Notes under the pieces: generated by a model
Databases searched by the model: none
Told to the model about the DNA's origin: nothing
Seen by the model: the letters and a program-made list of their open reading frames with translations, nothing else
Translations under genes and position numbers: made by a program
DNA from: a virus
Lineage: Duplodnaviria; Caudoviricetes
Reading direction: 5' to 3' (one strand)
Virus record (IMG/VR): IMGVR_UViG_3300033075_001536
Coordinates: 64,001-128,000 of that record
Length of the DNA stretch: 64,000 nucleotides
Shown: positions 1-64,000 of the stretch, piece after piece
Layout: the number at the start of each line of letters is the position of its first letter
How positions within the stretch are numbered: position 1 is the first letter of the stretch

Positions 1-710
1 CCTAAAATTTTATCATAGGATATAACACCAACTTCTTCACCTTTCATAAATTTTTTAATATTAGAACAAATTCTTTTACCTAACCCATCTGCTATATTTA
101 ACTCTTTATCATTATCATCAAAAGCATAAATTTTGCTACTATCCACATTAAAAGTAAGTCCAAATCGAATATATGGATTAGATGTATTTACATATTTATC
201 TAGATAATTTGTATTTGGTGTCAGTAGTTTTTTACCAATCTTTTTAATCACTACCCATTGTTGATTTTTTCCAGGATTGTGGTTGGTATATTTATCAAAA
301 TAAGATTTGGTTTTTATACACCAAGAAGGAGATCCACAATTAAGAAGTCCTTCGTAAGTCATTACTCTAAAATAATCATAAACCCCATCCGTAAATTGAA
401 ATTTATACCCATTATCTGCTTGTACAGAGGTTTTGTCCATTAGATAATCAGATAATTGAATGTAGTCTAACTTTAATGCTTCACCAGCATTAATATTTAA
501 TTCGACCAAAGAATTATAAATAGATTGAAGCTCGTCTAATGGAACATTATCAACAAAATGTAATTTAGTTAGAAGTCCTAGGTATCCAGATTTGTCTTTA
601 GACATCTCTCTAATTTTAATAAAATCCTCATCCTTATCATATAGTCCTTTTTTTCTAAGAACAGAACGAGCATAATTTAGATTTTCAAATAAATGGAATT
701 TGGTGACCAT
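1..710 (-). CDS. Hypothetical protein, runs off the window edge; paralogue of the N-terminal part of 39077..41161; tag-like N-terminus
   Basis: Not in the ORF track. Manual translation from ATG at 710 gives MVTKFHLFENLNYARSVLRKKG...GYLGLLTKLHFVDNVPLDEL...GSPSWCIKT, open to the edge. Resembles FGYAYLFVYFHFVEKVPLEEI...SHCIK in the 694-aa protein. Confidence 0.8.
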   Translation of the reverse strand, partial: MVTKFHLFENLNYARSVLRKKGLYDKDEDFIKIREMSKDKSGYLGLLTKLHFVDNVPLDELQSIYNSLVELNINAGEALKLDYIQLSDYLMDKTSVQADNGYKFQFTDGVYDYFRVMTYEGLLNCGSPSWCIKTKSYFDKYTNHNPGKNQQWVVIKKIGKKLLTPNTNYLDKYVNTSNPYIRFGLTFNVDSSKIYAFDDNDKELNIADGLGKRICSNIKKFMKGEEVGVISYDKIL

Positions 711-740
711 TTATTATATATTAAAACTAATATATAAATT
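711..740. promoter_or_regulatory. Divergent pair of AATATATA motifs (putative late promoters)
   Basis: ttattatatattaaaactaatatataaatt between divergent starts at 710 and 741. Confidence 0.55.
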
Positions 741-1196
741 GTGAAATATTTAAAAAAGTTGAATGAAAGTAAAGATGGTGTCAATCCAATGAATTCTAAA
801 GATTTGGATGAAGAAATATTGTACATCTGTATGCCCTTAACAGATAGAGGATATAGTTTAGAAGCTCTTCACCAATCAGGATATGTGACTTACAATATTT
901 TTACACAAAATAGTTTTTTCTTTTATACGAATTATAAAAATGATCTTAAATCAATTGGAAATAAAACTAATAAAGAAAAATTCTTTGAAGACTTTCAATT
1001 ATATACAAAATACTTGAGTATCATAAGCGATGAGTTTCCAGAAGTATTTGATAGAATTTGCTCAATGAAAGGTATAAATGATTTTATGTTCATGGGATGT
1101 GGTATTCAATTTTCATTCAATTATAGTGGTGGGTATATAAAAAGAGCAAATCCGATTATGTTGGCAGGTGATGCTCCATCAAATTATAGAAGTTAA
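741..1196 (+). CDS. Tagged hypothetical protein, paralogous family
   Basis: Starts MKYLKKLNES; contains EEILYICMPLTDRGY...FDRI. Confidence 0.75.
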   Translation: MKYLKKLNESKDGVNPMNSKDLDEEILYICMPLTDRGYSLEALHQSGYVTYNIFTQNSFFFYTNYKNDLKSIGNKTNKEKFFEDFQLYTKYLSIISDEFPEVFDRICSMKGINDFMFMGCGIQFSFNYSGGYIKRANPIMLAGDAPSNYRS

Positions 1197-1198
1197 AT

Positions 1199-1603
1199 AT
1201 GAATAGTATATACCAACTTATGGAAGAAATAAAATCGATTTCGTATATTATAGAAGATGAAACATTTTCATTTTTTAAACATAAAATTCAATTAAAAATA
1301 TCAGTAGAGCTAGAAAAGGATAGCAATTATGATATTTTTAATATAGTTCTATACCCAGATTGGAGTGAGGAAATATCAAACCGTGGAACAAATTAATATA
1401 TTGTTAGGAAAAGATTTTTATCAAAAATATTAAAGAGTGATCAATTTAAAGAATACTTTGATAGAGTAAAAGAAATTTGTAAATCTGATGGATTTGAATC
1501 ATCAGGAACAAATAATGATGGATCCGAAATACTTATTGGATTTTGGAAAAACAAATCAAGTATAATTAAAGAGTATTACCAGTTTGTCCAAACATTTCTT
1601 TAG
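1199..1603 (+). pseudogene. Paralogous-family ORF interrupted by one in-frame TAA (1394-1396)
   Basis: The frame continues after TAA as YIVRKRFLSKILKSDQFKEYFDRVKEIC... to TAG at 1601-1603, completing the family motif. Confidence 0.55.
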
Positions 1604-2807
1604 CTCTTTCCATCCATCTTTGAGCTTGCTTTAATTGAGAAGTTTCTGACTTAACATATCTTTTGATCATAGTTAGTTTATCACGGCCATCCACCATTCC
1701 CATTACAAATGGGAATAAAGGATGTTTTCTATAATGTAGAGCAAAAGTTTTCCTATCACCATTGATTGGATACTCTGAATATTTTTTATAAAATTCATCT
1801 ATATCATGTGACATTTTATTCACATATCTGGAAACTAAATGTATAACTTGTTCTATTTCAGCAGATTTAGTTGGCTCATCTAACTGAGACATAATATCAT
1901 CAATTTCCTCATCTACAATTAATTTAATTAAAGTGTTTTCACGATTGATTTCAGTGGTAAACAAATGATGTCTATCAAAATACCATTTTGTCTTAACTTT
2001 GATCATCTTACCATTTTCAAATTGCACAATCCATCCTTCTTTTCCTTCTGTAATGTCTGCAGCAGTTACTAAATTATCTAGTACATGCTCTTTCTCAAAA
2101 TTACAAACAGACATAGAATCTAATTTATCCGAAAATTGATTGATATCTAAATACTTACCAGTTTTATTGTCTCTTATTCTAAGTAAAATAAGTTGTGTAT
2201 TTGCATAAGGAACCACAATTCTATTAGTTGGTGAAACATACTCAAAAATTGGAACAATGTCTCTATCAACACAGAATTTTATAAACTCTTGCACGGTCTT
2301 ATCCTCTCCATATATTCTCTGAATTTCAATTGCTTGATCGGATATAAAGGACATTTTAGACCTTCCAACAATCTTTCCATTTGGAAGTGGAATAAAGGAG
2401 GCAAGTGATCCATCTTCTTTATTCATAACATTTAAAACTTTATAATCCTTTACCACCGAATACATAGAATCCGGAGTTTGATTGAGATTAAAAAACTTAT
2501 CTAAAAGTAAATATCTTTTAAATAAAGATCCATCTTTATTAAACACAAAAGTCAGCCCCCTCATTTCAAATGCTTTTACATTTGGTTTTTCTGGAATTGG
2601 GTTAATAAATGAGTTAAAGGTAGCAAAACGATAGTTAAACATGGATATAGGATATCCATCTACTTCTGTTTTAACCTCATAAAAAACACCCTCATCATTG
2701 ACATTACACATCTCCACACACTCTTCATATGTTGGTAGATAGTATTCATGAGGAAATTCTTCCTTTGACTCTTTAATAAATTCCATATATTTAAATACTT
2801 TAATCAC
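1566..2807 (-). CDS. rnl1: T4 Rnl1-like RNA ligase with tag-like N-terminus
   Basis: FEMRGLTF, KFFNLN, motif I KEDGSL, FEYVSPTNRIVV, EGWIV, KVKTKWY are typical of Rnl1. Confidence 0.9.
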   Translation of the reverse strand: MIKVFKYMEFIKESKEEFPHEYYLPTYEECVEMCNVNDEGVFYEVKTEVDGYPISMFNYRFATFNSFINPIPEKPNVKAFEMRGLTFVFNKDGSLFKRYLLLDKFFNLNQTPDSMYSVVKDYKVLNVMNKEDGSLASFIPLPNGKIVGRSKMSFISDQAIEIQRIYGEDKTVQEFIKFCVDRDIVPIFEYVSPTNRIVVPYANTQLILLRIRDNKTGKYLDINQFSDKLDSMSVCNFEKEHVLDNLVTAADITEGKEGWIVQFENGKMIKVKTKWYFDRHHLFTTEINRENTLIKLIVDEEIDDIMSQLDEPTKSAEIEQVIHLVSRYVNKMSHDIDEFYKKYSEYPINGDRKTFALHYRKHPLFPFVMGMVDGRDKLTMIKRYVKSETSQLKQAQRWMERAKEMFGQTGNTL

Positions 2808-2811
2808 AAAG

Positions 2812-3225
2812 TTAATCTAATTTTTTGAAAGCAAATATTAATCTATCACTAATTAATATATCTATCATCTTTAATCCAATTTCTTCCATTCTACTGTCTA
2901 TTTCTTCTATAAGTTCTATGTGTTTAGGGTCCACATTTTTTTCAATAAGTTTTTCGTCCCCATTCTCTTTATGAATGTAAATTCCGAAATATAAATAGGT
3001 GTGGAAAAACCATTGAACATCTTTTCTAAGAAGTGTTGCTGGTGGGATTCTAAAGCTAACTTGCACTTGATCAATTTTTAAATTATCTTGATAGTTTCTT
3101 TTTTTACCAAATTCTATTTTAAAGTCATTATCATGAAATCCAAATTCATCTAAAAAGTCATTAAAAATGTTTCTAATTTCTTCTTGATCAATTGATTCCT
3201 TAGTAAATTCTATATACTTTTTCAT
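2812..3225 (-). CDS. Tagged hypothetical protein, paralogous family
   Basis: MKKYIEFTKES; EEIRNIFNDFLD...SRMEEIG. Confidence 0.8.
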   Translation of the reverse strand: MKKYIEFTKESIDQEEIRNIFNDFLDEFGFHDNDFKIEFGKKRNYQDNLKIDQVQVSFRIPPATLLRKDVQWFFHTYLYFGIYIHKENGDEKLIEKNVDPKHIELIEEIDSRMEEIGLKMIDILISDRLIFAFKKLD

Positions 3226-4658
3226 ATAATTTCATCTCTTATTTCCATCCAAAGCCAAACAAACCTTTCAAATCCCTCATCCATTTCCTCTCCTTCCATG
3301 CATCTTTCAATAGTTGTTTTTCTTCTATGATAGTCATCTACACTACCAGCAACAAATAGCACAAATTCTTTCATAATAATATCATAACAACCAATCCATA
3401 TATCTGAATCTTTTCCAACTTTATTTTTATACCAAATATCAAAAAATTGATTTCCTCGATGATTTATCCTAAAATCTGGATACTCCTTCATTAAAGATCT
3501 ACTAGTTTCAATATACTTAGAAAACTCACCTTTAATTTCTGACTCATCTACTATTTCCTCAATATAGCTATTAACATCATTTTCATCCTCACCCAACCTT
3601 TTGTATATTTTAATTGGATTTTTTATTTCTTTTTTGGATTCTTTAATCATAATATTATTTGAAAATAAGACAGAAATTGTCATAGAATCAAATTGCCAAT
3701 ATATGTGAACATTTTTTAGCTTAAATCCATCGTCTTCTAATCTCTCACAAGCAATCATAAATTCTTCATCAGATTTTAACTTTATTTCCGATTCTTCACA
3801 AACTTTTGGAAGCCTATCTAAATAGGAATAGTCCGTATTTTCCTCTCTTTTCTTATGTAGTTTCCAATTAAACATTTTAGAGAATTGTTCATGTGGAACT
3901 TCAAATTCAACTCTAAACTCACATTGACCATTAAGAATATCTAACCTTTTCTTTTTATCCTTTAGACTTTTATATCGATGTTTTTTAACATATTCCTTTC
4001 TAAGCTCAACAAGATCACCAGAAACCTCCATTTTTGAATTGTGTATATCATGTTTATCCAAAAAATCCGTAAATATATTTTTAACATCTTCAAGTGATGG
4101 AATAGATATTTTTGATTCCATGGTTGCTTGATATCCACCAAATTCTCCTCTTTCTTTATACCTTTTAGCTTGACTGTCCATTTTTGAGAATCTAAAAACT
4201 ATTTCGTTATAATTGAAATTATTAAAAATCTTAATATCTGGATATCTTAAATAGTATCCAAGATCTTCCACTCTTTCTGATATATCCAATATCAAGTCTG
4301 AAGCATCATCGATATATTTTTTATGAGCATATTTATTTATATCATCATTAGCTCTATGAAACCCATTGAAATCTACATCACCTTTAAAAACTTTAAATTT
4401 TATCACAACTAGAAAGTGTTTTCTTAACAATAGTTCATCAAATGCAAGTTCTTTTTTAGCATGGAATACATATTTATTTAAATGCTCAGCAGTAAAATTT
4501 TTAACCACCTCAAATCCTTCGTGTAAACTAAAATGATCTAAATAATCTGTAAAAATATTTAAAATATCTTCATCATCAATTGGATGATTATCATCTTGCC
4601 AATTTCCATCCACCCATTTTTCACCAATAAAATCTTTATATTTATTCAGAATTGCCAT
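3222..4658 (-). CDS. Tagged protein with two tandem copies of the paralogous domain plus a third module
   Basis: EDILNIFTDYLD..ERVEDLGY and EDVKNIFTDFLD..ERLEDDGF; linkers TMES and IKES. Confidence 0.8.
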   Translation of the reverse strand: MAILNKYKDFIGEKWVDGNWQDDNHPIDDEDILNIFTDYLDHFSLHEGFEVVKNFTAEHLNKYVFHAKKELAFDELLLRKHFLVVIKFKVFKGDVDFNGFHRANDDINKYAHKKYIDDASDLILDISERVEDLGYYLRYPDIKIFNNFNYNEIVFRFSKMDSQAKRYKERGEFGGYQATMESKISIPSLEDVKNIFTDFLDKHDIHNSKMEVSGDLVELRKEYVKKHRYKSLKDKKKRLDILNGQCEFRVEFEVPHEQFSKMFNWKLHKKREENTDYSYLDRLPKVCEESEIKLKSDEEFMIACERLEDDGFKLKNVHIYWQFDSMTISVLFSNNIMIKESKKEIKNPIKIYKRLGEDENDVNSYIEEIVDESEIKGEFSKYIETSRSLMKEYPDFRINHRGNQFFDIWYKNKVGKDSDIWIGCYDIIMKEFVLFVAGSVDDYHRRKTTIERCMEGEEMDEGFERFVWLWMEIRDEII

Positions 4659-5511
4659 TGGAACCTGGTCTTATTTTATAATATATCATAATTGCTAAAA
4701 TGAGTATATTTGTTCCATAGTTCATCATCATTGGTAGATCTAGTTTATCATAAACATATATCATAGCAAATAATTCACCAAATGCCCATAATAATAAAAA
4801 TGCCCATGACATTCCGTGTGAGTGTTTATCTTTATAGGAAGACCAGGCTTGTGGAATTCCACAAGATGCTAACAGGATAGAACCCAACCAACCCATTAAG
4901 GCAAATAAATCTTTTTTACTTAGGCCATTTGAAAGGTCCAAAATAGTTTCATCATTTAATTTTTCTATATTTTGATTTGGAATTTCATATCCATATTTTT
5001 CTTTCATATGAGACGTTAGGTTTCCGAAAAGCTCATTAAACCTAATAGAATCACCACCAGATTTAGCAACACTATCTATATTGGATAAAATTTTCGATAA
5101 AGTATCATCAGATTTTTTCATTGATTTTGAGTATTCCTCTGCTATTTCAGCTTGAAATTTCATTTTACGAACCCAAGCATCTAACTCTTTTTGTAGTTGA
5201 GTAGAATCCATTTTTTTGTACTTATCTGCTCTTCCAGGATCATTATACTCTTCGTTTGGAACTGCTTTATAATTTGATATATCATGATCATTGATATCAG
5301 ACATCGATTTTTGAAAATATCCATTTGGGTTAAGTGGGCTCATTGGGCTTAAAATATTTGTCACATTACTTGGATTGGAATAATCATATGGATTGGTGTA
5401 TTGCCCCTTTGAATCTGGCGAATTTAACAGAAGTGATCCAACTATTCCTAGCTTGGTCAATCCAGACTTAATTCCTTCATTATGTTCTTCATAGCTTTTT
5501 AGATATTTCAT
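4642..5511 (-). CDS. Tagged protein with C-terminal PQ-loop/SemiSWEET-like membrane domain
   Basis: MKYLKSYEE; GWLGSILLASCGIPQAWSSYKDKHSHGMSW followed by three hydrophobic helices. Confidence 0.75.
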   Translation of the reverse strand: MKYLKSYEEHNEGIKSGLTKLGIVGSLLLNSPDSKGQYTNPYDYSNPSNVTNILSPMSPLNPNGYFQKSMSDINDHDISNYKAVPNEEYNDPGRADKYKKMDSTQLQKELDAWVRKMKFQAEIAEEYSKSMKKSDDTLSKILSNIDSVAKSGGDSIRFNELFGNLTSHMKEKYGYEIPNQNIEKLNDETILDLSNGLSKKDLFALMGWLGSILLASCGIPQAWSSYKDKHSHGMSWAFLLLWAFGELFAMIYVYDKLDLPMMMNYGTNILILAIMIYYKIRPGSNGNSE

Positions 5512-5523
5512 ACCTATTATATA

Positions 5524-5946
5524 TTAAAAATAATGAATCAAAAAATACCCTATGTAAAAAATAAACGACCACAATACCAGAGATAAAGTCATCTTTTTAA
5601 TAATTTCCCACTTATGTGTGGTTAGAGTTAGAGCAATTAAAATAGCTACGGGAAAAGATATGATTGGACTAGCTAAAGCAACTCCCCAAACACCAAATTT
5701 TTCTTTAACATGTACAATAAATCTAGACTTTTTTGAAAATTTCTTCCTTGGGAAAATTCTTAAAAAAAATTTTTCTATAGCTACTCCAACAAATGTAAAT
5801 AAAACTATACCCACAATTCCTCCAAGAATATTAGACATTACCACATGCCAAGATCCTTTTGTGGCAATTACCACAAACATGATGTAAGAAAATTTAAAAA
5901 CAGATGCCAGAAAAACCAGTAAATCTGAAATTATTTTTGTTAACAC
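5524..5946 (-). CDS. Membrane protein
   Basis: Four hydrophobic segments; KFGVWGVALASP. Confidence 0.7.
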   Translation of the reverse strand: MLTKIISDLLVFLASVFKFSYIMFVVIATKGSWHVVMSNILGGIVGIVLFTFVGVAIEKFFLRIFPRKKFSKKSRFIVHVKEKFGVWGVALASPIISFPVAILIALTLTTHKWEIIKKMTLSLVLWSFIFYIGYFLIHYF

Positions 5947-8900
5947 TTATTGAAAAGATGAATTTTCTACAACTCCATTATACCAAATACCACCATTGAA
6001 ATGTGAATTGTCAAGAATTCCATTGGTCCAAATACCAGAATCAAATATTGCGTTCGTCCATTTACTAACCACTCTAAGTCCAGTATTTGTATTGCTTATA
6101 TTAATACCTAATGGAAAAGGTGTAAAAGATTCATAACTTAATTTAACATCTATAACAATGTGTGTGTTCTCACCTTCTTCTAAGACAAACAAAGCTTTGC
6201 ATCTCCTTGGACTGTCATTACTTCCAAGAGGAGAGTATGAATTATTAACTTCATTATCTATGATCCAAAATTCATCACCCACATTAAATTTAAATATTCC
6301 GTTTAGTGTGATATAATTTGAAAAAGTATTTCCATATAAACTAGAAGTTGCTGAATTTATACCAATAAGTTGGATATCTTCTAGAATTCCTCCTCTCCAT
6401 TCACCTCCTTTAAAGTCAATGTTATAAGCAATTCCTCCCCAGAAATCTCCACTTCCCCAGAATCCAGTTCTCCAAATGGAATATTTATGAATATCCGAAA
6501 CAATTGGAAATCCATTTTCATCTAAATTAAGTTGTGAATGGAATTGACCATTTAACCATTTACCACCATGCCATGTAGATGTTCTGGAGTTATATGATTT
6601 GGTTCCAAATCTAGAAATCTTTCCATATTTTTGATCAAATAGCCCATCATACCACATACCATTTTCAAAATCTCCACCATACCATTTACCATCTAACCAA
6701 TAAGAAGGTGTGTTGTCTGTATTAAATAAACCATCTTTCCATGTTCCATTTACCCAAATACCACCAGAAAATTCACCATCTTCCCATGTTCCGTTATTCC
6801 AAATACCATTATACCAAATACCATTTGACCATGTTCCACCATATGATCTTCCATAGTACCATGTACCGTCTTTCCATTCTCCATCAAACCAACGACCATC
6901 ATACCATTTTGAGAAAGAAGAATCACTTGGTGTAGCAACACTTTGTTGTATAATCATTGGATTGACTATATTCAAAGATTTGGATTCCCATGTTCCTCTA
7001 TACCAATCACCACCTAACCATGTTCCGCTTAACCAATGTCCACCAAACCAACGACCACAGTTCCATATTCCTTTATACCATTGAATATTTTTATTAGAAT
7101 CTAGTCCAATAATAGCATCTTTTATTTCAGCATCTAATATCCAAGGATACTTATTAGTGATATCAGCAAATGTTAGTCCATCTGTTAATTGATAGCAATA
7201 CTTACTCATATCAACATCAATTAAATTATATTTAGATCCATCCAATTCATAATTTTCTGGATCTATTTTAACAGATTGTTTTGCAGTTGATGGTCCTTGT
7301 CCGATATCAAAAATATTGATTGGTTGGAAATTTAAAAATGGATCTTTTTGTATGAATGTTACAGAACCATAATCAGTCACAGTAGCTGGTAATCCGTACG
7401 GAATTTTTATATAAAAATCTTGTGTATTAATAGGATACGCTACATGATATCCCATATATTGTTGATTTAGTTCCTCGGAAGATCCAGGTCCGCCAGTCAT
7501 GCTAATGACCACACCATCTCCAGTTCCGATATGATGACTGTTTGAACAGTTAAATAGAACCCATGTATTTGAACCATCTATATAGAAGTTAGTATTTGTA
7601 ATAGGTGTGATATATTCAATTTCTAATTTAGTAATATCAAGAGCAAGTTCATTTTTGTAATCCACATATACTAAACCAGAAAGATCTTTAACAAATTGAT
7701 CGTCCGATAAAAATGCCTTAGCATATGAGTCAGTTGGTATTTTGAAATTAATATCTGTTTCATAATTTGTGTATGAATATAAACTTTCTATACTCTTAAC
7801 TTGATCTTTATTTCTATGAAGAGTATTTAAATATTGTAAGTCATCAGAAATTTCTTGCAGTGTTCTTCTGGTTCTAATTTGGACTTGGTTAGCATACAAA
7901 GGTATATCCAACATTTTGTGGAATTCAATGACATACCAATCATAAGTCGAATCATAATATTTATCCATCACTAATAATTTTTCAGTAGTGTGTATAGATA
8001 AATCTGTTGCTTCGATAGAAACATCCACAAATGTCCATTTTAAGATGGATGTCCATTGGTCCTTTAGATTTTTACCAAAGAATAATTTATTTGCCCATTT
8101 TGGATTAGCTGATGCGAATTCAGTATAAATATTAGAATCAGTTGCTCCTGTAAATGATCCGTAGTAGGTTCCAGGCATTGGTCCGTAAACTGGTAGTGAT
8201 GAAAGTTCCCTGGTTGGAAAATAATTATTATAATTTAAACTTGATAAATAATCCAATAAATTATAAGTTGGGTTATATCCAAATTGGAAAAAACTAAATG
8301 AATATCTCATCTCAAAATTATTCGAACCAATTTCGATTCCAGTTTGTAGATTATAATAACTACTAAAATTAGTAAATCTAGGAGAAATGGTTATCTGACC
8401 ATCTCTTGAGAAATATAAATTTTGAATTTTATTAGATGGTGATTGTAACTCCAATAATAGATTATTTTGATCAATAAATGAATAGGTATATGTGCTTACT
8501 GGATAAGTATCTGTATATGGGGCATTTTGTATAGTTAATGTATTTGTTCCATAAGATATTGTCTCTGTTCCAGATGAGGGTGTCAATAAGCTTATATTAA
8601 CATCATTTTGTGTAAATGACCAAGTACCACCAATAAATATTCCATTTGAATTGAGTAATGAAAAAGTAGTCTCGCAATTATATGGAACCGGAACAACAGT
8701 GTATGGAAACAATGGTGTTATTATAAAATCATAACATATTCTATTTAAATTCCATACACCTCCCCACTGATTTGTCCATACATTACTATCATTTATACCA
8801 TAATCAATAGTTGCTTTATAAGCATGATGTGCTGGATGTAGATTGAATTTATCAACAAATTCCTGGTATCCGTTATTTGAATATTTGTTCAAATTACTTA

Positions 8901-11424
8901 TTCTAACTGGAGATTTTGTTAAATTGTTTAGTATATTTTGATTAAAATCTGTATAAATATATTGATAGTAGGTAGTCACTCCCATAGATACATTCTTAAT
9001 AATTTTATTAATCATTAAAACCGCTTCTACACAATCAGACGAAATATTCACCATATCACCAACTTCTGGTGGGTTATTCACATCGGTGGTACTAAGTGCC
9101 CAAATTAAAAGATAATCATAAGCATATATCGAGTAGGAATTATTTGGAAAAATAGTGCCTCCTGTATCAATATATCTAGATTGTGTAGATATATCTATAT
9201 TTGGTGCCATCTGAATGATATCTAATAAATTAGTAGAAATAGAGGGTGTTGCATACTCAAATGTTCCATTACAAATATCTGAATAAGAGAATGTAAAATT
9301 TGGTTCGACCTTATAAACATCATCCATGTGTGTGTAATATTCAAAGGTCTTGGATCTATCTTTCCAATAAGTTACCCAATTGCTCTCAGTCACCGAAAAT
9401 GGAACATTACTCTGTGTTAGATGTGTGAACTCTAAGAAGGAACTATCCAACATGGATGCAGTAAATGTGATAGTGTTTGGTAGCCTATATTCACCCAAAT
9501 CATCAAAGAAATTTAATTTAGAACCAATATCATAATCCATGAATAATAGTCTAGATTTTAGTCTATTGTCATAGTTTACATCTATACTTTCTTTTAAATA
9601 GAGGCTTTGTGATGATCCTGTGTATCCATAAACAGAAAATAATGATTTTTCTCCGGTGATTATTAGATCTTCTGATTCAAAATTAGATATTGAGTTTGGA
9701 GAAAAATCACCAACTTTCGACACTGTTCCTAATTGATAAAAAACATTAGAAAAGACCGAACTAGTTAAAGAAAATAAGCTAAGATCTAACATATATGTCC
9801 CATCATAAGAAGATAAATATATTATTCCATCACCAGGTGAATCTATTGAATTAATATCTCCTATATTTGGAGATATAGTTGGGCAGATAAAATTGAATCC
9901 ATAGTAATTTGTCGTATCATATAAAAATATTGTATTGTTATTACAAACAATAGCTATTGTCGAATCATTTGCATTATATTTATCAACATAAATATCATTT
10001 ATATTTTCCACTAAAATATATTCATCATCAATTGAATTAAATTTTGATATTCTTCTTTTATAAGAGATCCAAGTTCCGTGGTCATAAGTTAGTTCCAAGA
10101 ATACACCAGTGTCTCCACCAATGAAGATTTTATCTACCTTAGGGTATAAAACAACATTATAGTTAAAGGATTCAAATTCTCTAACATCAATTTTTGTCCA
10201 ATTATAACCACCATCATCTGTAACATAAATTATATTATACTTACCAACCACTACTCCTCTACTCTCATTATAAAAATCAATTGAATTTAATCGAGTGAGA
10301 ACTCCTATTTCTATTCTTTTGATAGAGAAATCTATTTTAGAAACCCTTAAAAGTGTCCCGTAGTCCCCACATATCCAGTAATAGTTATTGGTTTCGACAA
10401 TTGACTTTAATAAAACTTTATATTTATTTTCTATAATTGTTGGAGCACCTTCTTGATAGTTGGTGATTATTCCAAACTCACCAACTGCAATGGTTCTATT
10501 TGGTATTGAATAAGTCACACCATCTAAATAGATAGATTGTGTGGCATGTTTGATAACATCTTGGTAAGATATTTCAAATAAATTATTATAATCGACTTGA
10601 TTTCTTAAAACATAATTATGACCTTCTTTAAATTCAATAGGTTGTGATAGAGATGTAGTTGGGAAATACCCATCTAATAACCTAGATAAATGAAATTGCT
10701 TTTGTTTATTTATATTTCCAAGTTTAGATAAAACAGAGTATTTTATACAGACATCGTAATTATCGAGTTCAGGATCTCTAACTAGTTTATTTCCTTTATA
10801 AACATAAATTCCATTTTCAGAAGTATAATAAGAATAAACTGTTTCTAAGCTATTGGTTGAATAGACATAGTAATTTGATTTGAAATAAGTCTCTGGATCA
10901 GTTGAATTTGGTAAAGTAACATAAGCAATCTGGTCTTTCACTAAAACACGATGTCCTTCAACTAGTTTTATTCCATCAATTGTTAAATTTATTTTCACTA
11001 CACCAATGATATCAATTAACATTTCTGTGGTAGTAACATCTACTGTATAGTAGTTTTCTACTGAATCAGACAACAACCTTTTTGGAGTGAAAAGTGTCTT
11101 CATGGTTAAGCCATCTTCGGCTAGAAATTGATCATAATATTCAAAAATACTTGATCCATCTATTTTAACCTTATTAGCTTGAACAGGGATATATGGCATT
11201 GGAGTTGAATAGGTAATACCCACATACCAGGTTCTAGGCACATACTCACTCAAAATGTTATAAATATCATCAAATCCATTAATAGAATTATAAAGAGCTC
11301 CACTCAAACATTTTTGGTAGAGTCTGTATGATGACATATCTCTCTTCCAAGATGTAAAATTAAACTCGGTAAGTGAGTCTATTTGTGATGACCATTTTCC
11401 GGTATCCTCGTTTCTTATCCACAT
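5947..11424 (-). CDS. Large virion structural/tail-associated protein
   Basis: 1825 aa; IDG..L..G.RVLVKDQ...ENGIY tail motif; BNR-like TDDGGYNW repeat region; C-terminal GxW repeats. Confidence 0.7.
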   Translation of the reverse strand: MWIRNEDTGKWSSQIDSLTEFNFTSWKRDMSSYRLYQKCLSGALYNSINGFDDIYNILSEYVPRTWYVGITYSTPMPYIPVQANKVKIDGSSIFEYYDQFLAEDGLTMKTLFTPKRLLSDSVENYYTVDVTTTEMLIDIIGVVKINLTIDGIKLVEGHRVLVKDQIAYVTLPNSTDPETYFKSNYYVYSTNSLETVYSYYTSENGIYVYKGNKLVRDPELDNYDVCIKYSVLSKLGNINKQKQFHLSRLLDGYFPTTSLSQPIEFKEGHNYVLRNQVDYNNLFEISYQDVIKHATQSIYLDGVTYSIPNRTIAVGEFGIITNYQEGAPTIIENKYKVLLKSIVETNNYYWICGDYGTLLRVSKIDFSIKRIEIGVLTRLNSIDFYNESRGVVVGKYNIIYVTDDGGYNWTKIDVREFESFNYNVVLYPKVDKIFIGGDTGVFLELTYDHGTWISYKRRISKFNSIDDEYILVENINDIYVDKYNANDSTIAIVCNNNTIFLYDTTNYYGFNFICPTISPNIGDINSIDSPGDGIIYLSSYDGTYMLDLSLFSLTSSVFSNVFYQLGTVSKVGDFSPNSISNFESEDLIITGEKSLFSVYGYTGSSQSLYLKESIDVNYDNRLKSRLLFMDYDIGSKLNFFDDLGEYRLPNTITFTASMLDSSFLEFTHLTQSNVPFSVTESNWVTYWKDRSKTFEYYTHMDDVYKVEPNFTFSYSDICNGTFEYATPSISTNLLDIIQMAPNIDISTQSRYIDTGGTIFPNNSYSIYAYDYLLIWALSTTDVNNPPEVGDMVNISSDCVEAVLMINKIIKNVSMGVTTYYQYIYTDFNQNILNNLTKSPVRISNLNKYSNNGYQEFVDKFNLHPAHHAYKATIDYGINDSNVWTNQWGGVWNLNRICYDFIITPLFPYTVVPVPYNCETTFSLLNSNGIFIGGTWSFTQNDVNISLLTPSSGTETISYGTNTLTIQNAPYTDTYPVSTYTYSFIDQNNLLLELQSPSNKIQNLYFSRDGQITISPRFTNFSSYYNLQTGIEIGSNNFEMRYSFSFFQFGYNPTYNLLDYLSSLNYNNYFPTRELSSLPVYGPMPGTYYGSFTGATDSNIYTEFASANPKWANKLFFGKNLKDQWTSILKWTFVDVSIEATDLSIHTTEKLLVMDKYYDSTYDWYVIEFHKMLDIPLYANQVQIRTRRTLQEISDDLQYLNTLHRNKDQVKSIESLYSYTNYETDINFKIPTDSYAKAFLSDDQFVKDLSGLVYVDYKNELALDITKLEIEYITPITNTNFYIDGSNTWVLFNCSNSHHIGTGDGVVISMTGGPGSSEELNQQYMGYHVAYPINTQDFYIKIPYGLPATVTDYGSVTFIQKDPFLNFQPINIFDIGQGPSTAKQSVKIDPENYELDGSKYNLIDVDMSKYCYQLTDGLTFADITNKYPWILDAEIKDAIIGLDSNKNIQWYKGIWNCGRWFGGHWLSGTWLGGDWYRGTWESKSLNIVNPMIIQQSVATPSDSSFSKWYDGRWFDGEWKDGTWYYGRSYGGTWSNGIWYNGIWNNGTWEDGEFSGGIWVNGTWKDGLFNTDNTPSYWLDGKWYGGDFENGMWYDGLFDQKYGKISRFGTKSYNSRTSTWHGGKWLNGQFHSQLNLDENGFPIVSDIHKYSIWRTGFWGSGDFWGGIAYNIDFKGGEWRGGILEDIQLIGINSATSSLYGNTFSNYITLNGIFKFNVGDEFWIIDNEVNNSYSPLGSNDSPRRCKALFVLEEGENTHIVIDVKLSYESFTPFPLGINISNTNTGLRVVSKWTNAIFDSGIWTNGILDNSHFNGGIWYNGVVENSSFQ

Positions 11425-11429
11425 ATTAT

Positions 11430-11645
11430 TTATTTCTTAACTTTTAATTTCCACATCACGGTTCTGCTATCCACCTCGATTGAGCTATGAACAATAGATA
11501 CCTTTGATTTTTTAAGCACTTTTTTTATTTCTGTGATAAAATCATCATTCTTATAAATATCATCAATATATTCTGATACATCAAGATTATATTCTAGGTT
11601 TTCTGAAAATATCAGATCGTAAATTAGGTCTTCTTTACTCTTCAT
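11430..11645 (-). CDS. Hypothetical protein
   Basis: 71-aa ORF abutting the large gene; AATATATA upstream. Confidence 0.65.
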   Translation of the reverse strand: MKSKEDLIYDLIFSENLEYNLDVSEYIDDIYKNDDFITEIKKVLKKSKVSIVHSSIEVDSRTVMWKLKVKK

Positions 11646-11711
11646 ATGTTTATATATTAAAATAAATTATTCCTATGAAGAGAGATATGAGAATTAGATA
11701 TATAATTATGA

Positions 11712-12494
11712 ATGTCTAGAAATAGAAACAATAGTTCAAAGGAAAAATTTAAATCTCATATGGAAATAGAGAACGAGAAGTATGAGCTTTTGAAAAGAAG
11801 AGAAATGGAATCTGCTAAGAAGATGAAATTTACTAAACAAGAATTAGATTCAAGACATGTTGAACTAACACCAAAACAACACGAACTTTATAGGGGAATA
11901 AGAGATAATACATTAAGTATTGTTCAAGGACCTGCGGGAACATCTAAAACATTTACTGCTTGTTACACATCTTTGGCTTTACTAGCTGATAAAAAAATTG
12001 ATCAAATTATTTTGACTAAACCAATTCAAGAGAGTGGAGAGCAACTTGGATTTTTACCAGGAACTGTTGAAGAGAAAGTGGATCCATATATGAAGTCTTA
12101 TTTTTCAAATTTTGAAAAAATTATTGGGAAACCGTCTTTTGAGTGGTTAAAGGCAACTGAGCAAATTATTGTTGAGCCGTTAGCATATATGCGTGGAACA
12201 ACCTATGATAGAGCTATTATGTTATTAGATGAGGCACAGAACTGTACTATGACACAATTGATGTTATGGGTCACTCGTCTTGGAAACGAATCAAAAGCTA
12301 TACTAATGGGTGATATTTCTCAATATGATATTAAGAAAAGAGATTCTAGATTCTTAGAATTCATTGAACTAATGGGTGGAATTGAAATGGTCAATAATTT
12401 CTCCTTCAAATCCGAAGACATCGTTAGAAATAAATTCTTAATTGAGGTGGTGAATCGTTATGAAAAGTGGAAATATGAAAATGATTCCAAATAG
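11712..12494 (+). CDS. phoH: PhoH-family ATPase
   Basis: GPAGTSKT, LGFLPG, PLAYMRG, LDEAQN, TRLG, GDISQYD, DIVRN. Confidence 0.95.
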   Translation: MSRNRNNSSKEKFKSHMEIENEKYELLKRREMESAKKMKFTKQELDSRHVELTPKQHELYRGIRDNTLSIVQGPAGTSKTFTACYTSLALLADKKIDQIILTKPIQESGEQLGFLPGTVEEKVDPYMKSYFSNFEKIIGKPSFEWLKATEQIIVEPLAYMRGTTYDRAIMLLDEAQNCTMTQLMLWVTRLGNESKAILMGDISQYDIKKRDSRFLEFIELMGGIEMVNNFSFKSEDIVRNKFLIEVVNRYEKWKYENDSK

Positions 12495-14162
12495 TTATTT
12501 TTTATCCTCTATTTTATAATACCAATCATCATAAAATCCAAAAAAATCATCTCCAGATTTCTTTGCTTTTTTTACCTTAAACTTAACTTCTTTTCCAGAT
12601 GGTAACTTTGCCTCAACATCACGATCTTCTACTTTTTTAAGAGACTCTTTTTCCTCCGTTTTAGATTCGGAAAATCTATCATAAGGTATTTTACTAGTAT
12701 TCTTATATTTATCGGAAAAATGTTTTAGTAAATCTTTTTCATCTTTCTCTAGATCGGACTCTTCTTTTTTAGTAACTTCTTTCTTTTCTCGTCCATATCC
12801 ATAGTATTTTTCATATGGATCATAATATGGACGATCATATGGATTTTCAGCTGATTTCTTAGATTCTGACTTCTTAAGCTTTTGAGCCGCTGCTTCAGCT
12901 CTTTCTTGTATATACCTTTGAAATCTTTCTTGTGAGTAACTGCTATCACCAACAACTACCCTTACTTGCCCATCATTATCAACCATACCTTCTTGTCTAG
13001 AGGACACACCGACTAGTTCACCGTGAATGTTTACATTATCAGTACCAGACTGCTGCCCAGACATAGTCACATTGGCCGGAGTGTTTGTAATAGTTGCAGC
13101 TCCTGTTGGTATATAAACAGATCCTGCAATTTGTCCAAACAATCTACTTGTCTGTCTTCTTGTTGATCTTGGTCGTGATTGTTCATCTTGTAAATCATCA
13201 CCATAATCATCCAAGTCTGGAGTATCACCAAATCCGTAGTTATCTCTTTGCTCCGGCTCCAATCCACCCCAATTTTGTACCAAATAGTGTTGATAACTAA
13301 AATTTTCAGAATTGGCAAAAGTTCCATTTTTTGGATCAAAAAACTTAAAAGTATCGAAATAAGGATAGGTCTTAAATTTGAAATTTTCGAGTTTTAAATA
13401 TAGGTGAAGTCTTATATTTTTCCCATCACGAGTAAAATATTGTTCTGATTTGGATGTTTGTTCAGTTTTTGAAAGGTATCCATTTTTTGATGCCCATTCT
13501 TTAAAAAAATTAACATCGTGATCATACAAGCTATATATCCTGTCCATTACTTTATAACTATTACCATACTTATCCAAAGCATTTTCCCATAAAAGTGCTC
13601 TTGCTCGTAATTTATCATTAGCATCCATGTAGATAAGCATTTTACAATCTTTCGGATTTTTTGCATATATCTCCATGAATTTATTTTTTTCTCGATATCT
13701 CATACAAGAGCTCCAAAGAGTTCCCGAATTATGTCCATTCACACTACCATAGCTGCTTTGATCATAATATTTTAGAATCTCATCACCTTCAATAACTCTT
13801 AACTTAGTTTCATCAGAAGAATAATAAGACTTAATTAAATTGACAAACTCTTCAATTTTTTTATCATTTAATCCGACACGAACACACTGATCAATATTTA
13901 AAATTCGTCTAACAAATCGACCAATTTTCATATTGGTTCTACATTTATTATCTTGATATGGATCTGGGTGTGAAATAAATTTAGATTTTGATTTGGGTAT
14001 ATAAGATATCATATCCAAATCAGCATTTTCCTTTTTAACCCAATCACAATCAGCATCTGGTAAGATATATTCTCCTTGATGCACCAATAGTTGTGATATA
14101 ATATTTGATTGTGTTCTTTCTAAGAACTTAAATAGATCTGGATGTATGTGAATTACTGCCAT
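12495..14162 (-). CDS. Phage hypothetical protein with low-complexity charged C-terminus
   Basis: MKIGRF, GTLWSSCMR, RARALLW, MDRIY, PYFDTF motifs. Confidence 0.75.
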   Translation of the reverse strand: MAVIHIHPDLFKFLERTQSNIISQLLVHQGEYILPDADCDWVKKENADLDMISYIPKSKSKFISHPDPYQDNKCRTNMKIGRFVRRILNIDQCVRVGLNDKKIEEFVNLIKSYYSSDETKLRVIEGDEILKYYDQSSYGSVNGHNSGTLWSSCMRYREKNKFMEIYAKNPKDCKMLIYMDANDKLRARALLWENALDKYGNSYKVMDRIYSLYDHDVNFFKEWASKNGYLSKTEQTSKSEQYFTRDGKNIRLHLYLKLENFKFKTYPYFDTFKFFDPKNGTFANSENFSYQHYLVQNWGGLEPEQRDNYGFGDTPDLDDYGDDLQDEQSRPRSTRRQTSRLFGQIAGSVYIPTGAATITNTPANVTMSGQQSGTDNVNIHGELVGVSSRQEGMVDNDGQVRVVVGDSSYSQERFQRYIQERAEAAAQKLKKSESKKSAENPYDRPYYDPYEKYYGYGREKKEVTKKEESDLEKDEKDLLKHFSDKYKNTSKIPYDRFSESKTEEKESLKKVEDRDVEAKLPSGKEVKFKVKKAKKSGDDFFGFYDDWYYKIEDKK

Positions 14163-14192
14163 TTTGTTTTTTAATATATAATTTACAAACTT

Positions 14193-14402
14193 ATGAAATT
14201 TATTTTAGAATTCAAAAATTATTATAAAATTGATGATATCGTTTTAATCGAATATTGGTATAATGATATGATTACACCAGTAAGGATTATTGATAAAAAA
14301 GGTAATAAGTTTAAAATTTCTCATAATATTCAAGAATCTAAGATTAAAAATGCTCCAGATGAATTTATTAAACAATCTGACATCATTGATAAAAAAAGAT
14401 AG
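14193..14402 (+). CDS. Small hypothetical protein
   Basis: MKFILEF start; AATATATA upstream. Confidence 0.65.
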   Translation: MKFILEFKNYYKIDDIVLIEYWYNDMITPVRIIDKKGNKFKISHNIQESKIKNAPDEFIKQSDIIDKKR

Positions 14403-14534
14403 TTATTTTTTAATTTTTCCACAGTTTTTACACTTTGTATATCCAGGACCACCACCATATCTTTGTGGAATAATATCAACCCAATGATGGATATTTAAAA
14501 AACAAAAAACTTTTAATATAAAATTTATACTCAT
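14403..14534 (-). CDS. Small Cys/His (zinc-finger-like) protein, 43 aa
   Basis: Manual translation MSINFILKVFCFLNIHHWVDIIPQRYGGGPGYTKCKNCGKIKK. Confidence 0.55.
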   Translation of the reverse strand: MSINFILKVFCFLNIHHWVDIIPQRYGGGPGYTKCKNCGKIKK

Positions 14535-14543
14535 TTTAAATAG

Positions 14544-15761
14544 TTAAACACACATACAAGTCATCAAAACATCCATTGCTTTTTTATCATTCAAATTTTT
14601 GAAGTCAATAAATTGCTCTTTAACAGATTGAATTTCTTCAGCTGACAATTTATTATCAATAAACTTATCAATATAGAAATCAAATTTATGTCTTTCATCC
14701 GTATTAATATCATTATAGTCAGGAACAAATTTTAAATCTACTTTATTATTGATGATTGGTATTATCTCACCTCTTGGTCCAGAGTAAAATTCCCTTGGGT
14801 TTTTACGACCTCTTCTATTTCTTTTTCTACCACCCTTACTGGTTCTATCTAAAAATTCATCATCATATCCGTTCCAAGATGATATCCTACCATCTCTTGA
14901 TCCAATATTTGTTCCATAGTTACTTTTTTGAAAGTCATTATCGTCATAATCATCATAGGTCTTGTATCTTTTACTATTATGGTTAGTTTGGGTATATTTT
15001 TTAACAGTAACCACTTTTGGATCTCTTTTAGTTACCAATTTTTCCCAATTGATACCAATAACAGCATTTGCTAACCTTTCTAGGTGTGATATATCTTGCC
15101 TTTCGGTGTGTGTATGTTCTGAGTAATATCCAACAGAAATGTTAGTACATTCTGGTATAACTTCAGTAAATTCAGCTGAATCGGTGTATATTCCACCTTC
15201 ATCCAACTTATAGGTCATTCCATTTTTTCTAAATTCAGATTGAAGACTTCTAGCAAAGTCATCTGAACAACATCTTTTAGAAGATTGGTAGGTAATAATT
15301 GAATCTGTTCCTCGTCTGTCAAATGCCACACATCTATCATATCCTTTGAACATTGGATCTTTTGCTGCTAGTGAAGATCCAACACACCCAACTTCTTCAC
15401 CAAAGAAGAAGTAATATAATCCAGGAACCTTATGCTTTATCATATAAAGCATAACAGTCATTCCTGACTTATCATCAGCTCCCAAAACAGACTTACCATC
15501 TGTCTTGATCATATTTCCTTCTATAACATGTCTAACTTCTACCTGTTCCTTGCAAGCGGTATCAAGGTGAGAGGTAAACATTGTTTTACTTTCTCCAATT
15601 TTTAAAAACCAATTTCCACTTTCATCTTGTGAAATATCATTGGGTATTAAATCATTTTCTCTCAAAAGATCAATAACTTCATTTTCATATCCAAATGGAT
15701 AAGTTCTTGAAGTGAGTTTTAAGAAGGTATTTTTAACAAAATTATTTTTCTCTCTATTCAT
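14544..15761 (-). CDS. M20/M28-family zinc peptidase-like protein
   Basis: SHLDT, LGADDKSG, GEEVGCVGS, FDRRG, YTDS, NISVGYYSEHT. Confidence 0.88.
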   Translation of the reverse strand: MNREKNNFVKNTFLKLTSRTYPFGYENEVIDLLRENDLIPNDISQDESGNWFLKIGESKTMFTSHLDTACKEQVEVRHVIEGNMIKTDGKSVLGADDKSGMTVMLYMIKHKVPGLYYFFFGEEVGCVGSSLAAKDPMFKGYDRCVAFDRRGTDSIITYQSSKRCCSDDFARSLQSEFRKNGMTYKLDEGGIYTDSAEFTEVIPECTNISVGYYSEHTHTERQDISHLERLANAVIGINWEKLVTKRDPKVVTVKKYTQTNHNSKRYKTYDDYDDNDFQKSNYGTNIGSRDGRISSWNGYDDEFLDRTSKGGRKRNRRGRKNPREFYSGPRGEIIPIINNKVDLKFVPDYNDINTDERHKFDFYIDKFIDNKLSAEEIQSVKEQFIDFKNLNDKKAMDVLMTCMCV

Positions 15762-15780
15762 TCTACACTTTTAGTGGATA

Positions 15781-15788
15781 CAAAGATA
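15781..15788 (-). promoter_or_regulatory. Bacteroidota-type -7 promoter element TAnnTTTG
   Basis: TATCTTTG on the minus strand about 20 nt upstream of the peptidase start. Confidence 0.5.
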
Positions 15789-15812
15789 AGCATTATATTT
15801 CATATTAACAAA

Positions 15813-16031
15813 TTAATCCACATTCTTGTGATTTATACCAAATTTAACATATTTATACCAAAATCTTTCGTGTAGGAAATAAATAATTGGTTTTATTACC
15901 AATTCTATTATTGAGAAGCTAAAGCCAATTAAGGCACTTCCTGTAACAACATATCCAATGAAAAAAGACGCAATAGAAGATATTATTCTATAAGTTATTG
16001 TTTTTAAAAAGTGTCTTTTAATGTGAACCAT
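15813..16031 (-). CDS. DUF2061-like small membrane protein
   Basis: RHFLKTITYRI...IYFLHERFW. Confidence 0.8.
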   Translation of the reverse strand: MVHIKRHFLKTITYRIISSIASFFIGYVVTGSALIGFSFSIIELVIKPIIYFLHERFWYKYVKFGINHKNVD

Positions 16032-16281
16032 CTATTATCTCCCTTAGATTTCTATCTCTAATTGTCTTTAGAGTTGGTTTGATATTTTCTATCCTTGTTC
16101 CAAATTTTTGTCCAAAGATATTCTGCTTAATGATTATACCTTGTTTATACATTCCATAGTCTGATTGCCACAAGCTCTCTATTTCAACCTCGGTTCCTTT
16201 TAAAAAAATTACTTCACCATAACTACCCATAATATCATCTAGTAAAATAACAGTTTCTCCTATACTATACGGATTTTCCAT
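16018..16281 (-). CDS. Hypothetical protein with C-terminal RDxxL motif
   Basis: Likely start MENPYSIG, which avoids a long overlap; ends IRDRNLREII. Confidence 0.65.
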   Translation of the reverse strand: MENPYSIGETVILLDDIMGSYGEVIFLKGTEVEIESLWQSDYGMYKQGIIIKQNIFGQKFGTRIENIKPTLKTIRDRNLREIIDGSH

Positions 16282-16477
16282 TTTTCTTTTTAATGTACTC
16301 TTCAATTCCTCGAATAAATAGCTCCTTAATAACAGATTCGCAGGTATATGTCTTATCATAATAGTACTCTATATTGGAGACAACATTAGCCATACCAACC
16401 CAATAAAGGTCTTCTTTATCAAATCCACGAAATTGTATATTTCTTTCGTTTAAAAGTTGGTATAACTGATGCTTCAT
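16265..16477 (-). CDS. Hypothetical protein
   Basis: 70-aa ORF directly downstream of recA in a tandem gene run. Confidence 0.6.
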   Translation of the reverse strand: MKHQLYQLLNERNIQFRGFDKEDLYWVGMANVVSNIEYYYDKTYTCESVIKELFIRGIEEYIKKKNGKSV

Positions 16478-16493
16478 TTATGAAAATTTATTT

Positions 16494-17723
16494 TTATCCG
16501 AAAATATCTTCCGCATCTACCGAGTCTGTAAATCCATTGGTTACATCATCAGATTCAACCATTTTCTCAAATTCTTTTTCCATTTCCTCTTGTTCAGCCA
16601 AACTTTTATACTTGAAATATGAATTAACAATTGGCTCCATTTTATTTAGAACATCTTGTGTGAAAATTTCCGAATTATACATTTGTCCCTCATAAAATGT
16701 TTTATCCAAATGTGATACATACCATTTTCCTGTCCCTGGAATAAAACTCATTTCGCCTGTTTTTTTATCAACATCCATTTTGCCTCTACCAATTCCAATT
16801 TGTTCAAAAAATTCTGGTCGACAAAACTCCAATAGTCCTTTAAATGGGTTCATCCCACTTTCAAATGAAATTTCTATTTTTACTTGCTTTGGCTTAACTG
16901 ATCTATTTTTAACACACTTACATGTTACAATAACGCCTGTATTACTAGCAATGTCTAAATCATCTGCTTTCTTATCATCCTTTAGCTTAGCTTTTGTTAA
17001 AAATGTAATGTTGTTAGATGAATAATATAACTGGCGACCACCTTTCATTATTGTTTGTGAGTAAGTCTCCATTGTCTCGTATGTCTGGTTATTAACGATT
17101 AGTGGAATATCCAAATAATTTATATCAGCTGTTATAGACACAAATAGAGATCCAATTGCCTTTGCTTTGTTGCCAACATCTGCCTTTATATCTCCTTTCA
17201 AAAGGTCTTCTTTCGATTTTTTAGATGCCATCTGTGCTAGTGAATCCAATGCCCATATTTGTTTTGGTAATTCAAATCCGTCTAACTTAGCTTTTTTCAA
17301 CTCATCTATTAATGTTGTTACAGCAACATTTAGCTCCTCAATTTGGTTACCTCTAACAATAATGAATTTTTCAGGAGAATTATCTATACCATATTTTGGT
17401 AAGTCTGCTCTATTTATAGCATATTCGGTATCAATATAGATGACATAATACCCCTTCTTTTGAGCCTCTCTCATTATATTCAGTGCTAAAAATGTTTTAC
17501 CAGATGCTTCTGGGCCTGCGAAAGTGCTTATCCCACGATCACCAACACCACCAAATAATGATCCCGATAGTGCTGCATTTAAAACATAATTTCCGGTTGG
17601 AATATATGTCCTTTCTTTAATTTCCTTATCTATGTGTATAGGAACTGTCTTTGCTATATTATCCAATATAGATCCAACTTTACTGAATTCAAATTTCTTT
17701 TTTGATTCTAATTGCTTTGCCAT
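16494..17723 (-). CDS. recA: RecA/UvsX-like recombinase
   Basis: PTGNYVLNAALSG, GPEASGKT, YIDTE, LDSL, NQTY, MKGG, KNR. Confidence 0.93.
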   Translation of the reverse strand: MAKQLESKKKFEFSKVGSILDNIAKTVPIHIDKEIKERTYIPTGNYVLNAALSGSLFGGVGDRGISTFAGPEASGKTFLALNIMREAQKKGYYVIYIDTEYAINRADLPKYGIDNSPEKFIIVRGNQIEELNVAVTTLIDELKKAKLDGFELPKQIWALDSLAQMASKKSKEDLLKGDIKADVGNKAKAIGSLFVSITADINYLDIPLIVNNQTYETMETYSQTIMKGGRQLYYSSNNITFLTKAKLKDDKKADDLDIASNTGVIVTCKCVKNRSVKPKQVKIEISFESGMNPFKGLLEFCRPEFFEQIGIGRGKMDVDKKTGEMSFIPGTGKWYVSHLDKTFYEGQMYNSEIFTQDVLNKMEPIVNSYFKYKSLAEQEEMEKEFEKMVESDDVTNGFTDSVDAEDIFG

Positions 17724-17838
17724 TTTATTTAAATATTTTTTAAGATATATATAAAAAATTATCTCCCCCCATTATACTTTTAAATTAAACACCTAATTAA
17801 ATAAAAAAAGAGGGAAATATAATTTAATATATACATCT

Positions 17839-18921
17839 ATGACTAAGCAAGAATTTTTAGAAAAAGCTAGAGGAAAACATGGGTATAAGTATCAATATCC
17901 GAATTTAAATGATAAAATTTTATCTACCGATGATATAGAAGTAGTATATGAAGGAAAAACATACACACAAAAAGTTGTTAAACATATAATGGGTAGGTGT
18001 CCAGAAAAAAATACTTTAAGGAAATCCACTTCTGAATTTATATCAGAAGCCAAATCTATTTGGGGAGATAGATATGACTACTCACTGGTGGATTATAAAG
18101 GGGCATTAAAAAAGGTAAAAATAATTTTTGAAGGTATTATATTTGAGCAAAAAGCTATATCACATTTACAGGGACAGGCTCCAGAAAAAAATTTAAATCA
18201 GGAAAATTTTATAAGAAAATCAAAAATAAAACATGGTGATAAATATGATTACAGATATACAAAATTCAATTCTGGTGATTCTCCTGTTATGATAGGGTAC
18301 AATGGTGTGTTTTATTTACAAAAACCATATCAACACCTAGTTGGAAATTGCCCAGAAAATTTAAGACTATCAACAAGAAAGACAACGAGTTCTTTTATTA
18401 GAGAATCTATGTTGGTTCATGATTTTAAATATAATTATGACAAAACCGACTATATAAAAAACCAAACCAAAGTCATAATCACTTGCCCTATACACGGTGA
18501 TTTCTCACAAAGACCATTATCACATCTACAAGGATCTGGGTGTCCAAATTGCAATGAATCAATTGGTGAAAAAAAAATTGCCAAATTTTTGAATGAGAAT
18601 AAAATCTTATATGATAGACAATATAAATTTCCAGATTGTAGGAATATATTTGAACTACCGTTCGATTTCTATATCCCATCTATGCGCACTATAATTGAAT
18701 TTGATGGTAAACAACACTATGAGCCAATGGAATTTTTTGGTGGGGTAGAATCATATGAAAGACTGAAAGAAAATGATAAAATAAAAAATAATTACTGTGA
18801 AGAAAATTACATTAATTTAATTCGGATTCGTTATGATCAAATTGAAGATATTCAAAATATTTTATGGGAAAACTTAAAAGTTTTTATAAAAATGGTCTCC
18901 AAAAATAAAAGAATTAATTAG
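17839..18921 (+). CDS. Putative homing endonuclease (repeated HG.KYDY DNA-binding units plus PD-(D/E)xK/Vsr-like domain)
   Basis: Four HGxKYDY-like repeats, CPIHG..HL.GSGCPNC, FDFY, IEFDGKQH, D..K..YC. Confidence 0.82.
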   Translation: MTKQEFLEKARGKHGYKYQYPNLNDKILSTDDIEVVYEGKTYTQKVVKHIMGRCPEKNTLRKSTSEFISEAKSIWGDRYDYSLVDYKGALKKVKIIFEGIIFEQKAISHLQGQAPEKNLNQENFIRKSKIKHGDKYDYRYTKFNSGDSPVMIGYNGVFYLQKPYQHLVGNCPENLRLSTRKTTSSFIRESMLVHDFKYNYDKTDYIKNQTKVIITCPIHGDFSQRPLSHLQGSGCPNCNESIGEKKIAKFLNENKILYDRQYKFPDCRNIFELPFDFYIPSMRTIIEFDGKQHYEPMEFFGGVESYERLKENDKIKNNYCEENYINLIRIRYDQIEDIQNILWENLKVFIKMVSKNKRIN

Positions 18922-19459
18922 ATCCTCTGAAATTAAATTCTTCTTTTGGTAAATTTATATGAAATTTAACTGGTTTGAATATGAAATAGTGTATTCTAAC
19001 CCAAGTTACATCATCTGAATAGGAGGTTGAATAGAAATTATTAAAAAATTGATACCCCATTCCTTCAATTCTATCTTCAACTTCTTCAAGGACTTCTATC
19101 ATCTCATTTTTATGTTTTATATTAAATTCGGTTTCCTCACCAAGAGGTGCTGGAAATTCTCCTCTTTTTTTATACAAACCACTTGATGTAAAATCTCTAT
19201 CTAAAGTAACTACCATAAATTCACCAATTTTTCTAAGGACATATAATTTTTCATTACCAACAGAAGTATCATCAAATAGAAATTCGGTTCCGAGACTTCT
19301 TATAAACCTATCAGTATTGGTGTCTTGTCGTGTACCAGATTCATTAATAAAAGTATATTCAAATTTATATCCAAGATCCATCACTGGTATGAATATATTT
19401 TCAATATCTTCAGTATCAACTTCTTGGCTAAAATTTTCAAACAGAGAAATAAACTTCAT
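18914..19459 (-). CDS. Tagged hypothetical protein, paralogous family
   Basis: MKFISLFENF; EDIENIF..DLGY...DRIEGMGY. Confidence 0.78.
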   Translation of the reverse strand: MKFISLFENFSQEVDTEDIENIFIPVMDLGYKFEYTFINESGTRQDTNTDRFIRSLGTEFLFDDTSVGNEKLYVLRKIGEFMVVTLDRDFTSSGLYKKRGEFPAPLGEETEFNIKHKNEMIEVLEEVEDRIEGMGYQFFNNFYSTSYSDDVTWVRIHYFIFKPVKFHINLPKEEFNFRGSN

Positions 19460-19468
19460 GTGAAAAGT

Positions 19469-19924
19469 TTATTTTTTATAATTGGACCACCAAGTATCAA
19501 AGTCTTGATCACTCTCACCTTCATTATAATCCATACCAGCTTCAAAAGCATCCTGAGCTAACTTTTTGCGATTAATAGTGTAGTTATTTGTATCAAATGA
19601 TATTCTATCAGAATATGGTTCATTTTCTTCCTCTTCATCAAATTGATTATGTCTAACCTCATTCATGGACTCGGTAATAGATCCTTTAAAATAGGATTTT
19701 ACAATATCTACCACATCTTCATCATCGGACGGATAACATAATTCACCAGATTTATAGGTGATTCTACCACTGGAAACTAAATTTTGTAGAATAGATTCTG
19801 ATCCAAATAGATTTTCTTCATCTTGGGAAATTTGAATACAAACCATTTTATCATCTGTTTCAGATTCACTTTTAGTCGAATCAACCTGATTCTCATTCAC
19901 AAATTGTCCATATTTTTTGATCAT
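19469..19924 (-). CDS. Tagged acidic hypothetical protein
   Basis: MIKKYGQFVNE; internal ITES/MNE. Confidence 0.75.
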   Translation of the reverse strand: MIKKYGQFVNENQVDSTKSESETDDKMVCIQISQDEENLFGSESILQNLVSSGRITYKSGELCYPSDDEDVVDIVKSYFKGSITESMNEVRHNQFDEEEENEPYSDRISFDTNNYTINRKKLAQDAFEAGMDYNEGESDQDFDTWWSNYKK

Positions 19925-20028
19925 ACAACTATTATTGGTTTTTAGTATATATTAGTTTTTGTTTTAATAAATATGTTTATCCATGTATATAAGACAAAAA
20001 TCCATAATCCATATTTTATATATAGAAT

Positions 20029-20865
20029 ATGAAATGGAGTGATTATGAAGTAAAATATCTCATTGATAATTATGCTGAATTAGGACCAAAGTCTATTGGT
20101 GAAAAAATTGGTAGAAGCTTTGTATCTGTGACACATAAGGCAAATAGACTCGGAATAAAAATATCAAAGGAAAGAAAAAGTAAGGTGTGTAGTCAGAATA
20201 GTATAAAAAGAAGAGGTAAAAAAGAAAATTATAGAGTTGATGATATAACTAATAATATAAATGAGTATTCGTCCTATCTATTAGGACTGATATGGACAGA
20301 TGGATATCTATCTAAAAATAGAAATACGGTTGGCATAACAATGGTTAGTGATGACTTGAATAAGATTGAATGGATATTTTATAAAACTGGAAATTGGTAT
20401 AAACAATCCAGAAAGCGAAAAGGCAAAAGAGAATCAACATCACTAGATGCTTATAATCCAAATCTATACGATAGTCTTTGTTTGTTGGGATTCTTAGAAA
20501 AATCAAAAATATCTCCTTTCAAAGTATTTGAAATCATACCAAAAAACTATATAAAGTATTTTTTTAGAGGAATAATAGATGGTGATGGTTGTTTCTATGT
20601 TAATAAGAGACAATATACATATCAATTTTCTATATGTTCAACATATGATCAAGATTGGTCATTTTATATTTATTTTTTTAAAAATAAATTTATAGATTTT
20701 AAAATAAAAAGAAGAATACAAAATAAAAAAAGCAGATCATCAATTATACAAATTTGCAAAAAGTCAGAAATTAAGGAATTGATATATTTTGTGTATGATG
20801 GATATGACAGTGATAAAATAGGATTGAAAAGAAAATATGATAAAGCTATGAGTATTTTAAAATAA
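20029..20865 (+). CDS. Free-standing LAGLIDADG endonuclease with N-terminal HTH-like region
   Basis: YLLGLIWTDG and FFRGIIDGDG; ends LKRKY. Confidence 0.87.
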   Translation: MKWSDYEVKYLIDNYAELGPKSIGEKIGRSFVSVTHKANRLGIKISKERKSKVCSQNSIKRRGKKENYRVDDITNNINEYSSYLLGLIWTDGYLSKNRNTVGITMVSDDLNKIEWIFYKTGNWYKQSRKRKGKRESTSLDAYNPNLYDSLCLLGFLEKSKISPFKVFEIIPKNYIKYFFRGIIDGDGCFYVNKRQYTYQFSICSTYDQDWSFYIYFFKNKFIDFKIKRRIQNKKSRSSIIQICKKSEIKELIYFVYDGYDSDKIGLKRKYDKAMSILK

Positions 20866-20881
20866 TTATTATCTTAGCTAT

Positions 20882-21451
20882 ATGAATATTTGGTTTTTAT
20901 CAGACACACACTTTAGTCATACAAACATATCTGGTCCAAAAGTATCAAGTTGGGGATCTGGATATAGAACATTTGACAACATACATCAGATGAATGAGAC
21001 ACTTTTTAGGGAAATAAATGATGTTGCCAAAGAGGACGATATTATTTATTTTCTTGGAGATTTTTGTTTTGGTGATCATAGAAGAACACCAGAATATAGA
21101 AATAGAATTGTGTGTAAAACAATTCATTTTATTCGTGGTAATCATGATAATCATATCGACATTTATAAAGATTGTTTTTCTTCTATAAATGATGTTATGT
21201 TTATACAACATGGAAAGCAGAAAATTTTCCTATCTCATTACTCACATAGAGTTTGGCCTGGTAGTCATAAAGGCACAATACATTTATATGGACATTCACA
21301 CTCATCTATTCCAGACTTTGGAAAATCAATGGATGTTGGTGTGGACTCCTATTATAAATTATTTGGAAAATATAAACCATTTCATCTAAATGAAATATTA
21401 AACATAATGTCTAAGAAAGAAATAAAAACCGTTGATCATCACGAATCTTAA
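20882..21451 (+). CDS. Calcineurin-like metallophosphoesterase
   Basis: SDTHFSH, LGDF, GNHD, HLYGHSH, DVGVD. Confidence 0.92.
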   Translation: MNIWFLSDTHFSHTNISGPKVSSWGSGYRTFDNIHQMNETLFREINDVAKEDDIIYFLGDFCFGDHRRTPEYRNRIVCKTIHFIRGNHDNHIDIYKDCFSSINDVMFIQHGKQKIFLSHYSHRVWPGSHKGTIHLYGHSHSSIPDFGKSMDVGVDSYYKLFGKYKPFHLNEILNIMSKKEIKTVDHHES

Positions 21452-21454
21452 ATT

Positions 21455-21916
21455 ATGAATCCAAAAATGAAACCCATGGTTATTGAACTAATTGATAACC
21501 TATGTTCAGATACCGACACAGATGATTTAAAATGGAAGGAAGAAACCTTTTCTTCTAATAGAAGAAAAGAGAGATATTATTCTTGTGATTTATCTGGAAC
21601 CAAAGTTCAGGTTCGTGTGGAAATAAAAGAAGATCTATCTATGGGTGGAGGATGGATGTCTGTTGAGGATCCAAATTTAAGTGAAAGAATACTTGCCTTT
21701 GAGGTAGAGGTTCCTACCGTTAAGAAAATAGTAGGTGTTCTTTATAATAAATTTGTTTTACCCGAAAAAGTTAAAATACAACAAAAGGATGAAAGTGATT
21801 TGAAGACTATGGGTAATATTCTTGGAAAAACATCAATAAAAAATAAAAGAGATCGTAAACTAGGAGAGATTTTAGGAGACAATATTGTAGATAAAATAAA
21901 AGGTATTTTTAAGTAA
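21455..21916 (+). CDS. Hypothetical protein with RDRKLGEIL motif
   Basis: ORF in operon; motif near the C-terminus. Confidence 0.7.
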   Translation: MNPKMKPMVIELIDNLCSDTDTDDLKWKEETFSSNRRKERYYSCDLSGTKVQVRVEIKEDLSMGGGWMSVEDPNLSERILAFEVEVPTVKKIVGVLYNKFVLPEKVKIQQKDESDLKTMGNILGKTSIKNKRDRKLGEILGDNIVDKIKGIFK

Positions 21917-21918
21917 TA

Positions 21919-22779
21919 ATGAAAGATGTAAAAGGATTTTGCAGACTATTTGATATAAATGTTCCTTCTTTTAAGGAGATAGATTACTATTTGGATCAAC
22001 TATCCAAAACAGAAAAATATAAAAATATAAAAGATCTAGCAAATTTATATGAGGAAAACGAAAACCAGTTCGGGGATCTTTATCAAATTCGAACTGAAAA
22101 GTCAAAAAGCTTAATTGATTTTTTATCCATTTCTGATGCTTATACGGAAATGACATTCGATCTTATTGTTGATCTACCAACTAGTAAAGAATTTAAACCA
22201 GAGGAAAATAAAAAGTATTTTTCAGTGGATATTGTTCAAGCAAACTGGCAAGCACTTAAAAGGTATGACCATTTTAATAAATTGGGAAACTCCTATCCAG
22301 AATTTTTGAGAAGTTTTGGATTTCCAGAGGTATTGATACATTCAAAATTTTTAAGACAATTTATCTATGGAAATCTAAATCCAAAAAGGCAACAAAAAGT
22401 TCAAAGGATAATCATTCAAGAAATTGTCGAATTAGTTGGTGATCGTTTGAAATTGGAGTGTATTAAAAATGATGAGGTTATTTTCTCTTATGAGAACATA
22501 AATTTGGTAAATGAAGTTTCAAAAGAAATTGATTCATATAGGTTTAAGTCCAAATTATTTTCGGTTCGTCTGGTGGAAGATTTTAAGATTTATGAATATA
22601 TCAACAACAGAGGTGAGTTTTTATATAAAGAGCTAGTTGGATCAGATGGTCTTAAATTTTATATGAGATTAAAGAAATATATTCTAGATGAACCTTTAGA
22701 TATAAGAGATCTTTATTTTCATGTAAATGGTGAGGTAGCTATTTGGATGACAGAAAATTTGAAATTAGAATTGTCTTAA
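21919..22779 (+). CDS. Hypothetical protein, possibly a degenerate family-A polymerase-like domain
   Basis: FSVDIVQANWQAL, QFIYG, KNDEVIF loosely echo PolA motifs A, B and C. Confidence 0.55.
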   Translation: MKDVKGFCRLFDINVPSFKEIDYYLDQLSKTEKYKNIKDLANLYEENENQFGDLYQIRTEKSKSLIDFLSISDAYTEMTFDLIVDLPTSKEFKPEENKKYFSVDIVQANWQALKRYDHFNKLGNSYPEFLRSFGFPEVLIHSKFLRQFIYGNLNPKRQQKVQRIIIQEIVELVGDRLKLECIKNDEVIFSYENINLVNEVSKEIDSYRFKSKLFSVRLVEDFKIYEYINNRGEFLYKELVGSDGLKFYMRLKKYILDEPLDIRDLYFHVNGEVAIWMTENLKLELS

Positions 22780-23405
22780 TGGATCTTTTTGAAAAACCAA
22801 AAATTGATTTACAAAATATAACTTGTCACTCTGGTGGTGCTGAGGGTTCTGATACTGCTTGGGAAAAAATAGGTGAGAAATTTGGAGTAAAAACTAAATC
22901 CTATTCTTATAAAACTTCTTATCATCAATCTAAAAATAAAATTGAAATTTCAGAAGAGGACTATCAAGAGGGAATAAATGAGGTTAATAAAGCAAACAAG
23001 TGGCTTGCTAGATTTGGAATTCAAAAATATATGAATCTTTTGTCAAGAAATTGGGCTCAAGTAAAATATTCTAAAGAGATTTTCGCTATTGGATTTATTG
23101 TTGATCCTGGAAAAAAGGGGAATAAAGGATTCTATAATAAATCCAAATATCAGGTGGTAGATGGCGGAACTTCCTACTGTTGCCAAATGGCAATTAATCA
23201 TCTAAAGCCAGTTTTTGTATTTGATCAAAATAAGGATTTTTGGTTCAGATGGTCTTACTCCTCATTAAATTTTGTAAAATTAGATGACACACCATTTATA
23301 AGTGATCAAAATTTTGCTGGTGTGGGTACAAGGGAAATTCTACCTAATGGAATAATGGCTATTAGAAATGTATATGAAAAAACATTCAACACAAATCAAT
23401 CCTAA
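22779..23405 (+). CDS. SLOG/YspA-like nucleotide-binding protein
   Basis: HSGGAEGSD, GGT, KPVFVFD, FAGVGTR; likely start MDLFEKP. Confidence 0.6.
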   Translation: MDLFEKPKIDLQNITCHSGGAEGSDTAWEKIGEKFGVKTKSYSYKTSYHQSKNKIEISEEDYQEGINEVNKANKWLARFGIQKYMNLLSRNWAQVKYSKEIFAIGFIVDPGKKGNKGFYNKSKYQVVDGGTSYCCQMAINHLKPVFVFDQNKDFWFRWSYSSLNFVKLDDTPFISDQNFAGVGTREILPNGIMAIRNVYEKTFNTNQS

Positions 23406-24243
23406 TATGTTTAATGGAATTTATACTTCTTTTAGTTATACACAAATTGTCTAAATCACCTATGCGTTCAGGATCAATGTTATTAATAAATCCATAATAA
23501 ATAGATATTTTATGATCAATTGTTGGATATTTTTTATTAGACGCATTTAAATTTAAATTATTTAAAATATTTTCATTATCATAATAATCCAACCCATTCC
23601 AATTTTCAAATAATTGTTTTCTAATTCTATTTGTTTTATTTCTTACTTTTTTAGTATATAATTCAAATTCTGTTTTTTTATTATCCGGCACTTGTTGGTT
23701 ATTTTCTATTCTTTTTATTTTACCAATTTCACTAGCTACATAATTTACATTACCATATCTAATTAAATTTGTATTTTTCATTTTTTCTTGAACTTCTATT
23801 GATTTAGATGCCCAACTAACTCCGTAGTTTGATAAACTTGTTAATTTTGATTTTTCTTGTATCTCTTTTGATTGTGATGGATACTCTACCCCATATTTTT
23901 CTAAATTTGTAGCCTTTATTCTATCTTTAATTGTTTCAATTTGCAATACATTATTAACTCCGTATCTTTCTAAATTAGTTAATTTATTTTTAAATTTAGC
24001 ACAATTTGGAGAACAACAATATAAATTTCCATTATTATATGAGTGGATATATTCCCGATATGGCTTTTGTGAGACACTATCACAAATATCACACTTTACA
24101 TTTACTTTAGTGTGTGAGGTGGGTATTATGTCTAATATATTTATTTCATAATATTTATTGTTTTCTATATTTGAAATACATTGTTTATAGTGTTTAAAAT
24201 TTCTTGAATTAATTCTAATTATAACTTTTTCATCTAATATCAT
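23386..24243 (-). CDS. Putative HNH-type homing endonuclease with TNL.RYG repeats
   Basis: CDIC, four T(N/S)LxxYG repeats, TIDHKIS...NLCITKRSINS. Confidence 0.8.
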   Translation of the reverse strand: MILDEKVIIRINSRNFKHYKQCISNIENNKYYEINILDIIPTSHTKVNVKCDICDSVSQKPYREYIHSYNNGNLYCCSPNCAKFKNKLTNLERYGVNNVLQIETIKDRIKATNLEKYGVEYPSQSKEIQEKSKLTSLSNYGVSWASKSIEVQEKMKNTNLIRYGNVNYVASEIGKIKRIENNQQVPDNKKTEFELYTKKVRNKTNRIRKQLFENWNGLDYYDNENILNNLNLNASNKKYPTIDHKISIYYGFINNIDPERIGDLDNLCITKRSINSIKHIRIDLC

Positions 24244-24273
24244 ATACTATATATTAAAATTTTCAAGTAAAAA

Positions 24274-24762
24274 GTGATAGATATTGATATAGTTAAAATG
24301 AGGCGAGAAGAAATTGATGAGGTGGCTCAGCTGATTAGTGATGTATATGATTATGAAAAAATTTGGGACGGATATAGATTTGAATTAATAAAAAAAGACC
24401 TTGAATATGATTTTGCACTTGATGATAAAAAATTCCATCATAATCATGTTGATTTTGCTTTTTTTCTTGCTAAAAATGGTGAAAAAATAGTTGGAGTTGC
24501 AGGAATAAAAACATCACCTATGTCATCATCTGTTTTTGAATTATGTTGGGCAACAGTTATTCCTGAATTTCAAAGGAAAGGAGTTGGTTCTAAATTAATA
24601 AAAGCTAGGTTAGATTGGGCCAAAGAAAAAGAAGAACATTCGATCATTATGACAAATACTAGGTTTTTAAATCTTTTTGAAAAATTTAATTTTATAACTA
24701 TATTTGCCTACGAAAATGATCCAGACAGTCCTCTTGGTGGTTTATGCTATTTGCGATTATAA
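24274..24762 (+). CDS. GNAT acetyltransferase
   Basis: V.PEFQRKGVGSKL acetyl-CoA-binding motif. Confidence 0.88.
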   Translation: MIDIDIVKMRREEIDEVAQLISDVYDYEKIWDGYRFELIKKDLEYDFALDDKKFHHNHVDFAFFLAKNGEKIVGVAGIKTSPMSSSVFELCWATVIPEFQRKGVGSKLIKARLDWAKEKEEHSIIMTNTRFLNLFEKFNFITIFAYENDPDSPLGGLCYLRL

Positions 24763-24826
24763 TACTTCTCTATTGAACTTTTAGCAAAAAATCCATACAA
24801 TAGAAATTAAAAATAAAAATAAATTA

Positions 24827-25303
24827 ATGAAAAATTTTGTAACACAAAGGGGATATAAACAGTTGTTAGATCAACTAACAAACTTAAAAACAGTAGAATT
24901 TAAAAACTGTGTGAATGCTTTAACAGATGCTCGTGATAAGGGTGATATATCAGAAAATGCTGAATATGAAACTGCCAAAGAAGCATTTGATAATATTAAC
25001 AATAGAATATCTGAACTAGAGAATAAAATAAAAAACTCATCTATAATTTCATCAGCTGAAATAGATACTGATTCCGTTGGTATTTTATCTACGGTAAAAG
25101 TTAAAAATAATACTTACAACAAAGAGCAAAAATTTACTTTAGTTCCGGATAATGAAATTGATATAAAACTAGGTAAGATTTCTTACAATTCGCCTATCGG
25201 GGCTGCTTTAATTGGTAAGAAAGTCGGAGAATCTTTAAAAATAAAAGTTCCAAGTGGTGAGTTAAATATGGATGTGATTGAAATTACTGCTGAATATGTT
25301 TAA
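24827..25303 (+). CDS. greA: Transcription elongation factor GreA
   Basis: ARDKGDISENAEYETAK, ISYNSPIGAALIGKKVG. Confidence 0.95.
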   Translation: MKNFVTQRGYKQLLDQLTNLKTVEFKNCVNALTDARDKGDISENAEYETAKEAFDNINNRISELENKIKNSSIISSAEIDTDSVGILSTVKVKNNTYNKEQKFTLVPDNEIDIKLGKISYNSPIGAALIGKKVGESLKIKVPSGELNMDVIEITAEYV

Positions 25304-25313
25304 AAGATAAAAC

Positions 25314-25604
25314 ATGAACTACATAGAAACGAATCTTTATGATCTTATTAAGGAAAAAATTAAAGACTATAAAGGATACACTCTTTTTGAAATAAAGGAT
25401 AATGATCATATGGTAAATATTTTTCATTTTGAAACTAAAGAGGAATTTGATAATAATTTTGAAATGGTAAAACACGGATATTATCCAGGAAAATTTCCTC
25501 GACCTAAAAATATAACTAAAAGTTATGGGGATAGTGTTGAATGTTTAATAGATGGTGAGGAACATTATATTAATTTACGAAATTTTTATTTAGAGGTGGT
25601 ATGA
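25314..25604 (+). CDS. Hypothetical protein
   Basis: Tandem ORF overlapping the next start. Confidence 0.65.
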   Translation: MNYIETNLYDLIKEKIKDYKGYTLFEIKDNDHMVNIFHFETKEEFDNNFEMVKHGYYPGKFPRPKNITKSYGDSVECLIDGEEHYINLRNFYLEVV

Positions 25605-25936
25605 AAATAGAATGTATCTTTAGAGGAAAGAATTCACTCGGATATGAAAATGGTAAAAAATATAACCTATTCGTAGATTCCATTTCTATGTCAGGAACCT
25701 TTACTATTCAAGATACCAATCCTGTGTATGTACAAAAAGGCCAAAGATGTGAATATTCAAATATAAGAAGTTTTACTAATAATTGGGAAATCACAAATAC
25801 CGAATATGATCCAAGTTTGTATCTTGGAAAAGATGATAGTCATAGATTAATAAAAAATAACTATAATAAATATATCCAGGAAACATTTGGTAAATATATA
25901 CGAGACAAAAAATTAGAAAAGATTCTAAGTGAATAG
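25601..25936 (+). CDS. Hypothetical protein with C-terminal IRDKKLEKIL
   Basis: ORF in operon; motif. Confidence 0.7.
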   Translation: MKIECIFRGKNSLGYENGKKYNLFVDSISMSGTFTIQDTNPVYVQKGQRCEYSNIRSFTNNWEITNTEYDPSLYLGKDDSHRLIKNNYNKYIQETFGKYIRDKKLEKILSE

Positions 25937-26192
25937 AATTCAAAATATACATGAAGATATTCTAAAAAGACAACTTGATTTAGAAAGACTTCTTAAATTA
26001 CCTAAAACAAAATCTGATTTAATTTTAAAGTTATTTGATGATTTAATGGACTCTTTTAAAGATGGTAAATTTTCTCCTTCTACGGGTCAGTCAATGGATA
26101 TAAATCGTTTGGTTATTTTATATAATACTTTGGTAGATGAAGGTTGGTTAGTGACAAGAAGAGAAAAGAATTTAAATAAATTAACAGAGTAA
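25929..26192 (+). CDS. Hypothetical protein with C-terminal RREKNLNKL
   Basis: ORF in operon; motif. Confidence 0.68.
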   Translation: MNRIQNIHEDILKRQLDLERLLKLPKTKSDLILKLFDDLMDSFKDGKFSPSTGQSMDINRLVILYNTLVDEGWLVTRREKNLNKLTE

Positions 26193-26213
26193 TATTATAC
26201 TATATGTTATATC

Positions 26214-26405
26214 ATGATGTTGCAGCTTTTTATGAATGAGTATATAACAAAAGATGTTTTAAAGGATGTTGTTAAAGAACTTAACAAAGGATTTAAAGGA
26301 TGGCAAACCACTTTTTGTCAGAAGTGTGGTTTGGATTTACCAGGATATGGAATCTACTGTGTTCAGTGTAATAGAGACGAAAATATAAAAGAGATATTAA
26401 AATGA
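26214..26405 (+). CDS. Small zinc-ribbon protein with C-terminal RDENIKEIL
   Basis: CQKC...CVQC. Confidence 0.65.
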   Translation: MMLQLFMNEYITKDVLKDVVKELNKGFKGWQTTFCQKCGLDLPGYGIYCVQCNRDENIKEILK

Positions 26406-26788
26406 AAATTTCATTTGACTTTGATGGTACGATCTGGGACGAGTTTGACAAAACTCCGAATAGACAAAAAGATGAAATTGGTCGAATTTGTAAAGATTAC
26501 ATTCGCAAAGGACATGATGTTTATATTATAACAAAAAGGTGGGGACCTAAATTTAGAAATGAGGGTTTAAAAAACGAATGTGATATTGTCTATCAAGTTG
26601 GATTATCACTTGGAATAAAAAAGGAAAATATAATATTTACTGATCGATTGTGGAAAGATGTGACTATTAAAAATTTAGGAATTGAGATGCACTTTGAAAA
26701 TTCAGATATGGAAGTTAAAATGATTGAAAAGTTAGGAGTTAAAGTTGTTCCTGTGGAAGATCCATATTGGAGAGATTTGGTTTATTAA
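26402..26788 (+). CDS. HAD-superfamily protein
   Basis: ISFDFDGT, VYIIT.R, K, HFEN. Confidence 0.8.
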   Translation: MKISFDFDGTIWDEFDKTPNRQKDEIGRICKDYIRKGHDVYIITKRWGPKFRNEGLKNECDIVYQVGLSLGIKKENIIFTDRLWKDVTIKNLGIEMHFENSDMEVKMIEKLGVKVVPVEDPYWRDLVY

Positions 26789-26789
26789 T

Positions 26790-27022
26790 ATGAAATGCTA
26801 TTGTAAAAAAGTTGGAAAATTTTCAAAGGATCGAATTCTATAATTTTTAATCATGGACAGGAGTATGAATATAGTATAGGTGAACATGAAGAAACAAATA
26901 TTTTGGTATATACAATTCACAATAAAATGGATATTTTACCAGTGGTAGAGTCAAAATTTAGAATTTATTTTGATGATGCTAAGGAAAGAAGAAATAAAAC
27001 ATTAGAAGAGATTTTAAAATAG
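26790..27022 (+). pseudogene. Frameshifted small ORF with C-terminal ERRNKTLEEIL
   Basis: One extra A in the A6 run at 26805-26810 joins MKCYCKK to SWKIFKGS...KERRNKTLEEILK*. Confidence 0.55.
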
Positions 27023-27023
27023 G

Positions 27024-27443
27024 TTATTTAAAATAAAATATAACTTGTTGGTTGGTGTATAAAACATCTATTTGGAATCCTTTTCCAATTTCTTCTAATC
27101 TTTCATAGAACTCCTCAAATTCTTCAAGTTCCATTATTTTATCTAAAGCATAAGAATCTGCTTCTAAATCAGAATCAATATAGTGACTACCTTTAAATAA
27201 ATTGTCCCTTATTTTACTTATAATTGGATTAAAAACTTCAACCGATATCCACAAGTAATTCTTTATATCCTTTCTTATTTCCACTATATGACCTTCGTCT
27301 TGGAGAATGTGTATAATATTTTCAACCTCTGAAATAAGATCATTATTAATAGACTTTCTAGAACTTTTCTTGCTGAACTCATTGGCTGCTTTTGCAAATT
27401 TTTGCATATCATTAAAATTCTCAAACATTTTCAAATATTTCAT
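27024..27443 (-). CDS. Tagged hypothetical protein, paralogous family
   Basis: MKYLKMFENF; EVENIIHILQDEGH...ERLEEIG. Confidence 0.78.
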   Translation of the reverse strand: MKYLKMFENFNDMQKFAKAANEFSKKSSRKSINNDLISEVENIIHILQDEGHIVEIRKDIKNYLWISVEVFNPIISKIRDNLFKGSHYIDSDLEADSYALDKIMELEEFEEFYERLEEIGKGFQIDVLYTNQQVIFYFK

Positions 27444-27472
27444 ACGAAGTATATATTTAAAACAATTTTCAT

Positions 27473-27480
27473 TATATTTG
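27473..27480 (+). promoter_or_regulatory. Bacteroidota-type TAnnTTTG promoter element
   Basis: TATATTTG 10 nt upstream of 27491. Confidence 0.45.
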
Positions 27481-27490
27481 TAAAATATAT

Positions 27491-27979
27491 ATGGATGTGA
27501 AAACTTTTACAGATAGAATTGACGAATCGGTTTCTAACAAACCATTCAAACTTGGACTTGACTTCCACGGTGTAGTGGATGCTATACCAAGTTCATTTGC
27601 TTTTCTATCTAATGCTGTTGTTAATGCTGGTGGAGAAGTTCATATTCTAACTGGATCTTCTTGGACAGAGGGACTTACAAAGTATTTAAAAGATAATGGA
27701 ATAAATTGGACACATAGCTTTTCTATTTATGATTATCTAGTTCGATCAGAAGAGCAGGTAATAGGTGAAATTCAGTTTCCTGACGGAACGATTCAAAAGA
27801 AATTTCGGGATGCTGCTTGGGACAATGTCAAAGGTATCTATTGCAGAAAACACGATATATCTCTTCATATTGATGATACTCTAATTTATAATGATCATTT
27901 TTCAACTCCTTTTGCTAGATTATGGACGCACAATAACAAACCAAAGAAAGCTCATAAGGAAAAAAGACATCTGGACTAA
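27491..27979 (+). CDS. HAD-superfamily protein
   Basis: GLDFHGV, HILTG, K, HIDD. Confidence 0.75.
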   Translation: MDVKTFTDRIDESVSNKPFKLGLDFHGVVDAIPSSFAFLSNAVVNAGGEVHILTGSSWTEGLTKYLKDNGINWTHSFSIYDYLVRSEEQVIGEIQFPDGTIQKKFRDAAWDNVKGIYCRKHDISLHIDDTLIYNDHFSTPFARLWTHNNKPKKAHKEKRHLD

Positions 27980-27982
27980 TTT

Positions 27983-28441
27983 ATGGAAATTCAAAAATCT
28001 AAAAAACCACTAAGAATTTCAGCTGGTTGCCTTATCATATTAAATAAATCTAAAGTTCTTCTTGGTCATCCAAGTAATAATTCTTGGGCAAATTGTTTTT
28101 CTCCACCAAAAGGTGGAGTTGAGGAAGGGGAAACACTCTTAGAAGCTGCGATTCGTGAAACTAAAGAAGAGATGTCTATTGATATTACCCCTTCTATGAT
28201 TTCTAATTTAGATCTACCACATTTGATAGATTATTCTGATAAAAGTGGGAGAGTTTTTAAAAAAGTATATTTTTATGTGGTTCATATTCATTCAATTTCT
28301 CAAATTGGATTAGATAGTGAGGTATTGGAGAAATCTAATTTACAAATAGAAGAGCTAGATTGGGCTGGATTTTTGACCAAGTCGGATTTAAAGGATAAAG
28401 TTTTCCATCGTTTTTGGCCTTTAATAGACTCTCTGGTTTAA
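27983..28441 (+). CDS. NUDIX hydrolase
   Basis: PKGGVEEGETLLEAAIRETKEE. Confidence 0.92.
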   Translation: MEIQKSKKPLRISAGCLIILNKSKVLLGHPSNNSWANCFSPPKGGVEEGETLLEAAIRETKEEMSIDITPSMISNLDLPHLIDYSDKSGRVFKKVYFYVVHIHSISQIGLDSEVLEKSNLQIEELDWAGFLTKSDLKDKVFHRFWPLIDSLV

Positions 28442-28489
28442 AAACTTTAACCAATATTTAAAATATAAATAGAAAATTATATTTTATTT

Positions 28490-28795
28490 ATGGGAGCTAT
28501 AAAAAATTCATTAGATAATTTGATTGGAGAGGATATATTTCAATATACTCCAATAAATTTCGAAGAAAAAGAATCAGAATTTTTGGATTTAGATAACCCA
28601 ATTTTTATATATTATGTAAGTATAGGTGGTATGCCAAGGCAAAGAGCAGAGGAGGAAATATCAAAAGTGCGTGCAATGTTTAGATATAAAAATGCAACAA
28701 TTTGGATAGTTCCGACAGAAACAAAAACAACCATCGAATGTATTTGGAAAGGAAAAGAAGTAGAAAAGAATGAAAAAGCGAATAGAACTGTTTGA
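28490..28795 (+). CDS. Hypothetical protein
   Basis: ORF overlapping the next gene. Confidence 0.65.
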   Translation: MGAIKNSLDNLIGEDIFQYTPINFEEKESEFLDLDNPIFIYYVSIGGMPRQRAEEEISKVRAMFRYKNATIWIVPTETKTTIECIWKGKEVEKNEKANRTV

Positions 28796-29615
28796 TGGTT
28801 TTTGGACGAAGGATGATGTAAAAGCCAATCCAGAAAAGATTTATATTTATGGAGATAATGATCGTAGATCTGGGAAAGGCGGTCAAGCAATTATTAGAGA
28901 CCTTCCAAACACTTTAGGTATTAGAACTAAAAAGAAGCCATCCGACTCAGAAGATTCTTATTGGTCGGATGATGATTTTGAGATCAATAAAAGAAAAATA
29001 ATTGAGGATGTGAATGCCATTAAATTGGAGTTAATGTTTGGTAAAACAGTTGTTTTTTCAAGAGGTGGATATGGAACCGAAAGAGCTAAATTAAAAGAAA
29101 AAGCTCCAAAAACATTTGAATTTCTTTGTCAAGTTTTAAAGGATAATTTTTATTTTGATAATGAGACTGGACAATCCTATATGAGAATACCATCTCATAA
29201 AGAGATGATGGGTGCTAAAGAAGTTCCAATGAATTACGAACACGGAAAATTAGGATTTGGTCAAGAAGTTCCTGGATATTTTAGAAAAGAATTATTAGAT
29301 GCAAATGTTTTAAATACATTTGATGCTATTAAATATGGTTTGAGAACAGCAATGACAAGATCAGAAAGGTTTAAATCTGGTGAACTAATTAAAGTTACAT
29401 CTTCTAAAAATCAGAACTTTTTAATATGTCGTGTGATTATGGATTCTTATCCAGTGAGCTCTATTTCGAAAGAAGACTGGTCAAAATTGGAAGGTTGGGA
29501 TATTGGATACTTTAAATTAAATCCTGGAGTTGAGGATAAATTTCAATTTCAATTTGAGTGGATTTGTGAAATTGATCCTGAAGGTTCTCAAAAATTTAAT
29601 CCTAGATTGATTTAA
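28770..29615 (+). CDS. Two-domain protein: N-terminal GDN..G.GGQA phage domain plus ASCH/PUA-like C-terminal domain
   Basis: IYIYGDNDRRSGKGGQAIIR; FDAIKYGLRTAMTR..GE...W..LEG. Confidence 0.6.
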   Translation: MKKRIELFDGFWTKDDVKANPEKIYIYGDNDRRSGKGGQAIIRDLPNTLGIRTKKKPSDSEDSYWSDDDFEINKRKIIEDVNAIKLELMFGKTVVFSRGGYGTERAKLKEKAPKTFEFLCQVLKDNFYFDNETGQSYMRIPSHKEMMGAKEVPMNYEHGKLGFGQEVPGYFRKELLDANVLNTFDAIKYGLRTAMTRSERFKSGELIKVTSSKNQNFLICRVIMDSYPVSSISKEDWSKLEGWDIGYFKLNPGVEDKFQFQFEWICEIDPEGSQKFNPRLI

Positions 29616-29634
29616 TTTTTTAAAAAACTTTTTG

Positions 29635-29642
29635 TATATTTG
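29635..29642 (+). promoter_or_regulatory. Bacteroidota-type TAnnTTTG promoter element
   Basis: TATATTTG in an intergenic gap. Confidence 0.5.
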
Positions 29643-29772
29643 TGTCCTAAATATATACCCTATGATAGAAATTGAAAATATGAGTAATCCAGAATTTTAT
29701 TTTGATTTTTTGGAAATGGAAAAAGATTTCGAAGCTTCTCAACTTTTATCAGAAATAAATAATAACTAATCT

Positions 29773-30117
29773 ATGATAGATTTGAGCAAACTTGTAGAGA
29801 TTTTAAATAAAGTTCCAAGCTTTATAATCTCAAAGCAAAATAAAGAAGTTTTGGTTGAAAAGTCCAAAATTCTTTATGAATTGAATGAATTCATTCGTGA
29901 AAAATACAATACAGATGCTGCTGGTGCTGAGTATAAATTTCGTGAATTTTTATCGGTTAAAAATAAAGATGGTGTGCAACCAAATATAAAAACTGTAATT
30001 GGTTGGGCTGGTGAGTTTTCTAGATCAGAAGGATTTCCAAAGGCTGATGAATTTGAAGATTCTTTAAAAACCGTTTTGGATATTTTAGGACCACTTGCAA
30101 ATTTAGGAAAGTCATGA
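29773..30117 (+). CDS. Hypothetical protein
   Basis: 114-aa ORF. Confidence 0.7.
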   Translation: MIDLSKLVEILNKVPSFIISKQNKEVLVEKSKILYELNEFIREKYNTDAAGAEYKFREFLSVKNKDGVQPNIKTVIGWAGEFSRSEGFPKADEFEDSLKTVLDILGPLANLGKS

Positions 30118-30330
30118 AGTTTTTAAGAATTTTTAATTTTTCTGTTGGTATTTTTTGTCTATATATGGGATTCTTCCATCATAGTTACATCAATATTTTC
30201 CTAGGACTTTTAAATATTTTTTTTGGGAATGAACCTTTTGGAAAAACTTTTTAAATTTATTTTAGAAAAACGAAACAAGAATCCAGAAGACAATTTCTTC
30301 GATAATATTGAAGAAGATAAAAATGGTTGA
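30114..30330 (+). pseudogene. Possible frameshifted small membrane protein
   Basis: Hydrophobic MKFLRIFNFSVG... stops early; a 1-nt shift at the T8G3 run continues as MNLLEKLFKF...DKNG*. Confidence 0.35.
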
Positions 30331-30395
30331 GTGGCCGAGAGAATAGGCGGATCCTCGCAAGGGATTCTACGGTAGTTCAATTCTATCCTCAACCT
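30325..30395 (+). tRNA. tRNA-Cys (GCA), atypical anticodon loop, CCA not encoded
   Basis: Acceptor GGTTGAG/CTCAACC, D stem GCC/GGC, anticodon stem GATCC/GGATT with loop TCGCAAG, T arm GGTAG-TTCAATT-CTATC, discriminator U. Confidence 0.8.
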
Positions 30396-30438
30396 CAAAT
30401 TTTTCCTTTATTACAATTATTTTCCTTATATTTACATT

Positions 30439-31077
30439 GTGAAATATAACTCTTATCACTATATTTACGGACCTCGTCCAGAAAATGCTATATCACCTTC
30501 TGATATAGATTTCTGGGATAATGGATCTTTGGTTGCTCAACCAAAATTAAATGGGTCAAATTGCCTTATTTTTACCAATGGTCGGGATATGTATGTGATG
30601 AACAGACATAAGGAAATACTAACTAATTTTAGAATTTCAAAAGAAGAAATAGTTTCTGCATTCAAACCAGTTGATGGAACTTGGATGGTACTCAATGGTG
30701 AGTATATGAATAAATCAAAATCAGATGAAAATGGAAATGTTTTCAATCATAAATTCGTTTTATTTGATTTACTTGTTCTAAATTCTGAATATATGGTTGG
30801 AACAACCTTTAGTGATAGAATCAAAATTTTAGATTCTTTATATGGAACTAAAGAATCTGATAAAAGTTATTTATATTCAATTTCTGAAAATATATTTCGT
30901 GTTAAATCTTTTGACAAGGGGTTTAAAAATATTTATGACGAATTATCAAAAATCGATATGGTCGAAGGTTTGATAATGAAGCGCAAGAATGCCAAATTAG
31001 AAATTGGAACAACGGAAAAAAATAATACAAAATCCCAGCTCAAAGTTCGTAAACCAACTAAGTTGTATAAGTACTAG
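30439..31077 (+). CDS. ATP-dependent ligase-type nucleotidyltransferase (adenylation domain only)
   Basis: QPKLNG, LNGE, FVLFD, EGLIMK, KVRK. Confidence 0.8.
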   Translation: MKYNSYHYIYGPRPENAISPSDIDFWDNGSLVAQPKLNGSNCLIFTNGRDMYVMNRHKEILTNFRISKEEIVSAFKPVDGTWMVLNGEYMNKSKSDENGNVFNHKFVLFDLLVLNSEYMVGTTFSDRIKILDSLYGTKESDKSYLYSISENIFRVKSFDKGFKNIYDELSKIDMVEGLIMKRKNAKLEIGTTEKNNTKSQLKVRKPTKLYKY

Positions 31078-31765
31078 TTCTTTTCCTTTTCAAATTTTCT
31101 TCTGCCCAAATTGGTCTTAAATTTTCCAAGGCATTTACTTCACTTATTGGAGTATTTACATCAAATGTAAAAATTGGCTTTATATGGTCTATATGCCATT
31201 TCCCCCAATTTTCCCAAGACATACCTTCTACAAATTGATTTTGTATATGAAGTTTTAGATCTAAAGCGGAATATCCAAGTATTTCACTTGTTGATGATTC
31301 TTTCTTTTTATTAAATTTTTTAATTAGCCTATAAACCATTTGTCTCCAAACGACAACATGTGGATTTTCTTTTAGCCAATTTTTTGTATTTTCACAATTT
31401 ATTTTTCTATGTCTATCTTTGTTTTCATCTGACCATCTTTTATTTCTTTTAAGGATTTCCTCTTTATTTTCTTTGTAGTATTTTTTAGCTTTTTCTGGAT
31501 CATATGATTCTCTAGCTCTTTTCCTTATTAATTCTCTATTATCATTATCATATTTTTTCTTTTTTGCTAAATTTATCTCTTGGTTTTTATAATATCTTTC
31601 TTTTCTTTTGGCCAATACAAACTCTCTATTTTCAGAGATGTATTTTTTGGTCCTTTCTGTTTCACACCTTTTACAGTTGGTTGTATATGATTTTCTGTGT
31701 TTATAAAACTCGTCTAAATCTTTTTCTTCCCCACATTTTTTACAAACTTTAGTAGTATTTTCCAT
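31058..31765 (-). CDS. HNH homing endonuclease
   Basis: CKKC..CKRC N-terminus; GMSWENWGKWHIDHIKP...NLRPIWAEENL. Confidence 0.87.
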   Translation of the reverse strand: MENTTKVCKKCGEEKDLDEFYKHRKSYTTNCKRCETERTKKYISENREFVLAKRKERYYKNQEINLAKKKKYDNDNRELIRKRARESYDPEKAKKYYKENKEEILKRNKRWSDENKDRHRKINCENTKNWLKENPHVVVWRQMVYRLIKKFNKKKESSTSEILGYSALDLKLHIQNQFVEGMSWENWGKWHIDHIKPIFTFDVNTPISEVNALENLRPIWAEENLKRKRTSTYTT

Positions 31766-31797
31766 ATCATATATATTAAAATATTATTCTTCCCTAC

Positions 31798-31974
31798 ATG
31801 GTTAAAAAAATATATGAGTCTAAAAAGACCTATTCTAAAAAATACAATAGACTACAAAGTACTATTCAAATTGAAAGAGAATTGTATAATAATTTGAAGA
31901 TGTTTTTAAAGGATAAAAATATAAGCATAAGAGAATATGTTTCTACATTAATAGAAAATTCTTTGGCAGATTGA
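31798..31974 (+). CDS. Small ribbon-helix-helix-like DNA-binding protein, 58 aa
   Basis: Manual translation ...STIQIERELYNNLKMFLKDKNISIREYVSTLIENSLAD. Confidence 0.55.
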   Translation: MVKKIYESKKTYSKKYNRLQSTIQIERELYNNLKMFLKDKNISIREYVSTLIENSLAD

Positions 31975-32001
31975 TTAATTTAGATTAAATTTACATAAAT
32001 T

Positions 32002-32427
32002 ATGAAAAAACTACTAACAATCGTATTGCTTGTCGTTGCAAGTTTAAGTTCTTGTAAAAAAGAAGAAATAAATCCAAATACATGTCATTGTGGTGTTGTT
32101 ACACGTACTGGTGTGTATGGATCCTCAACAGAAGGCATAGACGCTATATCCTCTTTATCCAACACACAAAATGGATCGGTTGTTATTCAAAATGAATGTT
32201 CTGGTAAAAGAAATTTGTTTCAAATATCACAAAATGATTGGATACTTGTTAGTGATTCGACTCATGTTGAAGGATGGTTTACTAGTTCACTTCCAGATAG
32301 TTCACGGATTAGTACTCATGTGTGTGTTGTTAAATATAATTGTCCATTTCAATTATCTAAAACAATTGTTTCATCCATTGAAGTAAATGATTGTTTTATA
32401 AATGCTCCAGAATGGAATTTTCATTAA
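32002..32427 (+). CDS. Putative lipoprotein
   Basis: MKKLLTIVLLVVASLSSC-KKEE lipoprotein signal. Confidence 0.75.
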   Translation: MKKLLTIVLLVVASLSSCKKEEINPNTCHCGVVTRTGVYGSSTEGIDAISSLSNTQNGSVVIQNECSGKRNLFQISQNDWILVSDSTHVEGWFTSSLPDSSRISTHVCVVKYNCPFQLSKTIVSSIEVNDCFINAPEWNFH

Positions 32428-32439
32428 AAATTATAAATT

Positions 32440-32646
32440 TTGATGAAATCGTATTATATTTATTATTCAGAAGGAACTAATCATGATAATCGTGATGATG
32501 TTGCTATCACAGAAGCTATTGATCTACCAAAAGCTGTAGAAATATTTAAAGAATATTATACCAATGCTTCAAATGAGAATGTAAAAAAGGTTGATCTTTA
32601 TAGAGAAGGATATGTACAAGGAATTCAAATAATATCAAATTACTAA
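32440..32646 (+). CDS. Hypothetical protein
   Basis: Tandem ORF. Confidence 0.6.
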   Translation: MMKSYYIYYSEGTNHDNRDDVAITEAIDLPKAVEIFKEYYTNASNENVKKVDLYREGYVQGIQIISNY

Positions 32647-32660
32647 ACAAAATAAAAACT

Positions 32661-33167
32661 ATGAAAAAATTAATTTACCTATTAACATTTATCGGTCTTA
32701 TTTCTATTACTTCTTGTATTAATGAAAACTACAAGAAAGGTTCTAATGTAGGAACTATTGCAAATTTTGGACTTCAAGGAAATATTTTTAAATCCTATGA
32801 AGGTCATTTAAATGTTACTCAGACCGGTATGAACTCGTCTACTGGTATGGACTTTTCTATTGATAATGATAATGAACCAGCTGGTGTGGTACAAACACTT
32901 CAAGCTGCTCAAGATAAAGGTTGGAAGGTGAAAATAACCTATCATGAAGTTTCTTTAAAGAATCTTTTTTCAAATCGAGGACATACTGATTGTTTTGTTA
33001 CTTCTGTTCAAATAGAAGATAGTACTTTTAATACAATTTTTAAGAATACACCAACTCCAGATCATTCATATGATGCTGAATTGTCTCATAAAGGTCATGT
33101 TATTGATACGGTTATAAACATTTCTGTTACATTATCAGAAGCTCGTAAAAATGGTTGGATAAAATAA
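32661..33167 (+). CDS. Putative lipoprotein
   Basis: MKKLIYLLTFIGLISITSC; G.IFKSYEG.. Confidence 0.75.
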   Translation: MKKLIYLLTFIGLISITSCINENYKKGSNVGTIANFGLQGNIFKSYEGHLNVTQTGMNSSTGMDFSIDNDNEPAGVVQTLQAAQDKGWKVKITYHEVSLKNLFSNRGHTDCFVTSVQIEDSTFNTIFKNTPTPDHSYDAELSHKGHVIDTVINISVTLSEARKNGWIK

Positions 33168-33493
33168 TGGCAACAAAAGAATATAAACTTATTAAACTAA
33201 AGGAAAATCCTGCAATTGCAATTTTGCACGAGAAGGGTATTTTAGTTAAACAAACAGAGTTTAATGATATGCCCTATAATTTTCAAATGTCTGTTTGTGA
33301 GTTTTTAAATAGAAAACTACCAACTATGTGGGAGGATGATCCATTTATTGGTCAAGTTCTTCCAAGTGGTTTATATGATGCTTGGGTAGATGAATATCCA
33401 GATCACTCAGAAGTTTTAGTTGATTCAGATTATTATAGAATTTGTGTAGCTGTTATTTTGGTGGATGATTGGGCCGAGGTGATTGATTATTAA
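33167..33493 (+). CDS. Hypothetical protein
   Basis: Likely start MATKEY coupled to the previous stop. Confidence 0.65.
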   Translation: MATKEYKLIKLKENPAIAILHEKGILVKQTEFNDMPYNFQMSVCEFLNRKLPTMWEDDPFIGQVLPSGLYDAWVDEYPDHSEVLVDSDYYRICVAVILVDDWAEVIDY

Positions 33494-33533
33494 ATTTTTA
33501 GTTTTAATATATACTGAAAATAAATCCAAATAA

Positions 33534-34103
33534 GTGGAACAATTCAGTAAGTTAAAGCCAAAAAATGATTTCGATGAAGGTAAAGAAAAGGTTCTCTTTG
33601 ATGGAGACTATTTAAAAGTAGTTGATTTTGAAGGATCAAAAATTCTCAAAGAAAAAGATACGGTTATCTGCATACCCTATCTAATTGAAGAAAATAAAAT
33701 TATTTTAAGACACGAATATGTTCCATCTTATAAAATGGCTGATGGACAAGATTATCACATGACAGTGATATCTGGTGGAATCGAGGCCGGAGAAACCCCA
33801 GAGAAAGCTTTATATAGAGAGTTAGAAGAAGAGGCTGGAATCACTGTTCGTCCTGGGTATCAACCAGAGGTTCTAAAACCATTATTCATATTTAAAACAT
33901 CTTCTAATAAATACTATCCCTATTTACTTAGTCTTTCATCCACCGATTTTCAAGAGGTGATGGCTAAAGGAGATGGATCTCATTTAGAGAAAAAATCTAA
34001 ATCAGTTAAAGTAGATGTAAAGTTTCTTAAATCAATTAATTCTTCAGATCTAATTACTGAATTTATGATAGATAAAATTAAAAAATTTATTAACCAGGAA
34101 TGA
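33534..34103 (+). CDS. NUDIX hydrolase (ADP-ribose pyrophosphatase-like)
   Basis: SGGIEAGETPEKALYRELEEEAG. Confidence 0.9.
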   Translation: MEQFSKLKPKNDFDEGKEKVLFDGDYLKVVDFEGSKILKEKDTVICIPYLIEENKIILRHEYVPSYKMADGQDYHMTVISGGIEAGETPEKALYRELEEEAGITVRPGYQPEVLKPLFIFKTSSNKYYPYLLSLSSTDFQEVMAKGDGSHLEKKSKSVKVDVKFLKSINSSDLITEFMIDKIKKFINQE

Positions 34104-34684
34104 TTTTTTTAGAAAGATTTGGTAGTTCTTCAAAAACAATAGATCAAAAAATTAAACTGATCCTACTTATCCAAAATATTGGAACAGGTCAAGGTAACTT
34201 TAATTTAGAGAGAGATATGTCAGAGAGAAAATTTCCGATGTTATATTCTTTGATGAAAGAAGATGGTTTAATGGAAATTCCGAATAAAATGCCAAAGCTA
34301 ACTATGTCTGAGAAGGGACATGTGGAGGAGATGTATGATTATTTAGATAAAAAATTTGGAATAAGTGTTCTTCCTGATCTATCACAAATCAGAGAATATT
34401 TTTATGATATTGTTGATCTTGGATTTAGTTTAGAGGAAAGTATTGTCCTCCAAAAACCTGGATCTTCTAAATCTTATGGAAAAATTTCAATGAACCAGTC
34501 ACACTATAAAATAAGGGTAGCTATTACACATGATGAAAGTAATCTTGGTATGCAATTATTTTTCGATCTTCAATCGACCATAGAAGCTATGATGATAACA
34601 CTGGAAGAGGTTTATAAAGCCGAATTAATTGTTGGTGGTGGTGCTAAATGGACAGATTTTAAAATATTAATAACATCACAATAA
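34100..34684 (+). CDS. Hypothetical protein, paralogous family
   Basis: QIREYFYDIVDLGF. Confidence 0.7.
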   Translation: MIFLERFGSSSKTIDQKIKLILLIQNIGTGQGNFNLERDMSERKFPMLYSLMKEDGLMEIPNKMPKLTMSEKGHVEEMYDYLDKKFGISVLPDLSQIREYFYDIVDLGFSLEESIVLQKPGSSKSYGKISMNQSHYKIRVAITHDESNLGMQLFFDLQSTIEAMMITLEEVYKAELIVGGGAKWTDFKILITSQ

Positions 34685-34712
34685 AAAAGAGTTAGATTTC
34701 TCTAACTCTTTT
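34683..34712. terminator. Bidirectional intrinsic terminator
   Basis: aaaagagttaga-tttc-tctaactctttt between convergent genes. Confidence 0.8.
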
Positions 34713-34732
34713 CAAATAGCTGTTCAACTTTT

Positions 34733-35657
34733 TTATTTTAATTTTTTACCACAAGACGGGCAAAAATTTTCAGACCCTTTTAATTTATTTCCACAATTTT
34801 CACAAAAATTCAGTTGAACATTGTTCATTAAATTTCTGATTTCCTCTTTGTGTTTTGGTTGTATAATATCCCTGGTGTCAATAGGTCTTCTTGACTCTGG
34901 TAATATTTGTAATACAACTGATGTAATACACATACTTTGAAATTGCATATCTATTTCTGTGAATTGTTGTGAGGAAGATGATCCTTTTTCAATTCTACCA
35001 GTTTCAATATTTGAACTACAATTGAATGATTGAACATTGTTCAATGTAAATCCGTCAGACAATTGTGAATAAGAATTGCTAATATTTATTGATCCACTCG
35101 TTAAGTTTAAATTACCATCTCCTTGTAAAGTTGTATAATTTGCGGTATTTGTTGTTAATGCTGATCCAAAACATCCGCCAGTTGTTATGCTTCCACCAAT
35201 TGGATTTAGCCAATATGGATAGGTTCTATAAAATGGATAGTAGTCATAATGGTGATAGTGTTTTTCAATTACCTTTGGATAATTTGGAATATTCACCACT
35301 TCTTCCTTGAAAAATCTTACTTCCAGTAATCCATTTTTAGCAATTGCTTCCATAGATTGATTTGTATTTTCAACCTCATAAGTTTTGAATACAAATTTTT
35401 TCTTATCATCTGGAAAGCAATCTAGATAAAACCTCTGACCTGGTCGTAAGACGAGTCCAGATGATGATACAGACTGTCCATTTAGTTTTATGTCACATAG
35501 AATACAAGATGTGAGTGGGTTGTATAATTCGATTAAGAACTCGGTATTGTCATCTAAATAGACTTTACCATTTTTGATAGATTTTCGGCCTCTATCAGAC
35601 ATGGAACAGATCCATGCACCGGGCATCATTGATGCTCTTGGTTGTTTAACTTTCATA
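34733..35657 (-). CDS. Hypothetical protein with C-terminal zinc ribbon
   Basis: Likely start MKVKQPR; FCENCG...FCPSCG. Confidence 0.75.
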
Positions 35658-35797
35658 GTTATTCTTTTATTTTTTTGACCTATATCTTCAAGACTTTCAT
35701 CTTTCAAAAGTATTACTTGAATACTCGACATAGATTTGAAGCGAACAGCTACATGGATATATATCAAAGTTGATGTCCGTTGTTTAATATATAATTA

Positions 35798-36346
35798 ATG
35801 AAATATATTAAGCTTTTTGAAAATTTTAATAATATTGGACGAGTTGTTTTAACTGGAGTTTCTGGTAGTGGAAAGACGACACTTTTAAACTATCTATCAA
35901 AAGATTTTAAAACTATTCCAGAGGCAGCCAGAGAACTAATTATAGAATTAAAAAAAAGTGATCCGTCTAAACTACCTTGGAATAATAGAGGTGAATTTCA
36001 AAAGCTAGTTGAAAAAAAGCAAGTAGATAATTTTTTAGAAAATGATAATTGTTTTTTTGATAGGGGAATTATTGATGAGGTCGCTTATAATTTGGCATAT
36101 GGTAGAGACATTTCAAATACTCTTAAATCACAATGTGTGAATTATAAATATGATAAAGTTTTTTTATTTAAACCTTATCCAGAAATATATGCTAATGATG
36201 CTGAAAGAGTTGAATCATTTGAAGAGTCTTCTAGGCTATTTCCATTTTTTGTTGAAGCATATAAATCCTATGGATATAATCCGGTTTTAATGATTAATGA
36301 TAGTTTGGAGAAACGCTTGGAATTTATATTAAATAGTATCTTGTAA
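35798..36346 (+). CDS. P-loop ATPase/kinase (AAA_28, NadR-like) with tag
   Basis: MKYIKLFENF; GVSGSGKTT, PEAAR, FDRG, YDKVF, ND.ER.E. Confidence 0.85.
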   Translation: MKYIKLFENFNNIGRVVLTGVSGSGKTTLLNYLSKDFKTIPEAARELIIELKKSDPSKLPWNNRGEFQKLVEKKQVDNFLENDNCFFDRGIIDEVAYNLAYGRDISNTLKSQCVNYKYDKVFLFKPYPEIYANDAERVESFEESSRLFPFFVEAYKSYGYNPVLMINDSLEKRLEFILNSIL

Positions 36347-36726
36347 TGAAATATCTTAAAAAATTTGAAAATTTGGTGTGGGAATTTAGTGTAGAAGAAG
36401 TTACCAACATTCTACAAGATTTTATGGACGAAGGATGGGACATTCGAATTAATAAATCATTTGAGGCTATTTGCATTCATGTTCATATTCCAATGAAAGT
36501 TATTCAAAGTGGTATAAATTACAATGCTCTAAATTATTTCCAAAAGGATTATGTTCCAGAAATGCAGAGAAAGGTGAGGTCGATTAAAAATAGATTAATA
36601 GAGTTTGGATTTGATAAGAAAAATATTTGTGGAGACAGTGGTCAGAAATTAAAGCACGAATGCTATAATGTTCAAAATCAATCTTATTACTGCACTATTT
36701 TTCTTTTAGATAAATCTTATTTCTAA
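36346..36726 (+). CDS. Tagged hypothetical protein, paralogous family
   Basis: MKYLKKFEN; EEVTNILQDFMDEGW...NRLIEFGF. Confidence 0.78.
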   Translation: MKYLKKFENLVWEFSVEEVTNILQDFMDEGWDIRINKSFEAICIHVHIPMKVIQSGINYNALNYFQKDYVPEMQRKVRSIKNRLIEFGFDKKNICGDSGQKLKHECYNVQNQSYYCTIFLLDKSYF

Positions 36727-37231
36727 ATATTAAATATGTCCAATATATGGTTAGATAACAATCATAAACAAGTGAGAATATTGGTACTTTTATTCCCATA
36801 AAAGCTAAAGTGATAAATGATATTAATATAATTATAAATCCACCAACCAAAGTGAAATCTAATTTTCTTTCGTTTTCAATAAAAAACTTTCTAATTTTTA
36901 TTTTGTCTATCCAAGAATTTGTTATTTCTGTTAACTTTTGGTCCCTTTCACACTTTTGACATAATTTTAATCCTTCATTTGGTTTGAATGGATTTGGATT
37001 GGTGCTATTTACACCACCTTGAGTCACCCAATTAGTTGCCCAGTTTCGGAAATATTCGTCATCTGAAATAATCTCAGAATTACACCCATAACAATATCTT
37101 CCTTCTTTTATTTGGTGAATGGACACAGAGTTTTTTATCCATTTAAACATTCCAAATGCTCCGTATGCAATTAGTCCTAAATTAAAAAATGATATAATTG
37201 TTGATAAAAGCTTGATGGTTTCTGGAGACAT
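36695..37231 (-). CDS. Membrane protein with CxxC pairs and an internal ERDQKLTEI motif
   Basis: Hydrophobic termini, CYGC...CQKC; TATCTTTG upstream at 37241-37248. Confidence 0.7.
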   Translation of the reverse strand: MSPETIKLLSTIISFFNLGLIAYGAFGMFKWIKNSVSIHQIKEGRYCYGCNSEIISDDEYFRNWATNWVTQGGVNSTNPNPFKPNEGLKLCQKCERDQKLTEITNSWIDKIKIRKFFIENERKLDFTLVGGFIIILISFITLAFMGIKVPIFSLVYDCYLTIYWTYLIFRNKIYLKEK

Positions 37232-37266
37232 AATTTCTAGCAAAGATATTAAATATATAATAGAAT

Positions 37267-37626
37267 ATGATAAAAAGTTGGAAAAAATTTAATGAGAGAA
37301 TATTTACCAATGCAAAAAATTTAGATATTAATTTCGATACTTTGACGGATATATTCCAAGATATTATGGATGATTTTCCGATGGATATTGAAATTTATAA
37401 AAATAAAAATGAGGTATTGGTTGTTAAGTTGGATGGAGGTTGGTTTGGATCAATGGTCAATCCAGAAGTTTGGAACGAAATTAAAAGAATAGAAAGAGAA
37501 ATGAATGATGGTGGGTATATTGATCAAATAGGATCTAGAATGGAGGAAATTGGATATAAAATTGAACCAAATCATATGTTTTTATATCATGATTCTTTTT
37601 ATATGACTTTTGAAAAAATTTCCTAA
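37267..37626 (+). CDS. Tagged hypothetical protein, paralogous family
   Basis: MIKSWKKFNE; LTDIFQDIMDD...SRMEEIGY. Confidence 0.78.
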   Translation: MIKSWKKFNERIFTNAKNLDINFDTLTDIFQDIMDDFPMDIEIYKNKNEVLVVKLDGGWFGSMVNPEVWNEIKRIEREMNDGGYIDQIGSRMEEIGYKIEPNHMFLYHDSFYMTFEKIS

Positions 37627-37709
37627 AAATTTATCTCAAAAATAGGCAATCCGCCATTAGTTTTTTATATATAATTTAATCACAAAAATTTTAAAGTTTT
37701 GTAATAAAA

Positions 37710-37991
37710 GTGAAGCAATTGCTAGTTGTAATCCTTTCTATTTTTCTACTTTGTTCTTGTTCAACAACAAGAATATCTGGCTCTATGCAATCTGGTTATA
37801 AAATCATAAATAAGTTAGAGACAATTAATTGTAAAGGAAGATTTATTTATTATTTGGTTCCAACAACTATTGGGAGAATTGCAAAAGATTCTTCTTTTGG
37901 ATCGGTGGACTATGTGATTATGGATTGTGACTCATTTGATATAGGTGATGAACTACTTACCTTAGATAATATTAATTTCTTTTCACATTAA
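37710..37991 (+). CDS. Putative lipoprotein
   Basis: MKQLLVVILSIFLLCSC. Confidence 0.6.
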   Translation: MKQLLVVILSIFLLCSCSTTRISGSMQSGYKIINKLETINCKGRFIYYLVPTTIGRIAKDSSFGSVDYVIMDCDSFDIGDELLTLDNINFFSH

Positions 37992-38348
37992 TCCAATGAT
38001 ATCTCTTATCTCAGCAGCTTCTTCATAGTTCTCGTTTTCAACATATTTATCTAAAATTCTTTCCAAAATATCTTTACGACTTGGCTCATCAATTAGATCG
38101 ATATGTGATACCGAAAATGGGTAAATTCTATTTAGTTTAATATTTTTGTTAATTTCAGATGACCAGTTTTCAACAATGACAATGTATCCACTTTTTTCTT
38201 CAATAGTATATTCACAAGTCATATTATATCTATCGACCATCATCATAAATTTATTAAATGTTAAATCATTTAATATTTTATTGTTATTTTCATCATCACC
38301 ATTTCCTGGTTCCATTCCTAGCATTTTTAATATGTCGTCAATGTTCAT
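37983..38348 (-). CDS. Protein with C-terminal UVR (UvrB/C) motif
   Basis: LDKYVENENYEEAAEIRDII. Confidence 0.75.
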   Translation of the reverse strand: MNIDDILKMLGMEPGNGDDENNNKILNDLTFNKFMMMVDRYNMTCEYTIEEKSGYIVIVENWSSEINKNIKLNRIYPFSVSHIDLIDEPSRKDILERILDKYVENENYEEAAEIRDIIGLM

Positions 38349-38362
38349 AATATCTTATATAT

Positions 38363-39052
38363 CTAGGAGTGATAAGTCGATTTTAGATATTTTGAAATAA
38401 TAATTGCGTCATTGACATCTTCTATTGGTTTTGGTATATTCATTTTATCCAATTCTGATTTATATTCTCTCAGTAGATTGACATATTTATCTTGATAGTT
38501 TTCATTTTCTATAAGTGATAAGTACATTTCTCTTTTTTTGAATGATCCACCACTAATACCTTCGTGGTTTTTACATACAATTTTAGGGTTCTTTTTTCCC
38601 TTAGAAGTGTATGGATAAGTCATCATGCAGGAATTTAACTTTAAGGTGCTAGGAGAATATATTTTTATATTATTGGAGACTTTTTCAAATAATTTTATTC
38701 TCAGTAGTGTTGAATAGGTTACTAAATCAATAAGTGGTCCTGCATTACTGGAGTAACTAAATCCTTCAATTCCGATAACTGTCCCACCTTCTACTAAATT
38801 ATCTAAAATATCATCTATTATTAGATCAGTGACATCATTATAGTCCAATAATTTTGATATTTGTTCATCTGAATAGTTTTTGGATTTGGAGTAGTTGGTA
38901 AATCGATAGGTGATAAGCTCTTCAAATATTTTATACCATTTAGATAGTCCAGATTTGTTGCAAGCTTTGTCTTCCGAAACATAGTTAAAAATTTTATCGT
39001 TAATAATGACAGCTGTTGAGGTTAGTGATGGATCAATGGCTATATAATTCAT
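38363..39052 (-). CDS. ruvC: RuvC-like Holliday junction resolvase
   Basis: IAIDPSLTSTA, IGIEGFSY, PSTLK, EDVNDA. Confidence 0.8.
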   Translation of the reverse strand: MNYIAIDPSLTSTAVIINDKIFNYVSEDKACNKSGLSKWYKIFEELITYRFTNYSKSKNYSDEQISKLLDYNDVTDLIIDDILDNLVEGGTVIGIEGFSYSSNAGPLIDLVTYSTLLRIKLFEKVSNNIKIYSPSTLKLNSCMMTYPYTSKGKKNPKIVCKNHEGISGGSFKKREMYLSLIENENYQDKYVNLLREYKSELDKMNIPKPIEDVNDAIIISKYLKSTYHS

Positions 39053-39076
39053 TCATTATATATACTTTTGAGTATT

Positions 39077-41161
39077 TTACCTTTTTGGTCTATCTCTGTC
39101 TGCCTTTAAATGTGTTCTAACATAGTCAGCAAATTTCTTATATTTTCCGTCTTTTTGTATTTGTAGAGAACTTTCGTCCAATTTAGATCTTCCATCATCC
39201 ACAAACTTCTGTAGCCAATCTAACATATCTTCTTTTTGGGCCTTGGTTAGCTTTCTAGAGTGTCTTAGCCAGTTCATCGGTCTTTGCCAGTTATCTTTAA
39301 GTCCTTTCTCCCAGAACCATTCTATAACACCTTTCTGTCCGTGCTCAGCTGCCCAACAAAGTGGCATATTTTTCTCACCTTTCCAATTTGCTCCATATTC
39401 TATAACTAGTTTGATAGTATCAATGTTTCCTGAACGAGAAGATAATCTTAGAGCTAGTCCATTATCAAAATTTGGATCAAGTCCTTGTTCTAGGCAGTAT
39501 TTAATAGCATCATAGTCATCTGTAATAGATTTGAATACCTCTTGTGTTAACTCAGACCCAGCAGCAACTAAAAGCTTGATCATATCTAGATTACCAGCTT
39601 TACTAATGGTGTGTTCCATTTTATTTCCTTTAGACTGTGCTCTAAAATTCGGATTCGCGCCAAAATCAATTAATAGCTTTGCTTTATTATATGCTTTAAT
39701 TTCTGGTTCGGTTTTCTCAACAGCATCTCCCTGCTCAGCACCCGCAGCCTTTTTATTAGCGTCAACTATTTTTTTATGTTCCTCAACAGCATTGTGTAAA
39801 GCTTGTCCATGTCCTGTATTTGGGTCAGCACCATCTTCAGCAATGTATTTTCTAATTTGCTCAATAGTCAAATTTGGTTTAATCAACTCTCTATTTGCAA
39901 CAACTCTTCTTTTCTTTTGATCAATGTCACTTGGTGACATTGGTGTTAAATGGCTCCATATAGAATTTTTAGGTAACTTAGCTTTAACTTCAAATTGGTT
40001 AAATATTTCTTTACAATTACTTGCAATTCCCTGGTCGTTTTTGGCATGACATGCTCTGATTTTCTGACCAGGTTCAATGGTAATTCCAATGATATGCATG
40101 TTATCAGCCGGTCCTAAGTTAAAGTTATAGATATAATATTGTTTATTATAGTTGTTATCACCACCGACATAGGAATCCCAGTGTCCTACACTATCTTTTA
40201 TACAGTGCGATGTTGATGCATTTAACATTCTATTTGCTGGGAAAGATTTTATCTCTAGAACTAAAATTCCACCTTCATCAAATACGATATCTGCTCCATA
40301 ATCCATCAATTTCTCATTAGCAGCCTCAATGGCTTTGTAAAATTTGGTTTTATTTGAATTGGATAATCCATTGATATAATTTTGTGTTCCTGTTAAAAGC
40401 TCTCTAGCTGTGGTATATCTCTTAACAATTCTCAAGTGGCATCTTTGTAGAGCCCTCTTTTCTTCTTCATCTACATGTCCTGTAAGTGGGTCTTTTCCTA
40501 GATCATCAAATGCTACTGCACAATCAGATATTCCCCTTTTAACAGCAACTGGTGCTTCTAAAATTAGTTTTTTAAGAGCAGCTGGCATTTGATCAATAAA
40601 TCTTTTATATTTTCTATAAATATCTAATTGATTTAAATCATCTAGTAGATGCTCGTTGTTATTGGTAACTTCTGGATCTATATAAGATGCTATTGGTCTT
40701 CTTAGACCAGGTGATCCACCTTCCTGTTTAGCAAAAAGGTCAGTATATTGCATCATTTTATCAAAAAGGGTTTTAATTTCTTCTAAAGGAACTTTTTCAA
40801 CAAAATGGAAATAAACAAATAGATAAGCATATCCAAAATTTCTATCTCCCAAAATTTCTTTTATTTTGGCAAAATCTGGATGTCTTTCAATTTGCTTAAT
40901 TTCTTGTTCCGATAGTTTTAATTTCCAAATTTCTTGTTTAATATCAGCCTGTACATTTTCTGGAAAGTCGGTAATTTTTAAATTACCCATTCCGGTTTTT
41001 AGATCTTCTTTTTGCTCATAGCTTAACCCATTAGCATATTTAGAAAATACCTTATATGATACATATCTATCTTTTAAAAATTTTTTAGATTGTTGAATAT
41101 TTTCATTGATGAAGTCAACATCTGGTGATTTTATAAATCCATTATATTTCAGTAATTGCAT
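39077..41161 (-). CDS. Ankyrin-repeat protein with tag-like N-terminus
   Basis: GADPN, ALRLSSRSGNIDTIKLVIEYGAN, PLCWAAEHG. Confidence 0.8.
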   Translation of the reverse strand: MQLLKYNGFIKSPDVDFINENIQQSKKFLKDRYVSYKVFSKYANGLSYEQKEDLKTGMGNLKITDFPENVQADIKQEIWKLKLSEQEIKQIERHPDFAKIKEILGDRNFGYAYLFVYFHFVEKVPLEEIKTLFDKMMQYTDLFAKQEGGSPGLRRPIASYIDPEVTNNNEHLLDDLNQLDIYRKYKRFIDQMPAALKKLILEAPVAVKRGISDCAVAFDDLGKDPLTGHVDEEEKRALQRCHLRIVKRYTTARELLTGTQNYINGLSNSNKTKFYKAIEAANEKLMDYGADIVFDEGGILVLEIKSFPANRMLNASTSHCIKDSVGHWDSYVGGDNNYNKQYYIYNFNLGPADNMHIIGITIEPGQKIRACHAKNDQGIASNCKEIFNQFEVKAKLPKNSIWSHLTPMSPSDIDQKKRRVVANRELIKPNLTIEQIRKYIAEDGADPNTGHGQALHNAVEEHKKIVDANKKAAGAEQGDAVEKTEPEIKAYNKAKLLIDFGANPNFRAQSKGNKMEHTISKAGNLDMIKLLVAAGSELTQEVFKSITDDYDAIKYCLEQGLDPNFDNGLALRLSSRSGNIDTIKLVIEYGANWKGEKNMPLCWAAEHGQKGVIEWFWEKGLKDNWQRPMNWLRHSRKLTKAQKEDMLDWLQKFVDDGRSKLDESSLQIQKDGKYKKFADYVRTHLKADRDRPKR

Positions 41162-41171
41162 GACTTATATA

Positions 41172-42635
41172 TTATTGTTTTAAAACTCTTTTTATTTCAG
41201 ATTCATATATTTTCCACATTAAATTTTCCTTTACTTTAATGAAGGGTGATATTTTTTTAACTGTTTCAAAATCACCATTATCTAGTGCTGTATCTAAGAT
41301 ATCCTGTAATTGGCTTTTACGCATGCTTGAATAATCCACTTCTTTGGTTTCCTCAGGAGTTTCCTGAACTTCTTCAGCTTCTGGAGTTTCCGATTTTGGC
41401 TCATCCTCATAGTCTGGAAGAACTTGCTGAAGTTCCCATTTATCTAACTCGTTTATAACGAGACTAACAAGTCCATCTACCTTTGTTCTAGCATCAGCAG
41501 TTTTTGATAATATTCCTTTCATTAAAGCTAAAAATTCTCTAGCTGGCATTTCTATCATTTTACCATATACATGCTCTCTTAAATTTGGATATTTGTCAAT
41601 TTCTCTGTTTTGATTGATGAAATCTCTCAAATCGGCAGCTATTTTTGGACCATATCTAAAATCTTCAGCCTCATCAGCTAGTGTGTCTGTATTTAGGAAA
41701 GTTATTTCGGCTGTTCTTGGATCTTGTGGAATTCCTTTAGCAGATATTACTTCATATAATCCTTTTATAGTTTCATGAATTAGCATTGGGAAATCAATTC
41801 CTCTTGCTTTTATACAAGGTCCTGTTGGTTCATCTTCTTCCTTTTCATCCTCATCTTTAGGTTTTTCTTCCTCTGCCTCATATTCTTTTGGCTCTTTTGG
41901 TTCCCAGTCCACTTTAACAGCACCAGCAAATCCTTCTGGTTGCTCTTCCATCATCTGTGCTTTCACATCAATTGGAACAACCCAATCTAATTTTTCTGCG
42001 GTGTCGGTTATTCTGTTCCAAATATCTAAAATTCTATTTGCTGTTTGATCACCATATATTTCAACTAATTTTTCACGAACCATTTCATGATGAAGCATAT
42101 GCTTTGCATTTTTAGCTTCTCCTTGCTGAATATTGTTGGCTATTTTTCTTTTATGAATTTCTGCTCTTACTTCAGCATCTCTTAACTCTTGGTAGGTTGG
42201 CATTTCACATTGTTCACATTCCTCATCTTTCATAAATTGACCAACTTTATTTGGTCCAAGTAGTTTTATATCTAGTTCGACATCTTGTAAAATTTCTGGA
42301 TAATGCAATCTAATTAGGTCTTCTGCAAGTTGCTCAAGTTGTGTAAATCTTTGTTGAACTTGTTGCTTTTGGTTTCTTGATCCACCTCCACCGTAAAATG
42401 TTTGAGGATTAATAATATCTCCGATCATAAGTTGCATATTTTGTTCAACAAGACCCATTATCTCTCTACCATATCTCATGGCAAGCATTTGATTGTCAAT
42501 GCCACCTGCTTTTCTACGACCTTCTTCTTCAGTGTCTCGCAAGTAATTTCCACTTCTATCACCAGCTTCACCAGGAATAGCAGGATTTCCTTTAATGGTA
42601 ATTTCCTCTTTTACAAATTGTGTATATTTTCTCAT
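41172..42635 (-). CDS. Tagged hypothetical protein, likely virion-associated
   Basis: MRKYTQFVKEE; FPMLIHE..KG; C-terminal ALDNGDFE. Confidence 0.75.
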   Translation of the reverse strand: MRKYTQFVKEEITIKGNPAIPGEAGDRSGNYLRDTEEEGRRKAGGIDNQMLAMRYGREIMGLVEQNMQLMIGDIINPQTFYGGGGSRNQKQQVQQRFTQLEQLAEDLIRLHYPEILQDVELDIKLLGPNKVGQFMKDEECEQCEMPTYQELRDAEVRAEIHKRKIANNIQQGEAKNAKHMLHHEMVREKLVEIYGDQTANRILDIWNRITDTAEKLDWVVPIDVKAQMMEEQPEGFAGAVKVDWEPKEPKEYEAEEEKPKDEDEKEEDEPTGPCIKARGIDFPMLIHETIKGLYEVISAKGIPQDPRTAEITFLNTDTLADEAEDFRYGPKIAADLRDFINQNREIDKYPNLREHVYGKMIEMPAREFLALMKGILSKTADARTKVDGLVSLVINELDKWELQQVLPDYEDEPKSETPEAEEVQETPEETKEVDYSSMRKSQLQDILDTALDNGDFETVKKISPFIKVKENLMWKIYESEIKRVLKQ

Positions 42636-42637
42636 AT

Positions 42638-42904
42638 TTATTTTAAATATTTTTCAATGTCTTCACCTTCTTCATCCATTAAAGCAATAAATCTTTCAGC
42701 TACTTCTTTTTCAGTAGATTTCTTTTTTGCTTTTGGGCCTGGTGCAACACTTGGCTTGTCCCTTCTTACTGGACTAGGTCTCTTACCCGGATCTTGCCTT
42801 CTACCTGGCTCAGTTGGAGTAGTGGATGGTTTTGTTCCTGGTGAAGGAGCTGGCGCTGGTTGAGCTTCCTCATTGAACTTATCAAATTTTTTTATAAATC
42901 TCAT
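42638..42904 (-). CDS. Tagged small Pro-rich protein
   Basis: MRFIKKFDKFNEE-AQPAPAPSPG... Confidence 0.75.
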   Translation of the reverse strand: MRFIKKFDKFNEEAQPAPAPSPGTKPSTTPTEPGRRQDPGKRPSPVRRDKPSVAPGPKAKKKSTEKEVAERFIALMDEEGEDIEKYLK

Positions 42905-42989
42905 TTTAAGTGGATTATTTTTATTTCTTTATATATAAAATTTTTTAAATAGAAAAATTCTTTGTTAGTAATATTTTATATATAAAGAA

Positions 42990-44069
42990 ATGAGTAATTC
43001 AAAATTTAAAGTAAACGAAAGATTTGGTGTGGCTGAGCCAACATTATATTATGTTGATCCAATTTTTGATAAGATTTTTGGAAGATTACATAAAATGATG
43101 ACTGGTGATAAGACTTTTTATAGAAGGACAGTTACTTTAAAATATGCGGATGTTCGAACTAATGTAAAAAGTAGGCAGTTATATGCTGAATTTCCAGTAA
43201 TTGGAATTGAGCTCGAACTTGATTTTGATAAAGTAAAAGCTGAAGATTTTGAAAAAAAGTATGGAAAAGATAAAAAAATAAATATTGTTGGTCTTGCTTC
43301 TGGATATGGTGCTAAAATGTTTAGTGGTGATCCAAAAATTACTAATCCAATTAAACAAGTTGTCAATGAGGAAGGAATAGTTCTTATTCTAGGTATTGAA
43401 ATAAAAGCTAGCTCTTCTTTAAATATGTCGGATAAGTCAGATGCTTATGATGTGGCTAATGAAATTAGATCTTTAATTTGGCACGAGCTTAATCACTGTT
43501 ATGAATATTATAAAAGATTGGACGGAAAAGAGCCAAAAACATACACCAAATGGGTTAAGACCGCATTAACTTGTGCATCAGTGGATGCCAATACATGGAA
43601 ATTTGGTAAAAGTATTTATGATTTCTGGGAAAAGAATTTTACCTACTATATTTATTTTACAGAACCTCATGAAATGCGAGCGGAGATTCAGGAAATTGGT
43701 CACCATATACAAAAGATGGGAATAGATGGTTATAAAAATAGTAAAATATGGAAAGATATTGAATATATGGAAAAATTTAATCCAAGTGCTTTTCATAGAA
43801 GTTTATTAAGACTAGTTAGTGAAAAAATACCTAAATATCTTGGAACTGAAAGAGCTACAGCTAGAAGACTTAAAGATATGTGGGTAGAAGTTTATAAAAA
43901 ACAATTGAAGGAACAAAAGCAAACCGATAAAATTGATATTAAAAGTATTGAAAAAATGAGGGCTATGGAGTTTCTGAAATTTTGGGATAAAAGATTTAAA
44001 GAGAGATCAAAATACATGAAAAGAAAAGTTATGATTTTAGCATCTCATATAAAACAAGAAGGATTTTAA
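42990..44069 (+). CDS. Zincin-like (HExxH) protein
   Basis: IWHELNHCYE...Y....E..A. Confidence 0.65.
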   Translation: MSNSKFKVNERFGVAEPTLYYVDPIFDKIFGRLHKMMTGDKTFYRRTVTLKYADVRTNVKSRQLYAEFPVIGIELELDFDKVKAEDFEKKYGKDKKINIVGLASGYGAKMFSGDPKITNPIKQVVNEEGIVLILGIEIKASSSLNMSDKSDAYDVANEIRSLIWHELNHCYEYYKRLDGKEPKTYTKWVKTALTCASVDANTWKFGKSIYDFWEKNFTYYIYFTEPHEMRAEIQEIGHHIQKMGIDGYKNSKIWKDIEYMEKFNPSAFHRSLLRLVSEKIPKYLGTERATARRLKDMWVEVYKKQLKEQKQTDKIDIKSIEKMRAMEFLKFWDKRFKERSKYMKRKVMILASHIKQEGF

Positions 44070-44071
44070 TT

Positions 44072-44596
44072 ATGAAATATTTAAGAAAATTTGGTGAAAA
44101 ATTTGAAATTTCCGATGAACAAGAATCTGAATTAATGAATATTTTTTCTGAGCGTGGTTGGAACTTGGTTGATCATAGAGTTGAGTTCTATGAAAATCCA
44201 AATAAAAATCTTTCTGGAAAATCTGGAACCATTAAAAGTGTTAAGAGTGAAGTAGCAACGGTTGATATAGACGGTAAGGAATATCAGGTTCCTTTTAATG
44301 AATTATTGGATAAAAATTTGGCAAAAATATATAGAAAGGAATCTCCTTTTAAGTCGGGTCCGGGGTTTGAGTATAAAACTATTGATGACTATCCACAAAG
44401 TGTTCGACTAATTTATAATAGACTTACTCCAGATCAAAAGAAATTTGTGGATGATAATGTTGAAAAATTTGCTAAAGTGGCTAAGAAGATGTTTTATAAA
44501 GGTGATAAAGATTGGAAAAAGTTCTTTACTAAAGAAACCAAAAAAATAGATAGTTTATCTGAATTGATAAATTCAATGAATAGTTATATGATATGA
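44072..44596 (+). CDS. Tagged hypothetical protein
   Basis: MKYLRKFGEKFE; KOW/SH3-like GKSGTIK..V.VDIDG. Confidence 0.72.
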   Translation: MKYLRKFGEKFEISDEQESELMNIFSERGWNLVDHRVEFYENPNKNLSGKSGTIKSVKSEVATVDIDGKEYQVPFNELLDKNLAKIYRKESPFKSGPGFEYKTIDDYPQSVRLIYNRLTPDQKKFVDDNVEKFAKVAKKMFYKGDKDWKKFFTKETKKIDSLSELINSMNSYMI

Positions 44597-45063
44597 GGAA
44601 ATTTAGTAAAATATCGGAAAGTGTTGAATTTAAGAAATTTAAAGTTTCTGCTAGTATAGATATTTTAGTAGAAGCTGAGAGTGAGGGAGATGCTGGATAT
44701 CAATCTGATTCTATTTTAGGTGGGATTGAAGAACAAATAGATTTTAGAATTAATAATATTGAGGAAATTTCTGAAGAGGAATTTAAAAAATTAACTGAAA
44801 ATATGGAATTCAAAAAAGATCAATCTTGGGAAGAAAAAAATGACAAATTGGTGAAGACATTCCAATTTGAGGATTTTAAATCATCTATTAAATTTATCAA
44901 TCATGTTGCTGATATAGCAAATGCTACAAATCATCACCCTGAAATAAATAATATATATGATAAGGTAACTATTAAATTATCTACACATGATGCTGGTAAT
45001 AAAGTTACAGATAAAGATAAAAGAATGTCTCAAAAAATAGATTCATTATGGAAACAAATTTAA
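44593..45063 (+). CDS. Pterin-4a-carbinolamine dehydratase-like domain fused to an acidic tagged leader
   Basis: KTFQFEDF, NHHPEI, LSTHDAG..VTDKD. Confidence 0.85.
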   Translation: MRKFSKISESVEFKKFKVSASIDILVEAESEGDAGYQSDSILGGIEEQIDFRINNIEEISEEEFKKLTENMEFKKDQSWEEKNDKLVKTFQFEDFKSSIKFINHVADIANATNHHPEINNIYDKVTIKLSTHDAGNKVTDKDKRMSQKIDSLWKQI

Positions 45064-45608
45064 AAATACCAAATGGCTTTAAAAATATTGCCGTACCTTC
45101 GGTTGCTGTCTTATCTAAAGACGATTTAAAACAAGTAAGTAATGGTGTAGAGCCAAAGATAGATAATAAACAAATATGTCCATCTTTTTTGATGGGTGTT
45201 GATCATCCAAATTTAGAAAAAGGACCTGATTCGGTTTCAAAATTCTTTTCAAAGTTATTTGAAGCTCGTCAAATGGCACATATATTTCATTTACAAGTAA
45301 ATGGCCAACCAGGATCTGGATGGGAACATACTGCACTTGGAGATTTTTATGAAAAATTATTGGAATTTACAGATGATATTATAGAAACCTATCAAGGGCA
45401 ATATGGAATTGTAGAAGGATATGAGATGATTGATACTAGCGCTACAAGAGATTATAACTCTTTAAAATATTTACAATCATTGGTTGAATTTATAAAGAAA
45501 GAGAGATATAATTGTTTATCTGAAGAAGATTCGCACCTACAAAATATTGTGGATGAAATTGTTGCTCTTGTTTATAAGACTATTTATAAACTAACCTACA
45601 TGAAATGA
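45048..45608 (+). CDS. Ferritin/Dps-like (DUF5856-type) protein
   Basis: HIFHLQ, EH.ALG.FYE, D.IIE.YQG.YG, LQNIVDEI, YKL. Confidence 0.75.
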   Translation: METNLKIPNGFKNIAVPSVAVLSKDDLKQVSNGVEPKIDNKQICPSFLMGVDHPNLEKGPDSVSKFFSKLFEARQMAHIFHLQVNGQPGSGWEHTALGDFYEKLLEFTDDIIETYQGQYGIVEGYEMIDTSATRDYNSLKYLQSLVEFIKKERYNCLSEEDSHLQNIVDEIVALVYKTIYKLTYMK

Positions 45609-46246
45609 AATTTGTTAAGAGATTTGAATCCATTTATGGAAATTTTGAAGAAAAAGATGTTTCTTTAGAAAGGATGTTGTATTTAATTTGTGTTGCAAAC
45701 GATGATTGTGTATATGATGCTCCTGGTCCAGAAATTGCTCACCATGAAATATATGAGGGAGATTTTCCAATATTGAACTCAATTATGGATGATAACAATA
45801 GTGATTTTTTAATGGAGGATATAACTAAAGATATTTCAGGAGTTATAAAAAAATTATCCGACAAAGAAAAAAATAATATCAAAGAATTATATCATAAGTT
45901 AAATAGAACATATCGATTGGAAAAGTTCATTACAATAGATGATATTAAAGAATTAACTTATGATTTAGTTGATTCTGGATTTGAGTTGGAGTGGAAAATT
46001 TGGTGTGCTAAATTTAAAACTCCTAATGGATATTTTTCTTCTTTGAAAAACTTCCCAACCACAGAAATAGATATTAAATTCTCTTGTGATGAGGAATTGG
46101 ATAAATATTTTAACATGTCTGAAGATATCCAAACTTTAATAGAGAGACTAAGAGATAGCTACCAGGTTGATTTTAAAATAAGGCCTCATGGCAATACCAA
46201 TCTACCAATGATATCTTATAAAATTACTATTAGTAACAAGGATTAA
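45605..46246 (+). CDS. Tagged hypothetical protein, paralogous family
   Basis: MKFVKRFES; DDIKELTYDLVDSGF...IERL. Confidence 0.75.
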   Translation: MKFVKRFESIYGNFEEKDVSLERMLYLICVANDDCVYDAPGPEIAHHEIYEGDFPILNSIMDDNNSDFLMEDITKDISGVIKKLSDKEKNNIKELYHKLNRTYRLEKFITIDDIKELTYDLVDSGFELEWKIWCAKFKTPNGYFSSLKNFPTTEIDIKFSCDEELDKYFNMSEDIQTLIERLRDSYQVDFKIRPHGNTNLPMISYKITISNKD

Positions 46247-46548
46247 TATAGGAACTGACTTCCTTTATCGTTATAATTCTTCATATTATTTGCAACATTA
46301 TCTATGTTGGATAAAGAATCGGATATATTTTTACTAATTAATTGTAAATTGGCAATAGAGTCATCAATTTGATCATTTGATTTTTTAGAATCTGACTGAA
46401 AATTATTTAATTCGTTTAAAAGTCCGTCAATATATTCCAATTTTAATTTAAAAAATTGTGCCATTTTTACCATCTCATCTTCGATATCACTGACTCTATC
46501 TGGAGATAATTGCATTTGAGCTTCGTTAAATGGTTTAAGATGTTTCAT
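46243..46548 (-). CDS. Tagged coiled-coil protein
   Basis: MKHLKPFNE; heptad pattern. Confidence 0.75.
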   Translation of the reverse strand: MKHLKPFNEAQMQLSPDRVSDIEDEMVKMAQFFKLKLEYIDGLLNELNNFQSDSKKSNDQIDDSIANLQLISKNISDSLSNIDNVANNMKNYNDKGSQFLY

Positions 46549-46559
46549 TGATTTATATA

Positions 46560-46895
46560 TTAAAATTTTGACTCAATTTTAACCACTTTTATATTTATGT
46601 AGTATCCGTGATGTTGTCCACCTATTTTTAGATAACACTTTAATCCAATTTCTTCCAATCTATCATTTATCTCTTCTAAATATGGAATCATTTGACTATG
46701 GAATCTACCAAGTACTTTCCTATCATTGGATTCAAATTTGCTCCTGTAAATAATAGTTTTAGTTGCTTTTATGTAGATTTTTTCCAAACCAAGTTGTGGA
46801 AAATCATCCAGCAATTCTTGAAAGATATCATCAATGTCCACATTTCTGCTAACACCATTATTTATTTTAGATTCAAATAATTTTAAATATCTCAT
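46560..46895 (-). CDS. Tagged hypothetical protein, paralogous family
   Basis: MRYLKLFES; DIDDIFQELLDD...DRLEEIG. Confidence 0.78.
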   Translation of the reverse strand: MRYLKLFESKINNGVSRNVDIDDIFQELLDDFPQLGLEKIYIKATKTIIYRSKFESNDRKVLGRFHSQMIPYLEEINDRLEEIGLKCYLKIGGQHHGYYINIKVVKIESKF

Positions 46896-46933
46896 ATCCT
46901 ATTTATTAAATATATTTTTTAATATATACACCA

Positions 46934-47608
46934 ATGTCAAAGTATTTAATATGTGAGTTTAATGAGTTTACAAACATGAGAATGAACCCAGATTCGGTTC
47001 AATCATCTGTTCATGTAGATGATCCACAATTATCTATCAATGCTTTTGATAAGCATCAAGATGCTATTCGTCAAGCTCTTTCAAGAATAGATGGTATTTT
47101 ACATTCTTTATCAAATTCTAATCAGTATAAGTTTTTAAAGGGTAAATTAGGATTAGAGGATCAAAATATCACCAATATGAGAATTATTCGTATTGTTAAA
47201 TCTGGAGTTAGTTATGATGTTTATATTTCATTCACCATTAACAATGAAAATGAATATTGGGGAGTAATTAAAAATATTCTTTCACTTAATCCAGAGGTAA
47301 TATCTGAAGTATTTAAGGACGGTGATTTGGTGCAGACAAAGGAGTGGGTAATTAAAACTAAGGGACTTTTACTAAAAGTGATTAGAAATTTTTTAAAACC
47401 GGATCCAGGAAAATGGAAGCTAATTAATGATAGCATCACCTGTTATTCTTTAGAAACTGGAAAGCTAATGAAAATGGACAAAGGCGCTGAAGTGGAGGTT
47501 CTAAAATGTTATGATGATTTAATTATAATAAAATACGATAATATTAAATATTCACTTCATGGTGATAACTATGTTTATTTTAATTATTGGTTTGAAAAAT
47601 TAATCTAA
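46934..47608 (+). CDS. Hypothetical protein with tag-like start
   Basis: MSKYLICEFNEF; AATATATA upstream. Confidence 0.75.
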   Translation: MSKYLICEFNEFTNMRMNPDSVQSSVHVDDPQLSINAFDKHQDAIRQALSRIDGILHSLSNSNQYKFLKGKLGLEDQNITNMRIIRIVKSGVSYDVYISFTINNENEYWGVIKNILSLNPEVISEVFKDGDLVQTKEWVIKTKGLLLKVIRNFLKPDPGKWKLINDSITCYSLETGKLMKMDKGAEVEVLKCYDDLIIIKYDNIKYSLHGDNYVYFNYWFEKLI

Positions 47609-49183
47609 AGAATATTCTTGTTCTGGAAAGAATATAGATTCTCCAGCTAAAATTCCAGAAGCCACATTATTATAGTGTAGTGATCCAGAATATATATAAC
47701 AAGGAACAAATATCCCCGAATTTAAAACATATCCACCAATACTAATATTAACTGATGGTTGATATCCAATAGGTATATTGCAAATACTATCACCAAATGA
47801 AGCATTGGATGCGACAACCACATTTCCTCTTAAAGATACTTTACCAGACTTGGATTTTCTTATAGAAAGATGATTTCCAAGTGGATTTGGTCCAAATTTT
47901 GCTCCATAGGTTGGTATGGACTGACCATTGGTCATGGTTCCAACCGCTCCAACTTCTTTCCATGATTCGTCAGCAAAATTTGAATTGATTACATACCAAT
48001 TTTCATTAATTGATAATAACTCAACAGAATATCCCCTATATAAAGCTAATGTTGATACAAAGGATCCATTGTAGTATATCTTTTGGGTTCCACTTGGTGT
48101 GAGTGTTATAGAGTTACTAAAAGTAGCACATTGTATTAGAGCCTTTCTACCATTGTATCTACCAATAAGATCTGGAAGGTATAGAGATATTGCACTAGTT
48201 CCGGTATTGTTTACGATCATATTATGCTCAACATCATCAAAGGAAGGAGACACATTATTACTAGATGATATTATTGTTCTCTCATATTGTGCAAAATTTG
48301 TTCTAAATTGGGTATCTACATTTACAAATCCTGATTTTGGATTTACATAGTATCCAAGTCCTAAACTTGTTTGAAAATTTATATCTCCGGCTTTTGTGAA
48401 TCCAGTAGCGTCCATTCCAGTTATAAAACTAATACTTCCTGGGTTATTTAATCCATCACCAGAATATAAATATATGCTTCCTCCATTCGAAGCGCTTGAA
48501 TCAGACGCATTTAGTGTTATTGATTTTCCAGCGCCAGATAAATCATCTGTTCTTATTTCTAAGTTTTCATCAGTTGATAATAGTGTTTTTGAAGAGCTTA
48601 GTCCAAGAATAGTATAGTTTGTTGAATTAGACAACTTGATACCAGAATAGGATGTATCTCCAAAAAATTGATGAGAAACTTGTCCACCAGCATTAATTTT
48701 GTCAGAATTGCTTGTTTTGGTTCTTATTTGAACACCATTTAAATTATTAGATGATCCTAAAGTTATCCAATTATCTGAAGAAACCCCAAATACAGATTCA
48801 TATTGAGATCCGCCTCCACCTAAATATAGATATTTTTGAATTCCTAGTCCAGAATCAGCGACTACTCCAGATTGTGTGATAACCATTGGTGCATAGCTCA
48901 GTGCCGTTGATGATGTCCAAAATGATAGATATTTTGTCCTACCAGCAACTGTTGTGACATTTCCCAACCCTTCAGCGCTCCATGTTCCTGATCCAGAATT
49001 ATATACCCAATTCGTTCTATCGGATAATTGAAAGCATTTTAATCCGTCATATACAAATGAATATGGATTTCCAATACTTGTTAGTCCTAAAGCAACTCTA
49101 TCAGCTGATGTGGTTGCTATTATTCTACTATCAATTGGTCCTGCTTTTTCTACACTAAATCCGTCTATAATTACTATTGCCAT
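47600..49183 (-). CDS. Tail fibre/structural protein
   Basis: PIDSR N-terminus, S/G/T-rich beta character, C-terminal G.V.LRG...IP.GY.P fibre-tip-like motif. Confidence 0.65.
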   Translation of the reverse strand: MAIVIIDGFSVEKAGPIDSRIIATTSADRVALGLTSIGNPYSFVYDGLKCFQLSDRTNWVYNSGSGTWSAEGLGNVTTVAGRTKYLSFWTSSTALSYAPMVITQSGVVADSGLGIQKYLYLGGGGSQYESVFGVSSDNWITLGSSNNLNGVQIRTKTSNSDKINAGGQVSHQFFGDTSYSGIKLSNSTNYTILGLSSSKTLLSTDENLEIRTDDLSGAGKSITLNASDSSASNGGSIYLYSGDGLNNPGSISFITGMDATGFTKAGDINFQTSLGLGYYVNPKSGFVNVDTQFRTNFAQYERTIISSSNNVSPSFDDVEHNMIVNNTGTSAISLYLPDLIGRYNGRKALIQCATFSNSITLTPSGTQKIYYNGSFVSTLALYRGYSVELLSINENWYVINSNFADESWKEVGAVGTMTNGQSIPTYGAKFGPNPLGNHLSIRKSKSGKVSLRGNVVVASNASFGDSICNIPIGYQPSVNISIGGYVLNSGIFVPCYIYSGSLHYNNVASGILAGESIFFPEQEYSLD

Positions 49184-49198
49184 TTCTTATATATTTTT

Positions 49199-50698
49199 TT
49201 ATAAATTAAATTGATATACCTGCCCAGTTAATGTTGTTGGTGTTGGGTAGTAATAAAATCTATAATTTTTTGTTGTCCATTTTCCAGTTGGTGAATTAAC
49301 ACTAACTATACCAGTGGTAAAAGTGAGTGTAAATCCGTTATTGTCCTTTATGGATGTTAATGGTCCATAATTTGCATCATAGCAGAAATAAATGTATCCA
49401 GATCCACTTAGAGCAATATTTTTACTACTAGCGGCTGATATACTGAACCCACCAACTGAATATAGGTAAGCTGCTGTTGCATCTGCTGTCCAGCCGAAAT
49501 CAGTAGGTAGTAATGGGTAAAATCCATAGAAATAAGGAACCACAAATTTACCAACAGTTGATGCAGTGTAAGTTACAAATGTATTATCTGTTACAGTTAG
49601 TCTAAAGGTATTTGTCGATGGATATAAATTTTGATTTCCAGGAGCAACACTCCAAGAAACATTTCCGGAAACATTTACAATTCCAGACCCACTAGCAGTT
49701 GCAAAATTACTAAGTGGACTAGCTGTTGGTGTGGATGATCCAGTGGATGCAATTATATCTTCTGATCTTTTCGTTATGGTGTAACTCATAGTCATCGAGT
49801 TATTGGCAAATTGATTATATTCTATAACACTTGGAACCATAGATACGGATGCAAGTGGTCCTAGATATGGATATAGAAGTTCCCTCAATAGTTCCACTAT
49901 TGGATAGTTACTAAAAGTTCTTCCAGCAACAATTCCTCCAAAGTCTTGAACCATCGGAGTTGCGTCAGTAAATTCCAATGGGTATCCATTTAAATTTACA
50001 GGACTTCCATAAATATCTGTCTGTGATCCAGTGGATCCTAAAACATTCGAACTAAACGACACATCTTCCCAATACATCTGTGGTGTTGGTGATGTTCTAT
50101 ATCTTAGAATTCTTCCATCTGCTGCTGATGCTCCTGTTTCTGCGATTGTTGGAAATACAATATCATTAATTGTCACATATCCTGTTTCTGATGAAAGTGT
50201 TAAATTACCACCAGATAGAGATGGATTTATTATTTCGAAGTCTAAGGCATTTGGAATTCTTGTAACATCTAGATATGGTGCATAATTATTTAAAGTTGAA
50301 TCGGTTCCAGCAAGAATAGAAATTCTTGTATTTTGTGTTGAAAATCCGTCTGATTTATTATTATAGAAATAAAAATCAGAATAATATCCAGGTAAAGTAT
50401 CTGGTGATGTGTAGGTTAGAAGATCAGAATTCATAATATCTGATCCAAGATATTGTCTTTTACCGAAATAAATTTTGTTTCTGGTATTGACATTATCGAT
50501 ACCTATATAGTCGACCGATACCGAACCTGTAAATTGTTTAAATATAGTATTTTCCCATAGAGTATATACCGCGTCCCTAACATCGTGTGGGTTTATTAGC
50601 TTATTAGTATTATCTGGAAGCTTCTGAAGAACAGCTAAGATAGATCCTAATTTATCTGACTCAATGGGTGGTGAAAATGGAGAACTATAAGTTGACAT
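49199..50698 (-). CDS. Virion structural protein
   Basis: LPDNT..LI.P.DVRDA; S/T-rich; YIYF.Y...YG.LTSIKD.NGF. Confidence 0.65.
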   Translation of the reverse strand: MSTYSSPFSPPIESDKLGSILAVLQKLPDNTNKLINPHDVRDAVYTLWENTIFKQFTGSVSVDYIGIDNVNTRNKIYFGKRQYLGSDIMNSDLLTYTSPDTLPGYYSDFYFYNNKSDGFSTQNTRISILAGTDSTLNNYAPYLDVTRIPNALDFEIINPSLSGGNLTLSSETGYVTINDIVFPTIAETGASAADGRILRYRTSPTPQMYWEDVSFSSNVLGSTGSQTDIYGSPVNLNGYPLEFTDATPMVQDFGGIVAGRTFSNYPIVELLRELLYPYLGPLASVSMVPSVIEYNQFANNSMTMSYTITKRSEDIIASTGSSTPTASPLSNFATASGSGIVNVSGNVSWSVAPGNQNLYPSTNTFRLTVTDNTFVTYTASTVGKFVVPYFYGFYPLLPTDFGWTADATAAYLYSVGGFSISAASSKNIALSGSGYIYFCYDANYGPLTSIKDNNGFTLTFTTGIVSVNSPTGKWTTKNYRFYYYPTPTTLTGQVYQFNL

Positions 50699-50756
50699 TC
50701 AAGAATTTTAAGTATTTAATTTTATATATTAAATTCCTAAAACCTTGATCGAATTC

Positions 50757-51155
50757 TTAGTTAAACAAAAACTCCAATTTCATTAGATCTTTAACTTTAG
50801 CTGATGTTAAATTTAAATCATCAAAGTTTATTTTATCATAGGAGAGTGTGTTTTCAACAGCTTGTAGATCTTGCATATCTTTAGAAAATGCTTTTACATC
50901 AACAATATTAACAGCGTCTTTAACTATGTTTCCATCACCATCAATTACTTTTTTAGGAGCTCCATTTTCCATTTCTATCCATTTTTCAAGTATTTTTTTC
51001 TCCATGGTAACTTTATCTTCTACAATAGAAGATAATTCTTTTATAATTCTGGTTAGTTTAAAAGCACAATTGGCATTAATATCCGCTTCAATAAGCGTAT
51101 TGATAGCAGTGATGGTTTCTTTAGTTAATTCTGAATTTTTAACGACTATTTTCAT
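50757..51155 (-). CDS. Hypothetical protein
   Basis: 132-aa ORF upstream of structural genes. Confidence 0.7.
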   Translation of the reverse strand: MKIVVKNSELTKETITAINTLIEADINANCAFKLTRIIKELSSIVEDKVTMEKKILEKWIEMENGAPKKVIDGDGNIVKDAVNIVDVKAFSKDMQDLQAVENTLSYDKINFDDLNLTSAKVKDLMKLEFLFN

Positions 51156-51194
51156 TGATATATTATAATTTTTTATTATATATTTATATGTCTT

Positions 51195-51995
51195 TTATAT
51201 CTTAAAGTTGGTGATTATTAGTTCTCCTCTATTTCCTTCAGATTTTGAAATGTTTCCACTGGAATAATAGACATTGGAATCTGTTATATTATATTCTTTA
51301 TATATATATTGGTAAAATTCTGTATTTGGTAGAGTTAAAATAAATTTACCTTTTATTTCATCAATCTGTGTTTTTAATTCCTTGTGCTCAGAATATTTAT
51401 TCATATTATGTTTATAATAATTAGTATTGACATCTTCTATGATGTATGGTGGATCAATAAAAAATAAAGAATCTTCCGAATCATATTTTTTAATAACTTC
51501 TTTGTAGTCTAAATTTTCAATATAGGTTGTTTTAAGTCTTTGATACAGTTCTTCAATTTGATCGACTATTCTTTCAGTTGATACTGGTTGCCTTTTTTTG
51601 GAATATCCAAAGTTATAGGAACTATCTGAACTTCTTCTAGATGAAAATGACCATTTGGTTAGATATAAAAAACGAAATGCCCACTCGACATCTGAAGTTT
51701 CTTCTTTTTTTAGAGATTTTAAATTTTCAAATATTTCTCTCGAAATTAGAGTTTTTTCAAATTTTTTAGAAAGTTCTTCATGTTTGATATCATCTTTAAT
51801 TACATTAAACATATTTACTAGAGAAGAATCTAAGTCATTATATACTTCTACTTTAGATACGGATCTTGGTTTTTCAAGAAGAACCCACCCAGCACCACCA
51901 AAAAGATCAATAAAGCAATTGTGTTTTGGCAAAATTGAAACAATTTGTTTGGATAGTTTTGATTTTCCACCTAAATAGTTGATAATTGAGTCCAT
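51195..51995 (-). CDS. dam: Dam-like (D12 class) N6-adenine DNA methyltransferase
   Basis: YLGGKSKL, DLFGGAG, EVYNDLD, IDPPY, ELIITNF. Confidence 0.93.
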   Translation of the reverse strand: MDSIINYLGGKSKLSKQIVSILPKHNCFIDLFGGAGWVLLEKPRSVSKVEVYNDLDSSLVNMFNVIKDDIKHEELSKKFEKTLISREIFENLKSLKKEETSDVEWAFRFLYLTKWSFSSRRSSDSSYNFGYSKKRQPVSTERIVDQIEELYQRLKTTYIENLDYKEVIKKYDSEDSLFFIDPPYIIEDVNTNYYKHNMNKYSEHKELKTQIDEIKGKFILTLPNTEFYQYIYKEYNITDSNVYYSSGNISKSEGNRGELIITNFKI

Positions 51996-52022
51996 TGAAT
52001 TTTATATATTAATATATAATCT

Positions 52023-52499
52023 ATGCGTATAATTTTAGAATTTTTAGAATTTATAGATCAATCTTGGAAGAAGGAAGTAGAGGAGTCTATCGAGTTTCAT
52101 ATCTTTGAAGATTTTTTAAATAAATATGGGCTTAAAATATTATTTGCTTGGGGAGTTTGGTCACCAGGTCTTCATGGTTTCCATACCATGCCTATGTTTC
52201 ATTCACTACGACTAGCTCTCCTGGCGTCTGATCCAGATAGAATAGTTGGAACTAAAAATTGTTTAAGAATTAATCTTATGAATGCTGAATGGGGTAGTGA
52301 TGTTGGGGGATTTGATTTTGATTTGGAGATTCGACAAGATGAGGATACAAATTTTGAATTTGAAGATATAGTTGATGCGTTAAGAGATGAGCTTGGATAT
52401 TACATAGATATTGTTGAAATAAAATTGCCAGAAAAAATAGAAAAGATGCATTACCAAATAACAATTGATGTAATTTTTGAAGAAAAGAAGAAAAAATAA
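52023..52499 (+). CDS. Tagged hypothetical protein, paralogous family
   Basis: MRIILEFLEF; HIFEDFLNKYG...LRDELGY. Confidence 0.72.
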   Translation: MRIILEFLEFIDQSWKKEVEESIEFHIFEDFLNKYGLKILFAWGVWSPGLHGFHTMPMFHSLRLALLASDPDRIVGTKNCLRINLMNAEWGSDVGGFDFDLEIRQDEDTNFEFEDIVDALRDELGYYIDIVEIKLPEKIEKMHYQITIDVIFEEKKKK

Positions 52500-52511
52500 T
52501 ATATAAGACAT

Positions 52512-53270
52512 ATGTTAGAAACTATCAAATCACTCCTTAATTTACAAAAGAAAATAGATTTAAAAACACTTCCTTCTCAAGGCTATTTCTATAAAGATGA
52601 TTTTGAACTTTATATTCGTAAAGCAAATATGGAGGATATTATTGAATATGAGTATAATTATGTTAGAGACAATATACTTTTACACATTCATAAAGTGAAA
52701 ACCATTGTGGAGAAAAATGCTATTTTAAAAAATGGATATTCTTTTATTGATTTAAAGTCAATCGATGTGGTTTTTATATTTTTTGAAATTGTTAAATTTA
52801 CTTTGAATAAACCAATTCGAGTAGATTACTTTGATGATGTTTTGGGAAATCCATCCTTAATAGAATTTGGACCATCTAATTTTAATTATTATGACTTTAC
52901 TCCAAATTTAAAAAATTGGAATAAAGAGACTAGAGAGTTCGAAATTGATGGTTATAAATATTCTTTACCAACAATTGGTGTGGAGAACTCGATTACTAAT
53001 TTTTTAATTGATAAAAATGAAAAAAATCAACAGCAATATGGTAAATATTCATATGACTTTACCTATTTTTTAAATCATAAGCCAAAATTAACTTTTGATG
53101 AAATTGAAAATATGTTACAGATATTTAATTTTGATTTAGAGGAATCTGAAATTTTAAAAGTCAGAGGAATTGTTAAGATGTTATCTCCAATTCAAAAATA
53201 TTCTTTAAAGAGAGGTGATAAGGTGATTGACATTAGTTCTAAGATAGACTTGGAGACTATTTGGAAATAA
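52512..53270 (+). CDS. Baseplate hub subunit-like protein (T4 gp26-like)
   Basis: LPSQGYFY, L...D..FIFF.I...T, PTIG. Confidence 0.55.
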   Translation: MLETIKSLLNLQKKIDLKTLPSQGYFYKDDFELYIRKANMEDIIEYEYNYVRDNILLHIHKVKTIVEKNAILKNGYSFIDLKSIDVVFIFFEIVKFTLNKPIRVDYFDDVLGNPSLIEFGPSNFNYYDFTPNLKNWNKETREFEIDGYKYSLPTIGVENSITNFLIDKNEKNQQQYGKYSYDFTYFLNHKPKLTFDEIENMLQIFNFDLEESEILKVRGIVKMLSPIQKYSLKRGDKVIDISSKIDLETIWK

Positions 53271-53272
53271 AT

Positions 53273-53653
53273 TTACCATCCGCGAAATTTAAAGTTAGAA
53301 AACCCACGAAGTCTTTTATTTACTGGCTTTCTTTTTACAGAAATGTGTAATTTTTTAATAGGAATTTCTATTCTTTTCGGTATTCCGGAAAAATGAAATT
53401 TTCCTTCTTTTGTTTCAATAGCAATTTCAGCTCTATAAAATTCATTGATTCTATCAACCGATTCTTCTAATATTTCTTTTATTTCAATGTATTTTATTTC
53501 TCTATTTGGTAATAGGATAAAATCTATACTTGATATAGATTCACCATCGGTTGGATTATTATAAAGCCAAAATTTTGTTTCTGTGGTAAATCCATAATCC
53601 ATCAACTCTTGTAAATAATCAGTGACTTCGTCTATAACCTTTTCAGCATTCAT
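53273..53653 (-). CDS. Hypothetical protein, paralogous family
   Basis: Likely start MNAEKV; DEVTDYLQELMDYGF...VDRI. Confidence 0.68.
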   Translation of the reverse strand: MNAEKVIDEVTDYLQELMDYGFTTETKFWLYNNPTDGESISSIDFILLPNREIKYIEIKEILEESVDRINEFYRAEIAIETKEGKFHFSGIPKRIEIPIKKLHISVKRKPVNKRLRGFSNFKFRGW

Positions 53654-53657
53654 AATT

Positions 53658-53667
53658 AATATATATT
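53658..53667. promoter_or_regulatory. Palindromic AATATATATT, putative bidirectional promoter
   Basis: Lies in a 17-nt gap between divergent starts 53653 and 53671. Confidence 0.55.
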
Positions 53668-53670
53668 CGG

Positions 53671-54486
53671 ATGAGAATCTTAAAATTTTTACCATTTTTC
53701 GAAAATATTTCTGAGAATCCAATTGCTGATATACAAGAATATAATCAGAAGATGAAAAATGCTTTTTTTGACAAGTTATTTTTTCTTGGTAAGATAAAAT
53801 TTGATGCTTTGGTGGATTTTGGATGTGCGGATGGATCTTTATTAGAAAAAATTAGCAAATATTCAAAAGCTGATTTATTTGGATATGATGTTGAGCCACA
53901 TGCTGTTGATCTATCAAAAAATAGACTTGGAAATAAAGCAACTATTCTAGATAATTGGCATGAAATTTTGGGACAAGTGAATGAATATCATTCACCAGCA
54001 ATTTTACTAAGTTCCGTAATTCATGAAGTATATTCTTATGATAAATATGTAAATTATTTTTGGAATGATTGCGTTTTTAATGACAAATTCAAATATATTA
54101 TTATTCGAGATATGATCCCATCTGGTGATATTGATGATGTCCATAACTTTTCAGAAGATGTTAGAAAGGTAAAATCAAAGATCAATAATAAATATTTAAA
54201 TGACTTTGAAAAGATTTGGGGTAAAATGGAAGATAGTTATAGACAATTCGCACATTTCCTTTTGAAATATAAATATATACATAACTGGAATAGAGAAGTG
54301 AAAGAAAATTATCTTCCTTTGACCATTTCAGAATTAAAAGAAAAAATACCAAGTGGGTATGAAATTGTATATGAAAGTAATTTTATTCTTCCTTATTTGC
54401 AACAAGAAGTAAATAGAGATTTTGGGATTAAATTCAGACAACCAACACACACAAAGATGATTATAAAAAATAATAATTTCAAATGA
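53671..54486 (+). CDS. Class I SAM-dependent methyltransferase with tag
   Basis: LVDFGCADG, GYD, LSSVIHEVYSY, IIIRD. Confidence 0.82.
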   Translation: MRILKFLPFFENISENPIADIQEYNQKMKNAFFDKLFFLGKIKFDALVDFGCADGSLLEKISKYSKADLFGYDVEPHAVDLSKNRLGNKATILDNWHEILGQVNEYHSPAILLSSVIHEVYSYDKYVNYFWNDCVFNDKFKYIIIRDMIPSGDIDDVHNFSEDVRKVKSKINNKYLNDFEKIWGKMEDSYRQFAHFLLKYKYIHNWNREVKENYLPLTISELKEKIPSGYEIVYESNFILPYLQQEVNRDFGIKFRQPTHTKMIIKNNNFK

Positions 54487-55190
54487 TACACATTAGAAGA
54501 TTTAACGAAAACATCATTGATTTCAATACGGATAATGTGAAGTCATTTAAGAAAGAACTATTTAAGGAACTCAAAAAGAAAGGTGCTGGTCATGGATATT
54601 TTGGACCGCCAAAGGGATTAAATCTACAAGAACTTAAAAAAATTGGAGATAAATATGACATTGAGGTGGTCGATTACGAGACATTTTTCAGAGAGCTTCC
54701 AACAAAGGAAGATCAAAAAACTGCTCCAAGGAAACATGGTGGTCCACCAGCATTTGCTTTAGTAAATCCAACTACACATAAAGCTCGTGTAGTTCTTATT
54801 GCTCCAAAAGTTGATATTGGAATTGGTGAGATGATTTGTCATATGCTTACCCACGAAAATATACACATTCAACAATTTGCCAAAATTAAAGCAAAGAAAG
54901 GAAAGTTGGATGATTATGATGTTGCTCCTGGCAGTCCAAATGATAGAAAAAAATATTTCTCCGATAAAAAAGAAGTGATGGCATTTTCACATTCAATTGT
55001 GGATATGCTAGTTAATCAACAAGGATGTGAAACATTTGAAGAATGTATAAAAAAATTGGACAGAAACCCAATTTGGGGAGATATTAGAAGAAGCTGTGAT
55101 AAAGATATTCAAAACCGATATAAAAAATATATTTATCAATATCTAAAAAAAGAATTTCCAGATGAAGATCAAAAATTGGACAAAATTTAA
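54483..55190 (+). CDS. Zincin-like (HExxH) protein with tag
   Basis: MIHIRRFNE; LTHENIHIQQ...YFSDKKEVMAF. Confidence 0.7.
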   Translation: MIHIRRFNENIIDFNTDNVKSFKKELFKELKKKGAGHGYFGPPKGLNLQELKKIGDKYDIEVVDYETFFRELPTKEDQKTAPRKHGGPPAFALVNPTTHKARVVLIAPKVDIGIGEMICHMLTHENIHIQQFAKIKAKKGKLDDYDVAPGSPNDRKKYFSDKKEVMAFSHSIVDMLVNQQGCETFEECIKKLDRNPIWGDIRRSCDKDIQNRYKKYIYQYLKKEFPDEDQKLDKI

Positions 55191-55956
55191 TGAAAGTTCC
55201 GACAGTCATATTGTAAAAGGAGTTGAAATAACTAAATTTTTTCAAAGTGATAGATATAAAAAATTTATTCAACACTTTTTAATTGAAGAAAATGAATTAA
55301 AAGAATATTTTTCGGATGTGTTGGACGACAATTCTGATATTAAATTTGAATTAACCAAGGATACTATTTTTTTTCTTGGAAATAAAAGAGTATATGGATT
55401 TAAGCAAGCTGATTCATCTTTTATAAAATACAGCGTTTCTCTATTAAGGACGGATGGAAAGCCAACTAGTATTAAATCATTTAAGGAATATTTGAATAAA
55501 TATTTAGATCTATTAGAAGATATTGAAATTGCAATAGAAAGAATTCTAGATGATTATGATATTAAACATAAAGTTGAAGACAATATAGATCATTTTAGAG
55601 AACAAAAAAGTATAGTCATTTTATTTTACAAGGAAATTCCTTTTAAAGAGCTAATGTCTGAATTTAAATTATTTTTAGCAGAAAATGATGCTTCATCTTG
55701 GTTAGTGAAAGGAATTTCAGAATTTAAAAAAATATTTACGGAATTTGGTGCTCCTGAAAGTTTTAAACTAGAAGACCACATTGATCTTCATCCAGATTGG
55801 GAAGAAAATGAGTTTGGTGATGTGGTGGTTGGTGTGTCGCTTAATGATGAAATATCTGCTATTGGAACCATTGATAAAGAAACGGGACAAATTGATTATA
55901 ATACCAATGAAATAGAAAAAGTAATAGAAGAATTATTTGAAAATGAAATACATTAA
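55162..55956 (+). CDS. Tagged hypothetical protein, paralogous family
   Basis: MKIKNWTKFNES; ELKEYFSDVLDD...IERILDDY. Confidence 0.75.
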   Translation: MKIKNWTKFNESSDSHIVKGVEITKFFQSDRYKKFIQHFLIEENELKEYFSDVLDDNSDIKFELTKDTIFFLGNKRVYGFKQADSSFIKYSVSLLRTDGKPTSIKSFKEYLNKYLDLLEDIEIAIERILDDYDIKHKVEDNIDHFREQKSIVILFYKEIPFKELMSEFKLFLAENDASSWLVKGISEFKKIFTEFGAPESFKLEDHIDLHPDWEENEFGDVVVGVSLNDEISAIGTIDKETGQIDYNTNEIEKVIEELFENEIH

Positions 55957-56509
55957 AAAATTTGAAGAAATAAAACTAACACTAAAAGATGATCTAGGGA
56001 CATATTTCTACAACCTAGGTGATATGGATGGATTTAATTTGGAATACAGACCAGATGACTTCTATTTTTTTAAACTATCTCATATGGACGGATCCTTTGA
56101 ATATAACATGGATATTTTTGATGAGATACAAGAGTCATTGGATCGTGCGGCTGATGATGGATTAAAATTAGATAGAAGTTGGATAGAACCGAATATACCT
56201 GAATTTATGTCGAGTGTTGCTTGTGATAGAAAGACAGCAATAAAAAATAAATGGAATTCGATTTGGATACCAATGTCTAATAATGAATACCCTAGTCCAA
56301 ATGATTTAAGATTTTCTAAATTTCCTATTTATAGAAAAATTTATGTTGATAGCAAAAATAAAAAAATGGAATCCATGGTAAGGTCAAATAAAAAGATGGA
56401 TATGGATGTTGAATATCCGACCTCTCCATCTGATTTTATTTATACCAATAATTTAAAAAGTATTACTTTTTTATTTTTTGAGCAAGACTTAAAAAAATCT
56501 AAATATTAA
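55943..56509 (+). CDS. Tagged hypothetical protein, paralogous family
   Basis: MKYIKKFEE; DDLGTYFYNLGD...LDRAADDG. Confidence 0.72.
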   Translation: MKYIKKFEEIKLTLKDDLGTYFYNLGDMDGFNLEYRPDDFYFFKLSHMDGSFEYNMDIFDEIQESLDRAADDGLKLDRSWIEPNIPEFMSSVACDRKTAIKNKWNSIWIPMSNNEYPSPNDLRFSKFPIYRKIYVDSKNKKMESMVRSNKKMDMDVEYPTSPSDFIYTNNLKSITFLFFEQDLKKSKY

Positions 56510-57950
56510 TAGACTCAATTCTTTTAAACATCTCATTTCTGTCGGATTCTAACCATTTCATGATGTCTAAAACTTTATCAGAAAATCCCGCCAAACAAAA
56601 TACATTAGATTCTGGAAATTGTAAAGTCCCAAGTCCAGCCATATCCCAAGAATAAATAAATGGATTTGCACCAAATTTATTTTTATAATCGTTATATGCG
56701 GCTTTTGGTGTATAGTGTCCCATCCACCCTTGCATGTCGGATAGAATTATAACCCTATCATATTTTTTATTAGCCACTTTAAATATATTATGAAAATTCG
56801 TGCCGCCTCCGTTAAAACTAAATGAATTTTTAATAGTCATCACTGAATCCAATGGATTGTATGATTCATATTTAGCAGTGGTGTCGAAAGTCATCACATC
56901 ACAATTGTTTGCTTTTGCTAAAACAGCGGTGAATAGACCAGCAATTTCATGTGCTCTACCTCTCATAGACCCTGATGTATCTAAAGCAATTAAAGTTTCT
57001 CCTTCAAATTTTGGAACATTTGAAACAGATATATCCAGAGCCTTTGAAATAGCAACTTGAACATCACGAACTTCCTTAGAAGATCCTAATTTTCCAATTT
57101 CGTCATAAGCTGTTTTAAATCTAAATGGAAGAATACGAGATCCTTTAACCATTTGCTCATTTTGTAGTAGCTCACAAACTTGTGGAATAATTCCAGGAGC
57201 TTGATTGATTATATTTCTTAAATTCCTCAATAGAGCAAAATATCCAATTTTTTTGGATCCAATAAGTTCTCCCCAAGCATCCGCCTTTAATTTAGACAAA
57301 TCTTCTCCTGTTTCAGATGCTTTTTGACCAGCTTCTGATAACTTAGCTTCCCAAGTTTCGGTAGATTTTAGTCCACCTTTAATAAGAGATTCTAAAGCAA
57401 GTTTATTTCTATCAGTTGGCACTGGGTGAACTATGTTTACCAAGTCAACTAATTTAATTTCTTTATTTTCTCCGCGATATTTCGCAAGTTGATAAGCATC
57501 AAATTTATCAAATGCTTTTGCAAATCCTTTTTTCAAAGAATTTGGAAATTTTGGAGATTTCTTATCGGTTTTATTATTTAGATAATAAGATAATATTTCA
57601 AGCATATCATCTACACGAACAACTACTTTATCATAGAAATTCTTAGACCATTCTTTTCCTGAGGAATAAGATGCTAATTCACCCGCAAGAGCATGTGAAA
57701 TACTTCTCATACCAAATTCATCACGAGCAAAAATTGCAGCTTTTGCAGCAAACTCCGGATCTACTTTTGATAAATGATTTTTTAGATCTTTCAAGGAATC
57801 ATCCGCAGAACGATAGAATTCATTATTAACAAATGATGTTAGTAGCAAAGAAACCAAAGCTAGCTTATCTGATTCTTTATAGGCTTCTCCGCCAGCTTTA
57901 TTGATGGTTAGAGTTTTTGGTCTTGTTAGTGTTGTGTTAAATTTTGACAT
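56499..57950 (-). CDS. rsr: Ro60/Rsr TROVE-domain RNA-binding protein with C-terminal vWA domain
   Basis: NKAGGEAY, ARDEFGMRS, FDAYQLAKY, TWE..LS, ALLRNLRNI, ILPFRF, MIDAS DTSGSM, GGT, ILSDMQ, GFSD. Confidence 0.93.
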   Translation of the reverse strand: MSKFNTTLTRPKTLTINKAGGEAYKESDKLALVSLLLTSFVNNEFYRSADDSLKDLKNHLSKVDPEFAAKAAIFARDEFGMRSISHALAGELASYSSGKEWSKNFYDKVVVRVDDMLEILSYYLNNKTDKKSPKFPNSLKKGFAKAFDKFDAYQLAKYRGENKEIKLVDLVNIVHPVPTDRNKLALESLIKGGLKSTETWEAKLSEAGQKASETGEDLSKLKADAWGELIGSKKIGYFALLRNLRNIINQAPGIIPQVCELLQNEQMVKGSRILPFRFKTAYDEIGKLGSSKEVRDVQVAISKALDISVSNVPKFEGETLIALDTSGSMRGRAHEIAGLFTAVLAKANNCDVMTFDTTAKYESYNPLDSVMTIKNSFSFNGGGTNFHNIFKVANKKYDRVIILSDMQGWMGHYTPKAAYNDYKNKFGANPFIYSWDMAGLGTLQFPESNVFCLAGFSDKVLDIMKWLESDRNEMFKRIESINI

Positions 57951-57967
57951 ATATTTATATTTTATTT

Positions 57968-58135
57968 TTAATAGTTGTATGCTTTGTCTAATAGCTCTTT
58001 TAATTTCTCTTCTGTAAAGTATTCCTCTTCACTTTTTATTATCTCAATTAGTGCTTCTGCCATTCCGGCTCCAGACCATTCATCATAATCTACTCTATTG
58101 TCCACTAAATAATTTAAAGCTTCAATTTTTTTCAT
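57968..58135 (-). CDS. Small hypothetical protein, 55 aa, directly upstream of Ro60
   Basis: Manual translation MKKIEALNYLVDNRVDYDEWSGAGMAEALIEIIKSEEEYFTEEKLKELLDKAYNY. Confidence 0.6.
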   Translation of the reverse strand: MKKIEALNYLVDNRVDYDEWSGAGMAEALIEIIKSEEEYFTEEKLKELLDKAYNY

Positions 58136-58158
58136 TTGTCTTTATATTTTTTTAAATT

Positions 58159-58205
58159 AAAAAACCAGAATAAAAATTCATTTCTGAAAATTCACTCTGG
58201 TTTTT
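58159..58205 (-). terminator. Hairpin plus U-tract, probable terminator of the ncRNA transcript
   Basis: Minus strand aaaaaccagagtgaa...tttattctggtttttt; the stem needs G-U pairs that exist only on the minus strand. Confidence 0.6.
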
Positions 58206-58215
58206 ATTTATAAGG

Positions 58216-58471
58216 TGCAAACAAGAAAATCTAGACTAAGATTGTCGCAAAGATTTATTTTCTGAAACTTTACCGGCTGTGTGAGGCTTCAGTCATGCCT
58301 GTTATATTTTTTACAAGATATTTACAAATAACTTGAACTCTTAAAGGTTGTTATCCTAATTTTTTCACCAAATTGTCTGTTTCAATCTTTTTGGTAGTTG
58401 TAGCTATCAGCTCTAAACACTTTCCGTTTTAATAGTAGTCGAAGTAACTCAGAACTATTACTATGTTTGCA
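58216..58471 (-). ncRNA. Candidate Y-like RNA 1 (about 256 nt)
   Basis: Ends pair (UGCAAACA/UGUUUGCA); shares AGUAAU..GAGUUACUUCGA with unit 2; no ORF; upstream of Ro60. Confidence 0.55.
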
Positions 58472-58483
58472 TTTTTTAAAAAA

Positions 58484-58551
58484 ACAAGAGAAAGTTTTCA
58501 AAGAGTGTTTTTTGATTCCATATCGAAGTAACTCTTTAAATTACTACTTGT
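58484..58551 (-). ncRNA. Candidate Y-like RNA 2 (about 68 nt)
   Basis: ACAAG/CUUGU outer stem, AAAGAGU/ACUCUUU inner stem, GAGUUACUUCGA motif. Confidence 0.55.
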
Positions 58552-58559
58552 GTCTTCTT

Positions 58560-58619
58560 ATATTTGAACAAGAAAAAAAGTTTTAAATTTATTAAAAAAT
58601 CTTTTCTGTGTTCAAATAT
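58560..58619. repeat. 11-bp inverted repeat atatttgaaca/tgttcaaatat
   Basis: Seen directly; arms overlap TAnnTTTG-like sequence. Confidence 0.6.
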
Positions 58620-58668
58620 TTGTAGTAGTATATAGTGTACCTAAAATTTGAATTTTTATGAAGGTGGA

Positions 58669-59322
58669 TTATTTATGATTAAATAGAGCTAATGTAAAAT
58701 CCTCACTAGAATAATCATTGATTAGACTTAATTCACTTTTTAGTCCGTGTGATAGATATTTCTTTAGCAAATTTTGGTTGTAGTAGGTATATCTTAATGT
58801 TTTGTGGTTTTTGGTTTGTCTAACATTACTCGATATTCTATCTTTATCATTTTCGATAAAATTGGCCATAATTCCTTTATTACATATTGTTTGTCCATAT
58901 TTAAAGAACTCTAAAACATCTCTTTCATTCATCCCAACTGTAAATACCCCAGACGCAACGATCCAATCATGATTCTCTTTTATATCATGTATGCTATCCA
59001 CTACTTTAAATTTTCTATCTGGATATTTCTTTTTTGCATTTTTAATCATACTTTTTTGAATATCCACTCCTAGATAATCTACCTTTTTCTGCATTGCGTC
59101 TGCCCATCTAGATAGATCACCTAATCCACAACCGTAGTCTAGTAAACTATCACCACTTTTTATGTATTTCAAAAACACATTAAATCTATCTCTTTGTGAT
59201 CCAGAACTAACCCACCCCACCGCATCTGGGTCATAAATATCCTTCGTACATCTGTGTTGGTAGAAATCTTCTATAAATTTCCTTGGATTTTTAAGTTCTT
59301 CGAATAATTTTAAATATTGCAT
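58669..59322 (-). CDS. Class I SAM-dependent methyltransferase with tag
   Basis: MQYLKLFEE; VGW.S..SQ..RF, LLDYGCGLG, YLGVDI, DWIVASGVF. Confidence 0.88.
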   Translation of the reverse strand: MQYLKLFEELKNPRKFIEDFYQHRCTKDIYDPDAVGWVSSGSQRDRFNVFLKYIKSGDSLLDYGCGLGDLSRWADAMQKKVDYLGVDIQKSMIKNAKKKYPDRKFKVVDSIHDIKENHDWIVASGVFTVGMNERDVLEFFKYGQTICNKGIMANFIENDKDRISSNVRQTKNHKTLRYTYYNQNLLKKYLSHGLKSELSLINDYSSEDFTLALFNHK

Positions 59323-59337
59323 TTAATATATATTAAA
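59322..59337. promoter_or_regulatory. Perfect palindrome TTTAATATATATTAAA, putative bidirectional promoter
   Basis: Fills the 15-nt gap between divergent ATGs at 59322 and 59338. Confidence 0.6.
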
Positions 59338-59691
59338 ATGAGAATCAAATTATTTAAAGACTTCAATGAGCATTTTTCAATTGGCCCAGTTCCAATCGTA
59401 AGAGAAGAAAGACTTATTTCTTTTACTAGAAAAGCATTTGCTGAGTTTAATGAATGGAAACTAACTGATAAATTTATGCAAGATAAGATCATTAAATTAA
59501 TTGAAGATACGATTCGAGATCCATTTAGAGGACTTGGAAAACCAGAACAATTAAAAGGTCGTGGTAAAAAACACGGACATCTAAATAAAGCTTCTTGGTC
59601 AAGAAGAATTTCTGATGAGCATAGACTAGTCTATGAGGTTTCCGGAACAGACATTAAAATAACTTCTTGTAAGGGACATTATGATGATTAA
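59338..59691 (+). CDS. yoeB: YoeB/Txe-family ribosome-dependent RNase toxin with tagged N-terminal extension
   Basis: KIIKLIED..RDPF.GLGKPEQLK, WSRRISDEHRLVY, SCKGHY; likely start MRIKLFKDFNE. Confidence 0.9.
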   Translation: MRIKLFKDFNEHFSIGPVPIVREERLISFTRKAFAEFNEWKLTDKFMQDKIIKLIEDTIRDPFRGLGKPEQLKGRGKKHGHLNKASWSRRISDEHRLVYEVSGTDIKITSCKGHYDD

Positions 59692-60178
59692 GTCTTTTGG
59701 TAATTTTATTAATGAAAATGTTAAATCTGAATTAGATTCAATATTGTATCTATTAACTGATTTAGGACTTGAGGCCACAGTTGAAGGATGGGATATAATC
59801 TCAAAGAGATGGTCTATTGTTAATTTAGATTCAATAATTGGTGTGTTACTCACAACAAAGTCCTTGAGTGATAGTATTGACTATCGAATAAAGATTACTA
59901 AAAGGTTAATGGGAAATAGAAATCCGGCAATTCCAATACGAATGGAGGATATCAATTATTTTAAAAATTTGCACGAAACTTCGGAATATCAAGAATTTTT
60001 AGATAGACTTAGTGAATTTTGTGAAAATAAATATATTATAAAACCTTCTAATAATATTTATCCTCTAAAAGGTAGTGTTGAAGTAAATATTGGGGATTTG
60101 AGTGATATTGTCGGTGATTATACCATCGGTCTTGTTAGAATTATTTTCCTAACCAAAATTAAAAATCCGAACCTTTAG
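59681..60178 (+). CDS. Tagged hypothetical protein, paralogous family
   Basis: MIKSFGNFINE; ELDSILYLLTDLGL...FLDRLSEFC. Confidence 0.75.
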   Translation: MMIKSFGNFINENVKSELDSILYLLTDLGLEATVEGWDIISKRWSIVNLDSIIGVLLTTKSLSDSIDYRIKITKRLMGNRNPAIPIRMEDINYFKNLHETSEYQEFLDRLSEFCENKYIIKPSNNIYPLKGSVEVNIGDLSDIVGDYTIGLVRIIFLTKIKNPNL

Positions 60179-60195
60179 TAGATTCGGATTTTTTT
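60161..60195. terminator. Bidirectional intrinsic terminator
   Basis: aaaaatccgaa...ttcggattttttt between convergent genes. Confidence 0.75.
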
Positions 60196-60197
60196 AT

Positions 60198-62741
60198 TTA
60201 ACATTTGCTATATCCACACTGTGAGCATTTAAAACACCCCTCACTCATTATCATAGTTCCTTCCATGAAACATTCTGGACAAGCTTCTTTTACTTTACTA
60301 ACATCCAAATATTTTTTCAAAGAACGAGCAATTGCCTTATTGAATGATATGACAATTCCTTTAGCTTTTAGTAGTTGTTCATAAATAAAATGTATATCTG
60401 CACCATGCCTCAGAGAAGTAGAAATCATTCTTGTTAATGCCTCTTCTTCATCCGACTCAAAATGTTCAGAAATGTTTTCTAAAGTAAATGTATCCTCTGG
60501 ATCTGGTCCTAATTTCACAATTAAGCTATAACATCCGCTTCTAACTTTTGATAGTTTTCCTTCTTTCCATCTTGGAGAAAGTGCTAAATTTTTCTTTTTG
60601 AATGCAAATACCTCATATGGATCCTTGCCCATCAATCCAACAATAACGACCCAATTATTTCCTTGAACTGTTAGGTGGTGTATATCACAATCTAATGTTT
60701 TTGGTCTTTTTAAAGCAGTTGTCTTTTTAATAGAAGTCATTTCTTCCTTTGAGTCTATAGCAGACAATACAGAAGTCATGGTTCCAGCTCTATAAGTTGT
60801 TACACCTTTAATTACTCCTGTATTATAAGCATCTTTATATACCTTTTTGAAGTCTTCGAATGGATATTCATTTGGAAAGTTTAGTGTTTTACTCATTGCA
60901 GAGTCAATATATTTTGCAAATACAGCCATGGTGTTTACATGTTCATCTGTATTCAACTCTGATGTTGTGGCTGCCCAAGAAGCTGTTGAGTCCCACTCGT
61001 TAAGATCTTCTAAATATCTAACCGCGTAATCTTTGACAACAGTTTCTCTTAGAAGTCCTCTTGACTTATCAAATTTCCAATTATATCCTTCAAAAGTTGT
61101 TTTTAGAAGATTTTCATCACCTTCTTTAATCCATACCCATGCAGTATCACCATCCACCTGATAAGTTTTATTTTCCCAATCAATGTTTTTAGGTTTGTGT
61201 AGACCATCTGGTGCATATGGAAATATAGTTGTTCTTACATACATTGGCATAAACAATGGCTCTAGTCCACCAGATACATTGTTTGCAAAAACACTGGAAT
61301 TTCCAGTAGGTTGAATAGATAAGAGATGAGAGTTTCTAAGTCCATATTTATTAATCATATCAACTGTTTCAGAAGATAGATTTTTAATGAAATTTCCAGC
61401 CATATATTTGACTTTATCAAACATTGGAAATACACCTTTTTCCTCAGCTAATTGTGCAGATGCTTGGTAAGCAGTATTTGCTATAAATGACATTAATTTT
61501 TCAGTTAAATTAATTCCATCCTTTGAGCCATATCTTGTTTTTAACATCATTAACGCAGATCCATATCCCATTACACCTAATCCAATTCTTCTTTTGTCTT
61601 TTAAATTTTTCTTTTGAGACTCTAGTGGAACATTTGTCTTATCATTGACATTATCCATAAATCGAACAGCAATTGGAATTATTTTAGATAATTTTTTGTA
61701 ATCCCAATCTCTATTTTCAAAATCCACAAATTGTGTCAGATTTAGTGATCCAAGTAAACAAACTCCTCCGATTGGTAAAATTTGTTCTCCACATGGGTTG
61801 GTTGCATTAATATATTCACAATAATATAAATTATTTAAACGATTCATTAAATCAACAAATAGAATACCTGGCTCATTTCGATTGTAAGTGGATCTCATGA
61901 TAATATCCCACAACTCGTTAGCATTTTGATAGGTTTTATAAATTATTGTTTTATATCCTTTTGATTTCCATTCTCTTATATTTCCGTTCCATTCTTTTTT
62001 ATACTCTGTTGAATTGGTTTCATAATCTGGGAATTCTAAATTCCAAGATAGATTATTTTCTACAGCATTCATAAAATCATCTGTTACTAGAACAGACATA
62101 TTAAATTTGGTTAGTCTTCCTGGAGTTTGTTTTGAAGTGATAAATTCTTCAATATCTGGGTGCCAAATACTCATGGTGACCATTTGAGCACCTTTTCTTA
62201 TTTTTTGTTTTGACTTTTCTTTCTTGGTTTTTTGGCCAGATCCTTCTGTAATAACGGAAGATTGTGTGTCCCACATATCTAACATTCTGATTGATCCTGG
62301 ACTTTCGTTCCCAATTCCACGGATAAAAGCTCCTCTGGGTCTCATCACATCTGCGCAAAATCCATACCCACCTTCTGACTTTAAAATCAAAGCTTGTCTT
62401 CTTAATGTGTCTAGAATTCCTTCCATTGAATCTTGATCTTCACCAACAAATCCATCGACAAAACAGTTGATATAGGTAGTTCCTTTCAATCCTGTTCCAG
62501 CATTGGAAGTAATTCTCCCACCAGGAACGAATTTAAAGTCTTCTAACAATTTTAGAAATTGTGTTGTCCAGTATTCTGGATCTTTTTCAATACTTGCTAA
62601 ATCTTTAGCAACTCTTAATTGAGTATCATTGATGGTCTCATTACCAAATCGATAAGTTTGTTCATAAACCTCTTTAGAAAATTCATCGATAAATTTTGTG
62701 TTTGATCTATATTGATCTGTTTTTTGATCTATTACTTGCAT
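60198..62741 (-). CDS. nrdJ: Class II (adenosylcobalamin-dependent) ribonucleotide reductase
   Basis: PGGRI..AG, NCFV, TNPCGEQ, CLLGSLNL, RRIGLG, QPTG, SGGLEP, TTYR; C-terminal PYEVF domain and CPEC..EGC..C..CGYSKC. Confidence 0.92.
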   Translation of the reverse strand: MQVIDQKTDQYRSNTKFIDEFSKEVYEQTYRFGNETINDTQLRVAKDLASIEKDPEYWTTQFLKLLEDFKFVPGGRITSNAGTGLKGTTYINCFVDGFVGEDQDSMEGILDTLRRQALILKSEGGYGFCADVMRPRGAFIRGIGNESPGSIRMLDMWDTQSSVITEGSGQKTKKEKSKQKIRKGAQMVTMSIWHPDIEEFITSKQTPGRLTKFNMSVLVTDDFMNAVENNLSWNLEFPDYETNSTEYKKEWNGNIREWKSKGYKTIIYKTYQNANELWDIIMRSTYNRNEPGILFVDLMNRLNNLYYCEYINATNPCGEQILPIGGVCLLGSLNLTQFVDFENRDWDYKKLSKIIPIAVRFMDNVNDKTNVPLESQKKNLKDKRRIGLGVMGYGSALMMLKTRYGSKDGINLTEKLMSFIANTAYQASAQLAEEKGVFPMFDKVKYMAGNFIKNLSSETVDMINKYGLRNSHLLSIQPTGNSSVFANNVSGGLEPLFMPMYVRTTIFPYAPDGLHKPKNIDWENKTYQVDGDTAWVWIKEGDENLLKTTFEGYNWKFDKSRGLLRETVVKDYAVRYLEDLNEWDSTASWAATTSELNTDEHVNTMAVFAKYIDSAMSKTLNFPNEYPFEDFKKVYKDAYNTGVIKGVTTYRAGTMTSVLSAIDSKEEMTSIKKTTALKRPKTLDCDIHHLTVQGNNWVVIVGLMGKDPYEVFAFKKKNLALSPRWKEGKLSKVRSGCYSLIVKLGPDPEDTFTLENISEHFESDEEEALTRMISTSLRHGADIHFIYEQLLKAKGIVISFNKAIARSLKKYLDVSKVKEACPECFMEGTMIMSEGCFKCSQCGYSKC

Positions 62742-62761
62742 TCATATTTGTTATTTTTTTA

Positions 62762-63757
62762 TTATAGAAAATCTATATTATTTAGTTTGTTTAAGTTATA
62801 TTTGAATTTTTCGTTGTTTAATATTCCAGTTACCACAGAGATATTTACCTCATAGATATTTTCATATGAATCAACTTTGAAAATGGAACTATCATAATCA
62901 CATTCGATGACAACACCGGTTATTGATATGGTGTTTCCTTGAAAGTCCTCCCAATCAAATTCCAGTTCGGTTCCTGGGTAGATATTTCTATTTTTTATTT
63001 CTTTTGGATTACTTGTTTTACCAATGTGATCTTGAAGTTCATTAATAATCATATTTCTCCATTTATTATCTAGTAGTTTAAACATATTAAATAAATTATC
63101 GGAAAAATAAACAGATAGCTCATTGAATAGTTCTATATTTGTGAAACTTTCATTGGTTAAGTGAGTCTTTAATAAGAAGTAATAGGTATTGAAATCAACC
63201 CTAGATGGTTTTCTTCTGTTATTTAAAAAGTTTATGGTGGTGTTTTCAGTTAAAACCTTATACACTTTTTCCTTTACTAACTTGGATCTTAAATATTGCT
63301 CGTTATCGTTGGATTCTAGGAAAAATGGGGAAGACCTATCTAAATCAAACTTGTCATTAAAGTACATAAAAGAGGCATCTATTTCTTCCTCCTCTGTCTT
63401 TTCTTCTTTTTTGCCTTTAAATATAGAGTCATATTTAAGAGAGTGTTTACCTTCAACTTTATGTTTAGATAGAATAACTTCAGGATCAGTATCGTCCACC
63501 TCTCCTATTATTTCTTCTAAAATCTCATCTACATTCTTAGATTCGTCCTTTTTTGGTGACTCTTCTTCAAACAAATCATCATCCGATATTTCAATAACTA
63601 TATCTATATCTTCGTCTTCATCTGAAATGGATGATCCAGATTCTGGCTCACATTGAGCCTCTTCTTCAATCTTTTCTTCTTTTTCAAAATCTTTAGGCTC
63701 TTCATCTAAAATTTCGTCATCTTTTTCAATTTCGTCATCTAATTCTTTTTTAATCAT
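62762..63757 (-). CDS. Hypothetical protein with highly acidic N-terminus
   Basis: 331-aa ORF between the helicase and nrdJ. Confidence 0.75.
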   Translation of the reverse strand: MIKKELDDEIEKDDEILDEEPKDFEKEEKIEEEAQCEPESGSSISDEDEDIDIVIEISDDDLFEEESPKKDESKNVDEILEEIIGEVDDTDPEVILSKHKVEGKHSLKYDSIFKGKKEEKTEEEEIDASFMYFNDKFDLDRSSPFFLESNDNEQYLRSKLVKEKVYKVLTENTTINFLNNRRKPSRVDFNTYYFLLKTHLTNESFTNIELFNELSVYFSDNLFNMFKLLDNKWRNMIINELQDHIGKTSNPKEIKNRNIYPGTELEFDWEDFQGNTISITGVVIECDYDSSIFKVDSYENIYEVNISVVTGILNNEKFKYNLNKLNNIDFL

Positions 63758-63775
63758 TAAGATTTTTATTATTTT

Positions 63776-64000
63776 TTATACGTCTATAAACGTATCATTT
63801 TCTAGCAAAAGATAAGTTGGATTTAAATTTATCTTAACTTGTGATTTTAGAAAATCACCATCTCTCTGCTTCAACAATTTGAATCTAAATACATTTTGTC
63901 TTTTCATTTCTTCGGTTCTTATTATAGCAAAGAAGGTGTCAGCAGTTTCAGCAATTGCTTTAGATTCTGGGACAGATTCCAAGGTAATATCATTGGAGTT
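63776..64000 (-). CDS. C-terminus of a DnaB/gp41-like replicative helicase (partial)
   Basis: ESKAIAETADTFFAI...FKLLKQRDG; the frame extends to the window edge. Confidence 0.75.
   Translation of the reverse strand, partial: NSNDITLESVPESKAIAETADTFFAIIRTEEMKRQNVFRFKLLKQRDGDFLKSQVKINLNPTYLLLENDTFIDV

Follow-up and report, generated by a model that had tools for sequence, protein, structure and literature searches.

A short N-terminal peptide of 9-13 residues, shared by many proteins of this fragment, which comes from a huge T4-like phage that is uncultured, is a portable protein-level tag carried by otherwise unrelated proteins. Its occurrence is confirmed, and its extent is larger than the first-pass annotation of the DNA had stated: about a sixth to a quarter of genes carry it (53-65/236 on the contig and 157-173/988 in the complete relative LR756502). 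In bacteriophage T4, the targeting sequence of IPI, IPII, IPIII and Alt is removed by the gp21 prohead protease. Judged from its sequence, the tag is most likely this lineage's counterpart of the T4 capsid-targeting and cleaved propeptide, a reading that we hold with moderate confidence. We found no published description of such tags in huge phages.

Results

Occurrence of the tag

The window, the whole stretch of 64,000 nucleotides that was analysed, contains 87 open reading frames (ORFs). All 18 N-termini quoted in the first-pass annotation were recovered in place, and its figure of "about 30" tagged proteins is fair, since the window holds 24 clear and about six weak tags. Across the contig of 170,678 bp, a leave-one-out, 8-column position matrix with its threshold at a 1% false-positive rate flagged 53 of the 236 ORFs where 2.4 were expected; indel-tolerant patterns raise the number of carriers to about 65, and inspection by eye to roughly 80. 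The matrix trained on the contig, when run on the independent relative LR756502 (642 kb), flagged 157 of its 988 ORFs versus 22 ± 4 when residues 2-16 were shuffled within each protein, and at 12 bits or more it flagged 65 versus 0.7. This composition-matched null, which had been proposed as a check, shows the motif to be order-specific, and an AT-rich N-terminal composition therefore does not explain it. Among internal Met positions, 3 of 840 match at more than 6 bits. The tag starts within residues 1-5 of the first ATG or GTG of each ORF and has its putative P1 Glu at position 8-13. Tagged genes are concentrated in accessory regions.

As had been reported, RecA, GreA, Dam, the NrdJ-type reductase and PhoH lack the tag. 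A DUF7831 protein at 28770 has a matching N-terminus and was judged to bear no tag; matches in GyrB-like and ThyA-like proteins outside the window were likewise judged non-tags. The description of many carriers as enzymes was overstated, because most have no recognisable domain: a Pfam domain was found in 6 of 29 window carriers, or 7 with a weakly tagged ankyrin protein.

Resemblance to the T4 capsid-targeting sequence

In the T4 sequence, residues 4 and 7 act in targeting and residues 8 and 10 in processing (PMC9026906). N-termini that fit this four-position pattern number 10 on the contig (5 of them in the window) versus 0.4-0.9 expected, and 28 in LR756502 versus about 2 expected; among 183 T4 ORFs, the positive control, the pattern picks out IPII and IPIII only. 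Ungapped BLOSUM62 matches to the T4 peptide scoring at least 20 number 14 versus about 1 expected on the contig and 35 versus about 2 in LR756502. The likeness to T4 asserted in the first-pass annotation holds for a variant B, which has matching residues at the mapped positions with exact spacing, but not in full for the majority variant A (M-K-Y-L-K-x-F-N/E-E). In variant A the aromatics lie four apart and the Glu two past the Phe, one residue off the T4 spacing, and a class-A matrix run on T4 ORFs gave no match.

Tagged ORFs in the window

ORFs with variant A tags occur throughout the window. The ORF at 741..1196 (+; 151 aa; no Pfam family), recognised from its translation, has a GTG start, and a AATATATA box, described below, ends 3-4 nt before it. 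The same variant is found at 18914..19459 (-; 181 aa; 13.0 bits; no Pfam family), 27024..27443 (-; 139 aa; 18.9 bits; late box 6 nt upstream), 44072..44596 (+; 174 aa; 16.4 bits), 45605..46246 (+; 213 aa; 12.5 bits), 46243..46548 (-; 101 aa; 20.9 bits; late box 5 nt upstream; orthologue tagged), 46560..46895 (-; 111 aa; 17.6 bits), 54483..55190 (+; 235 aa; tag ending in I-N-E-N; 14.8 bits) and 55943..56509 (+; 188 aa; 19.9 bits). Three variant A carriers have recognisable domains. At 35798..36346 (+; 182 aa; 17.9 bits; late box 4 nt upstream) a P-loop kinase-like AAA_28 domain begins at residue 15 (8e-32), and the next variant A carrier (36346..36726, +; 126 aa; 19.3 bits), whose start overlaps the stop of this upstream gene, has no box and no promoter of its own. 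The ORF at 58669..59322 (-; 217 aa; 18.6 bits; late box 4 nt upstream) encodes a SAM-dependent methyltransferase (Methyltransf_31, 4e-9). That at 4642..5511 (-; 289 aa; 15.4 bits; late box 6 nt upstream) ends in a three-helix PQ-loop membrane domain (1.5e-9; hydrophobic segments 202-220 and 235-253); it is an integral membrane protein and an exception to soluble cargo.

The T4-like variant B, identified by the key-position pattern, is found at 3222..4658 (-; 478 aa; no Pfam family), 19469..19924 (-; 151 aa), 41172..42635 (-; 487 aa) and 59681..60178 (+; 165 aa), the last with its tag reading from the second Met, at 59684. The LR756502 orthologue of the ORF at 19469..19924 retains the pattern with different residues, and that of the ORF at 41172..42635 is also tagged, with conservation resuming immediately past the tag.

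Further clear tags occur at 2812..3225 (-; 137 aa; 10.6 bits; no Pfam family), where the tag resembles the T4 IPI N-terminus, at 37267..37626 (+; 119 aa; 15.2 bits; late box 7 nt upstream), at 42638..42904 (-; 88 aa; 14.6 bits; orthologue tagged), where a Pro/Ala-rich stretch follows, and at 55162..55956 (+; 264 aa; 12.5 bits). The ORF at 53671..54486 (+; 271 aa; 14.4 bits; late box 5 nt upstream) has a weak SAM-methyltransferase match (Methyltransf_12, 4e-4) under the curated cut-off. Two more carriers, a pterin-4a-carbinolamine dehydratase (44593..45063, +; 156 aa) and a YoeB-type toxin (59338..59691, +; 117 aa), are considered in the next section.

Among the less certain cases, a 694-aa ankyrin-repeat ORF (39077..41161, -; Ank_2, 5e-11; late box 4 nt upstream) is weakly tagged and has two paralogues outside the window with clearer tags. 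An ORF of 224 aa (46934..47608, +; late box 5 nt upstream) may have a tag displaced by three residues, seen by eye and under the matrix threshold. The N-terminus of the ORF at 1566..2807 (-) looks like a truncated tag, and its LR756502 orthologue has a full T4-like one.

Portability of the tag and selection on the peptide

The carriers are mostly unrelated, as first proposed: in an all-against-all BLASTP comparison with the first 20 residues removed, most showed no similarity to one another, and a few small paralogue groups contain tagged members. In the pterin carrier, the tag precedes a conserved N-domain of roughly 45 aa and then Pterin_4a (1.4e-24, residues 60-152); phage-type homologues of this dehydratase (148-217 aa) are tagged, and cellular ones (92-102 aa) have no extension. 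In the YoeB carrier, the tag and a Pro-containing linker (about 27 aa) precede a complete YoeB_toxin domain (1.3e-24, residues 29-115). This extension is present in six phage-type homologues, and bacterial YoeB proteins (84-88 aa) begin exactly where it ends; in the AlphaFold2 model, residues 1-25 are unstructured (pLDDT about 50) ahead of a confident YoeB fold. One neighbour in the head module has orthologues both with and without the tag.

Synonymous codon use in the tag equals that of the genome; for Leu, TTA/CTA/CTT/TTG are used at 0.45/0.20/0.17/0.15 in the tag and 0.43/0.20/0.18/0.14 in the genome. Because synonymous codons vary freely, base-level identity in the tag is not conserved, and when the tag was considered as a nucleotide-level start signal (a downstream box or a recombination cassette) no third-position conservation was found. 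Orthologues hold the pattern while their residues drift, and selection therefore acts on the peptide. The tag lacks the hydrophobic core (about 10 or more residues) that follows a basic N-region in Sec, Tat or lipoprotein signal peptides; charged and aromatic residues alternate in it, and after it comes an acidic stretch whose net charge is about -2 across 23 residues. True lipoprotein signals, which differ from the tag, occur in the window at 32002 and 32661.

Head proteins of the lineage

The first-pass annotation had suggested that a gp21-like protease be located. The contig ends within a gp23-family capsid gene, and no gp21-family (S77) prohead protease gene was found on it, but one lies beside the capsid gene in LR756502, LR745206 and 78 IMG/VR relatives. 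In LR756502 and LR745206 this is an ORF of roughly 700 aa directly upstream of the capsid gene. Its N-domain aligns with T4 gp21 (hhalign, 91% probability) and retains the N-H-P and V-S-S-R-x-x-G motifs, and the sole Foldseek match to its AlphaFold2 model is 5JBL, T4 gp21 (E 1e-8, TM 0.63). The tail consists of 10-14 tandem repeats, Y-S-E-Y-I/L-A-E-N, that are similar to the tag and are present in 78 of 78 relatives examined plus one that is 38% identical. The lineage, as represented by these close relatives, encodes a gp21-fold protease fused to a scaffold, and synteny suggests that the present phage has the same protease-scaffold gene.

The tags share a putative cleavage motif, hydrophobic-x-Glu-Asn, with three head proteins or regions of this lineage: the protease N-terminus (I-V-E-N, Glu at residue 8), the scaffold repeats (I/L-A-E-N) and the capsid-protein propeptide, in which I-N-E-N near residue 43 is invariant in 72 relatives. 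Hydrophobic-x-Glu lies within residues 4-16 in 92% of tags here versus 33% of untagged proteins. The tag Glu falls mostly at position 8-9 or 11-12, and in 42% of cases the next residue is Asn or Ser. T4 core proteins, taken from the record, have this layout too, with Glu at 9-13. Past the tag, the bodies of tagged proteins show no clear depletion of cleavage-type motifs.

Late-promoter box

The AATATATA box lies upstream of the terminase, portal, protease, capsid-protein and gp25 homologues. It occurs at most 45 nt upstream of 51% of tagged versus 19% of untagged genes in LR756502 (odds ratio 4.6, p 1e-17), and of 49% versus 35% on this contig. A late-type box is thus enriched on tagged genes, which is indirect evidence for their expression during prohead assembly. 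In half of the box-bearing tagged genes, the box is only 4-7 nt from the start codon, and such mRNAs would therefore be nearly leaderless. A separate class of C-terminal tags is also present; 0 of its 48 genes have the box, and co-occurrence with the N-terminal tag is almost nil.

Discussion

The match between the tag and the T4 load-and-clip signal at key positions suggests that this phage probably loads its capsid with a very large set of proteins. Late in infection, the tagged accessory proteins would be produced, and the tag would dock them onto the scaffold core of the assembling prohead; that scaffold, going by the close relatives, would be the long tail of the gp21-type protease with its tag-like repeats. 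The protease would then cut the tag off after the conserved Glu (hydrophobic-x-Glu, then Asn or Ser), and the mature protein would remain in the head and probably enter the host with the DNA. From scaffold binding through cleavage and packaging to injection, we infer these steps from sequence comparison. One copy each of the 173 tagged LR756502 proteins would weigh 4.0 MDa in total, equal to about 1% of the mass of the DNA; T4 packages about 1000 molecules of its internal proteins (PMC3012670). Tentatively, a cleavable mimic of the scaffold repeat might load 150 or more late-made proteins per capsid for delivery with the DNA, and this cargo would include toxins, methyltransferases, and RNA-repair and anti-defence enzymes. 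Counting against head loading are a tagged share far beyond that of any known phage, a protease-scaffold gene present in relatives and not found on the contig, the acidic carriers, the shifted variant A, the one membrane carrier and the cleavage-type motifs that are not clearly depleted in protein bodies.

Several of these points would also suit a protein-level tag with a different reader, such as a chaperone, timed degradation, proteolytic activation without packaging or another late structure. The carriers are very numerous and acidic and include metabolic-looking enzymes and a membrane protein, the main variant departs from the T4 pattern, the same genome has a second, C-terminal tag system, and the phage has DnaK- and DnaJ-like genes (recognised from their N-termini). 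Acidic residues disfavour DnaK binding, however, and those of the tag are conserved; no alternative reader has been identified, variant B matches both the targeting and the processing positions of T4, and hydrophobic-x-Glu-Asn is common to the tag and three bona fide prohead proteins of the lineage. We regard a different reader as rather unlikely, albeit a serious contender.

Two further explanations fare less well. The pattern could be an mRNA or translation-initiation feature, in which the first codons are selected to be A/U-rich and unstructured, or for residues that help early elongation, and GC content in codons 2-10 is indeed 0.19 for tagged and 0.26 for untagged genes, against 0.30 in gene bodies. 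No Shine-Dalgarno sites are visible here, and the tag in LR756502 is on about half of the genes with a box at 4-7 nt versus about 13% of the rest. Since half of the boxed tagged genes have the box this close, a role of the first codons in near-leaderless translation keeps some weight. Such a feature is nevertheless improbable as the origin of the motif: shuffling residues 2-16 abolishes the signal (157 versus 22; 65 versus 0.7 at 12 bits or more), synonymous codon usage matches that of the remaining genome, and substitutions are peptide-conservative (Lys/Arg, Tyr/His/Phe, Leu/Ile), with His and Arg codons not being A/U-only. About half of the tagged genes lack the box, many start inside operons, and box-proximal genes without the tag are as many as those with it. 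T4-type phages do shuffle genes through shared promoter-proximal cassettes, and the small paralogue groups with tagged members, together with the grouping of tagged genes in accessory regions, could speak for such a gene-start cassette or for common descent within a large paralogous family. Similarity ends at the tag in most carriers, however, two carriers are ordinary cellular domains plus a tag, nucleotide identity is not conserved, and orthologues keep the pattern despite residue drift, all of which makes this origin very improbable.

If the tag is a head-loading signal, the phage would have by far the largest packaged protein arsenal known. The proteins delivered at infection would be predictable from their first dozen residues, so that the injected proteome could be read from sequence, and candidates for host takeover and counter-defence would stand out from hundreds of genes that lack annotation. 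The system would further illustrate how targeting of the T4 kind scales with the size of the capsid. With its tandem tag-like repeats, the fused protease-scaffold offers a concrete, testable model for the binding partner of the tag, and a short tag with a simple scaffold could serve protein loading into phage capsids.

Comparison with known systems

In the phiKZ-like giants (SPN3US, 201phi2-1 and phiKZ), head-internal proteins are cut after Glu by a T4-related prohead protease, and their propeptides are thought to target them into the prohead (PMC5694885). These phages have a very large capsid and many processed head-internal proteins, as proposed here, but their propeptides mostly exceed 100 residues and do not form a single short peptide common to all carriers. 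Each phage processes about 8 proteins (in SPN3US, eight of about 50 head proteins), and a gp22-like scaffold is unconfirmed, whereas the present lineage has a clear repeat scaffold.

Another parallel is provided by encapsulins, in which a short, portable terminal peptide sends diverse enzymes into an HK97-fold shell. Unlike the tag in the system proposed here, encapsulin peptides attach directly to the shell protein and stay uncleaved, cargo is of one or a few types, and no DNA is packaged.

The closest comparison is with T4. The sequence of IPI, IPII, IPIII and Alt likewise comprises about 10 residues at the N-terminus of proteins that are not otherwise related, and variant B keeps its aromatics at 4 and 7, hydrophobic residue at 8 and Glu at 10 with the same spacing. 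A gp23-family capsid protein and a gp21-fold protease also occur in the lineage, whose scaffold, like T4 gp22, has related I/L-A-E motifs. The differences are that T4 has about four carriers whereas the tagged share here is roughly a sixth to a quarter of the genes, that the dominant variant A has shifted spacing, and that the T4 internal proteins are basic whereas the tagged proteins here are acidic (median pI 5.2-5.6). A further difference is that a single fused protein combines protease and scaffold in this lineage, with 10-14 tandem repeats of 13 residues.

The N-terminal tag and its null models

Many ORFs of this virus, a huge phage related to T4, share an N-terminal peptide of 9-13 residues (the tag), which is a portable signal at the peptide level and marks late accessory proteins. 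The shared tag noticed in the first-pass annotation is confirmed here and extended. All 18 of the 18 N-termini quoted there were found to be present, and the roughly 30 tagged proteins claimed for the window correspond to 24 clear and about six weak cases among 87 ORFs.

The 170,678-bp IMG/VR contig, of which the window makes up bases 64,001-128,000, comes from freshwater and has a G+C content of 29.6%; weak DNA matches connect it with the complete genomes of two uncultured phages, LR745206 (635 kb) and LR756502 (642 kb). Gene order at the right end of the contig parallels that of LR756502 at about 229-262 kb, and the contig stops inside a gp23-family major capsid gene, which runs off its end. 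No Shine-Dalgarno sites were seen on the contig, and choosing starts by such sites was dropped, as the resulting starts were clearly wrong. Because the contig is without these sites, every selected ORF was taken to start at its first ATG, giving a set of 236 ORFs that covers 96% of the contig. The set includes an 1825-residue ORF with neither a Pfam match nor a tag (window 5947-11424, minus strand), a Ro60/TROVE protein with a vWA domain by Pfam (window 56499-57950, minus strand) and, judged from their N-termini only, DnaK- and DnaJ-like chaperones (contig 61094-62992 and 23218-24264).

The consensus of the tag is M-[K/R]-[Y/H/F]-[L/I/F]-[K/R]-x-F-[N/E]-[E/N/S]. ORFs were scored with an anchored matrix of eight columns, grown from 14 strict seeds, using leave-one-out scoring and a threshold below which 99% of internal windows fall; this replaced a first matrix with low pseudocounts, which was discarded as circular. 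On the contig, 53 of 236 ORFs exceed the threshold, compared to 2.4 expected, and the number of tagged ORFs (carriers) is 65 with patterns that admit the longer variant and about 80 by eye. Trained on this contig, the matrix flags 157 of the 988 ORFs of LR756502, versus 22 +/- 4 when residues 2-16 are shuffled within each protein and 18 under a null drawn from pooled N-terminal composition. The motif therefore passes the composition-matched null that the first-pass annotation had called for; at 12 bits or more, 65 ORFs are observed and 0.7 occur in the null.

Carriers and portability

Few carriers have Pfam domains; apart from two methyltransferases, these are a membrane protein of the PQ-loop type, a kinase-like protein with an AAA_28 domain, a pterin-4a-carbinolamine dehydratase, a YoeB-type toxin and an ankyrin protein. 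Likewise, most of 133 tagged LR756502 proteins lack a Pfam match. Single matches there include those to PPK2, the CCA-adding/poly(A)-polymerase head domain, T4-type RNA ligase 1, NUDIX, the SET domain, 2'-5' RNA ligase/Acb1-like phosphoesterase, lysozyme, lytic transglycosylase, HNH nucleases and methyltransferases. Membrane segments are rarer in carriers than in other ORFs (4% versus 9% in LR756502); the PQ-loop carrier (window 4642-5511) has a C-terminal three-helix membrane domain. Both the carriers and the 23 residues past the tag are acidic, with a median pI of 5.2-5.6 and a net charge of about -2.

Several families display the tag as an addition to an otherwise complete protein. The clearest case is the YoeB-type toxin ORF (window 59338-59691), with six phage-type homologues of 114-121 residues in which the tag and a Pro-containing linker together make up 27 residues; bacterial YoeB proteins, of 84-88 residues and about 60% identity, lack this phage extension and begin exactly at its end. 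In an AlphaFold2 model of the carrier, the YoeB fold is confidently predicted from residue 26 onwards, and the residues before it are unstructured (pLDDT about 50). The N-terminal extension might keep the toxin harmless until it is cut off. No YefM-like antitoxin gene adjoins the toxin ORF, whose two neighbours both carry the tag, one being a methyltransferase and the other an ORF of unknown function. The tag and a further N-domain are present in phage-type homologues of the dehydratase but missing from cellular ones, and in a family adjoining the portal gene some orthologues carry a nine-residue tag while others begin directly past it. An ORF at window 1566-2807 (minus strand) begins with only the second half of the tag and its LR756502 orthologue has a full T4-like tag, so that a recent loss or a missed start codon may be involved.

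Just downstream of the capsid-gene region lies a tagged, very acidic, low-complexity protein (contig 165604-166452; LR756502 231351-231869). Its 18 orthologues keep the tag pattern while the remainder drifts. As a possible counterpart of T4 gp67/gp68, it is a candidate for a protein of the prohead core or the head interior.

Probable late expression

In LR756502, the homologues of terminase, portal, protease, capsid protein and gp25 are each preceded, at a distance of 8-35 nt, by a AATATATA box, which by analogy to the T4 late promoter is likely a late promoter. Of the tagged genes of LR756502, 51% have this late box in the 45 nt before the gene, compared to 19% of the untagged genes (odds ratio 4.6, p 1e-17); on the contig the shares are 49% and 35% (p 0.05). 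The enrichment thus points to the N-tagged proteins being a late class, made during prohead assembly. A separate set of small proteins, present on the contig and in LR756502, bears a C-terminal tag, R-D/N-x-K-L-x-x-I-L; the late box precedes 0 of 48 of their genes, and the two tags are nearly exclusive, with two proteins observed to carry both and 8.4 expected. This suggests that the N-terminal and C-terminal tags mark two separate sorting classes.

In at least half of the carriers with a late box, the box is 4-7 nt from the start codon, as in the window at 5512-5530, 27444-27460, 35780-35797 and 59323-59337, so the mRNAs may be leaderless or nearly so. For the head and packaging genes of LR756502 the distance is 18-35 nt. 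Some late boxes lie between divergent genes and could serve both.

Selection on the peptide

Common descent of the carriers was rejected as a source of the tag, since all-against-all BLASTP with the first 20 residues removed linked few of them, and those in small families only. A nucleotide-level cassette was also rejected because synonymous codon use in the tag equals that of the genome at every degenerate residue, as illustrated by four Leu codons (0.45/0.20/0.17/0.15 in the tag versus 0.43/0.20/0.18/0.14 genome-wide). Substitutions in the tag are conservative at the peptide level (Lys/Arg, Tyr/His/Phe, Leu/Ile), and LR756502 orthologues differ in residues while retaining the pattern; 13 reciprocal-best pairs are tagged on both sides, and most one-sided pairs are threshold cases. 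Genome-like codon use, conservative substitution and retention in orthologues together argue for selection on the peptide. The closeness of the late box to carrier start codons allows that the first codons of near-leaderless mRNAs may contribute somewhat to translation, but half of the carriers are without a late box, many start inside operons, and box-proximal genes without the tag are as numerous as those with it.

A gp21-like protease fused to scaffold-like repeats

No S77 protease was found on the contig. Between the portal and capsid genes of LR756502 and LR745206 lies an ORF of 699-727 residues (LR756502 225272-227371) with a gp21-like N-domain and a repeat tail. The N-domain, the first 150 residues or so, aligns with T4 gp21 by hhalign (91% probability, E 1e-6) and retains the motifs N-R-N-x-R-x-Y, H-P and V-S-S-R; an AlphaFold2 model of the domain from an IMG/VR relative, built with 32 sequences, has T4 gp21 (5JBL) as its sole match (E 1e-8, TM 0.63). 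The remainder is a scaffold-like tail of 10-14 tandem 13-residue repeats, N-L-D-K-N-I-x-Y-S-E-Y-[I/L]-A-E, present in 78 of 78 IMG/VR relatives and also in one with just 38% identity. The T4 spacing, aromatic-x-x-aromatic-[I/L]-x-E, recurs in every repeat, and the closing triplet, I/L-A-E, is that of the T4 tag and of the T4 gp22 N-terminus. N-termini are enriched in matches to the repeat (7 versus 0.7 on the contig; 10 versus 2-3 in LR756502), though less strongly than in matches to the T4 peptide. The literature searched yielded no description of such a protease-scaffold fusion.

A putative cleavage motif, hydrophobic-x-Glu-Asn, is common to three bona fide prohead proteins or regions. It occurs at the protease N-terminus as I-V-E-N, unchanged across 32 sequences and with its Glu at residue 8, in every scaffold repeat, and in the capsid-protein propeptide as E-Y-A-E-[F/Y]-H-x-I-N-E-N near residue 43, invariant in 72 relatives. 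In these relatives the first 55 residues of the capsid protein are near-invariant and the next 30 or so vary freely. From this sequence pattern, the motif near residue 43 is likely the maturation site, nearer the N-terminus than that of T4 (residue 65). Pairwise BLASTP of the N-terminal region with T4 gp23 gave an alignment too weak to locate the cleavage site, the capsid protein as a single sequence matched no solved structure, and PHROGs gave no structural names for proteins adjoining the capsid gene.

Within residues 4-16, hydrophobic-x-Glu is present in 92% of carriers on the contig and 77% in LR756502, compared to 26-33% of other ORFs. This Glu most often occupies residues 8-9 in variant A, the main tag type, or 11-12 in variant B, and is followed by Asn or Ser in 42% of contig carriers. 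The T4 core proteins gp22, gp21, gp24, gp68, IPII/III and Alt similarly have a Glu at 9-13 past a hydrophobic residue. This layout fits the putative removal of the tag by the protease. No clear depletion of cleavage-type motifs was seen in the bodies of carriers, with ratios of 0.93-1.13 versus 1.07-1.18 for untagged proteins, and control motifs are as variable.

Discussion

The best-supported mechanism, to which we would give an even chance, is that the tag mimics the scaffold repeat and would thereby target its carrier to the prohead scaffold, where a gp21-type protease would then take it off. Its main rival, a protein-level tag with a different reader, is possible but less likely. Size alone is no bar to the packaging reading: one copy each of 173 tagged LR756502 proteins comes to 4.0 MDa, about 1% of the DNA mass. 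T4 packs about 1000 internal-protein molecules (PMC3012670), from which we estimate a protein-to-DNA ratio of about 10%, leaving room for about 10 copies of each tagged LR756502 protein. No paper describing genome-wide tagging of this sort in huge phages turned up in our literature search.

The T4 tag, M-K-T-Y-Q-E-F-I-A-E, receives a single cut after its final Glu (PMC8442874). By suppressor analysis, residues 4 and 7 are the main ones for targeting and residues 8 and 10 for processing; the internal proteins of T4 copurify with its scaffold, gp22 (PMC9026906). The key-position pattern, aromatic-x-x-aromatic-[I/L/V/M]-x-E inside the first 16 residues, is found at 10 N-termini on the contig (0.4-0.9 expected) and 28 in LR756502 (about 2 expected); among 183 ORFs of the 50-169-kb part of the public T4 record it matches IPII and IPIII only. 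N-termini are also about tenfold enriched in ungapped matches to the T4 peptide by BLOSUM62. The resemblance to the T4 capsid-targeting sequence proposed in the first-pass annotation is closest for variant B, which has the key positions at T4 spacing. The majority variant A departs from that spacing: its two aromatic residues are separated by a step of four, with Glu one or two residues past Phe; the variant-A matrix matches none of the same 183 T4 ORFs. The internal proteins of T4 are basic, whereas the carriers here are acidic, which counts against the packaging reading, as does the membrane domain of the PQ-loop carrier. The T4 literature anticipates the targeting sequence as an evolutionary device to package varied proteins (PMC9026906), and the share of genes that are tagged here, a further point against that reading, is without precedent in scale.

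What the first reader, a model, noticed from the sequence alone, without database searches (positions are those of the whole stretch)
58159..58619. Phage Ro60 gene preceded by two structured non-coding units sharing a 12-nt motif: candidate new class of Y-like RNAs
Seen: the longest ORF-free gap in the window (about 530 nt) lies upstream of the TROVE/vWA gene. It holds two units with an exact repeat TCGAAGTAACTC (58439-58450, 58523-58534). On the minus strand both read ACA..AGUAAU..GAGUUACUUCGA...UUUC(U)..UUGU. In both, the 5' and 3' ends pair, with an internal loop and then a second helix with a single bulged pyrimidine (GAGUU/AAcACUC in unit 2). Unit 2 is a minimal 68-nt version, and unit 1 carries about 200 nt of extra sequence in the loop. 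A G-U-containing terminator follows on the same strand as the Ro60 gene. Known: bacterial Ro60 orthologues bind Y RNAs encoded beside them through a bulged terminal helix, with a variable effector domain. Inference: these are Ro60 ligands unlike tRNA-like YrlA, with a constant docking stem and swappable cargo, forming a phage RNP for RNA repair or decay.
Basis: partly seen in the sequence, partly recalled or inferred. Interest (0 to 1): 0.88.

Follow-up and report, generated by a model that had tools for sequence, protein, structure and literature searches.

The report
Two Y-type RNAs beside phage Ro60
Upstream of the Ro60 gene of a giant uncultured phage lie two real, structured non-coding RNA genes (68 nt and 254 nt) that share a conserved docking core. 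That core recurs beside Ro60 genes in over a hundred Bacteroidota-phage and Bacteroidota loci, so they are almost certainly Y-RNA-type partners of Ro60, and one carries an unusually large cargo domain of unknown kind.

Summary
The 12-nt repeat is exact at the stated coordinates and occurs only twice in the 170-kb phage record. It lies in the longest ORF-free gap of the window.

On the Ro60 strand the gap reads: promoter-like box, AT-rich hairpin, short unit (58551-58484, 68 nt), long unit (58470-58217, 254 nt), strong terminator, a 55-aa ORF, then Ro60.

Single-sequence folds are not significant. Comparison settles it. Both units occur in tandem in all 35 related huge-phage contigs, 33 of them with Ro60 directly downstream. 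Both share one core: P1, bulged U, RG/CY, loop YRA/RNUUUU, a 9-bp P2, then UACUUCG. The core covaries strongly.

A covariance model of the short unit finds over 100 further copies next to Ro60, always on the Ro60 strand. These lie in crAss-like phages, other phages and Saprospiraceae/Chitinophagales MAGs, and also in phage tRNA arrays.

Mid-length members carry tRNA-like T/D arms and score below threshold as Rfam YrlA. The window's two units do not.

Verdict: a divergent Bacteroidota/phage branch of the YrlA-type Y RNAs with swappable cargo. The 220-320-nt form carries a multi-helix domain that matches no Rfam family. Ro60 binding is inferred, not shown.

The parts
58628..58676 (-). Conserved upstream box (AAUAAUCCACC...N20...UAUAUA), promoter-like, possibly with an inverted repeat
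   Evidence: The same box (..AAAAAATCCACC..ATATATA..) precedes the units in nearly all relatives although the upstream gene differs. It also precedes a stand-alone unit in L177. Its function is inferred. It is not a repeated motif of the window.
58560..58619 (-). AT-rich hairpin between the box and the short unit
   Evidence: MFE -20.6 kcal/mol, z -7.4 on the minus strand. The hairpin itself is variable in relatives, but a TTAAAACTTTTT word recurs there. Role unknown.
58484..58551 (-). Short Y-type RNA (68 nt). P1 58551-58547/58488-58484; bulged U 58546; AG/CU 58545-58544/58490-58489; loop UAA / AACUUU; P2 58540-58532/58505-58497; UUACUUCGA 58531-58523; small hairpin; A-rich loop.
   Evidence: Alignment A1 of 29 distinct homologues: 95.4% of cells paired, 10 of 16 pairs with changes on both sides, 0 of 500 shuffles as high, slid controls 30-49% paired. 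RNAalifold finds the same structure. Model R1 scores it 77 bits, E 1.4e-16, as the only hit in the own record.
58217..58470 (-). Long Y-type RNA (254 nt). P1 58470-58464/58223-58217; bulged U 58463; AG/CU 58462-58461/58225-58224; P2 58457-58448/58240-58232; UUACUUCGA 58447-58439; about 190-nt multi-helix cargo domain 58438-58241.
   Evidence: Alignment A2 of 27 distinct homologues. Core 97.5% paired. P1 is 100% paired with 6 of 9 pairs changed on both sides. P2 is 95% paired but mostly invariant. Internal helices covary. No Rfam family matches.
58439..58450 (-). 12-nt repeat copy 1 (GAGUUACUUCGA): end of P2 plus the junction motif of the long unit
   Evidence: UACUUCG is nearly invariant in 67 diverse family members.
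58523..58534 (-). 12-nt repeat copy 2: end of P2 plus the junction motif of the short unit
58160..58205 (-). Intrinsic terminator after the long unit
   Evidence: Hairpin of -21.3 kcal/mol, z -6.6, followed by a U run. An equivalent GACCAGA..UCUGGUCUUUUUU hairpin follows the units in all relatives.
57968..58135 (-). 55-aa ORF between the terminator and Ro60 (context only; absent from most relatives)
   Evidence: No Pfam family. In relatives the Ro60 ATG follows the terminator by about 30-40 nt.
56499..57950 (-). Ro60 (TROVE + vWA) gene, 483 aa
   Evidence: Pfam TROVE 2.4e-22 and vWA_Ro60. PDB 9KOP/9L5Y phiLo Ro60, E 1.5e-26.

Best explanation
The gap holds an independent transcription unit on the Ro60 strand that makes two non-coding RNAs of the Y-RNA type. 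Each RNA closes its 5' and 3' ends into the same docking module. The module is a terminal helix P1 whose last G-C pair is followed by a bulged U and two more pairs, then an asymmetric internal loop (YRA opposite RNUUUU), then a 9-bp helix P2, then the nearly invariant junction UACUUCG.

By analogy with vertebrate Y RNAs, bacterial YrlA and the phiLo Yrl RNAs, this module binds the phage's ring-shaped Ro60. What is inserted after the junction is the effector module. In the short RNA it is only a tiny hairpin and an A-rich loop, so this RNA probably acts as a gate or regulator of the Ro60 cavity, like YrlB. In the long RNA it is a folded domain of about 190 nt that probably tethers Ro60 to a partner not yet identified.

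A strong terminator sits between the RNAs and Ro60. Ro60 mRNA may therefore arise by read-through, which would keep the RNAs in excess.

Shown here: the RNAs' structure, strand, conservation, linkage with Ro60 and kinship with YrlA-like RNAs. Inferred: transcription in vivo, Ro60 binding, the gate and tether roles, and read-through.
For: 1. Synteny. Both units stand in tandem in all 35 huge-phage contigs found by a DNA pattern alone. 33 of these have Ro60 starting 300-430 nt downstream on the same strand.

2. Covariation. Short unit: 95.4% paired, 10 of 16 pairs with compensatory changes, controls 30-49%. Long-unit P1: 100% paired, 6 of 9 pairs compensatory. Across 67 diverse members outside the training clade: 95.4% paired, 15 of 16 pairs compensatory, covariation score 0.764 against at most 0.15 for slid controls (this alignment is model-fitted).

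3. Strand. G-U pairs are frequent. All 84, 24 and 67 model hits in Ro60 loci are on the Ro60 strand.

4. Breadth. The core sits beside Ro60 genes of 72% down to 32% identity, including Crassvirales phage cr111_1 (41 bits), csAssE-Sib, and Saprospiraceae and Chitinophagales contigs of up to 603 kb.

5. Kinship with known Ro60 ligands. Members of 107-169 nt carry T and D arms (30 of 34) and hit Rfam YrlA at 28-47 bits. The YrlA stems align to this core.

6. Precedent. YrlA RNAs lie within 4 kb of Ro60 on the same strand (PMC4201824). Two Y-like RNAs upstream of the phiLo Ro60 bind it in vitro (PMC12135203), and that Ro60 is the closest solved relative of this one.

7. Independent genes. The units have their own conserved upstream box and terminator. 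A stand-alone copy with the same box and terminator sits in a 32.8-kb genome without TROVE.

8. Weak hint of expression. RNA libraries of two studies hold 121-151-nt pieces at about 92-97% identity spanning 58214-58607. The flanking ORFs are matched there only by pieces under 90%.
Against: - No binding data exist.
- The published Ro60-recognition motifs (GGUCCGA in vertebrates, GNCGAAN0-1G in YrlA) are not present as such. Only UUCGA and GUAGYGA resemble them.
- The window's units do not hit Rfam YrlA or Y_RNA even at E 10.
- The long RNA (254 nt; 220-320 nt in relatives) lies outside the 80-130 nt of characterised Y RNAs.
- Single-sequence folding energies are ordinary.
- Many family members lie in phage tRNA arrays several kb or more from Ro60. 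One contig (L025, a fragment estimated 18% complete) has the units but no Ro60 in 103 kb. One terminally repeated 32.8-kb genome has a unit and no TROVE.
- The RNA-library pieces are contigs. They cannot prove transcription, ends or strand.
Confidence: 0.78

Rival explanations
1. The conserved core is the handle for a factor other than Ro60, for example a tRNA-processing, tRNA-modifying or RNA-repair enzyme or a phage RNA ligase. On this reading the RNAs belong to the phage tRNA and tRNA-mimic repertoire. Ro60 would be linked only because it works in the same pathway, not because it binds this core.
For: An unbiased scan for the core pattern finds many copies inside phage tRNA arrays of 10-24 tRNAs, on the tRNA strand. 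Some units embed sequences that score as real tRNAs: csAssE-Sib Tyr at 43 bits and Lys at 53 bits, and L172, L167 and L195. A 32.8-kb terminally repeated genome has a unit without TROVE. The own record encodes a T4-type RNA ligase 1.
Against: The tightest and most frequent neighbour is Ro60: over 100 hits within about 1.5 kb and on the same strand. The two near-complete genomes whose units sit in tRNA arrays still encode TROVE elsewhere. The architecture of terminal stem, asymmetric loop and second stem maps onto the Ro60-binding module of YrlA. The window's units have no tRNA-like part for a tRNA enzyme to recognise.
Confidence: 0.12
2. The units are cis-acting leader elements of the Ro60 mRNA, for example autoregulatory Ro60-binding sites that control termination at the downstream hairpin, rather than stable trans-acting RNAs.
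For: They lie directly upstream of Ro60 on the same strand, with a terminator in between and only about 30-40 nt from terminator to ATG in relatives. No separate Ro60 promoter was recognised.
Against: Unit number varies from 1 to 6 or more. Some units lie downstream of Ro60 (L116, L118, L127, L101), in tRNA arrays, or in genomes without TROVE with their own box and terminator. In the window an extra ORF separates them from Ro60. The terminator lies outside the P1-closed structures, and no alternative anti-terminator pairing was seen. The homologous YrlA RNAs are stable trans-acting RNAs (PMC4201824).
Confidence: 0.07
3. The repeat is a DNA-level signal (an operator or recombination site) or a chance duplication in AT-rich spacer DNA.
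For: It is an exact 12-nt direct repeat 84 nt apart in an intergenic region. Single-sequence folds are not better than shuffles.
Against: Compensatory base changes keep the helices across 29, 27 and 67 sequences. G-U pairs work on one strand only. All hits are on one strand relative to Ro60. The repeat is the most conserved part of a much longer conserved RNA.
Confidence: 0.02

Closest known systems
YrlA (Rfam RF02553), the bacterial and phage Y RNA with a tRNA-like effector module (Chen et al. 2014, PMC4201824; Wang et al. 2018, bioRxiv 10.1101/312249)
   Same: It is encoded next to Ro60 on the same strand. The 5' and 3' ends form an outer stem, an asymmetric internal loop and a second stem, followed by a conserved UA-containing junction and then the effector module. 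Mid-length members of the present family have T and D arms in the YrlA order and hit RF02553 at 28-47 bits, with the stems in register.
   Different: The window's two RNAs have no T or D arm and give no RF02553 hit at E 10. The GNCGAAN0-1G motif is replaced by G-U(bulge)-RG-YRA in the outer stem. UACUUCG is invariant at the junction. The cargo is either minimal or a non-tRNA domain of about 190 nt. Even the tRNA-like members stay below the family's gathering score of 69 bits.
YrlB of Salmonella enterica (a second, smaller Y RNA in the rsr-yrlB-yrlA operon)
   Same: A small Y RNA encoded in tandem with a larger one beside Ro60, sharing the Ro60-binding region with its larger neighbour (PMC4201824).
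   Different: YrlB is known only from S. enterica and lies 3' of rsr. The resemblance is one of arrangement only.
Yrl1 and Yrl2 of Thermus phage phiLo (PMC12135203; PDB 9KOP, 9L5Y)
   Same: Two Y-like RNAs upstream of a phage Ro60 gene, shown to bind that Ro60. The phiLo Ro60 is the closest solved relative of the window's protein (E 1.5e-26).
   Different: Model R1 finds nothing significant in the phiLo locus (best 8.9 bits). The phiLo RNAs were defined by a CGAA motif in a large internal bulge, not by this core.
Yrn1 of Deinococcus radiodurans and metazoan Y RNAs (Rfam RF00019)
   Same: Modular design: a terminal bulged helix for Ro60 plus a loop or stem-loop module that tethers an effector (PNPase in D. 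radiodurans).
   Different: No sequence or model similarity was found. Their size is 80-130 nt, and the bulge is a C within GGUCCGA rather than a U.

Membership tests
Y RNA in the broad sense (Ro60-bound ncRNA) | Encoded close to the Ro60 gene, on the same strand (bacterial and phage Y RNAs) | tested here: met
   In the window the units end 267 nt upstream of the Ro60 ATG (3' end of the long unit at 58217, ATG at 57950). 33 of 35 contigs have Ro60 directly downstream. All R1 hits in Ro60 loci are on the Ro60 strand.
Y RNA in the broad sense (Ro60-bound ncRNA) | 5' and 3' ends pair into a long stem with a bulged helix that holds the Ro60 site | tested here: met
   P1, bulged U, a 2-bp extension, an internal loop and P2, supported by covariation.
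Y RNA in the broad sense (Ro60-bound ncRNA) | Conserved Ro60-recognition sequence (GGUCCGA in vertebrates; GNCGAAN0-1G in bacteria) | tested here: inconclusive
   Neither motif is present as such. The conserved counterparts are G-U-R-G-Y-R-A in the outer stem and UACUUCG(A) at the junction.
Y RNA in the broad sense (Ro60-bound ncRNA) | Physically bound by Ro60 | not testable with these tools
   Needs EMSA, pull-down or RIP.
Y RNA in the broad sense (Ro60-bound ncRNA) | Size of about 80-130 nt (characterised members) | tested here: not met
   The short unit is 68 nt. The long unit is 254 nt, and 220-320 nt in relatives.
YrlA (RF02553) | tRNA-like effector module with conserved T and D arms | tested here: not met
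   No T- or D-arm sequence occurs in either unit of the window. There is no RF02553 hit at E 10 in the gap or in the whole 170-kb record. Related loci do have such members.
YrlA (RF02553) | Score at or above the Rfam gathering threshold (69 bits) | tested here: not met
   The best related members reach 47 bits. The window's units give no hit.
Metazoan Y_RNA (RF00019) | Match to the covariance model | tested here: not met
   No hit at E 10.
Cis-regulatory leader or attenuator of Ro60 | Fixed position in the 5' UTR with mutually exclusive terminator and anti-terminator pairings | tested here: not met
   Copy number and position vary, and stand-alone copies exist. No alternative pairing with the terminator was seen.

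The most novel reading that the evidence does not exclude
The 220-320-nt long unit may be a new kind of Y RNA. Its effector module would be a large, independently folded RNA domain of at least four covarying helices, matching no Rfam family. That domain would recruit an effector other than PNPase or tRNA enzymes, or mimic a host RNA.

More broadly, Bacteroidota and their phages (crAss-like and huge phages) may use one Ro60-docking scaffold as a general carrier for interchangeable RNA cargos, including genuine tRNAs embedded in the scaffold. This would tie Ro60 RNPs to tRNA supply or repair during infection.
Probability: 0.3. Interest if true: 0.82.

Novelty: new variant of a known kind. Interest (0 to 1): 0.68.

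Why it matters
Y RNAs are the obligate partners of Ro60, an RNA quality-control protein and human autoantigen. In bacteria they are known essentially as the tRNA-like YrlA type, plus a few species-specific RNAs.

This locus opens a large, unannotated branch of the family in Bacteroidota and their phages, including gut crAss-like phages and 0.5-Mb phages. None of it is in Rfam and none of it reaches the YrlA threshold. Three points follow.

- **A sequence-defined docking core that can be tested directly.** It comprises the bulged U, the asymmetric loop and UACUUCG.
- **A natural series of cargos on one scaffold.** The series runs from none, through a tRNA mimic and a real tRNA, to a roughly 200-nt domain. 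That is the material needed to ask what the effector module of a Y RNA does.
- **The largest Y-type RNAs seen so far.**

It also gives annotators a way to stop calling these regions empty spacers or, in csAssE-Sib, plain tRNA genes.

Tried and rejected
- **Rfam.** No family matched either unit: the gap at E 10, eight homologous loci, and the long unit alone in two versions. RF02553 gave nothing over the whole own record.
- **Single-sequence folding.** It does not discriminate: z -1.2 and -0.9 for the units on the minus strand, and the plus strand of unit 2 even folds slightly better.
- **UUCGA as a T-loop or C(UUCG)G tetraloop.** Rejected. The flanking bases do not form a T stem, and the base after UUCG varies.
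- **GGUGAAAAAGUCCGG in the cargo as an RNase P CR-I-like element.** Rejected. There is no P4 partner and no RNase P hit.
- **A local hairpin AUAGUU/AACUAU as an alternative to P2.** It is present in many members of the clade but not all, so it was not pursued.
- **R1 on other phage Ro60 loci.** Nothing significant in the Vibrio phage locus or in the phiLo locus.
- **The AAUAAUCCAC box as a repeated phage promoter word.** It occurs in the window at chance level.
- **RtcB and RNase PH/PNPase domains.** None in the 170-kb record, which is estimated 78% complete, so this is uninformative.
- **L025.** No Ro60 in the 103 kb held, but the contig is only about 18% complete, so nothing follows.
- **RNA libraries.** Parts of the window without cover in the two RNA runs are not evidence of silence. 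The runs are contigs only, and X1 is probably the source sample.
- **Full structure of the long-unit cargo.** Not resolved.
- **Metagenome-contig scan.** Not used, because the viral and genome collections already gave enough sequences.
Full report
**1. The locus**

The window is bases 64001-128000 of a 170,678-bp IMG/VR virus record. Its nearest named relative is LR745206.1, a 634,780-bp uncultured phage, whose Ro60 is 70% identical.

On the minus strand the order of features is as follows.
- A class-I methyltransferase gene, 59322->58669.
- A 533-nt gap, 58668->58136.
- A 55-aa ORF with no known family, 58135->57968.
- A 483-aa TROVE+vWA protein, 57950->56499.

The gap is the longest stretch of the window without an ORF of at least 50 aa. 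The closest solved structure to the TROVE protein is the Ro60 of Thermus phage phiLo (9KOP/9L5Y, E 1.5e-26).

**2. The observation**

TCGAAGTAACTC is exact at 58439-58450 and 58523-58534. Its complement occurs nowhere else in the 170-kb record.

Read on the minus strand, the gap contains these elements.
- A conserved box, 58676-58628.
- An AT-rich hairpin, 58619-58560 (z -7.4).
- The short unit, 58551-58484.
- The long unit, 58470-58217.
- A terminator, 58205-58160 (z -6.6, two G-U pairs, U run).

The two units folded alone are no better than shuffled sequence (z -1.2 and -0.9). The sequence of this window alone therefore could not have settled the matter.

**3. Relatives settle it**

LR745206.1 has the same two units upstream of its Ro60, with visible compensatory changes. 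A protein-based search gave 14 IMG/VR loci.

A scan with the 5' end of the long unit as a DNA pattern gave 35 contigs of up to 483 kb.
- In 33 of them Ro60 begins 300-430 nt downstream on the same strand.
- One locus is cut too short to tell.
- One (L025, a contig estimated 18% complete) has the units but no Ro60 in 103 kb.

All 35 contigs carry the short unit immediately 5' of the long one, and all have an equivalent terminator.

**4. Structure of the short unit**

The evidence is alignment A1, with 29 distinct sequences. From the outside in, the short unit consists of:
- P1 (4-5 bp);
- a bulged U;
- two more pairs (AG/CU);
- an internal loop, YGA opposite A-N-U-U-U-N;
- a 9-bp P2;
- U-UACUUCG;
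- an optional small hairpin;
- an A-rich stretch ending in ACAC.

On this alignment 95.4% of cells are paired and 10 of 16 pairs show changes on both sides. None of 500 shuffles reaches the observed values. Sliding the 3' partners drops pairing to 30-49%. RNAalifold finds the same fold on its own. Frequent G-U pairs fix the strand as that of Ro60.

**5. Structure of the long unit**

The evidence is alignment A2, with 27 distinct sequences of 218-324 nt. The core is the same as in the short unit.
- P1 is GCAAACA/UGUUUGC. It is 100% paired, with 6 of 9 pairs (including the 2-bp extension) changed on both sides.
- A bulged U follows, then AG/CU.
- The loop is CGA opposite AAUUUU.
- P2 is UAG-UU-UGAG/CUYAGGCUA. 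It is 95% paired but mostly invariant.
- The junction is WUACUUCG.

Between the junction and the 3' strand of P2 lies a domain of 170-270 nt with conserved blocks and several covarying hairpins.
- AGUG..CUAC closes a GC-N4-GC mini-hairpin.
- ACC..GGU (alternatively ACU..AGU) closes a variable hairpin.
- GAGUGA..UCACU forms a further hairpin.
- GCAAAG..CUUUGU carries a GNRA-like tip.

I could not resolve the complete fold. No Rfam family matches it, even when the long unit is searched alone.

**6. How far the family reaches**

Model R1, built from A1, finds only the short unit in the own record (77 bits). Elsewhere it finds the following.
- *Crassvirales phage cr111_1.* A 41-bit hit lies about 670 nt upstream of its Ro60.
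- *Viral loci found with a Ro60 profile.* In 48 loci, with Ro60 identity 72% down to 32%, there are 84 hits.
- *Genome contigs.* In 29 contigs, mostly Saprospiraceae, Chitinophagales and other Bacteroidota MAGs and including contigs of 303-603 kb, there are 24 hits.

Every hit is on the Ro60 strand. Most are within 1.5 kb upstream and a few lie just downstream. Loci hold from 1 to at least 6 units.

Sixty-seven hits from outside the training clade (A4) are 95.4% paired. Compensatory changes occur in 15 of 16 pairs, and the covariation score is 0.764 against at most 0.15 for slid controls. This alignment is model-fitted, which favours the structure.

The family consensus is: G(P1 end), U(bulge), R-G, Y-R-A, P2, U-UACUUCG ... 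A-C, P2', R-N-U-U-U-U, C-Y, P1'.

**7. Relation to YrlA**

In csAssE-Sib three units with this core precede Ro60.
- One carries a T arm followed by a D arm and hits Rfam YrlA at 28.5 bits.
- The other two enclose sequences that score as tRNA-Tyr and tRNA-Lys.

In Bacteroidota MAG loci and more distant phage loci, units of 107-169 nt hit YrlA at 33-47 bits, against a gathering score of 69. Thirty of 34 such units have a T-arm motif.

For one locus the YrlA alignment and the R1 alignment cover the same RNA. The correspondences are:

| YrlA model | This core |
|---|---|
| second stem | P2 |
| conserved CUA/YUAY junction | UAC of UACUUCG |
| outer stem, which carries GNCGAA | P1 and the G-U-R-G-Y-R-A region |

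The family is therefore a divergent branch of the YrlA lineage. The window's two RNAs are members in which the tRNA-like module is absent (short) or replaced (long).

Published work frames this. YrlA RNAs lie within 4 kb of Ro60 on the same strand in more than 250 bacteria and 22 phages (PMC4201824). Y RNAs are modular, with a Ro60-binding stem and an effector module (bioRxiv 10.1101/312249). Phage phiLo encodes two Y-like RNAs upstream of its Ro60 that bind it (PMC12135203). Jumbo-phage TROVE proteins have been noted before (PMC7824862). I found no description of this core or of Y RNAs in Bacteroidota phages.

**8. A twist: tRNA arrays**

I scanned IMG/VR with a generic core pattern that makes no reference to Ro60.
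- Besides the known loci, it returned copies inside phage tRNA arrays of 10-24 tRNAs, on the tRNA strand. Some have a tRNA embedded in the unit.
- Where the genome is nearly complete (211 kb and 307 kb), a TROVE gene is present elsewhere.
- Most of the other contigs are small fragments, which tell nothing.
- One terminally repeated 32.8-kb genome has a stand-alone short unit (66.9 bits) with the same upstream box and terminator but no TROVE.

This shows that the units are self-contained genes acting in trans. It also keeps open a rival reading in which the core serves a factor of tRNA metabolism.

**9. Expression**

Two freshwater metatranscriptome studies hold pieces of 121-151 nt at about 92-97% identity. 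These cover 58214-58364, 58249-58369, 58393-58538 and 58456-58607. In the same runs the flanking ORFs are matched only by pieces under 90% identity. One piece ends at 58214, three bases beyond the 3' end of the long unit's P1.

These are assembled contigs from a close relative. They are a weak hint, not proof of transcripts or of ends.

**10. Mechanism proposed**

One promoter-like box drives a transcript through the hairpin, the short RNA and the long RNA to the terminator. The closed P1 helices would define the mature RNAs.

Both RNAs would dock on Ro60 through the common core. The short RNA, with only an A-rich loop, would gate or regulate the ring. The long RNA would bring a partner through its large domain.

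Both are consistent with an RNA damage and repair setting, but that is context only. No RtcB or PNPase-type domain is present in the 170 kb held, so a host partner is likely.

Read-through of the terminator may supply Ro60 mRNA, since in relatives only 30-40 nt separate the terminator from the ATG. All functional steps in this section are inference.

**11. Verdict**

It overstates the distance from YrlA.

This is a new variant of a known kind. It has one truly unexplained part, the roughly 190-nt cargo domain, and a reach across Bacteroidota phages that has apparently gone unnoticed.

Noticed in passing
L053 (csAssE-Sib, OR575929.1) about 2490-2925: Three Y-type units precede Ro60. Two of them enclose what the record annotates as tRNA-Tyr and tRNA-Lys (43 and 53 bits). 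The core's P1 and P2 form a leader-trailer stem around the tRNA. These may be tRNAs carried on a Ro60 scaffold, or tRNA mimics mis-annotated as tRNA genes.
   Followed up: partly
L177 7560-7740 (IMGVR_UViG_3300045911_000135, 32.8 kb, direct terminal repeats): A stand-alone short unit (R1 66.9 bits) with the same AAATCCAC box upstream and the same GAUCAGA..UCUGGUCUUUUUU terminator, in a genome with no TROVE gene. A small phage may supply a Y RNA for the Ro60 of its host or of a co-infecting phage.
   Followed up: partly
L104 2501-4633 (also L015-L018, L047, L051, L105, L108, L111): In one sub-clade the Ro60 gene is split into ORFs of 156 aa and 324 aa by an inserted 224-aa ORF with NUMOD3 and HNH endonuclease motifs. 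This looks like a homing-endonuclease insertion. No group I intron was found by Rfam.
   Followed up: partly
L172, L176, L186, L187, L191 and others: Core-bearing units sit inside very large phage tRNA arrays (10-24 tRNAs), on the tRNA strand. L187 has six or more units in a row at 3561-4110.
   Followed up: partly
window 58628-58676 and the equivalent place in relatives: The conserved box contains an inverted repeat whose arms covary between phages (CCACCT..AGGTGG, ACCTTC..GAAGGT, ACCTTG..CAAGGT), about 20 nt apart and followed by ATATATA. It may be a promoter with an operator, or the terminator of the upstream gene.
   Followed up: no
window 57968-58135 (minus strand): A 55-aa ORF with no Pfam family is wedged between the RNA terminator and Ro60. 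Most relatives lack it.
   Followed up: no
window about 1980-2567 (minus strand; G000:C1:65980-66567): A T4-type RNA ligase 1 domain (PF09511, 71.8 bits) lies in a 416-aa open frame. This gives RNA-repair context in the same phage.
   Followed up: no
L094 about 2150-2440 and L054 2330-2700: Other Ro60 loci carry long units or long structured spacers whose cargo is unrelated in sequence to the window's long unit. Large cargos seem to have arisen more than once.
   Followed up: no
L135-L161 (genome contigs): The closest cellular Ro60 relatives (45-58% identity) are almost all in Saprospiraceae, Chitinophagales and Lewinellaceae MAGs. This points to that part of Bacteroidota as the host range and the likely source of the phage gene. 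A few MAGs labelled Patescibacteria or Saccharibacteria with near-identical loci look like binning errors or phage contigs.
   Followed up: no

What the first reader, a model, noticed from the sequence alone, without database searches (positions are those of the whole stretch)
59338..59691. Orphan YoeB toxin with intact catalytic motifs and a capsid-targeting-like leader
Seen: a YoeB fold with KPE, HRLVY and terminal GHY motifs, an extra N-terminal MRIKLFKDFNE leader, and no YefM/Phd-like antitoxin on either side. Known: YoeB cleaves mRNA in the ribosomal A site. Inference: it could be a virion-delivered translation shut-off or exclusion factor, possibly kept inactive until the leader is cleaved. 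Alternatively, the overlapping downstream gene (59681) may be a non-canonical antitoxin.
Basis: partly seen in the sequence, partly recalled or inferred. Interest (0 to 1): 0.72.

Follow-up and report, generated by a model that had tools for sequence, protein, structure and literature searches.

The report
Antitoxin-less YoeB RNase in a megaphage
A giant uncultured phage carries an intact copy of the bacterial toxin YoeB, an enzyme that cuts messenger RNA on the ribosome, without its usual antidote gene and behind an N-terminal tag shared by dozens of unrelated proteins of this phage, so it is most likely a phage-run RNA-cutting tool rather than a toxin-antitoxin pair.

Summary
ORF 59338..59691 (+) is a full-length YoeB-family RNase (Pfam 86 bits, TIGR02116 77 bits, model TM 0.87-0.92 to solved YoeBs). 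It keeps every family-invariant residue, including the catalytic Glu/Arg/His/Tyr. It also has a translated 25-residue N-terminal extension. No YefM/Phd or other cognate antitoxin is found in the 170-kb record.

Three things change the reading.
- The "leader" is not specific to YoeB. The same peptide (M-K/R-x-L/I-K/R-x-F-E/N-E/N) starts at least 38 of 234 ORFs, against 1.8 expected. Carriers include a methyltransferase, an AAA_28 kinase and a PQ-loop membrane protein.
- The record is a fragment of a megaphage related to the 634-735 kb phages LR745206 and LR756502, so "no antitoxin in the genome" covers only part of it.
- The downstream ORF belongs to a paralog family of at least 12 members. It is missing next to one orthologous YoeB, and a second, more distant tagged YoeB subclade is monocistronic.

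Best reading: a captured YoeB kept as an antitoxin-free, phage-controlled ribosome-dependent mRNA endonuclease, analogous to T4 RegB. Capsid delivery and a non-canonical antitoxin remain possible but are not supported. The scan noted the tag before, in this genome and in another megaphage.

The parts
59323..59336 (.). 14-nt perfect palindrome TTAATATATATTAA. It fills the 15-nt spacer between the divergent methyltransferase and YoeB start codons and holds one copy of the phage's promoter-like motif (T)AATATATA on each strand, ending 4-5 nt before each ATG.
   Evidence: Sequence read directly. The motif AATATATA occurs 102 times in the record, and 56 copies end 4-8 nt before an ORF's ATG. The palindrome is invariant in the orthologous loci L002 and L008, although the coding sequence around it has diverged.
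59338..59370 (+). Codons 1-11 of the YoeB gene (MRIKLFKDFNE): the lineage-wide N-terminal tag.
   Evidence: The tag pattern occurs on 38 of 234 ORFs against 1.8 expected. Nine different codons encode the aliphatic position, so selection acts on the peptide. The tag is kept in all 9 tagged YoeBs. pLDDT is below 50.
59371..59412 (+). Codons 12-25: a variable, Pro-rich linker between the tag and the YoeB domain.
   Evidence: It is poorly conserved and carries in-frame indels among orthologs. It is predicted to be disordered. Bacterial relatives start at the position of residue 25/26.
59413..59682 (+). YoeB RNase domain (residues 26-115). The catalytic equivalents are E70, R96, H114 and Y115. A basic loop insertion of about 7 residues (G74-S86) is specific to this subclade.
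   Evidence: PF06769 86.4 bits and TIGR02116 76.9 bits. PDB YoeB chains at 2e-15. AF2 core pLDDT above 90, with Foldseek target-normalised TM 0.87-0.92 to YoeB structures. All invariant columns of a 62-sequence family alignment are kept.
59683..59691 (+). C-terminal Asp-Asp tail after the catalytic His-Tyr, then the stop codon.
   Evidence: The tail reads HY-[DGE]-D-(K/H) in all tagged phage YoeBs and is absent from the nearest bacterial relatives. A few bacterial YoeBs have it too (P0234, P0132).
59681..60178 (+). Downstream ORF of 165 aa, acidic (pI 5.25), with its start overlapping the YoeB stop by 11 nt. It carries the same N-terminal tag and belongs to a dispersed paralog family. Candidate non-canonical antitoxin, not supported.
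   Evidence: No Pfam match. jackhmmer finds 12 paralogs in the record (alignment A3). The ortholog in L002 is 31% identical. The ORF is absent in the P0005 contig. pI. Atlas look-alikes are viral hypotheticals only.
60161..60193 (.). Hairpin with T runs on both sides, between the convergent downstream ORF and the ribonucleotide reductase gene. It ends the two-gene YoeB unit.
   Evidence: Terminator scan: 14-pair stem. Sequence.
58669..59322 (-). Divergently transcribed class I SAM-dependent methyltransferase of 217 aa, also carrying the N-terminal tag (MQYLKLFEEL). It is the conserved neighbour of YoeB in subclade 1.
   Evidence: Methyltransf_31, _12, _25, _23 and _11 above their cut-offs. The same divergent pair with a 15-17-nt spacer occurs in L002, L003, L004, L008-L010 and the P0004 contig.

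Best explanation
The gene encodes an active YoeB-type, ribosome-dependent mRNA endoribonuclease. A lineage of AT-rich megaphages (relatives of LR745206 and LR756502) captured it from bacteria and kept it without the YefM antitoxin. It sits under the phage's own promoter-like element (TAATATATA, 5 nt before the ATG), which would give a leaderless or nearly leaderless mRNA. It is fused through a flexible linker to the N-terminal tag that this phage group places on a sixth or more of its proteins. During infection the enzyme would enter the ribosomal A site and cut mRNA, shutting down or turning over translation to the phage's advantage, much as T4 RegB does. RegB has the same RelE/YoeB fold and no known antitoxin. 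Control would come from the timing and level of expression, and possibly from the tag or the acidic C-terminal tail, not from a dedicated antidote. Shown here: family membership, intact catalytic residues, conservation in two phage subclades, absence of a cognate antitoxin at the locus, and the genome-wide nature of the tag. Inferred: RNase activity, the ribosomal target, a host-takeover role and leaderless expression.
For: Family membership and active site. Long-term purifying selection: seven subclade-1 sequences, down to 61% identity with the window's protein, and two subclade-2 sequences at 45-47% all keep E70, R96, H114 and Y115. The two subclades are each well supported (SH-aLRT 98 and 97). 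No antitoxin: PF02604 is absent at E<=10. The cognate-antitoxin profile gives only noise but is validated on 15 of 25 other viral loci. In one ortholog contig (P0005) YoeB is followed after 4 nt by the convergent reductase gene. In subclade 2 (L131-L135) YoeB stands alone between opposite-strand genes. Phage-style expression: a conserved TAATATATA-N4-5-ATG element is shared with 56 other genes. Accessory gain: the complete 634,780-bp relative LR745206 has TROVE next to the homolog of ORF 62762..63757, without the methyltransferase-YoeB-ORF-reductase block, and has no YoeB or YefM anywhere. Precedent: T4 RegB shares the YoeB/RelE fold, is proposed to act on the ribosome, and may need no antitoxin (PMC3014915).
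Against: No activity data exist. YoeB has little sequence specificity (own knowledge), so an unregulated copy should cut phage mRNAs as well; how the phage avoids this is unexplained. The record is only part of a probably much larger genome, so a trans-encoded inhibitor cannot be excluded. In most subclade-1 loci an acidic, translationally coupled ORF follows the gene, which looks like a toxin-first TA operon. Subclade 2 has a conserved 118-aa CxxC neighbour of unknown role. The expression class (early or late) of the TAATATATA element is unknown.
Confidence: 0.5

Rival explanations
1. Toxin-first, non-canonical TA pair. The acidic 165-aa downstream ORF (59681..60178) binds and neutralises YoeB, and the two-gene unit works as an addiction, exclusion or abortive module.
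For: The start overlaps the YoeB stop by 11 nt. There is no promoter motif of its own, and a terminator follows directly. The ORF is acidic (pI 5.25) and the toxin core basic (pI 9.5). A co-directional overlapping ORF also follows YoeB in L002/L003 (31% identical ortholog) and in the P0006 and P0004 contigs.
Against: The ORF is one of at least 12 paralogs scattered through the record, which has only one YoeB. It has no DNA-binding or known antitoxin domain. It is missing in the P0005 contig and in both subclade-2 contexts. Tight packing with overlapping start and stop codons is the rule throughout this genome.
Confidence: 0.17
2. Virion cargo. The N-terminal tag works like the T4 capsid-targeting sequence, so YoeB is loaded into the prohead, perhaps trimmed, and injected with the DNA as an immediate translation shut-off factor.
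For: The tag is N-terminal, about 10 residues long and joined by a disordered linker. It resembles the T4 CTS MKTYQEFIAE in M1, K2, an aromatic or aliphatic residue at 4, Q/K at 5 and F at 7 (CTS sequence from own knowledge; CTS concept from PMC3012670). The phage has a T4-type gp23 capsid protein. Selection on the tag acts on the peptide, not on the nucleotides. Another agent of this scan reached this reading for another megaphage (e1-5347126).
Against: The tag sits on at least 38 ORFs in 34 unrelated groups, including an AAA_28 kinase, a methyltransferase and a PQ-loop membrane protein. The YoeB tag has no (L/I)-x-E site. No prohead protease is present in the record, although the record is cut at gp23. 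No protein with internal tag-like repeats (a putative scaffold) was found in the record, nor in the ORF just upstream of the capsid gene of LR745206.
Confidence: 0.13
3. RNA-surveillance or repair accessory. YoeB acts with the neighbouring Ro60/TROVE protein with its Y-RNA-like region, the methyltransferase and the phage RNA ligase. It cuts mRNA on stalled ribosomes, or processes particular RNAs, instead of causing general shut-off.
For: In the window YoeB lies 1.4 kb from a TROVE/vWA Ro60 homolog (56499..57950). It is always paired with the methyltransferase in subclade 1. An Rnl1-type RNA ligase is at 1566..2786. Jumbo phages are known to carry RNA-repair sets that include TROVE proteins (PMC7824862).
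Against: Subclade-2 YoeBs have different neighbours: a PAS-like protein and a class II aminoacyl-tRNA synthetase (Pfam tRNA-synt_2). LR745206 has TROVE without YoeB. The synteny spans only closely related genomes, so it says little about function.
Confidence: 0.1
4. A canonical or other trans-acting antitoxin is encoded in the unsequenced remainder of the megaphage genome, so the gene is not truly an orphan.
For: The record ends inside the capsid gene. Its closest relatives are 634-735 kb (PMC9723777). The 170 kb may therefore be about a quarter of the genome.
Against: In bacteria and in other viral contigs the antitoxin lies directly upstream (76 of 80 and 15 of 25 loci). The complete relative LR745206 has no PF02604 match. 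Nine tagged YoeBs in at least six different contexts all lack it.
Confidence: 0.1

Closest known systems
Bacterial YoeB (Txe/YoeB family, PF06769/TIGR02116) of the yefM-yoeB type II toxin-antitoxin system
   Same: Same family by sequence: 40-42% identity to solved YoeBs and up to 62% to metagenomic bacterial ones. Same fold, and the same catalytic Glu/Arg/His/Tyr and family-invariant residues.
   Different: No upstream YefM/Phd gene and no autoregulated operon. A phage promoter motif lies 5 nt from the ATG. The protein has a 25-residue N-terminal tag plus linker, a basic loop insertion of about 7 residues and an Asp-Asp tail. It is encoded by a lytic-type megaphage rather than a chromosome, plasmid or prophage.
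Phage T4 RegB endoribonuclease
   Same: A phage-encoded RNase of the RelE/YoeB structural family. It inactivates mRNAs, probably on the ribosome, has no known antitoxin, and carries an extra N-terminal element relative to YoeB/RelE (PMC3014915).
   Different: RegB has no detectable sequence similarity to YoeB and a different arrangement of active-site residues (His48/His68). It targets GGAG in Shine-Dalgarno regions with the help of ribosomal protein S1. The present protein is a bona fide YoeB by sequence, and its specificity is unknown.
T4 capsid-targeting sequence (CTS) of internal proteins IPI-III
   Same: A short N-terminal peptide shared by otherwise unrelated proteins of one phage, with similar spacing of Lys2 and Phe7 (sequence from own knowledge; concept from PMC3012670).
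   Different: T4 uses it on a handful of small head proteins and removes it at (L/I)-x-Glu. Here the tag is on at least 38 ORFs, including enzymes and a membrane protein. The YoeB copy lacks that site, and no packaging or cleavage is shown.
Cami1, a CRISPR-associated RelE-family ribosome-dependent RNase
   Same: Another case of a RelE/YoeB-fold, ribosome-dependent RNase recruited without a protein antitoxin. It appears among the structural matches (8phj/8phb).
   Different: Cami1 is a 380-aa fusion controlled by a cyclic-oligoadenylate sensor domain, and it is a host defence protein. The phage protein has no sensor domain.

Membership tests
YoeB/Txe toxin family (PF06769, TIGR02116) | Sequence match to the family models above the curated cut-offs, over the full model length | tested here: met
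   PF06769: 86.4 bits (cut-off 27), model positions 1-80 of 80. TIGR02116: 76.9 bits (cut-off 51.8).
YoeB/Txe toxin family (PF06769, TIGR02116) | RelE/YoeB microbial RNase fold (two helices packed on a four-stranded sheet) | tested here: met
   AF2 model with core pLDDT above 90. Foldseek target-normalised TM 0.87-0.92 to 2a6r, 2a6q, 6n90 and 8yxv.
YoeB/Txe toxin family (PF06769, TIGR02116) | Catalytic residues equivalent to E. coli Glu46, Arg65, His83 and Tyr84 (residue roles from own knowledge of Kamada & Hanaoka 2005) | tested here: met
   E70, R96, H114 and Y115 align with them. They are invariant in the 9 tagged phage sequences.
YoeB/Txe toxin family (PF06769, TIGR02116) | Ribosome-dependent cleavage of A-site mRNA, and growth arrest on expression | not testable with these tools
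   Needs expression and cleavage assays.
yefM-yoeB type II toxin-antitoxin system | A Phd/YefM-type (or other cognate) antitoxin gene directly upstream in the same operon | tested here: not met
   The upstream neighbour is a divergent methyltransferase 15 nt away. No PF02604 match in the record at E<=10. The cognate-antitoxin profile gives a best E of 0.96, with a positive control of 15 of 25 viral loci.
yefM-yoeB type II toxin-antitoxin system | Toxin neutralised by a labile protein partner, and operon autorepressed by the complex | not testable with these tools
   Needs co-expression and DNA-binding assays.
T4-type capsid-targeting sequence cargo | Short conserved N-terminal peptide shared by unrelated proteins of the phage | tested here: met
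   38 of 234 ORFs against 1.8 expected, in 34 unrelated groups.
T4-type capsid-targeting sequence cargo | Removal by the prohead protease at an (L/I)-x-Glu site just after the tag | tested here: inconclusive
   MRIKLFKDFNE has no (L/I)-x-E, although several orthologs read LFE. No Peptidase_S77 gene is in the record, but the record ends inside gp23, where the protease gene would be expected.
T4-type capsid-targeting sequence cargo | Carriers are head-internal proteins found in virions | not testable with these tools
   No proteomics are available. Carriers include a PQ-loop membrane protein and metabolic-type enzymes, which argues against a uniform cargo role.

The most novel reading that the evidence does not exclude
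The lineage-wide N-terminal tag is a handling signal that loads many enzymes into the megaphage head. YoeB would then be an injected, ribosome-dependent RNase that stops host translation on DNA entry: a virion-delivered toxin-family effector that needs no antitoxin because it is sequestered in the capsid. A second, more speculative variant is that YoeB acts like RegB, as a temporal switch that cuts the phage's own leaderless AUG-AAA class of mRNAs at codon 2.
Probability: 0.13. Interest if true: 0.85.

Novelty: new variant of a known kind. Interest (0 to 1): 0.55.

Why it matters
YoeB is a textbook type II toxin whose biology is framed around its antitoxin. Here a clade of YoeBs has been kept for a long time by lytic-type megaphages with the catalytic site intact and no cognate antitoxin, in at least six genomic contexts, two of them monocistronic. 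That gives a sequence-level link between TA toxins and phage RNases such as RegB, which so far were connected only by fold. It also raises a testable question: how can a virus run a nearly sequence-blind ribosomal RNase without an antidote? The gene is also a natural experiment for the megaphage N-terminal tag. The bacterial protein lacks the tag and the phage added it through a linker, so comparing tagged and untagged forms could show what the tag does for dozens of other proteins. Only 8 of 50,697 catalogued phage records carry any YoeB relative, and none of them is of this kind.

Tried and rejected
- **Complex prediction, YoeB (A2) against the downstream ORF (A3).** No verdict: score 0.01 in both runs against a mark of 0.32. 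This counts neither for nor against binding.
- **Scan of viral contigs with the single protein.** It found no relatives. The alignment-based scan found 25 viral YoeBs, none with the extension.
- **Word-based homolog search for the downstream ORF.** It found only the ORF itself. Pfam, NCBIfam, PHROGs and the ESM Atlas gave nothing interpretable.
- **Host assignment from the nearest bacterial YoeBs.** The best species-level matches are scattered over Cyanobacteria, Bacteroidota, Spirochaetes and others at 57% identity or less, so no host signal emerged.
- **Cluster names.** They gave no taxonomy for the closest metagenomic relatives.
- **Lead from another agent, that the tag equals the repeat unit of the head scaffold.** No protein with internal tag-like repeats is in the record, nor in the 707-aa ORF upstream of the capsid gene of LR745206. 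Not reproduced here, but the scaffold of this phage lies outside the record.
- **Prohead protease S77.** Not found. This is uninformative because the record is truncated.
- **Single or double origin of the tagged YoeBs.** The tree backbone is unresolved, with only 87 columns.
- **A nucleotide-level explanation of the tag (AT-rich unstructured start).** Rejected as the only cause: the aliphatic position uses nine different codons in genome-typical proportions.
- **Literature searches.** Searches for phage-encoded orphan YoeB and for capsid-targeting tags in megaphages found no prior description.

Full report
**What is at the coordinates.** ORF 59338..59691 (+) encodes 117 residues. Residues 29-115 match the whole Pfam YoeB_toxin model (86.4 bits; cut-off 27) and TIGR02116 (76.9 bits; cut-off 51.8). 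Solved YoeB chains match at 2e-15 to 1e-11. Aligned to E. coli YoeB, the residues known from the literature as catalytic (Glu46, Arg65, His83, Tyr84; my own knowledge) correspond to E70, R96, H114 and Y115. In a 62-sequence family alignment the protein keeps all 9 invariant and all 16 nearly invariant positions. An AlphaFold2 model has pLDDT above 90 over the core. It superposes on YoeB crystal structures with target-normalised TM 0.87-0.92.

**How it differs from bacterial YoeB.** Compared with 85-aa bacterial relatives (up to 62% identical), the protein has three extras.
- A 25-residue N-terminal extension: a tag (residues 1-11) and a Pro-rich variable linker (residues 12-25).
- A basic loop insertion of about 7 residues (G74-S86).
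- An Asp-Asp tail after the catalytic His-Tyr.

The extension must be translated. There is no ATG, GTG or TTG in frame between codons 1 and 47, and orthologs keep the frame through in-frame indels. AlphaFold2 leaves residues 1-25 disordered and undocked. This gives no support to an autoinhibitory leader, although the alignment is shallow for that part.

**The phage.** The window is bases 64001-128000 of a 170,678-bp IMG/VR record with 29.6% G+C. The record ends inside a gp23-type capsid gene. Its UvsX-like recombinase is closest (46-57% identity) to the uncultured megaphages LR756502, LR745206, LR756504 and LR756501/LR756503 (634-735 kb), followed by the Lak phages. The Ro60/TROVE protein is 70% identical to that of LR745206. 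These records belong to the clade of the largest known phages (PMC9723777). The record is therefore very probably a fragment of a megaphage. CheckV's figure of 78% completeness should not be trusted, and 'genome-wide absence' refers only to the part in hand.

**Antitoxin search.**
- The upstream neighbour is a divergently transcribed class I SAM methyltransferase whose start codon lies 15 nt from the YoeB start.
- PF02604 (Phd/YefM) has no match in the record, even at E<=10.
- In 76 of 80 bacterial loci that encode relatives, a 70-90-aa ORF ends at the yoeB start. A profile built from these ORFs gives only noise on the six-frame translation of the record (best E 0.96).
- The same profile detects the antitoxin directly upstream in 15 of 25 other viral contigs carrying YoeB (E 5e-4 to 1e-23). 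The negative result is therefore meaningful.
- The complete relative LR745206 has neither YoeB nor YefM.

**Relatives of the tagged YoeB.**
- Six metagenomic proteins (P0001-P0006, 114-121 aa, 61-91% identical) share all three extras.
- A profile search of 1.84 billion representatives finds only this cluster at E<=1e-30. It adds two more distant tagged YoeBs, P0135 and P0137 (45-47% identity). They have the tag, the linker and an HY-(G/E)-D-(K/H) tail but no loop insertion, and they keep the catalytic tetrad.
- On a tree the two groups are each well supported (SH-aLRT 98 and 97). The backbone is unresolved, so one or two captures are both possible.
- Among 50,697 catalogued phage records only 8 hold any YoeB relative. 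All are at most 40% identical, none has the extension, and none is a megaphage.

**Genomic contexts.**
- In subclade 1 the divergent methyltransferase-YoeB pair is constant, with a 15-17-nt spacer.
- A co-directional overlapping ORF follows YoeB in the window, in L002/L003 (31% identical ortholog) and in the P0006 and P0004 contigs.
- In the P0005 contig YoeB is followed after 4 nt by the convergent ribonucleotide reductase gene.
- In subclade 2 (L131-L135) YoeB is monocistronic between genes on the opposite strand. A conserved 118-aa CxxC protein lies next to it in two different arrangements. That protein has no homolog in this record and no Pfam match.
- In LR745206 the TROVE gene lies next to the homolog of ORF 62762..63757. 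The methyltransferase-YoeB-ORF-reductase block is therefore an accessory indel.

**The downstream ORF.** ORF 59681..60178 (165 aa, pI 5.25) overlaps the YoeB stop by 11 nt and has no promoter motif of its own. A hairpin terminator follows it at 60161..60193. This resembles a toxin-first TA operon. However, the ORF belongs to a dispersed intragenomic family. jackhmmer collects 12 paralogs that share an (E/D)-I-x-x-I-x-Y-I-L-x-D-E-G block and an E-F-x-D-R-L-x-E-I block. It has no recognisable antitoxin or DNA-binding domain. With its absence in the P0005 context and in subclade 2, this makes a dedicated antitoxin role unlikely, though not excluded.

**The 'leader'.**
- The pattern M-x(0-3)-[aliphatic]-[K/R]-x-[F/Y]-[E/N..]-[E/N..] starts 38 of 234 ORFs. 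From the internal frequency of the same core, 1.8 would be expected. Looser variants would add more.
- With the first 15 residues removed, these 38 proteins fall into 34 BLAST-unrelated groups.
- Carriers include YoeB, the methyltransferase, an AAA_28 P-loop kinase whose domain begins right after the tag, and a PQ-loop membrane protein.
- Nine different codons encode the aliphatic position, in genome-typical proportions, so selection acts on the peptide.
- The tag also occurs in LR745206 and in the metagenomic relatives.

The tag is thus a property of the phage lineage, not of YoeB. YoeB is informative because its bacterial ancestors lack the tag, so the phage added it. The tag resembles the T4 capsid-targeting sequence (concept: PMC3012670; sequence from memory). 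Its breadth, its presence on a membrane protein and the lack of an (L/I)-x-E site in the YoeB copy argue against a simple cargo signal. I could not reproduce, in this record or in LR745206, the link to a scaffold repeat that another agent proposed for another megaphage.

**Expression signals.**
- AATATATA occurs 102 times in the record, and 56 copies end 4-8 nt before an ORF's ATG.
- The methyltransferase and YoeB starts are separated by the perfect palindrome TTAATATATATTAA, which supplies one copy of the motif to each strand. It is invariant in L002 and L008 although the coding sequence has diverged.
- The same motif, at the same distance, precedes the subclade-2 genes.
- If the motif is a -10-like promoter element, these mRNAs are leaderless or nearly so. 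That is an inference, and the temporal class is unknown.

**Interpretation.** The best-supported reading is a captured YoeB kept as an antitoxin-free, phage-controlled, ribosome-dependent mRNA endonuclease. Its closest functional analogue is T4 RegB, which has the YoeB/RelE fold, probably acts on ribosomes and may need no antitoxin (PMC3014915). A comparative review of jumbo phages does not mention RelE/YoeB-type genes (PMC7824862), and I found no earlier description. How the phage protects its own mRNAs remains open. The rivals cannot be excluded with sequence tools: a non-canonical antitoxin downstream, virion delivery through the tag, a role in RNA surveillance with Ro60, or an inhibitor encoded elsewhere in the unsequenced genome. 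They are scored accordingly.

Noticed in passing
whole record; in the window e.g. 4642..5511(-), 27024..27443(-), 35798..36346(+), 36346..36726(+), 46560..46895(-), 55943..56509(+), 58669..59322(-), 59681..60178(+): A genome-wide N-terminal peptide tag (consensus MK[YH][LI]K[KL]F[EN][EN]F) sits on at least 38 of 234 ORFs in 34 unrelated groups. It is selected at the peptide level and also occurs in the complete megaphage LR745206. Its function is unknown. The basic-hydrophobic pattern would also fit an Hsp70-binding motif, and the record encodes its own DnaK and DnaJ (read from their N-terminal sequences only), but this was not tested.
   Followed up: partly
whole record; e.g. window 59325..59332, 35785..35793, 27448..27456: The promoter-like motif (T)AATATATA occurs 102 times, and 56 copies end exactly 4-8 nt before an ATG. 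This implies a large class of leaderless or near-leaderless mRNAs. Only 17 of the 69 motif-proximal genes carry the peptide tag, so the two features are separable.
   Followed up: partly
window 1..64000 and G000:C1:170445-170678: The record is probably a fragment of a megaphage of more than 600 kb. It ends inside the gp23-like capsid gene, and its nearest relatives by UvsX and TROVE are LR756502, LR745206 and LR756501 (634-735 kb). CheckV's 78% completeness looks wrong for this lineage.
   Followed up: partly
window 58669..62741 compared with L105 (LR745206.1:232090-251535): The block methyltransferase - YoeB - paralog ORF - class II-type ribonucleotide reductase (about 4.1 kb) is absent from LR745206. 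There the TROVE gene lies about 580 nt from the homolog of ORF 62762..63757.
   Followed up: yes
window 59681..60178, 27024..27443; G000:C1:204-632, 36143-36715, 42368-43092, 59834-60268 and others: A dispersed family of at least 12 small acidic paralogs shares an EI..I.YIL.DEG block and an EF.DRL.EI block after the N-terminal tag. There is no match to any known family.
   Followed up: partly
L131:641-997(-), L135:1001-1357(-): A conserved 118-aa protein with two CxxC pairs and a C-terminal WRRNNNLD(Q/E)L tail lies next to the subclade-2 tagged YoeB in two different arrangements (convergent and divergent; 60% identity). It is a possible functional partner. It has no Pfam match and no homolog in this record.
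   Followed up: partly
window 56499..57950(-) and 58136..58668: A Ro60/TROVE-vWA protein (80 bits to TROVE) sits beside a roughly 530-nt ORF-free stretch. Other first-reader notes propose that this stretch holds Y-RNA-like genes. I did not examine it.
   Followed up: no
G000:C1:61094-62992(-), 23218-24264(-), 25264-25704(-): Judged from their N-terminal sequences only, the record appears to encode its own DnaK, a DnaJ and a possible GrpE. No family search was run on them.
   Followed up: no
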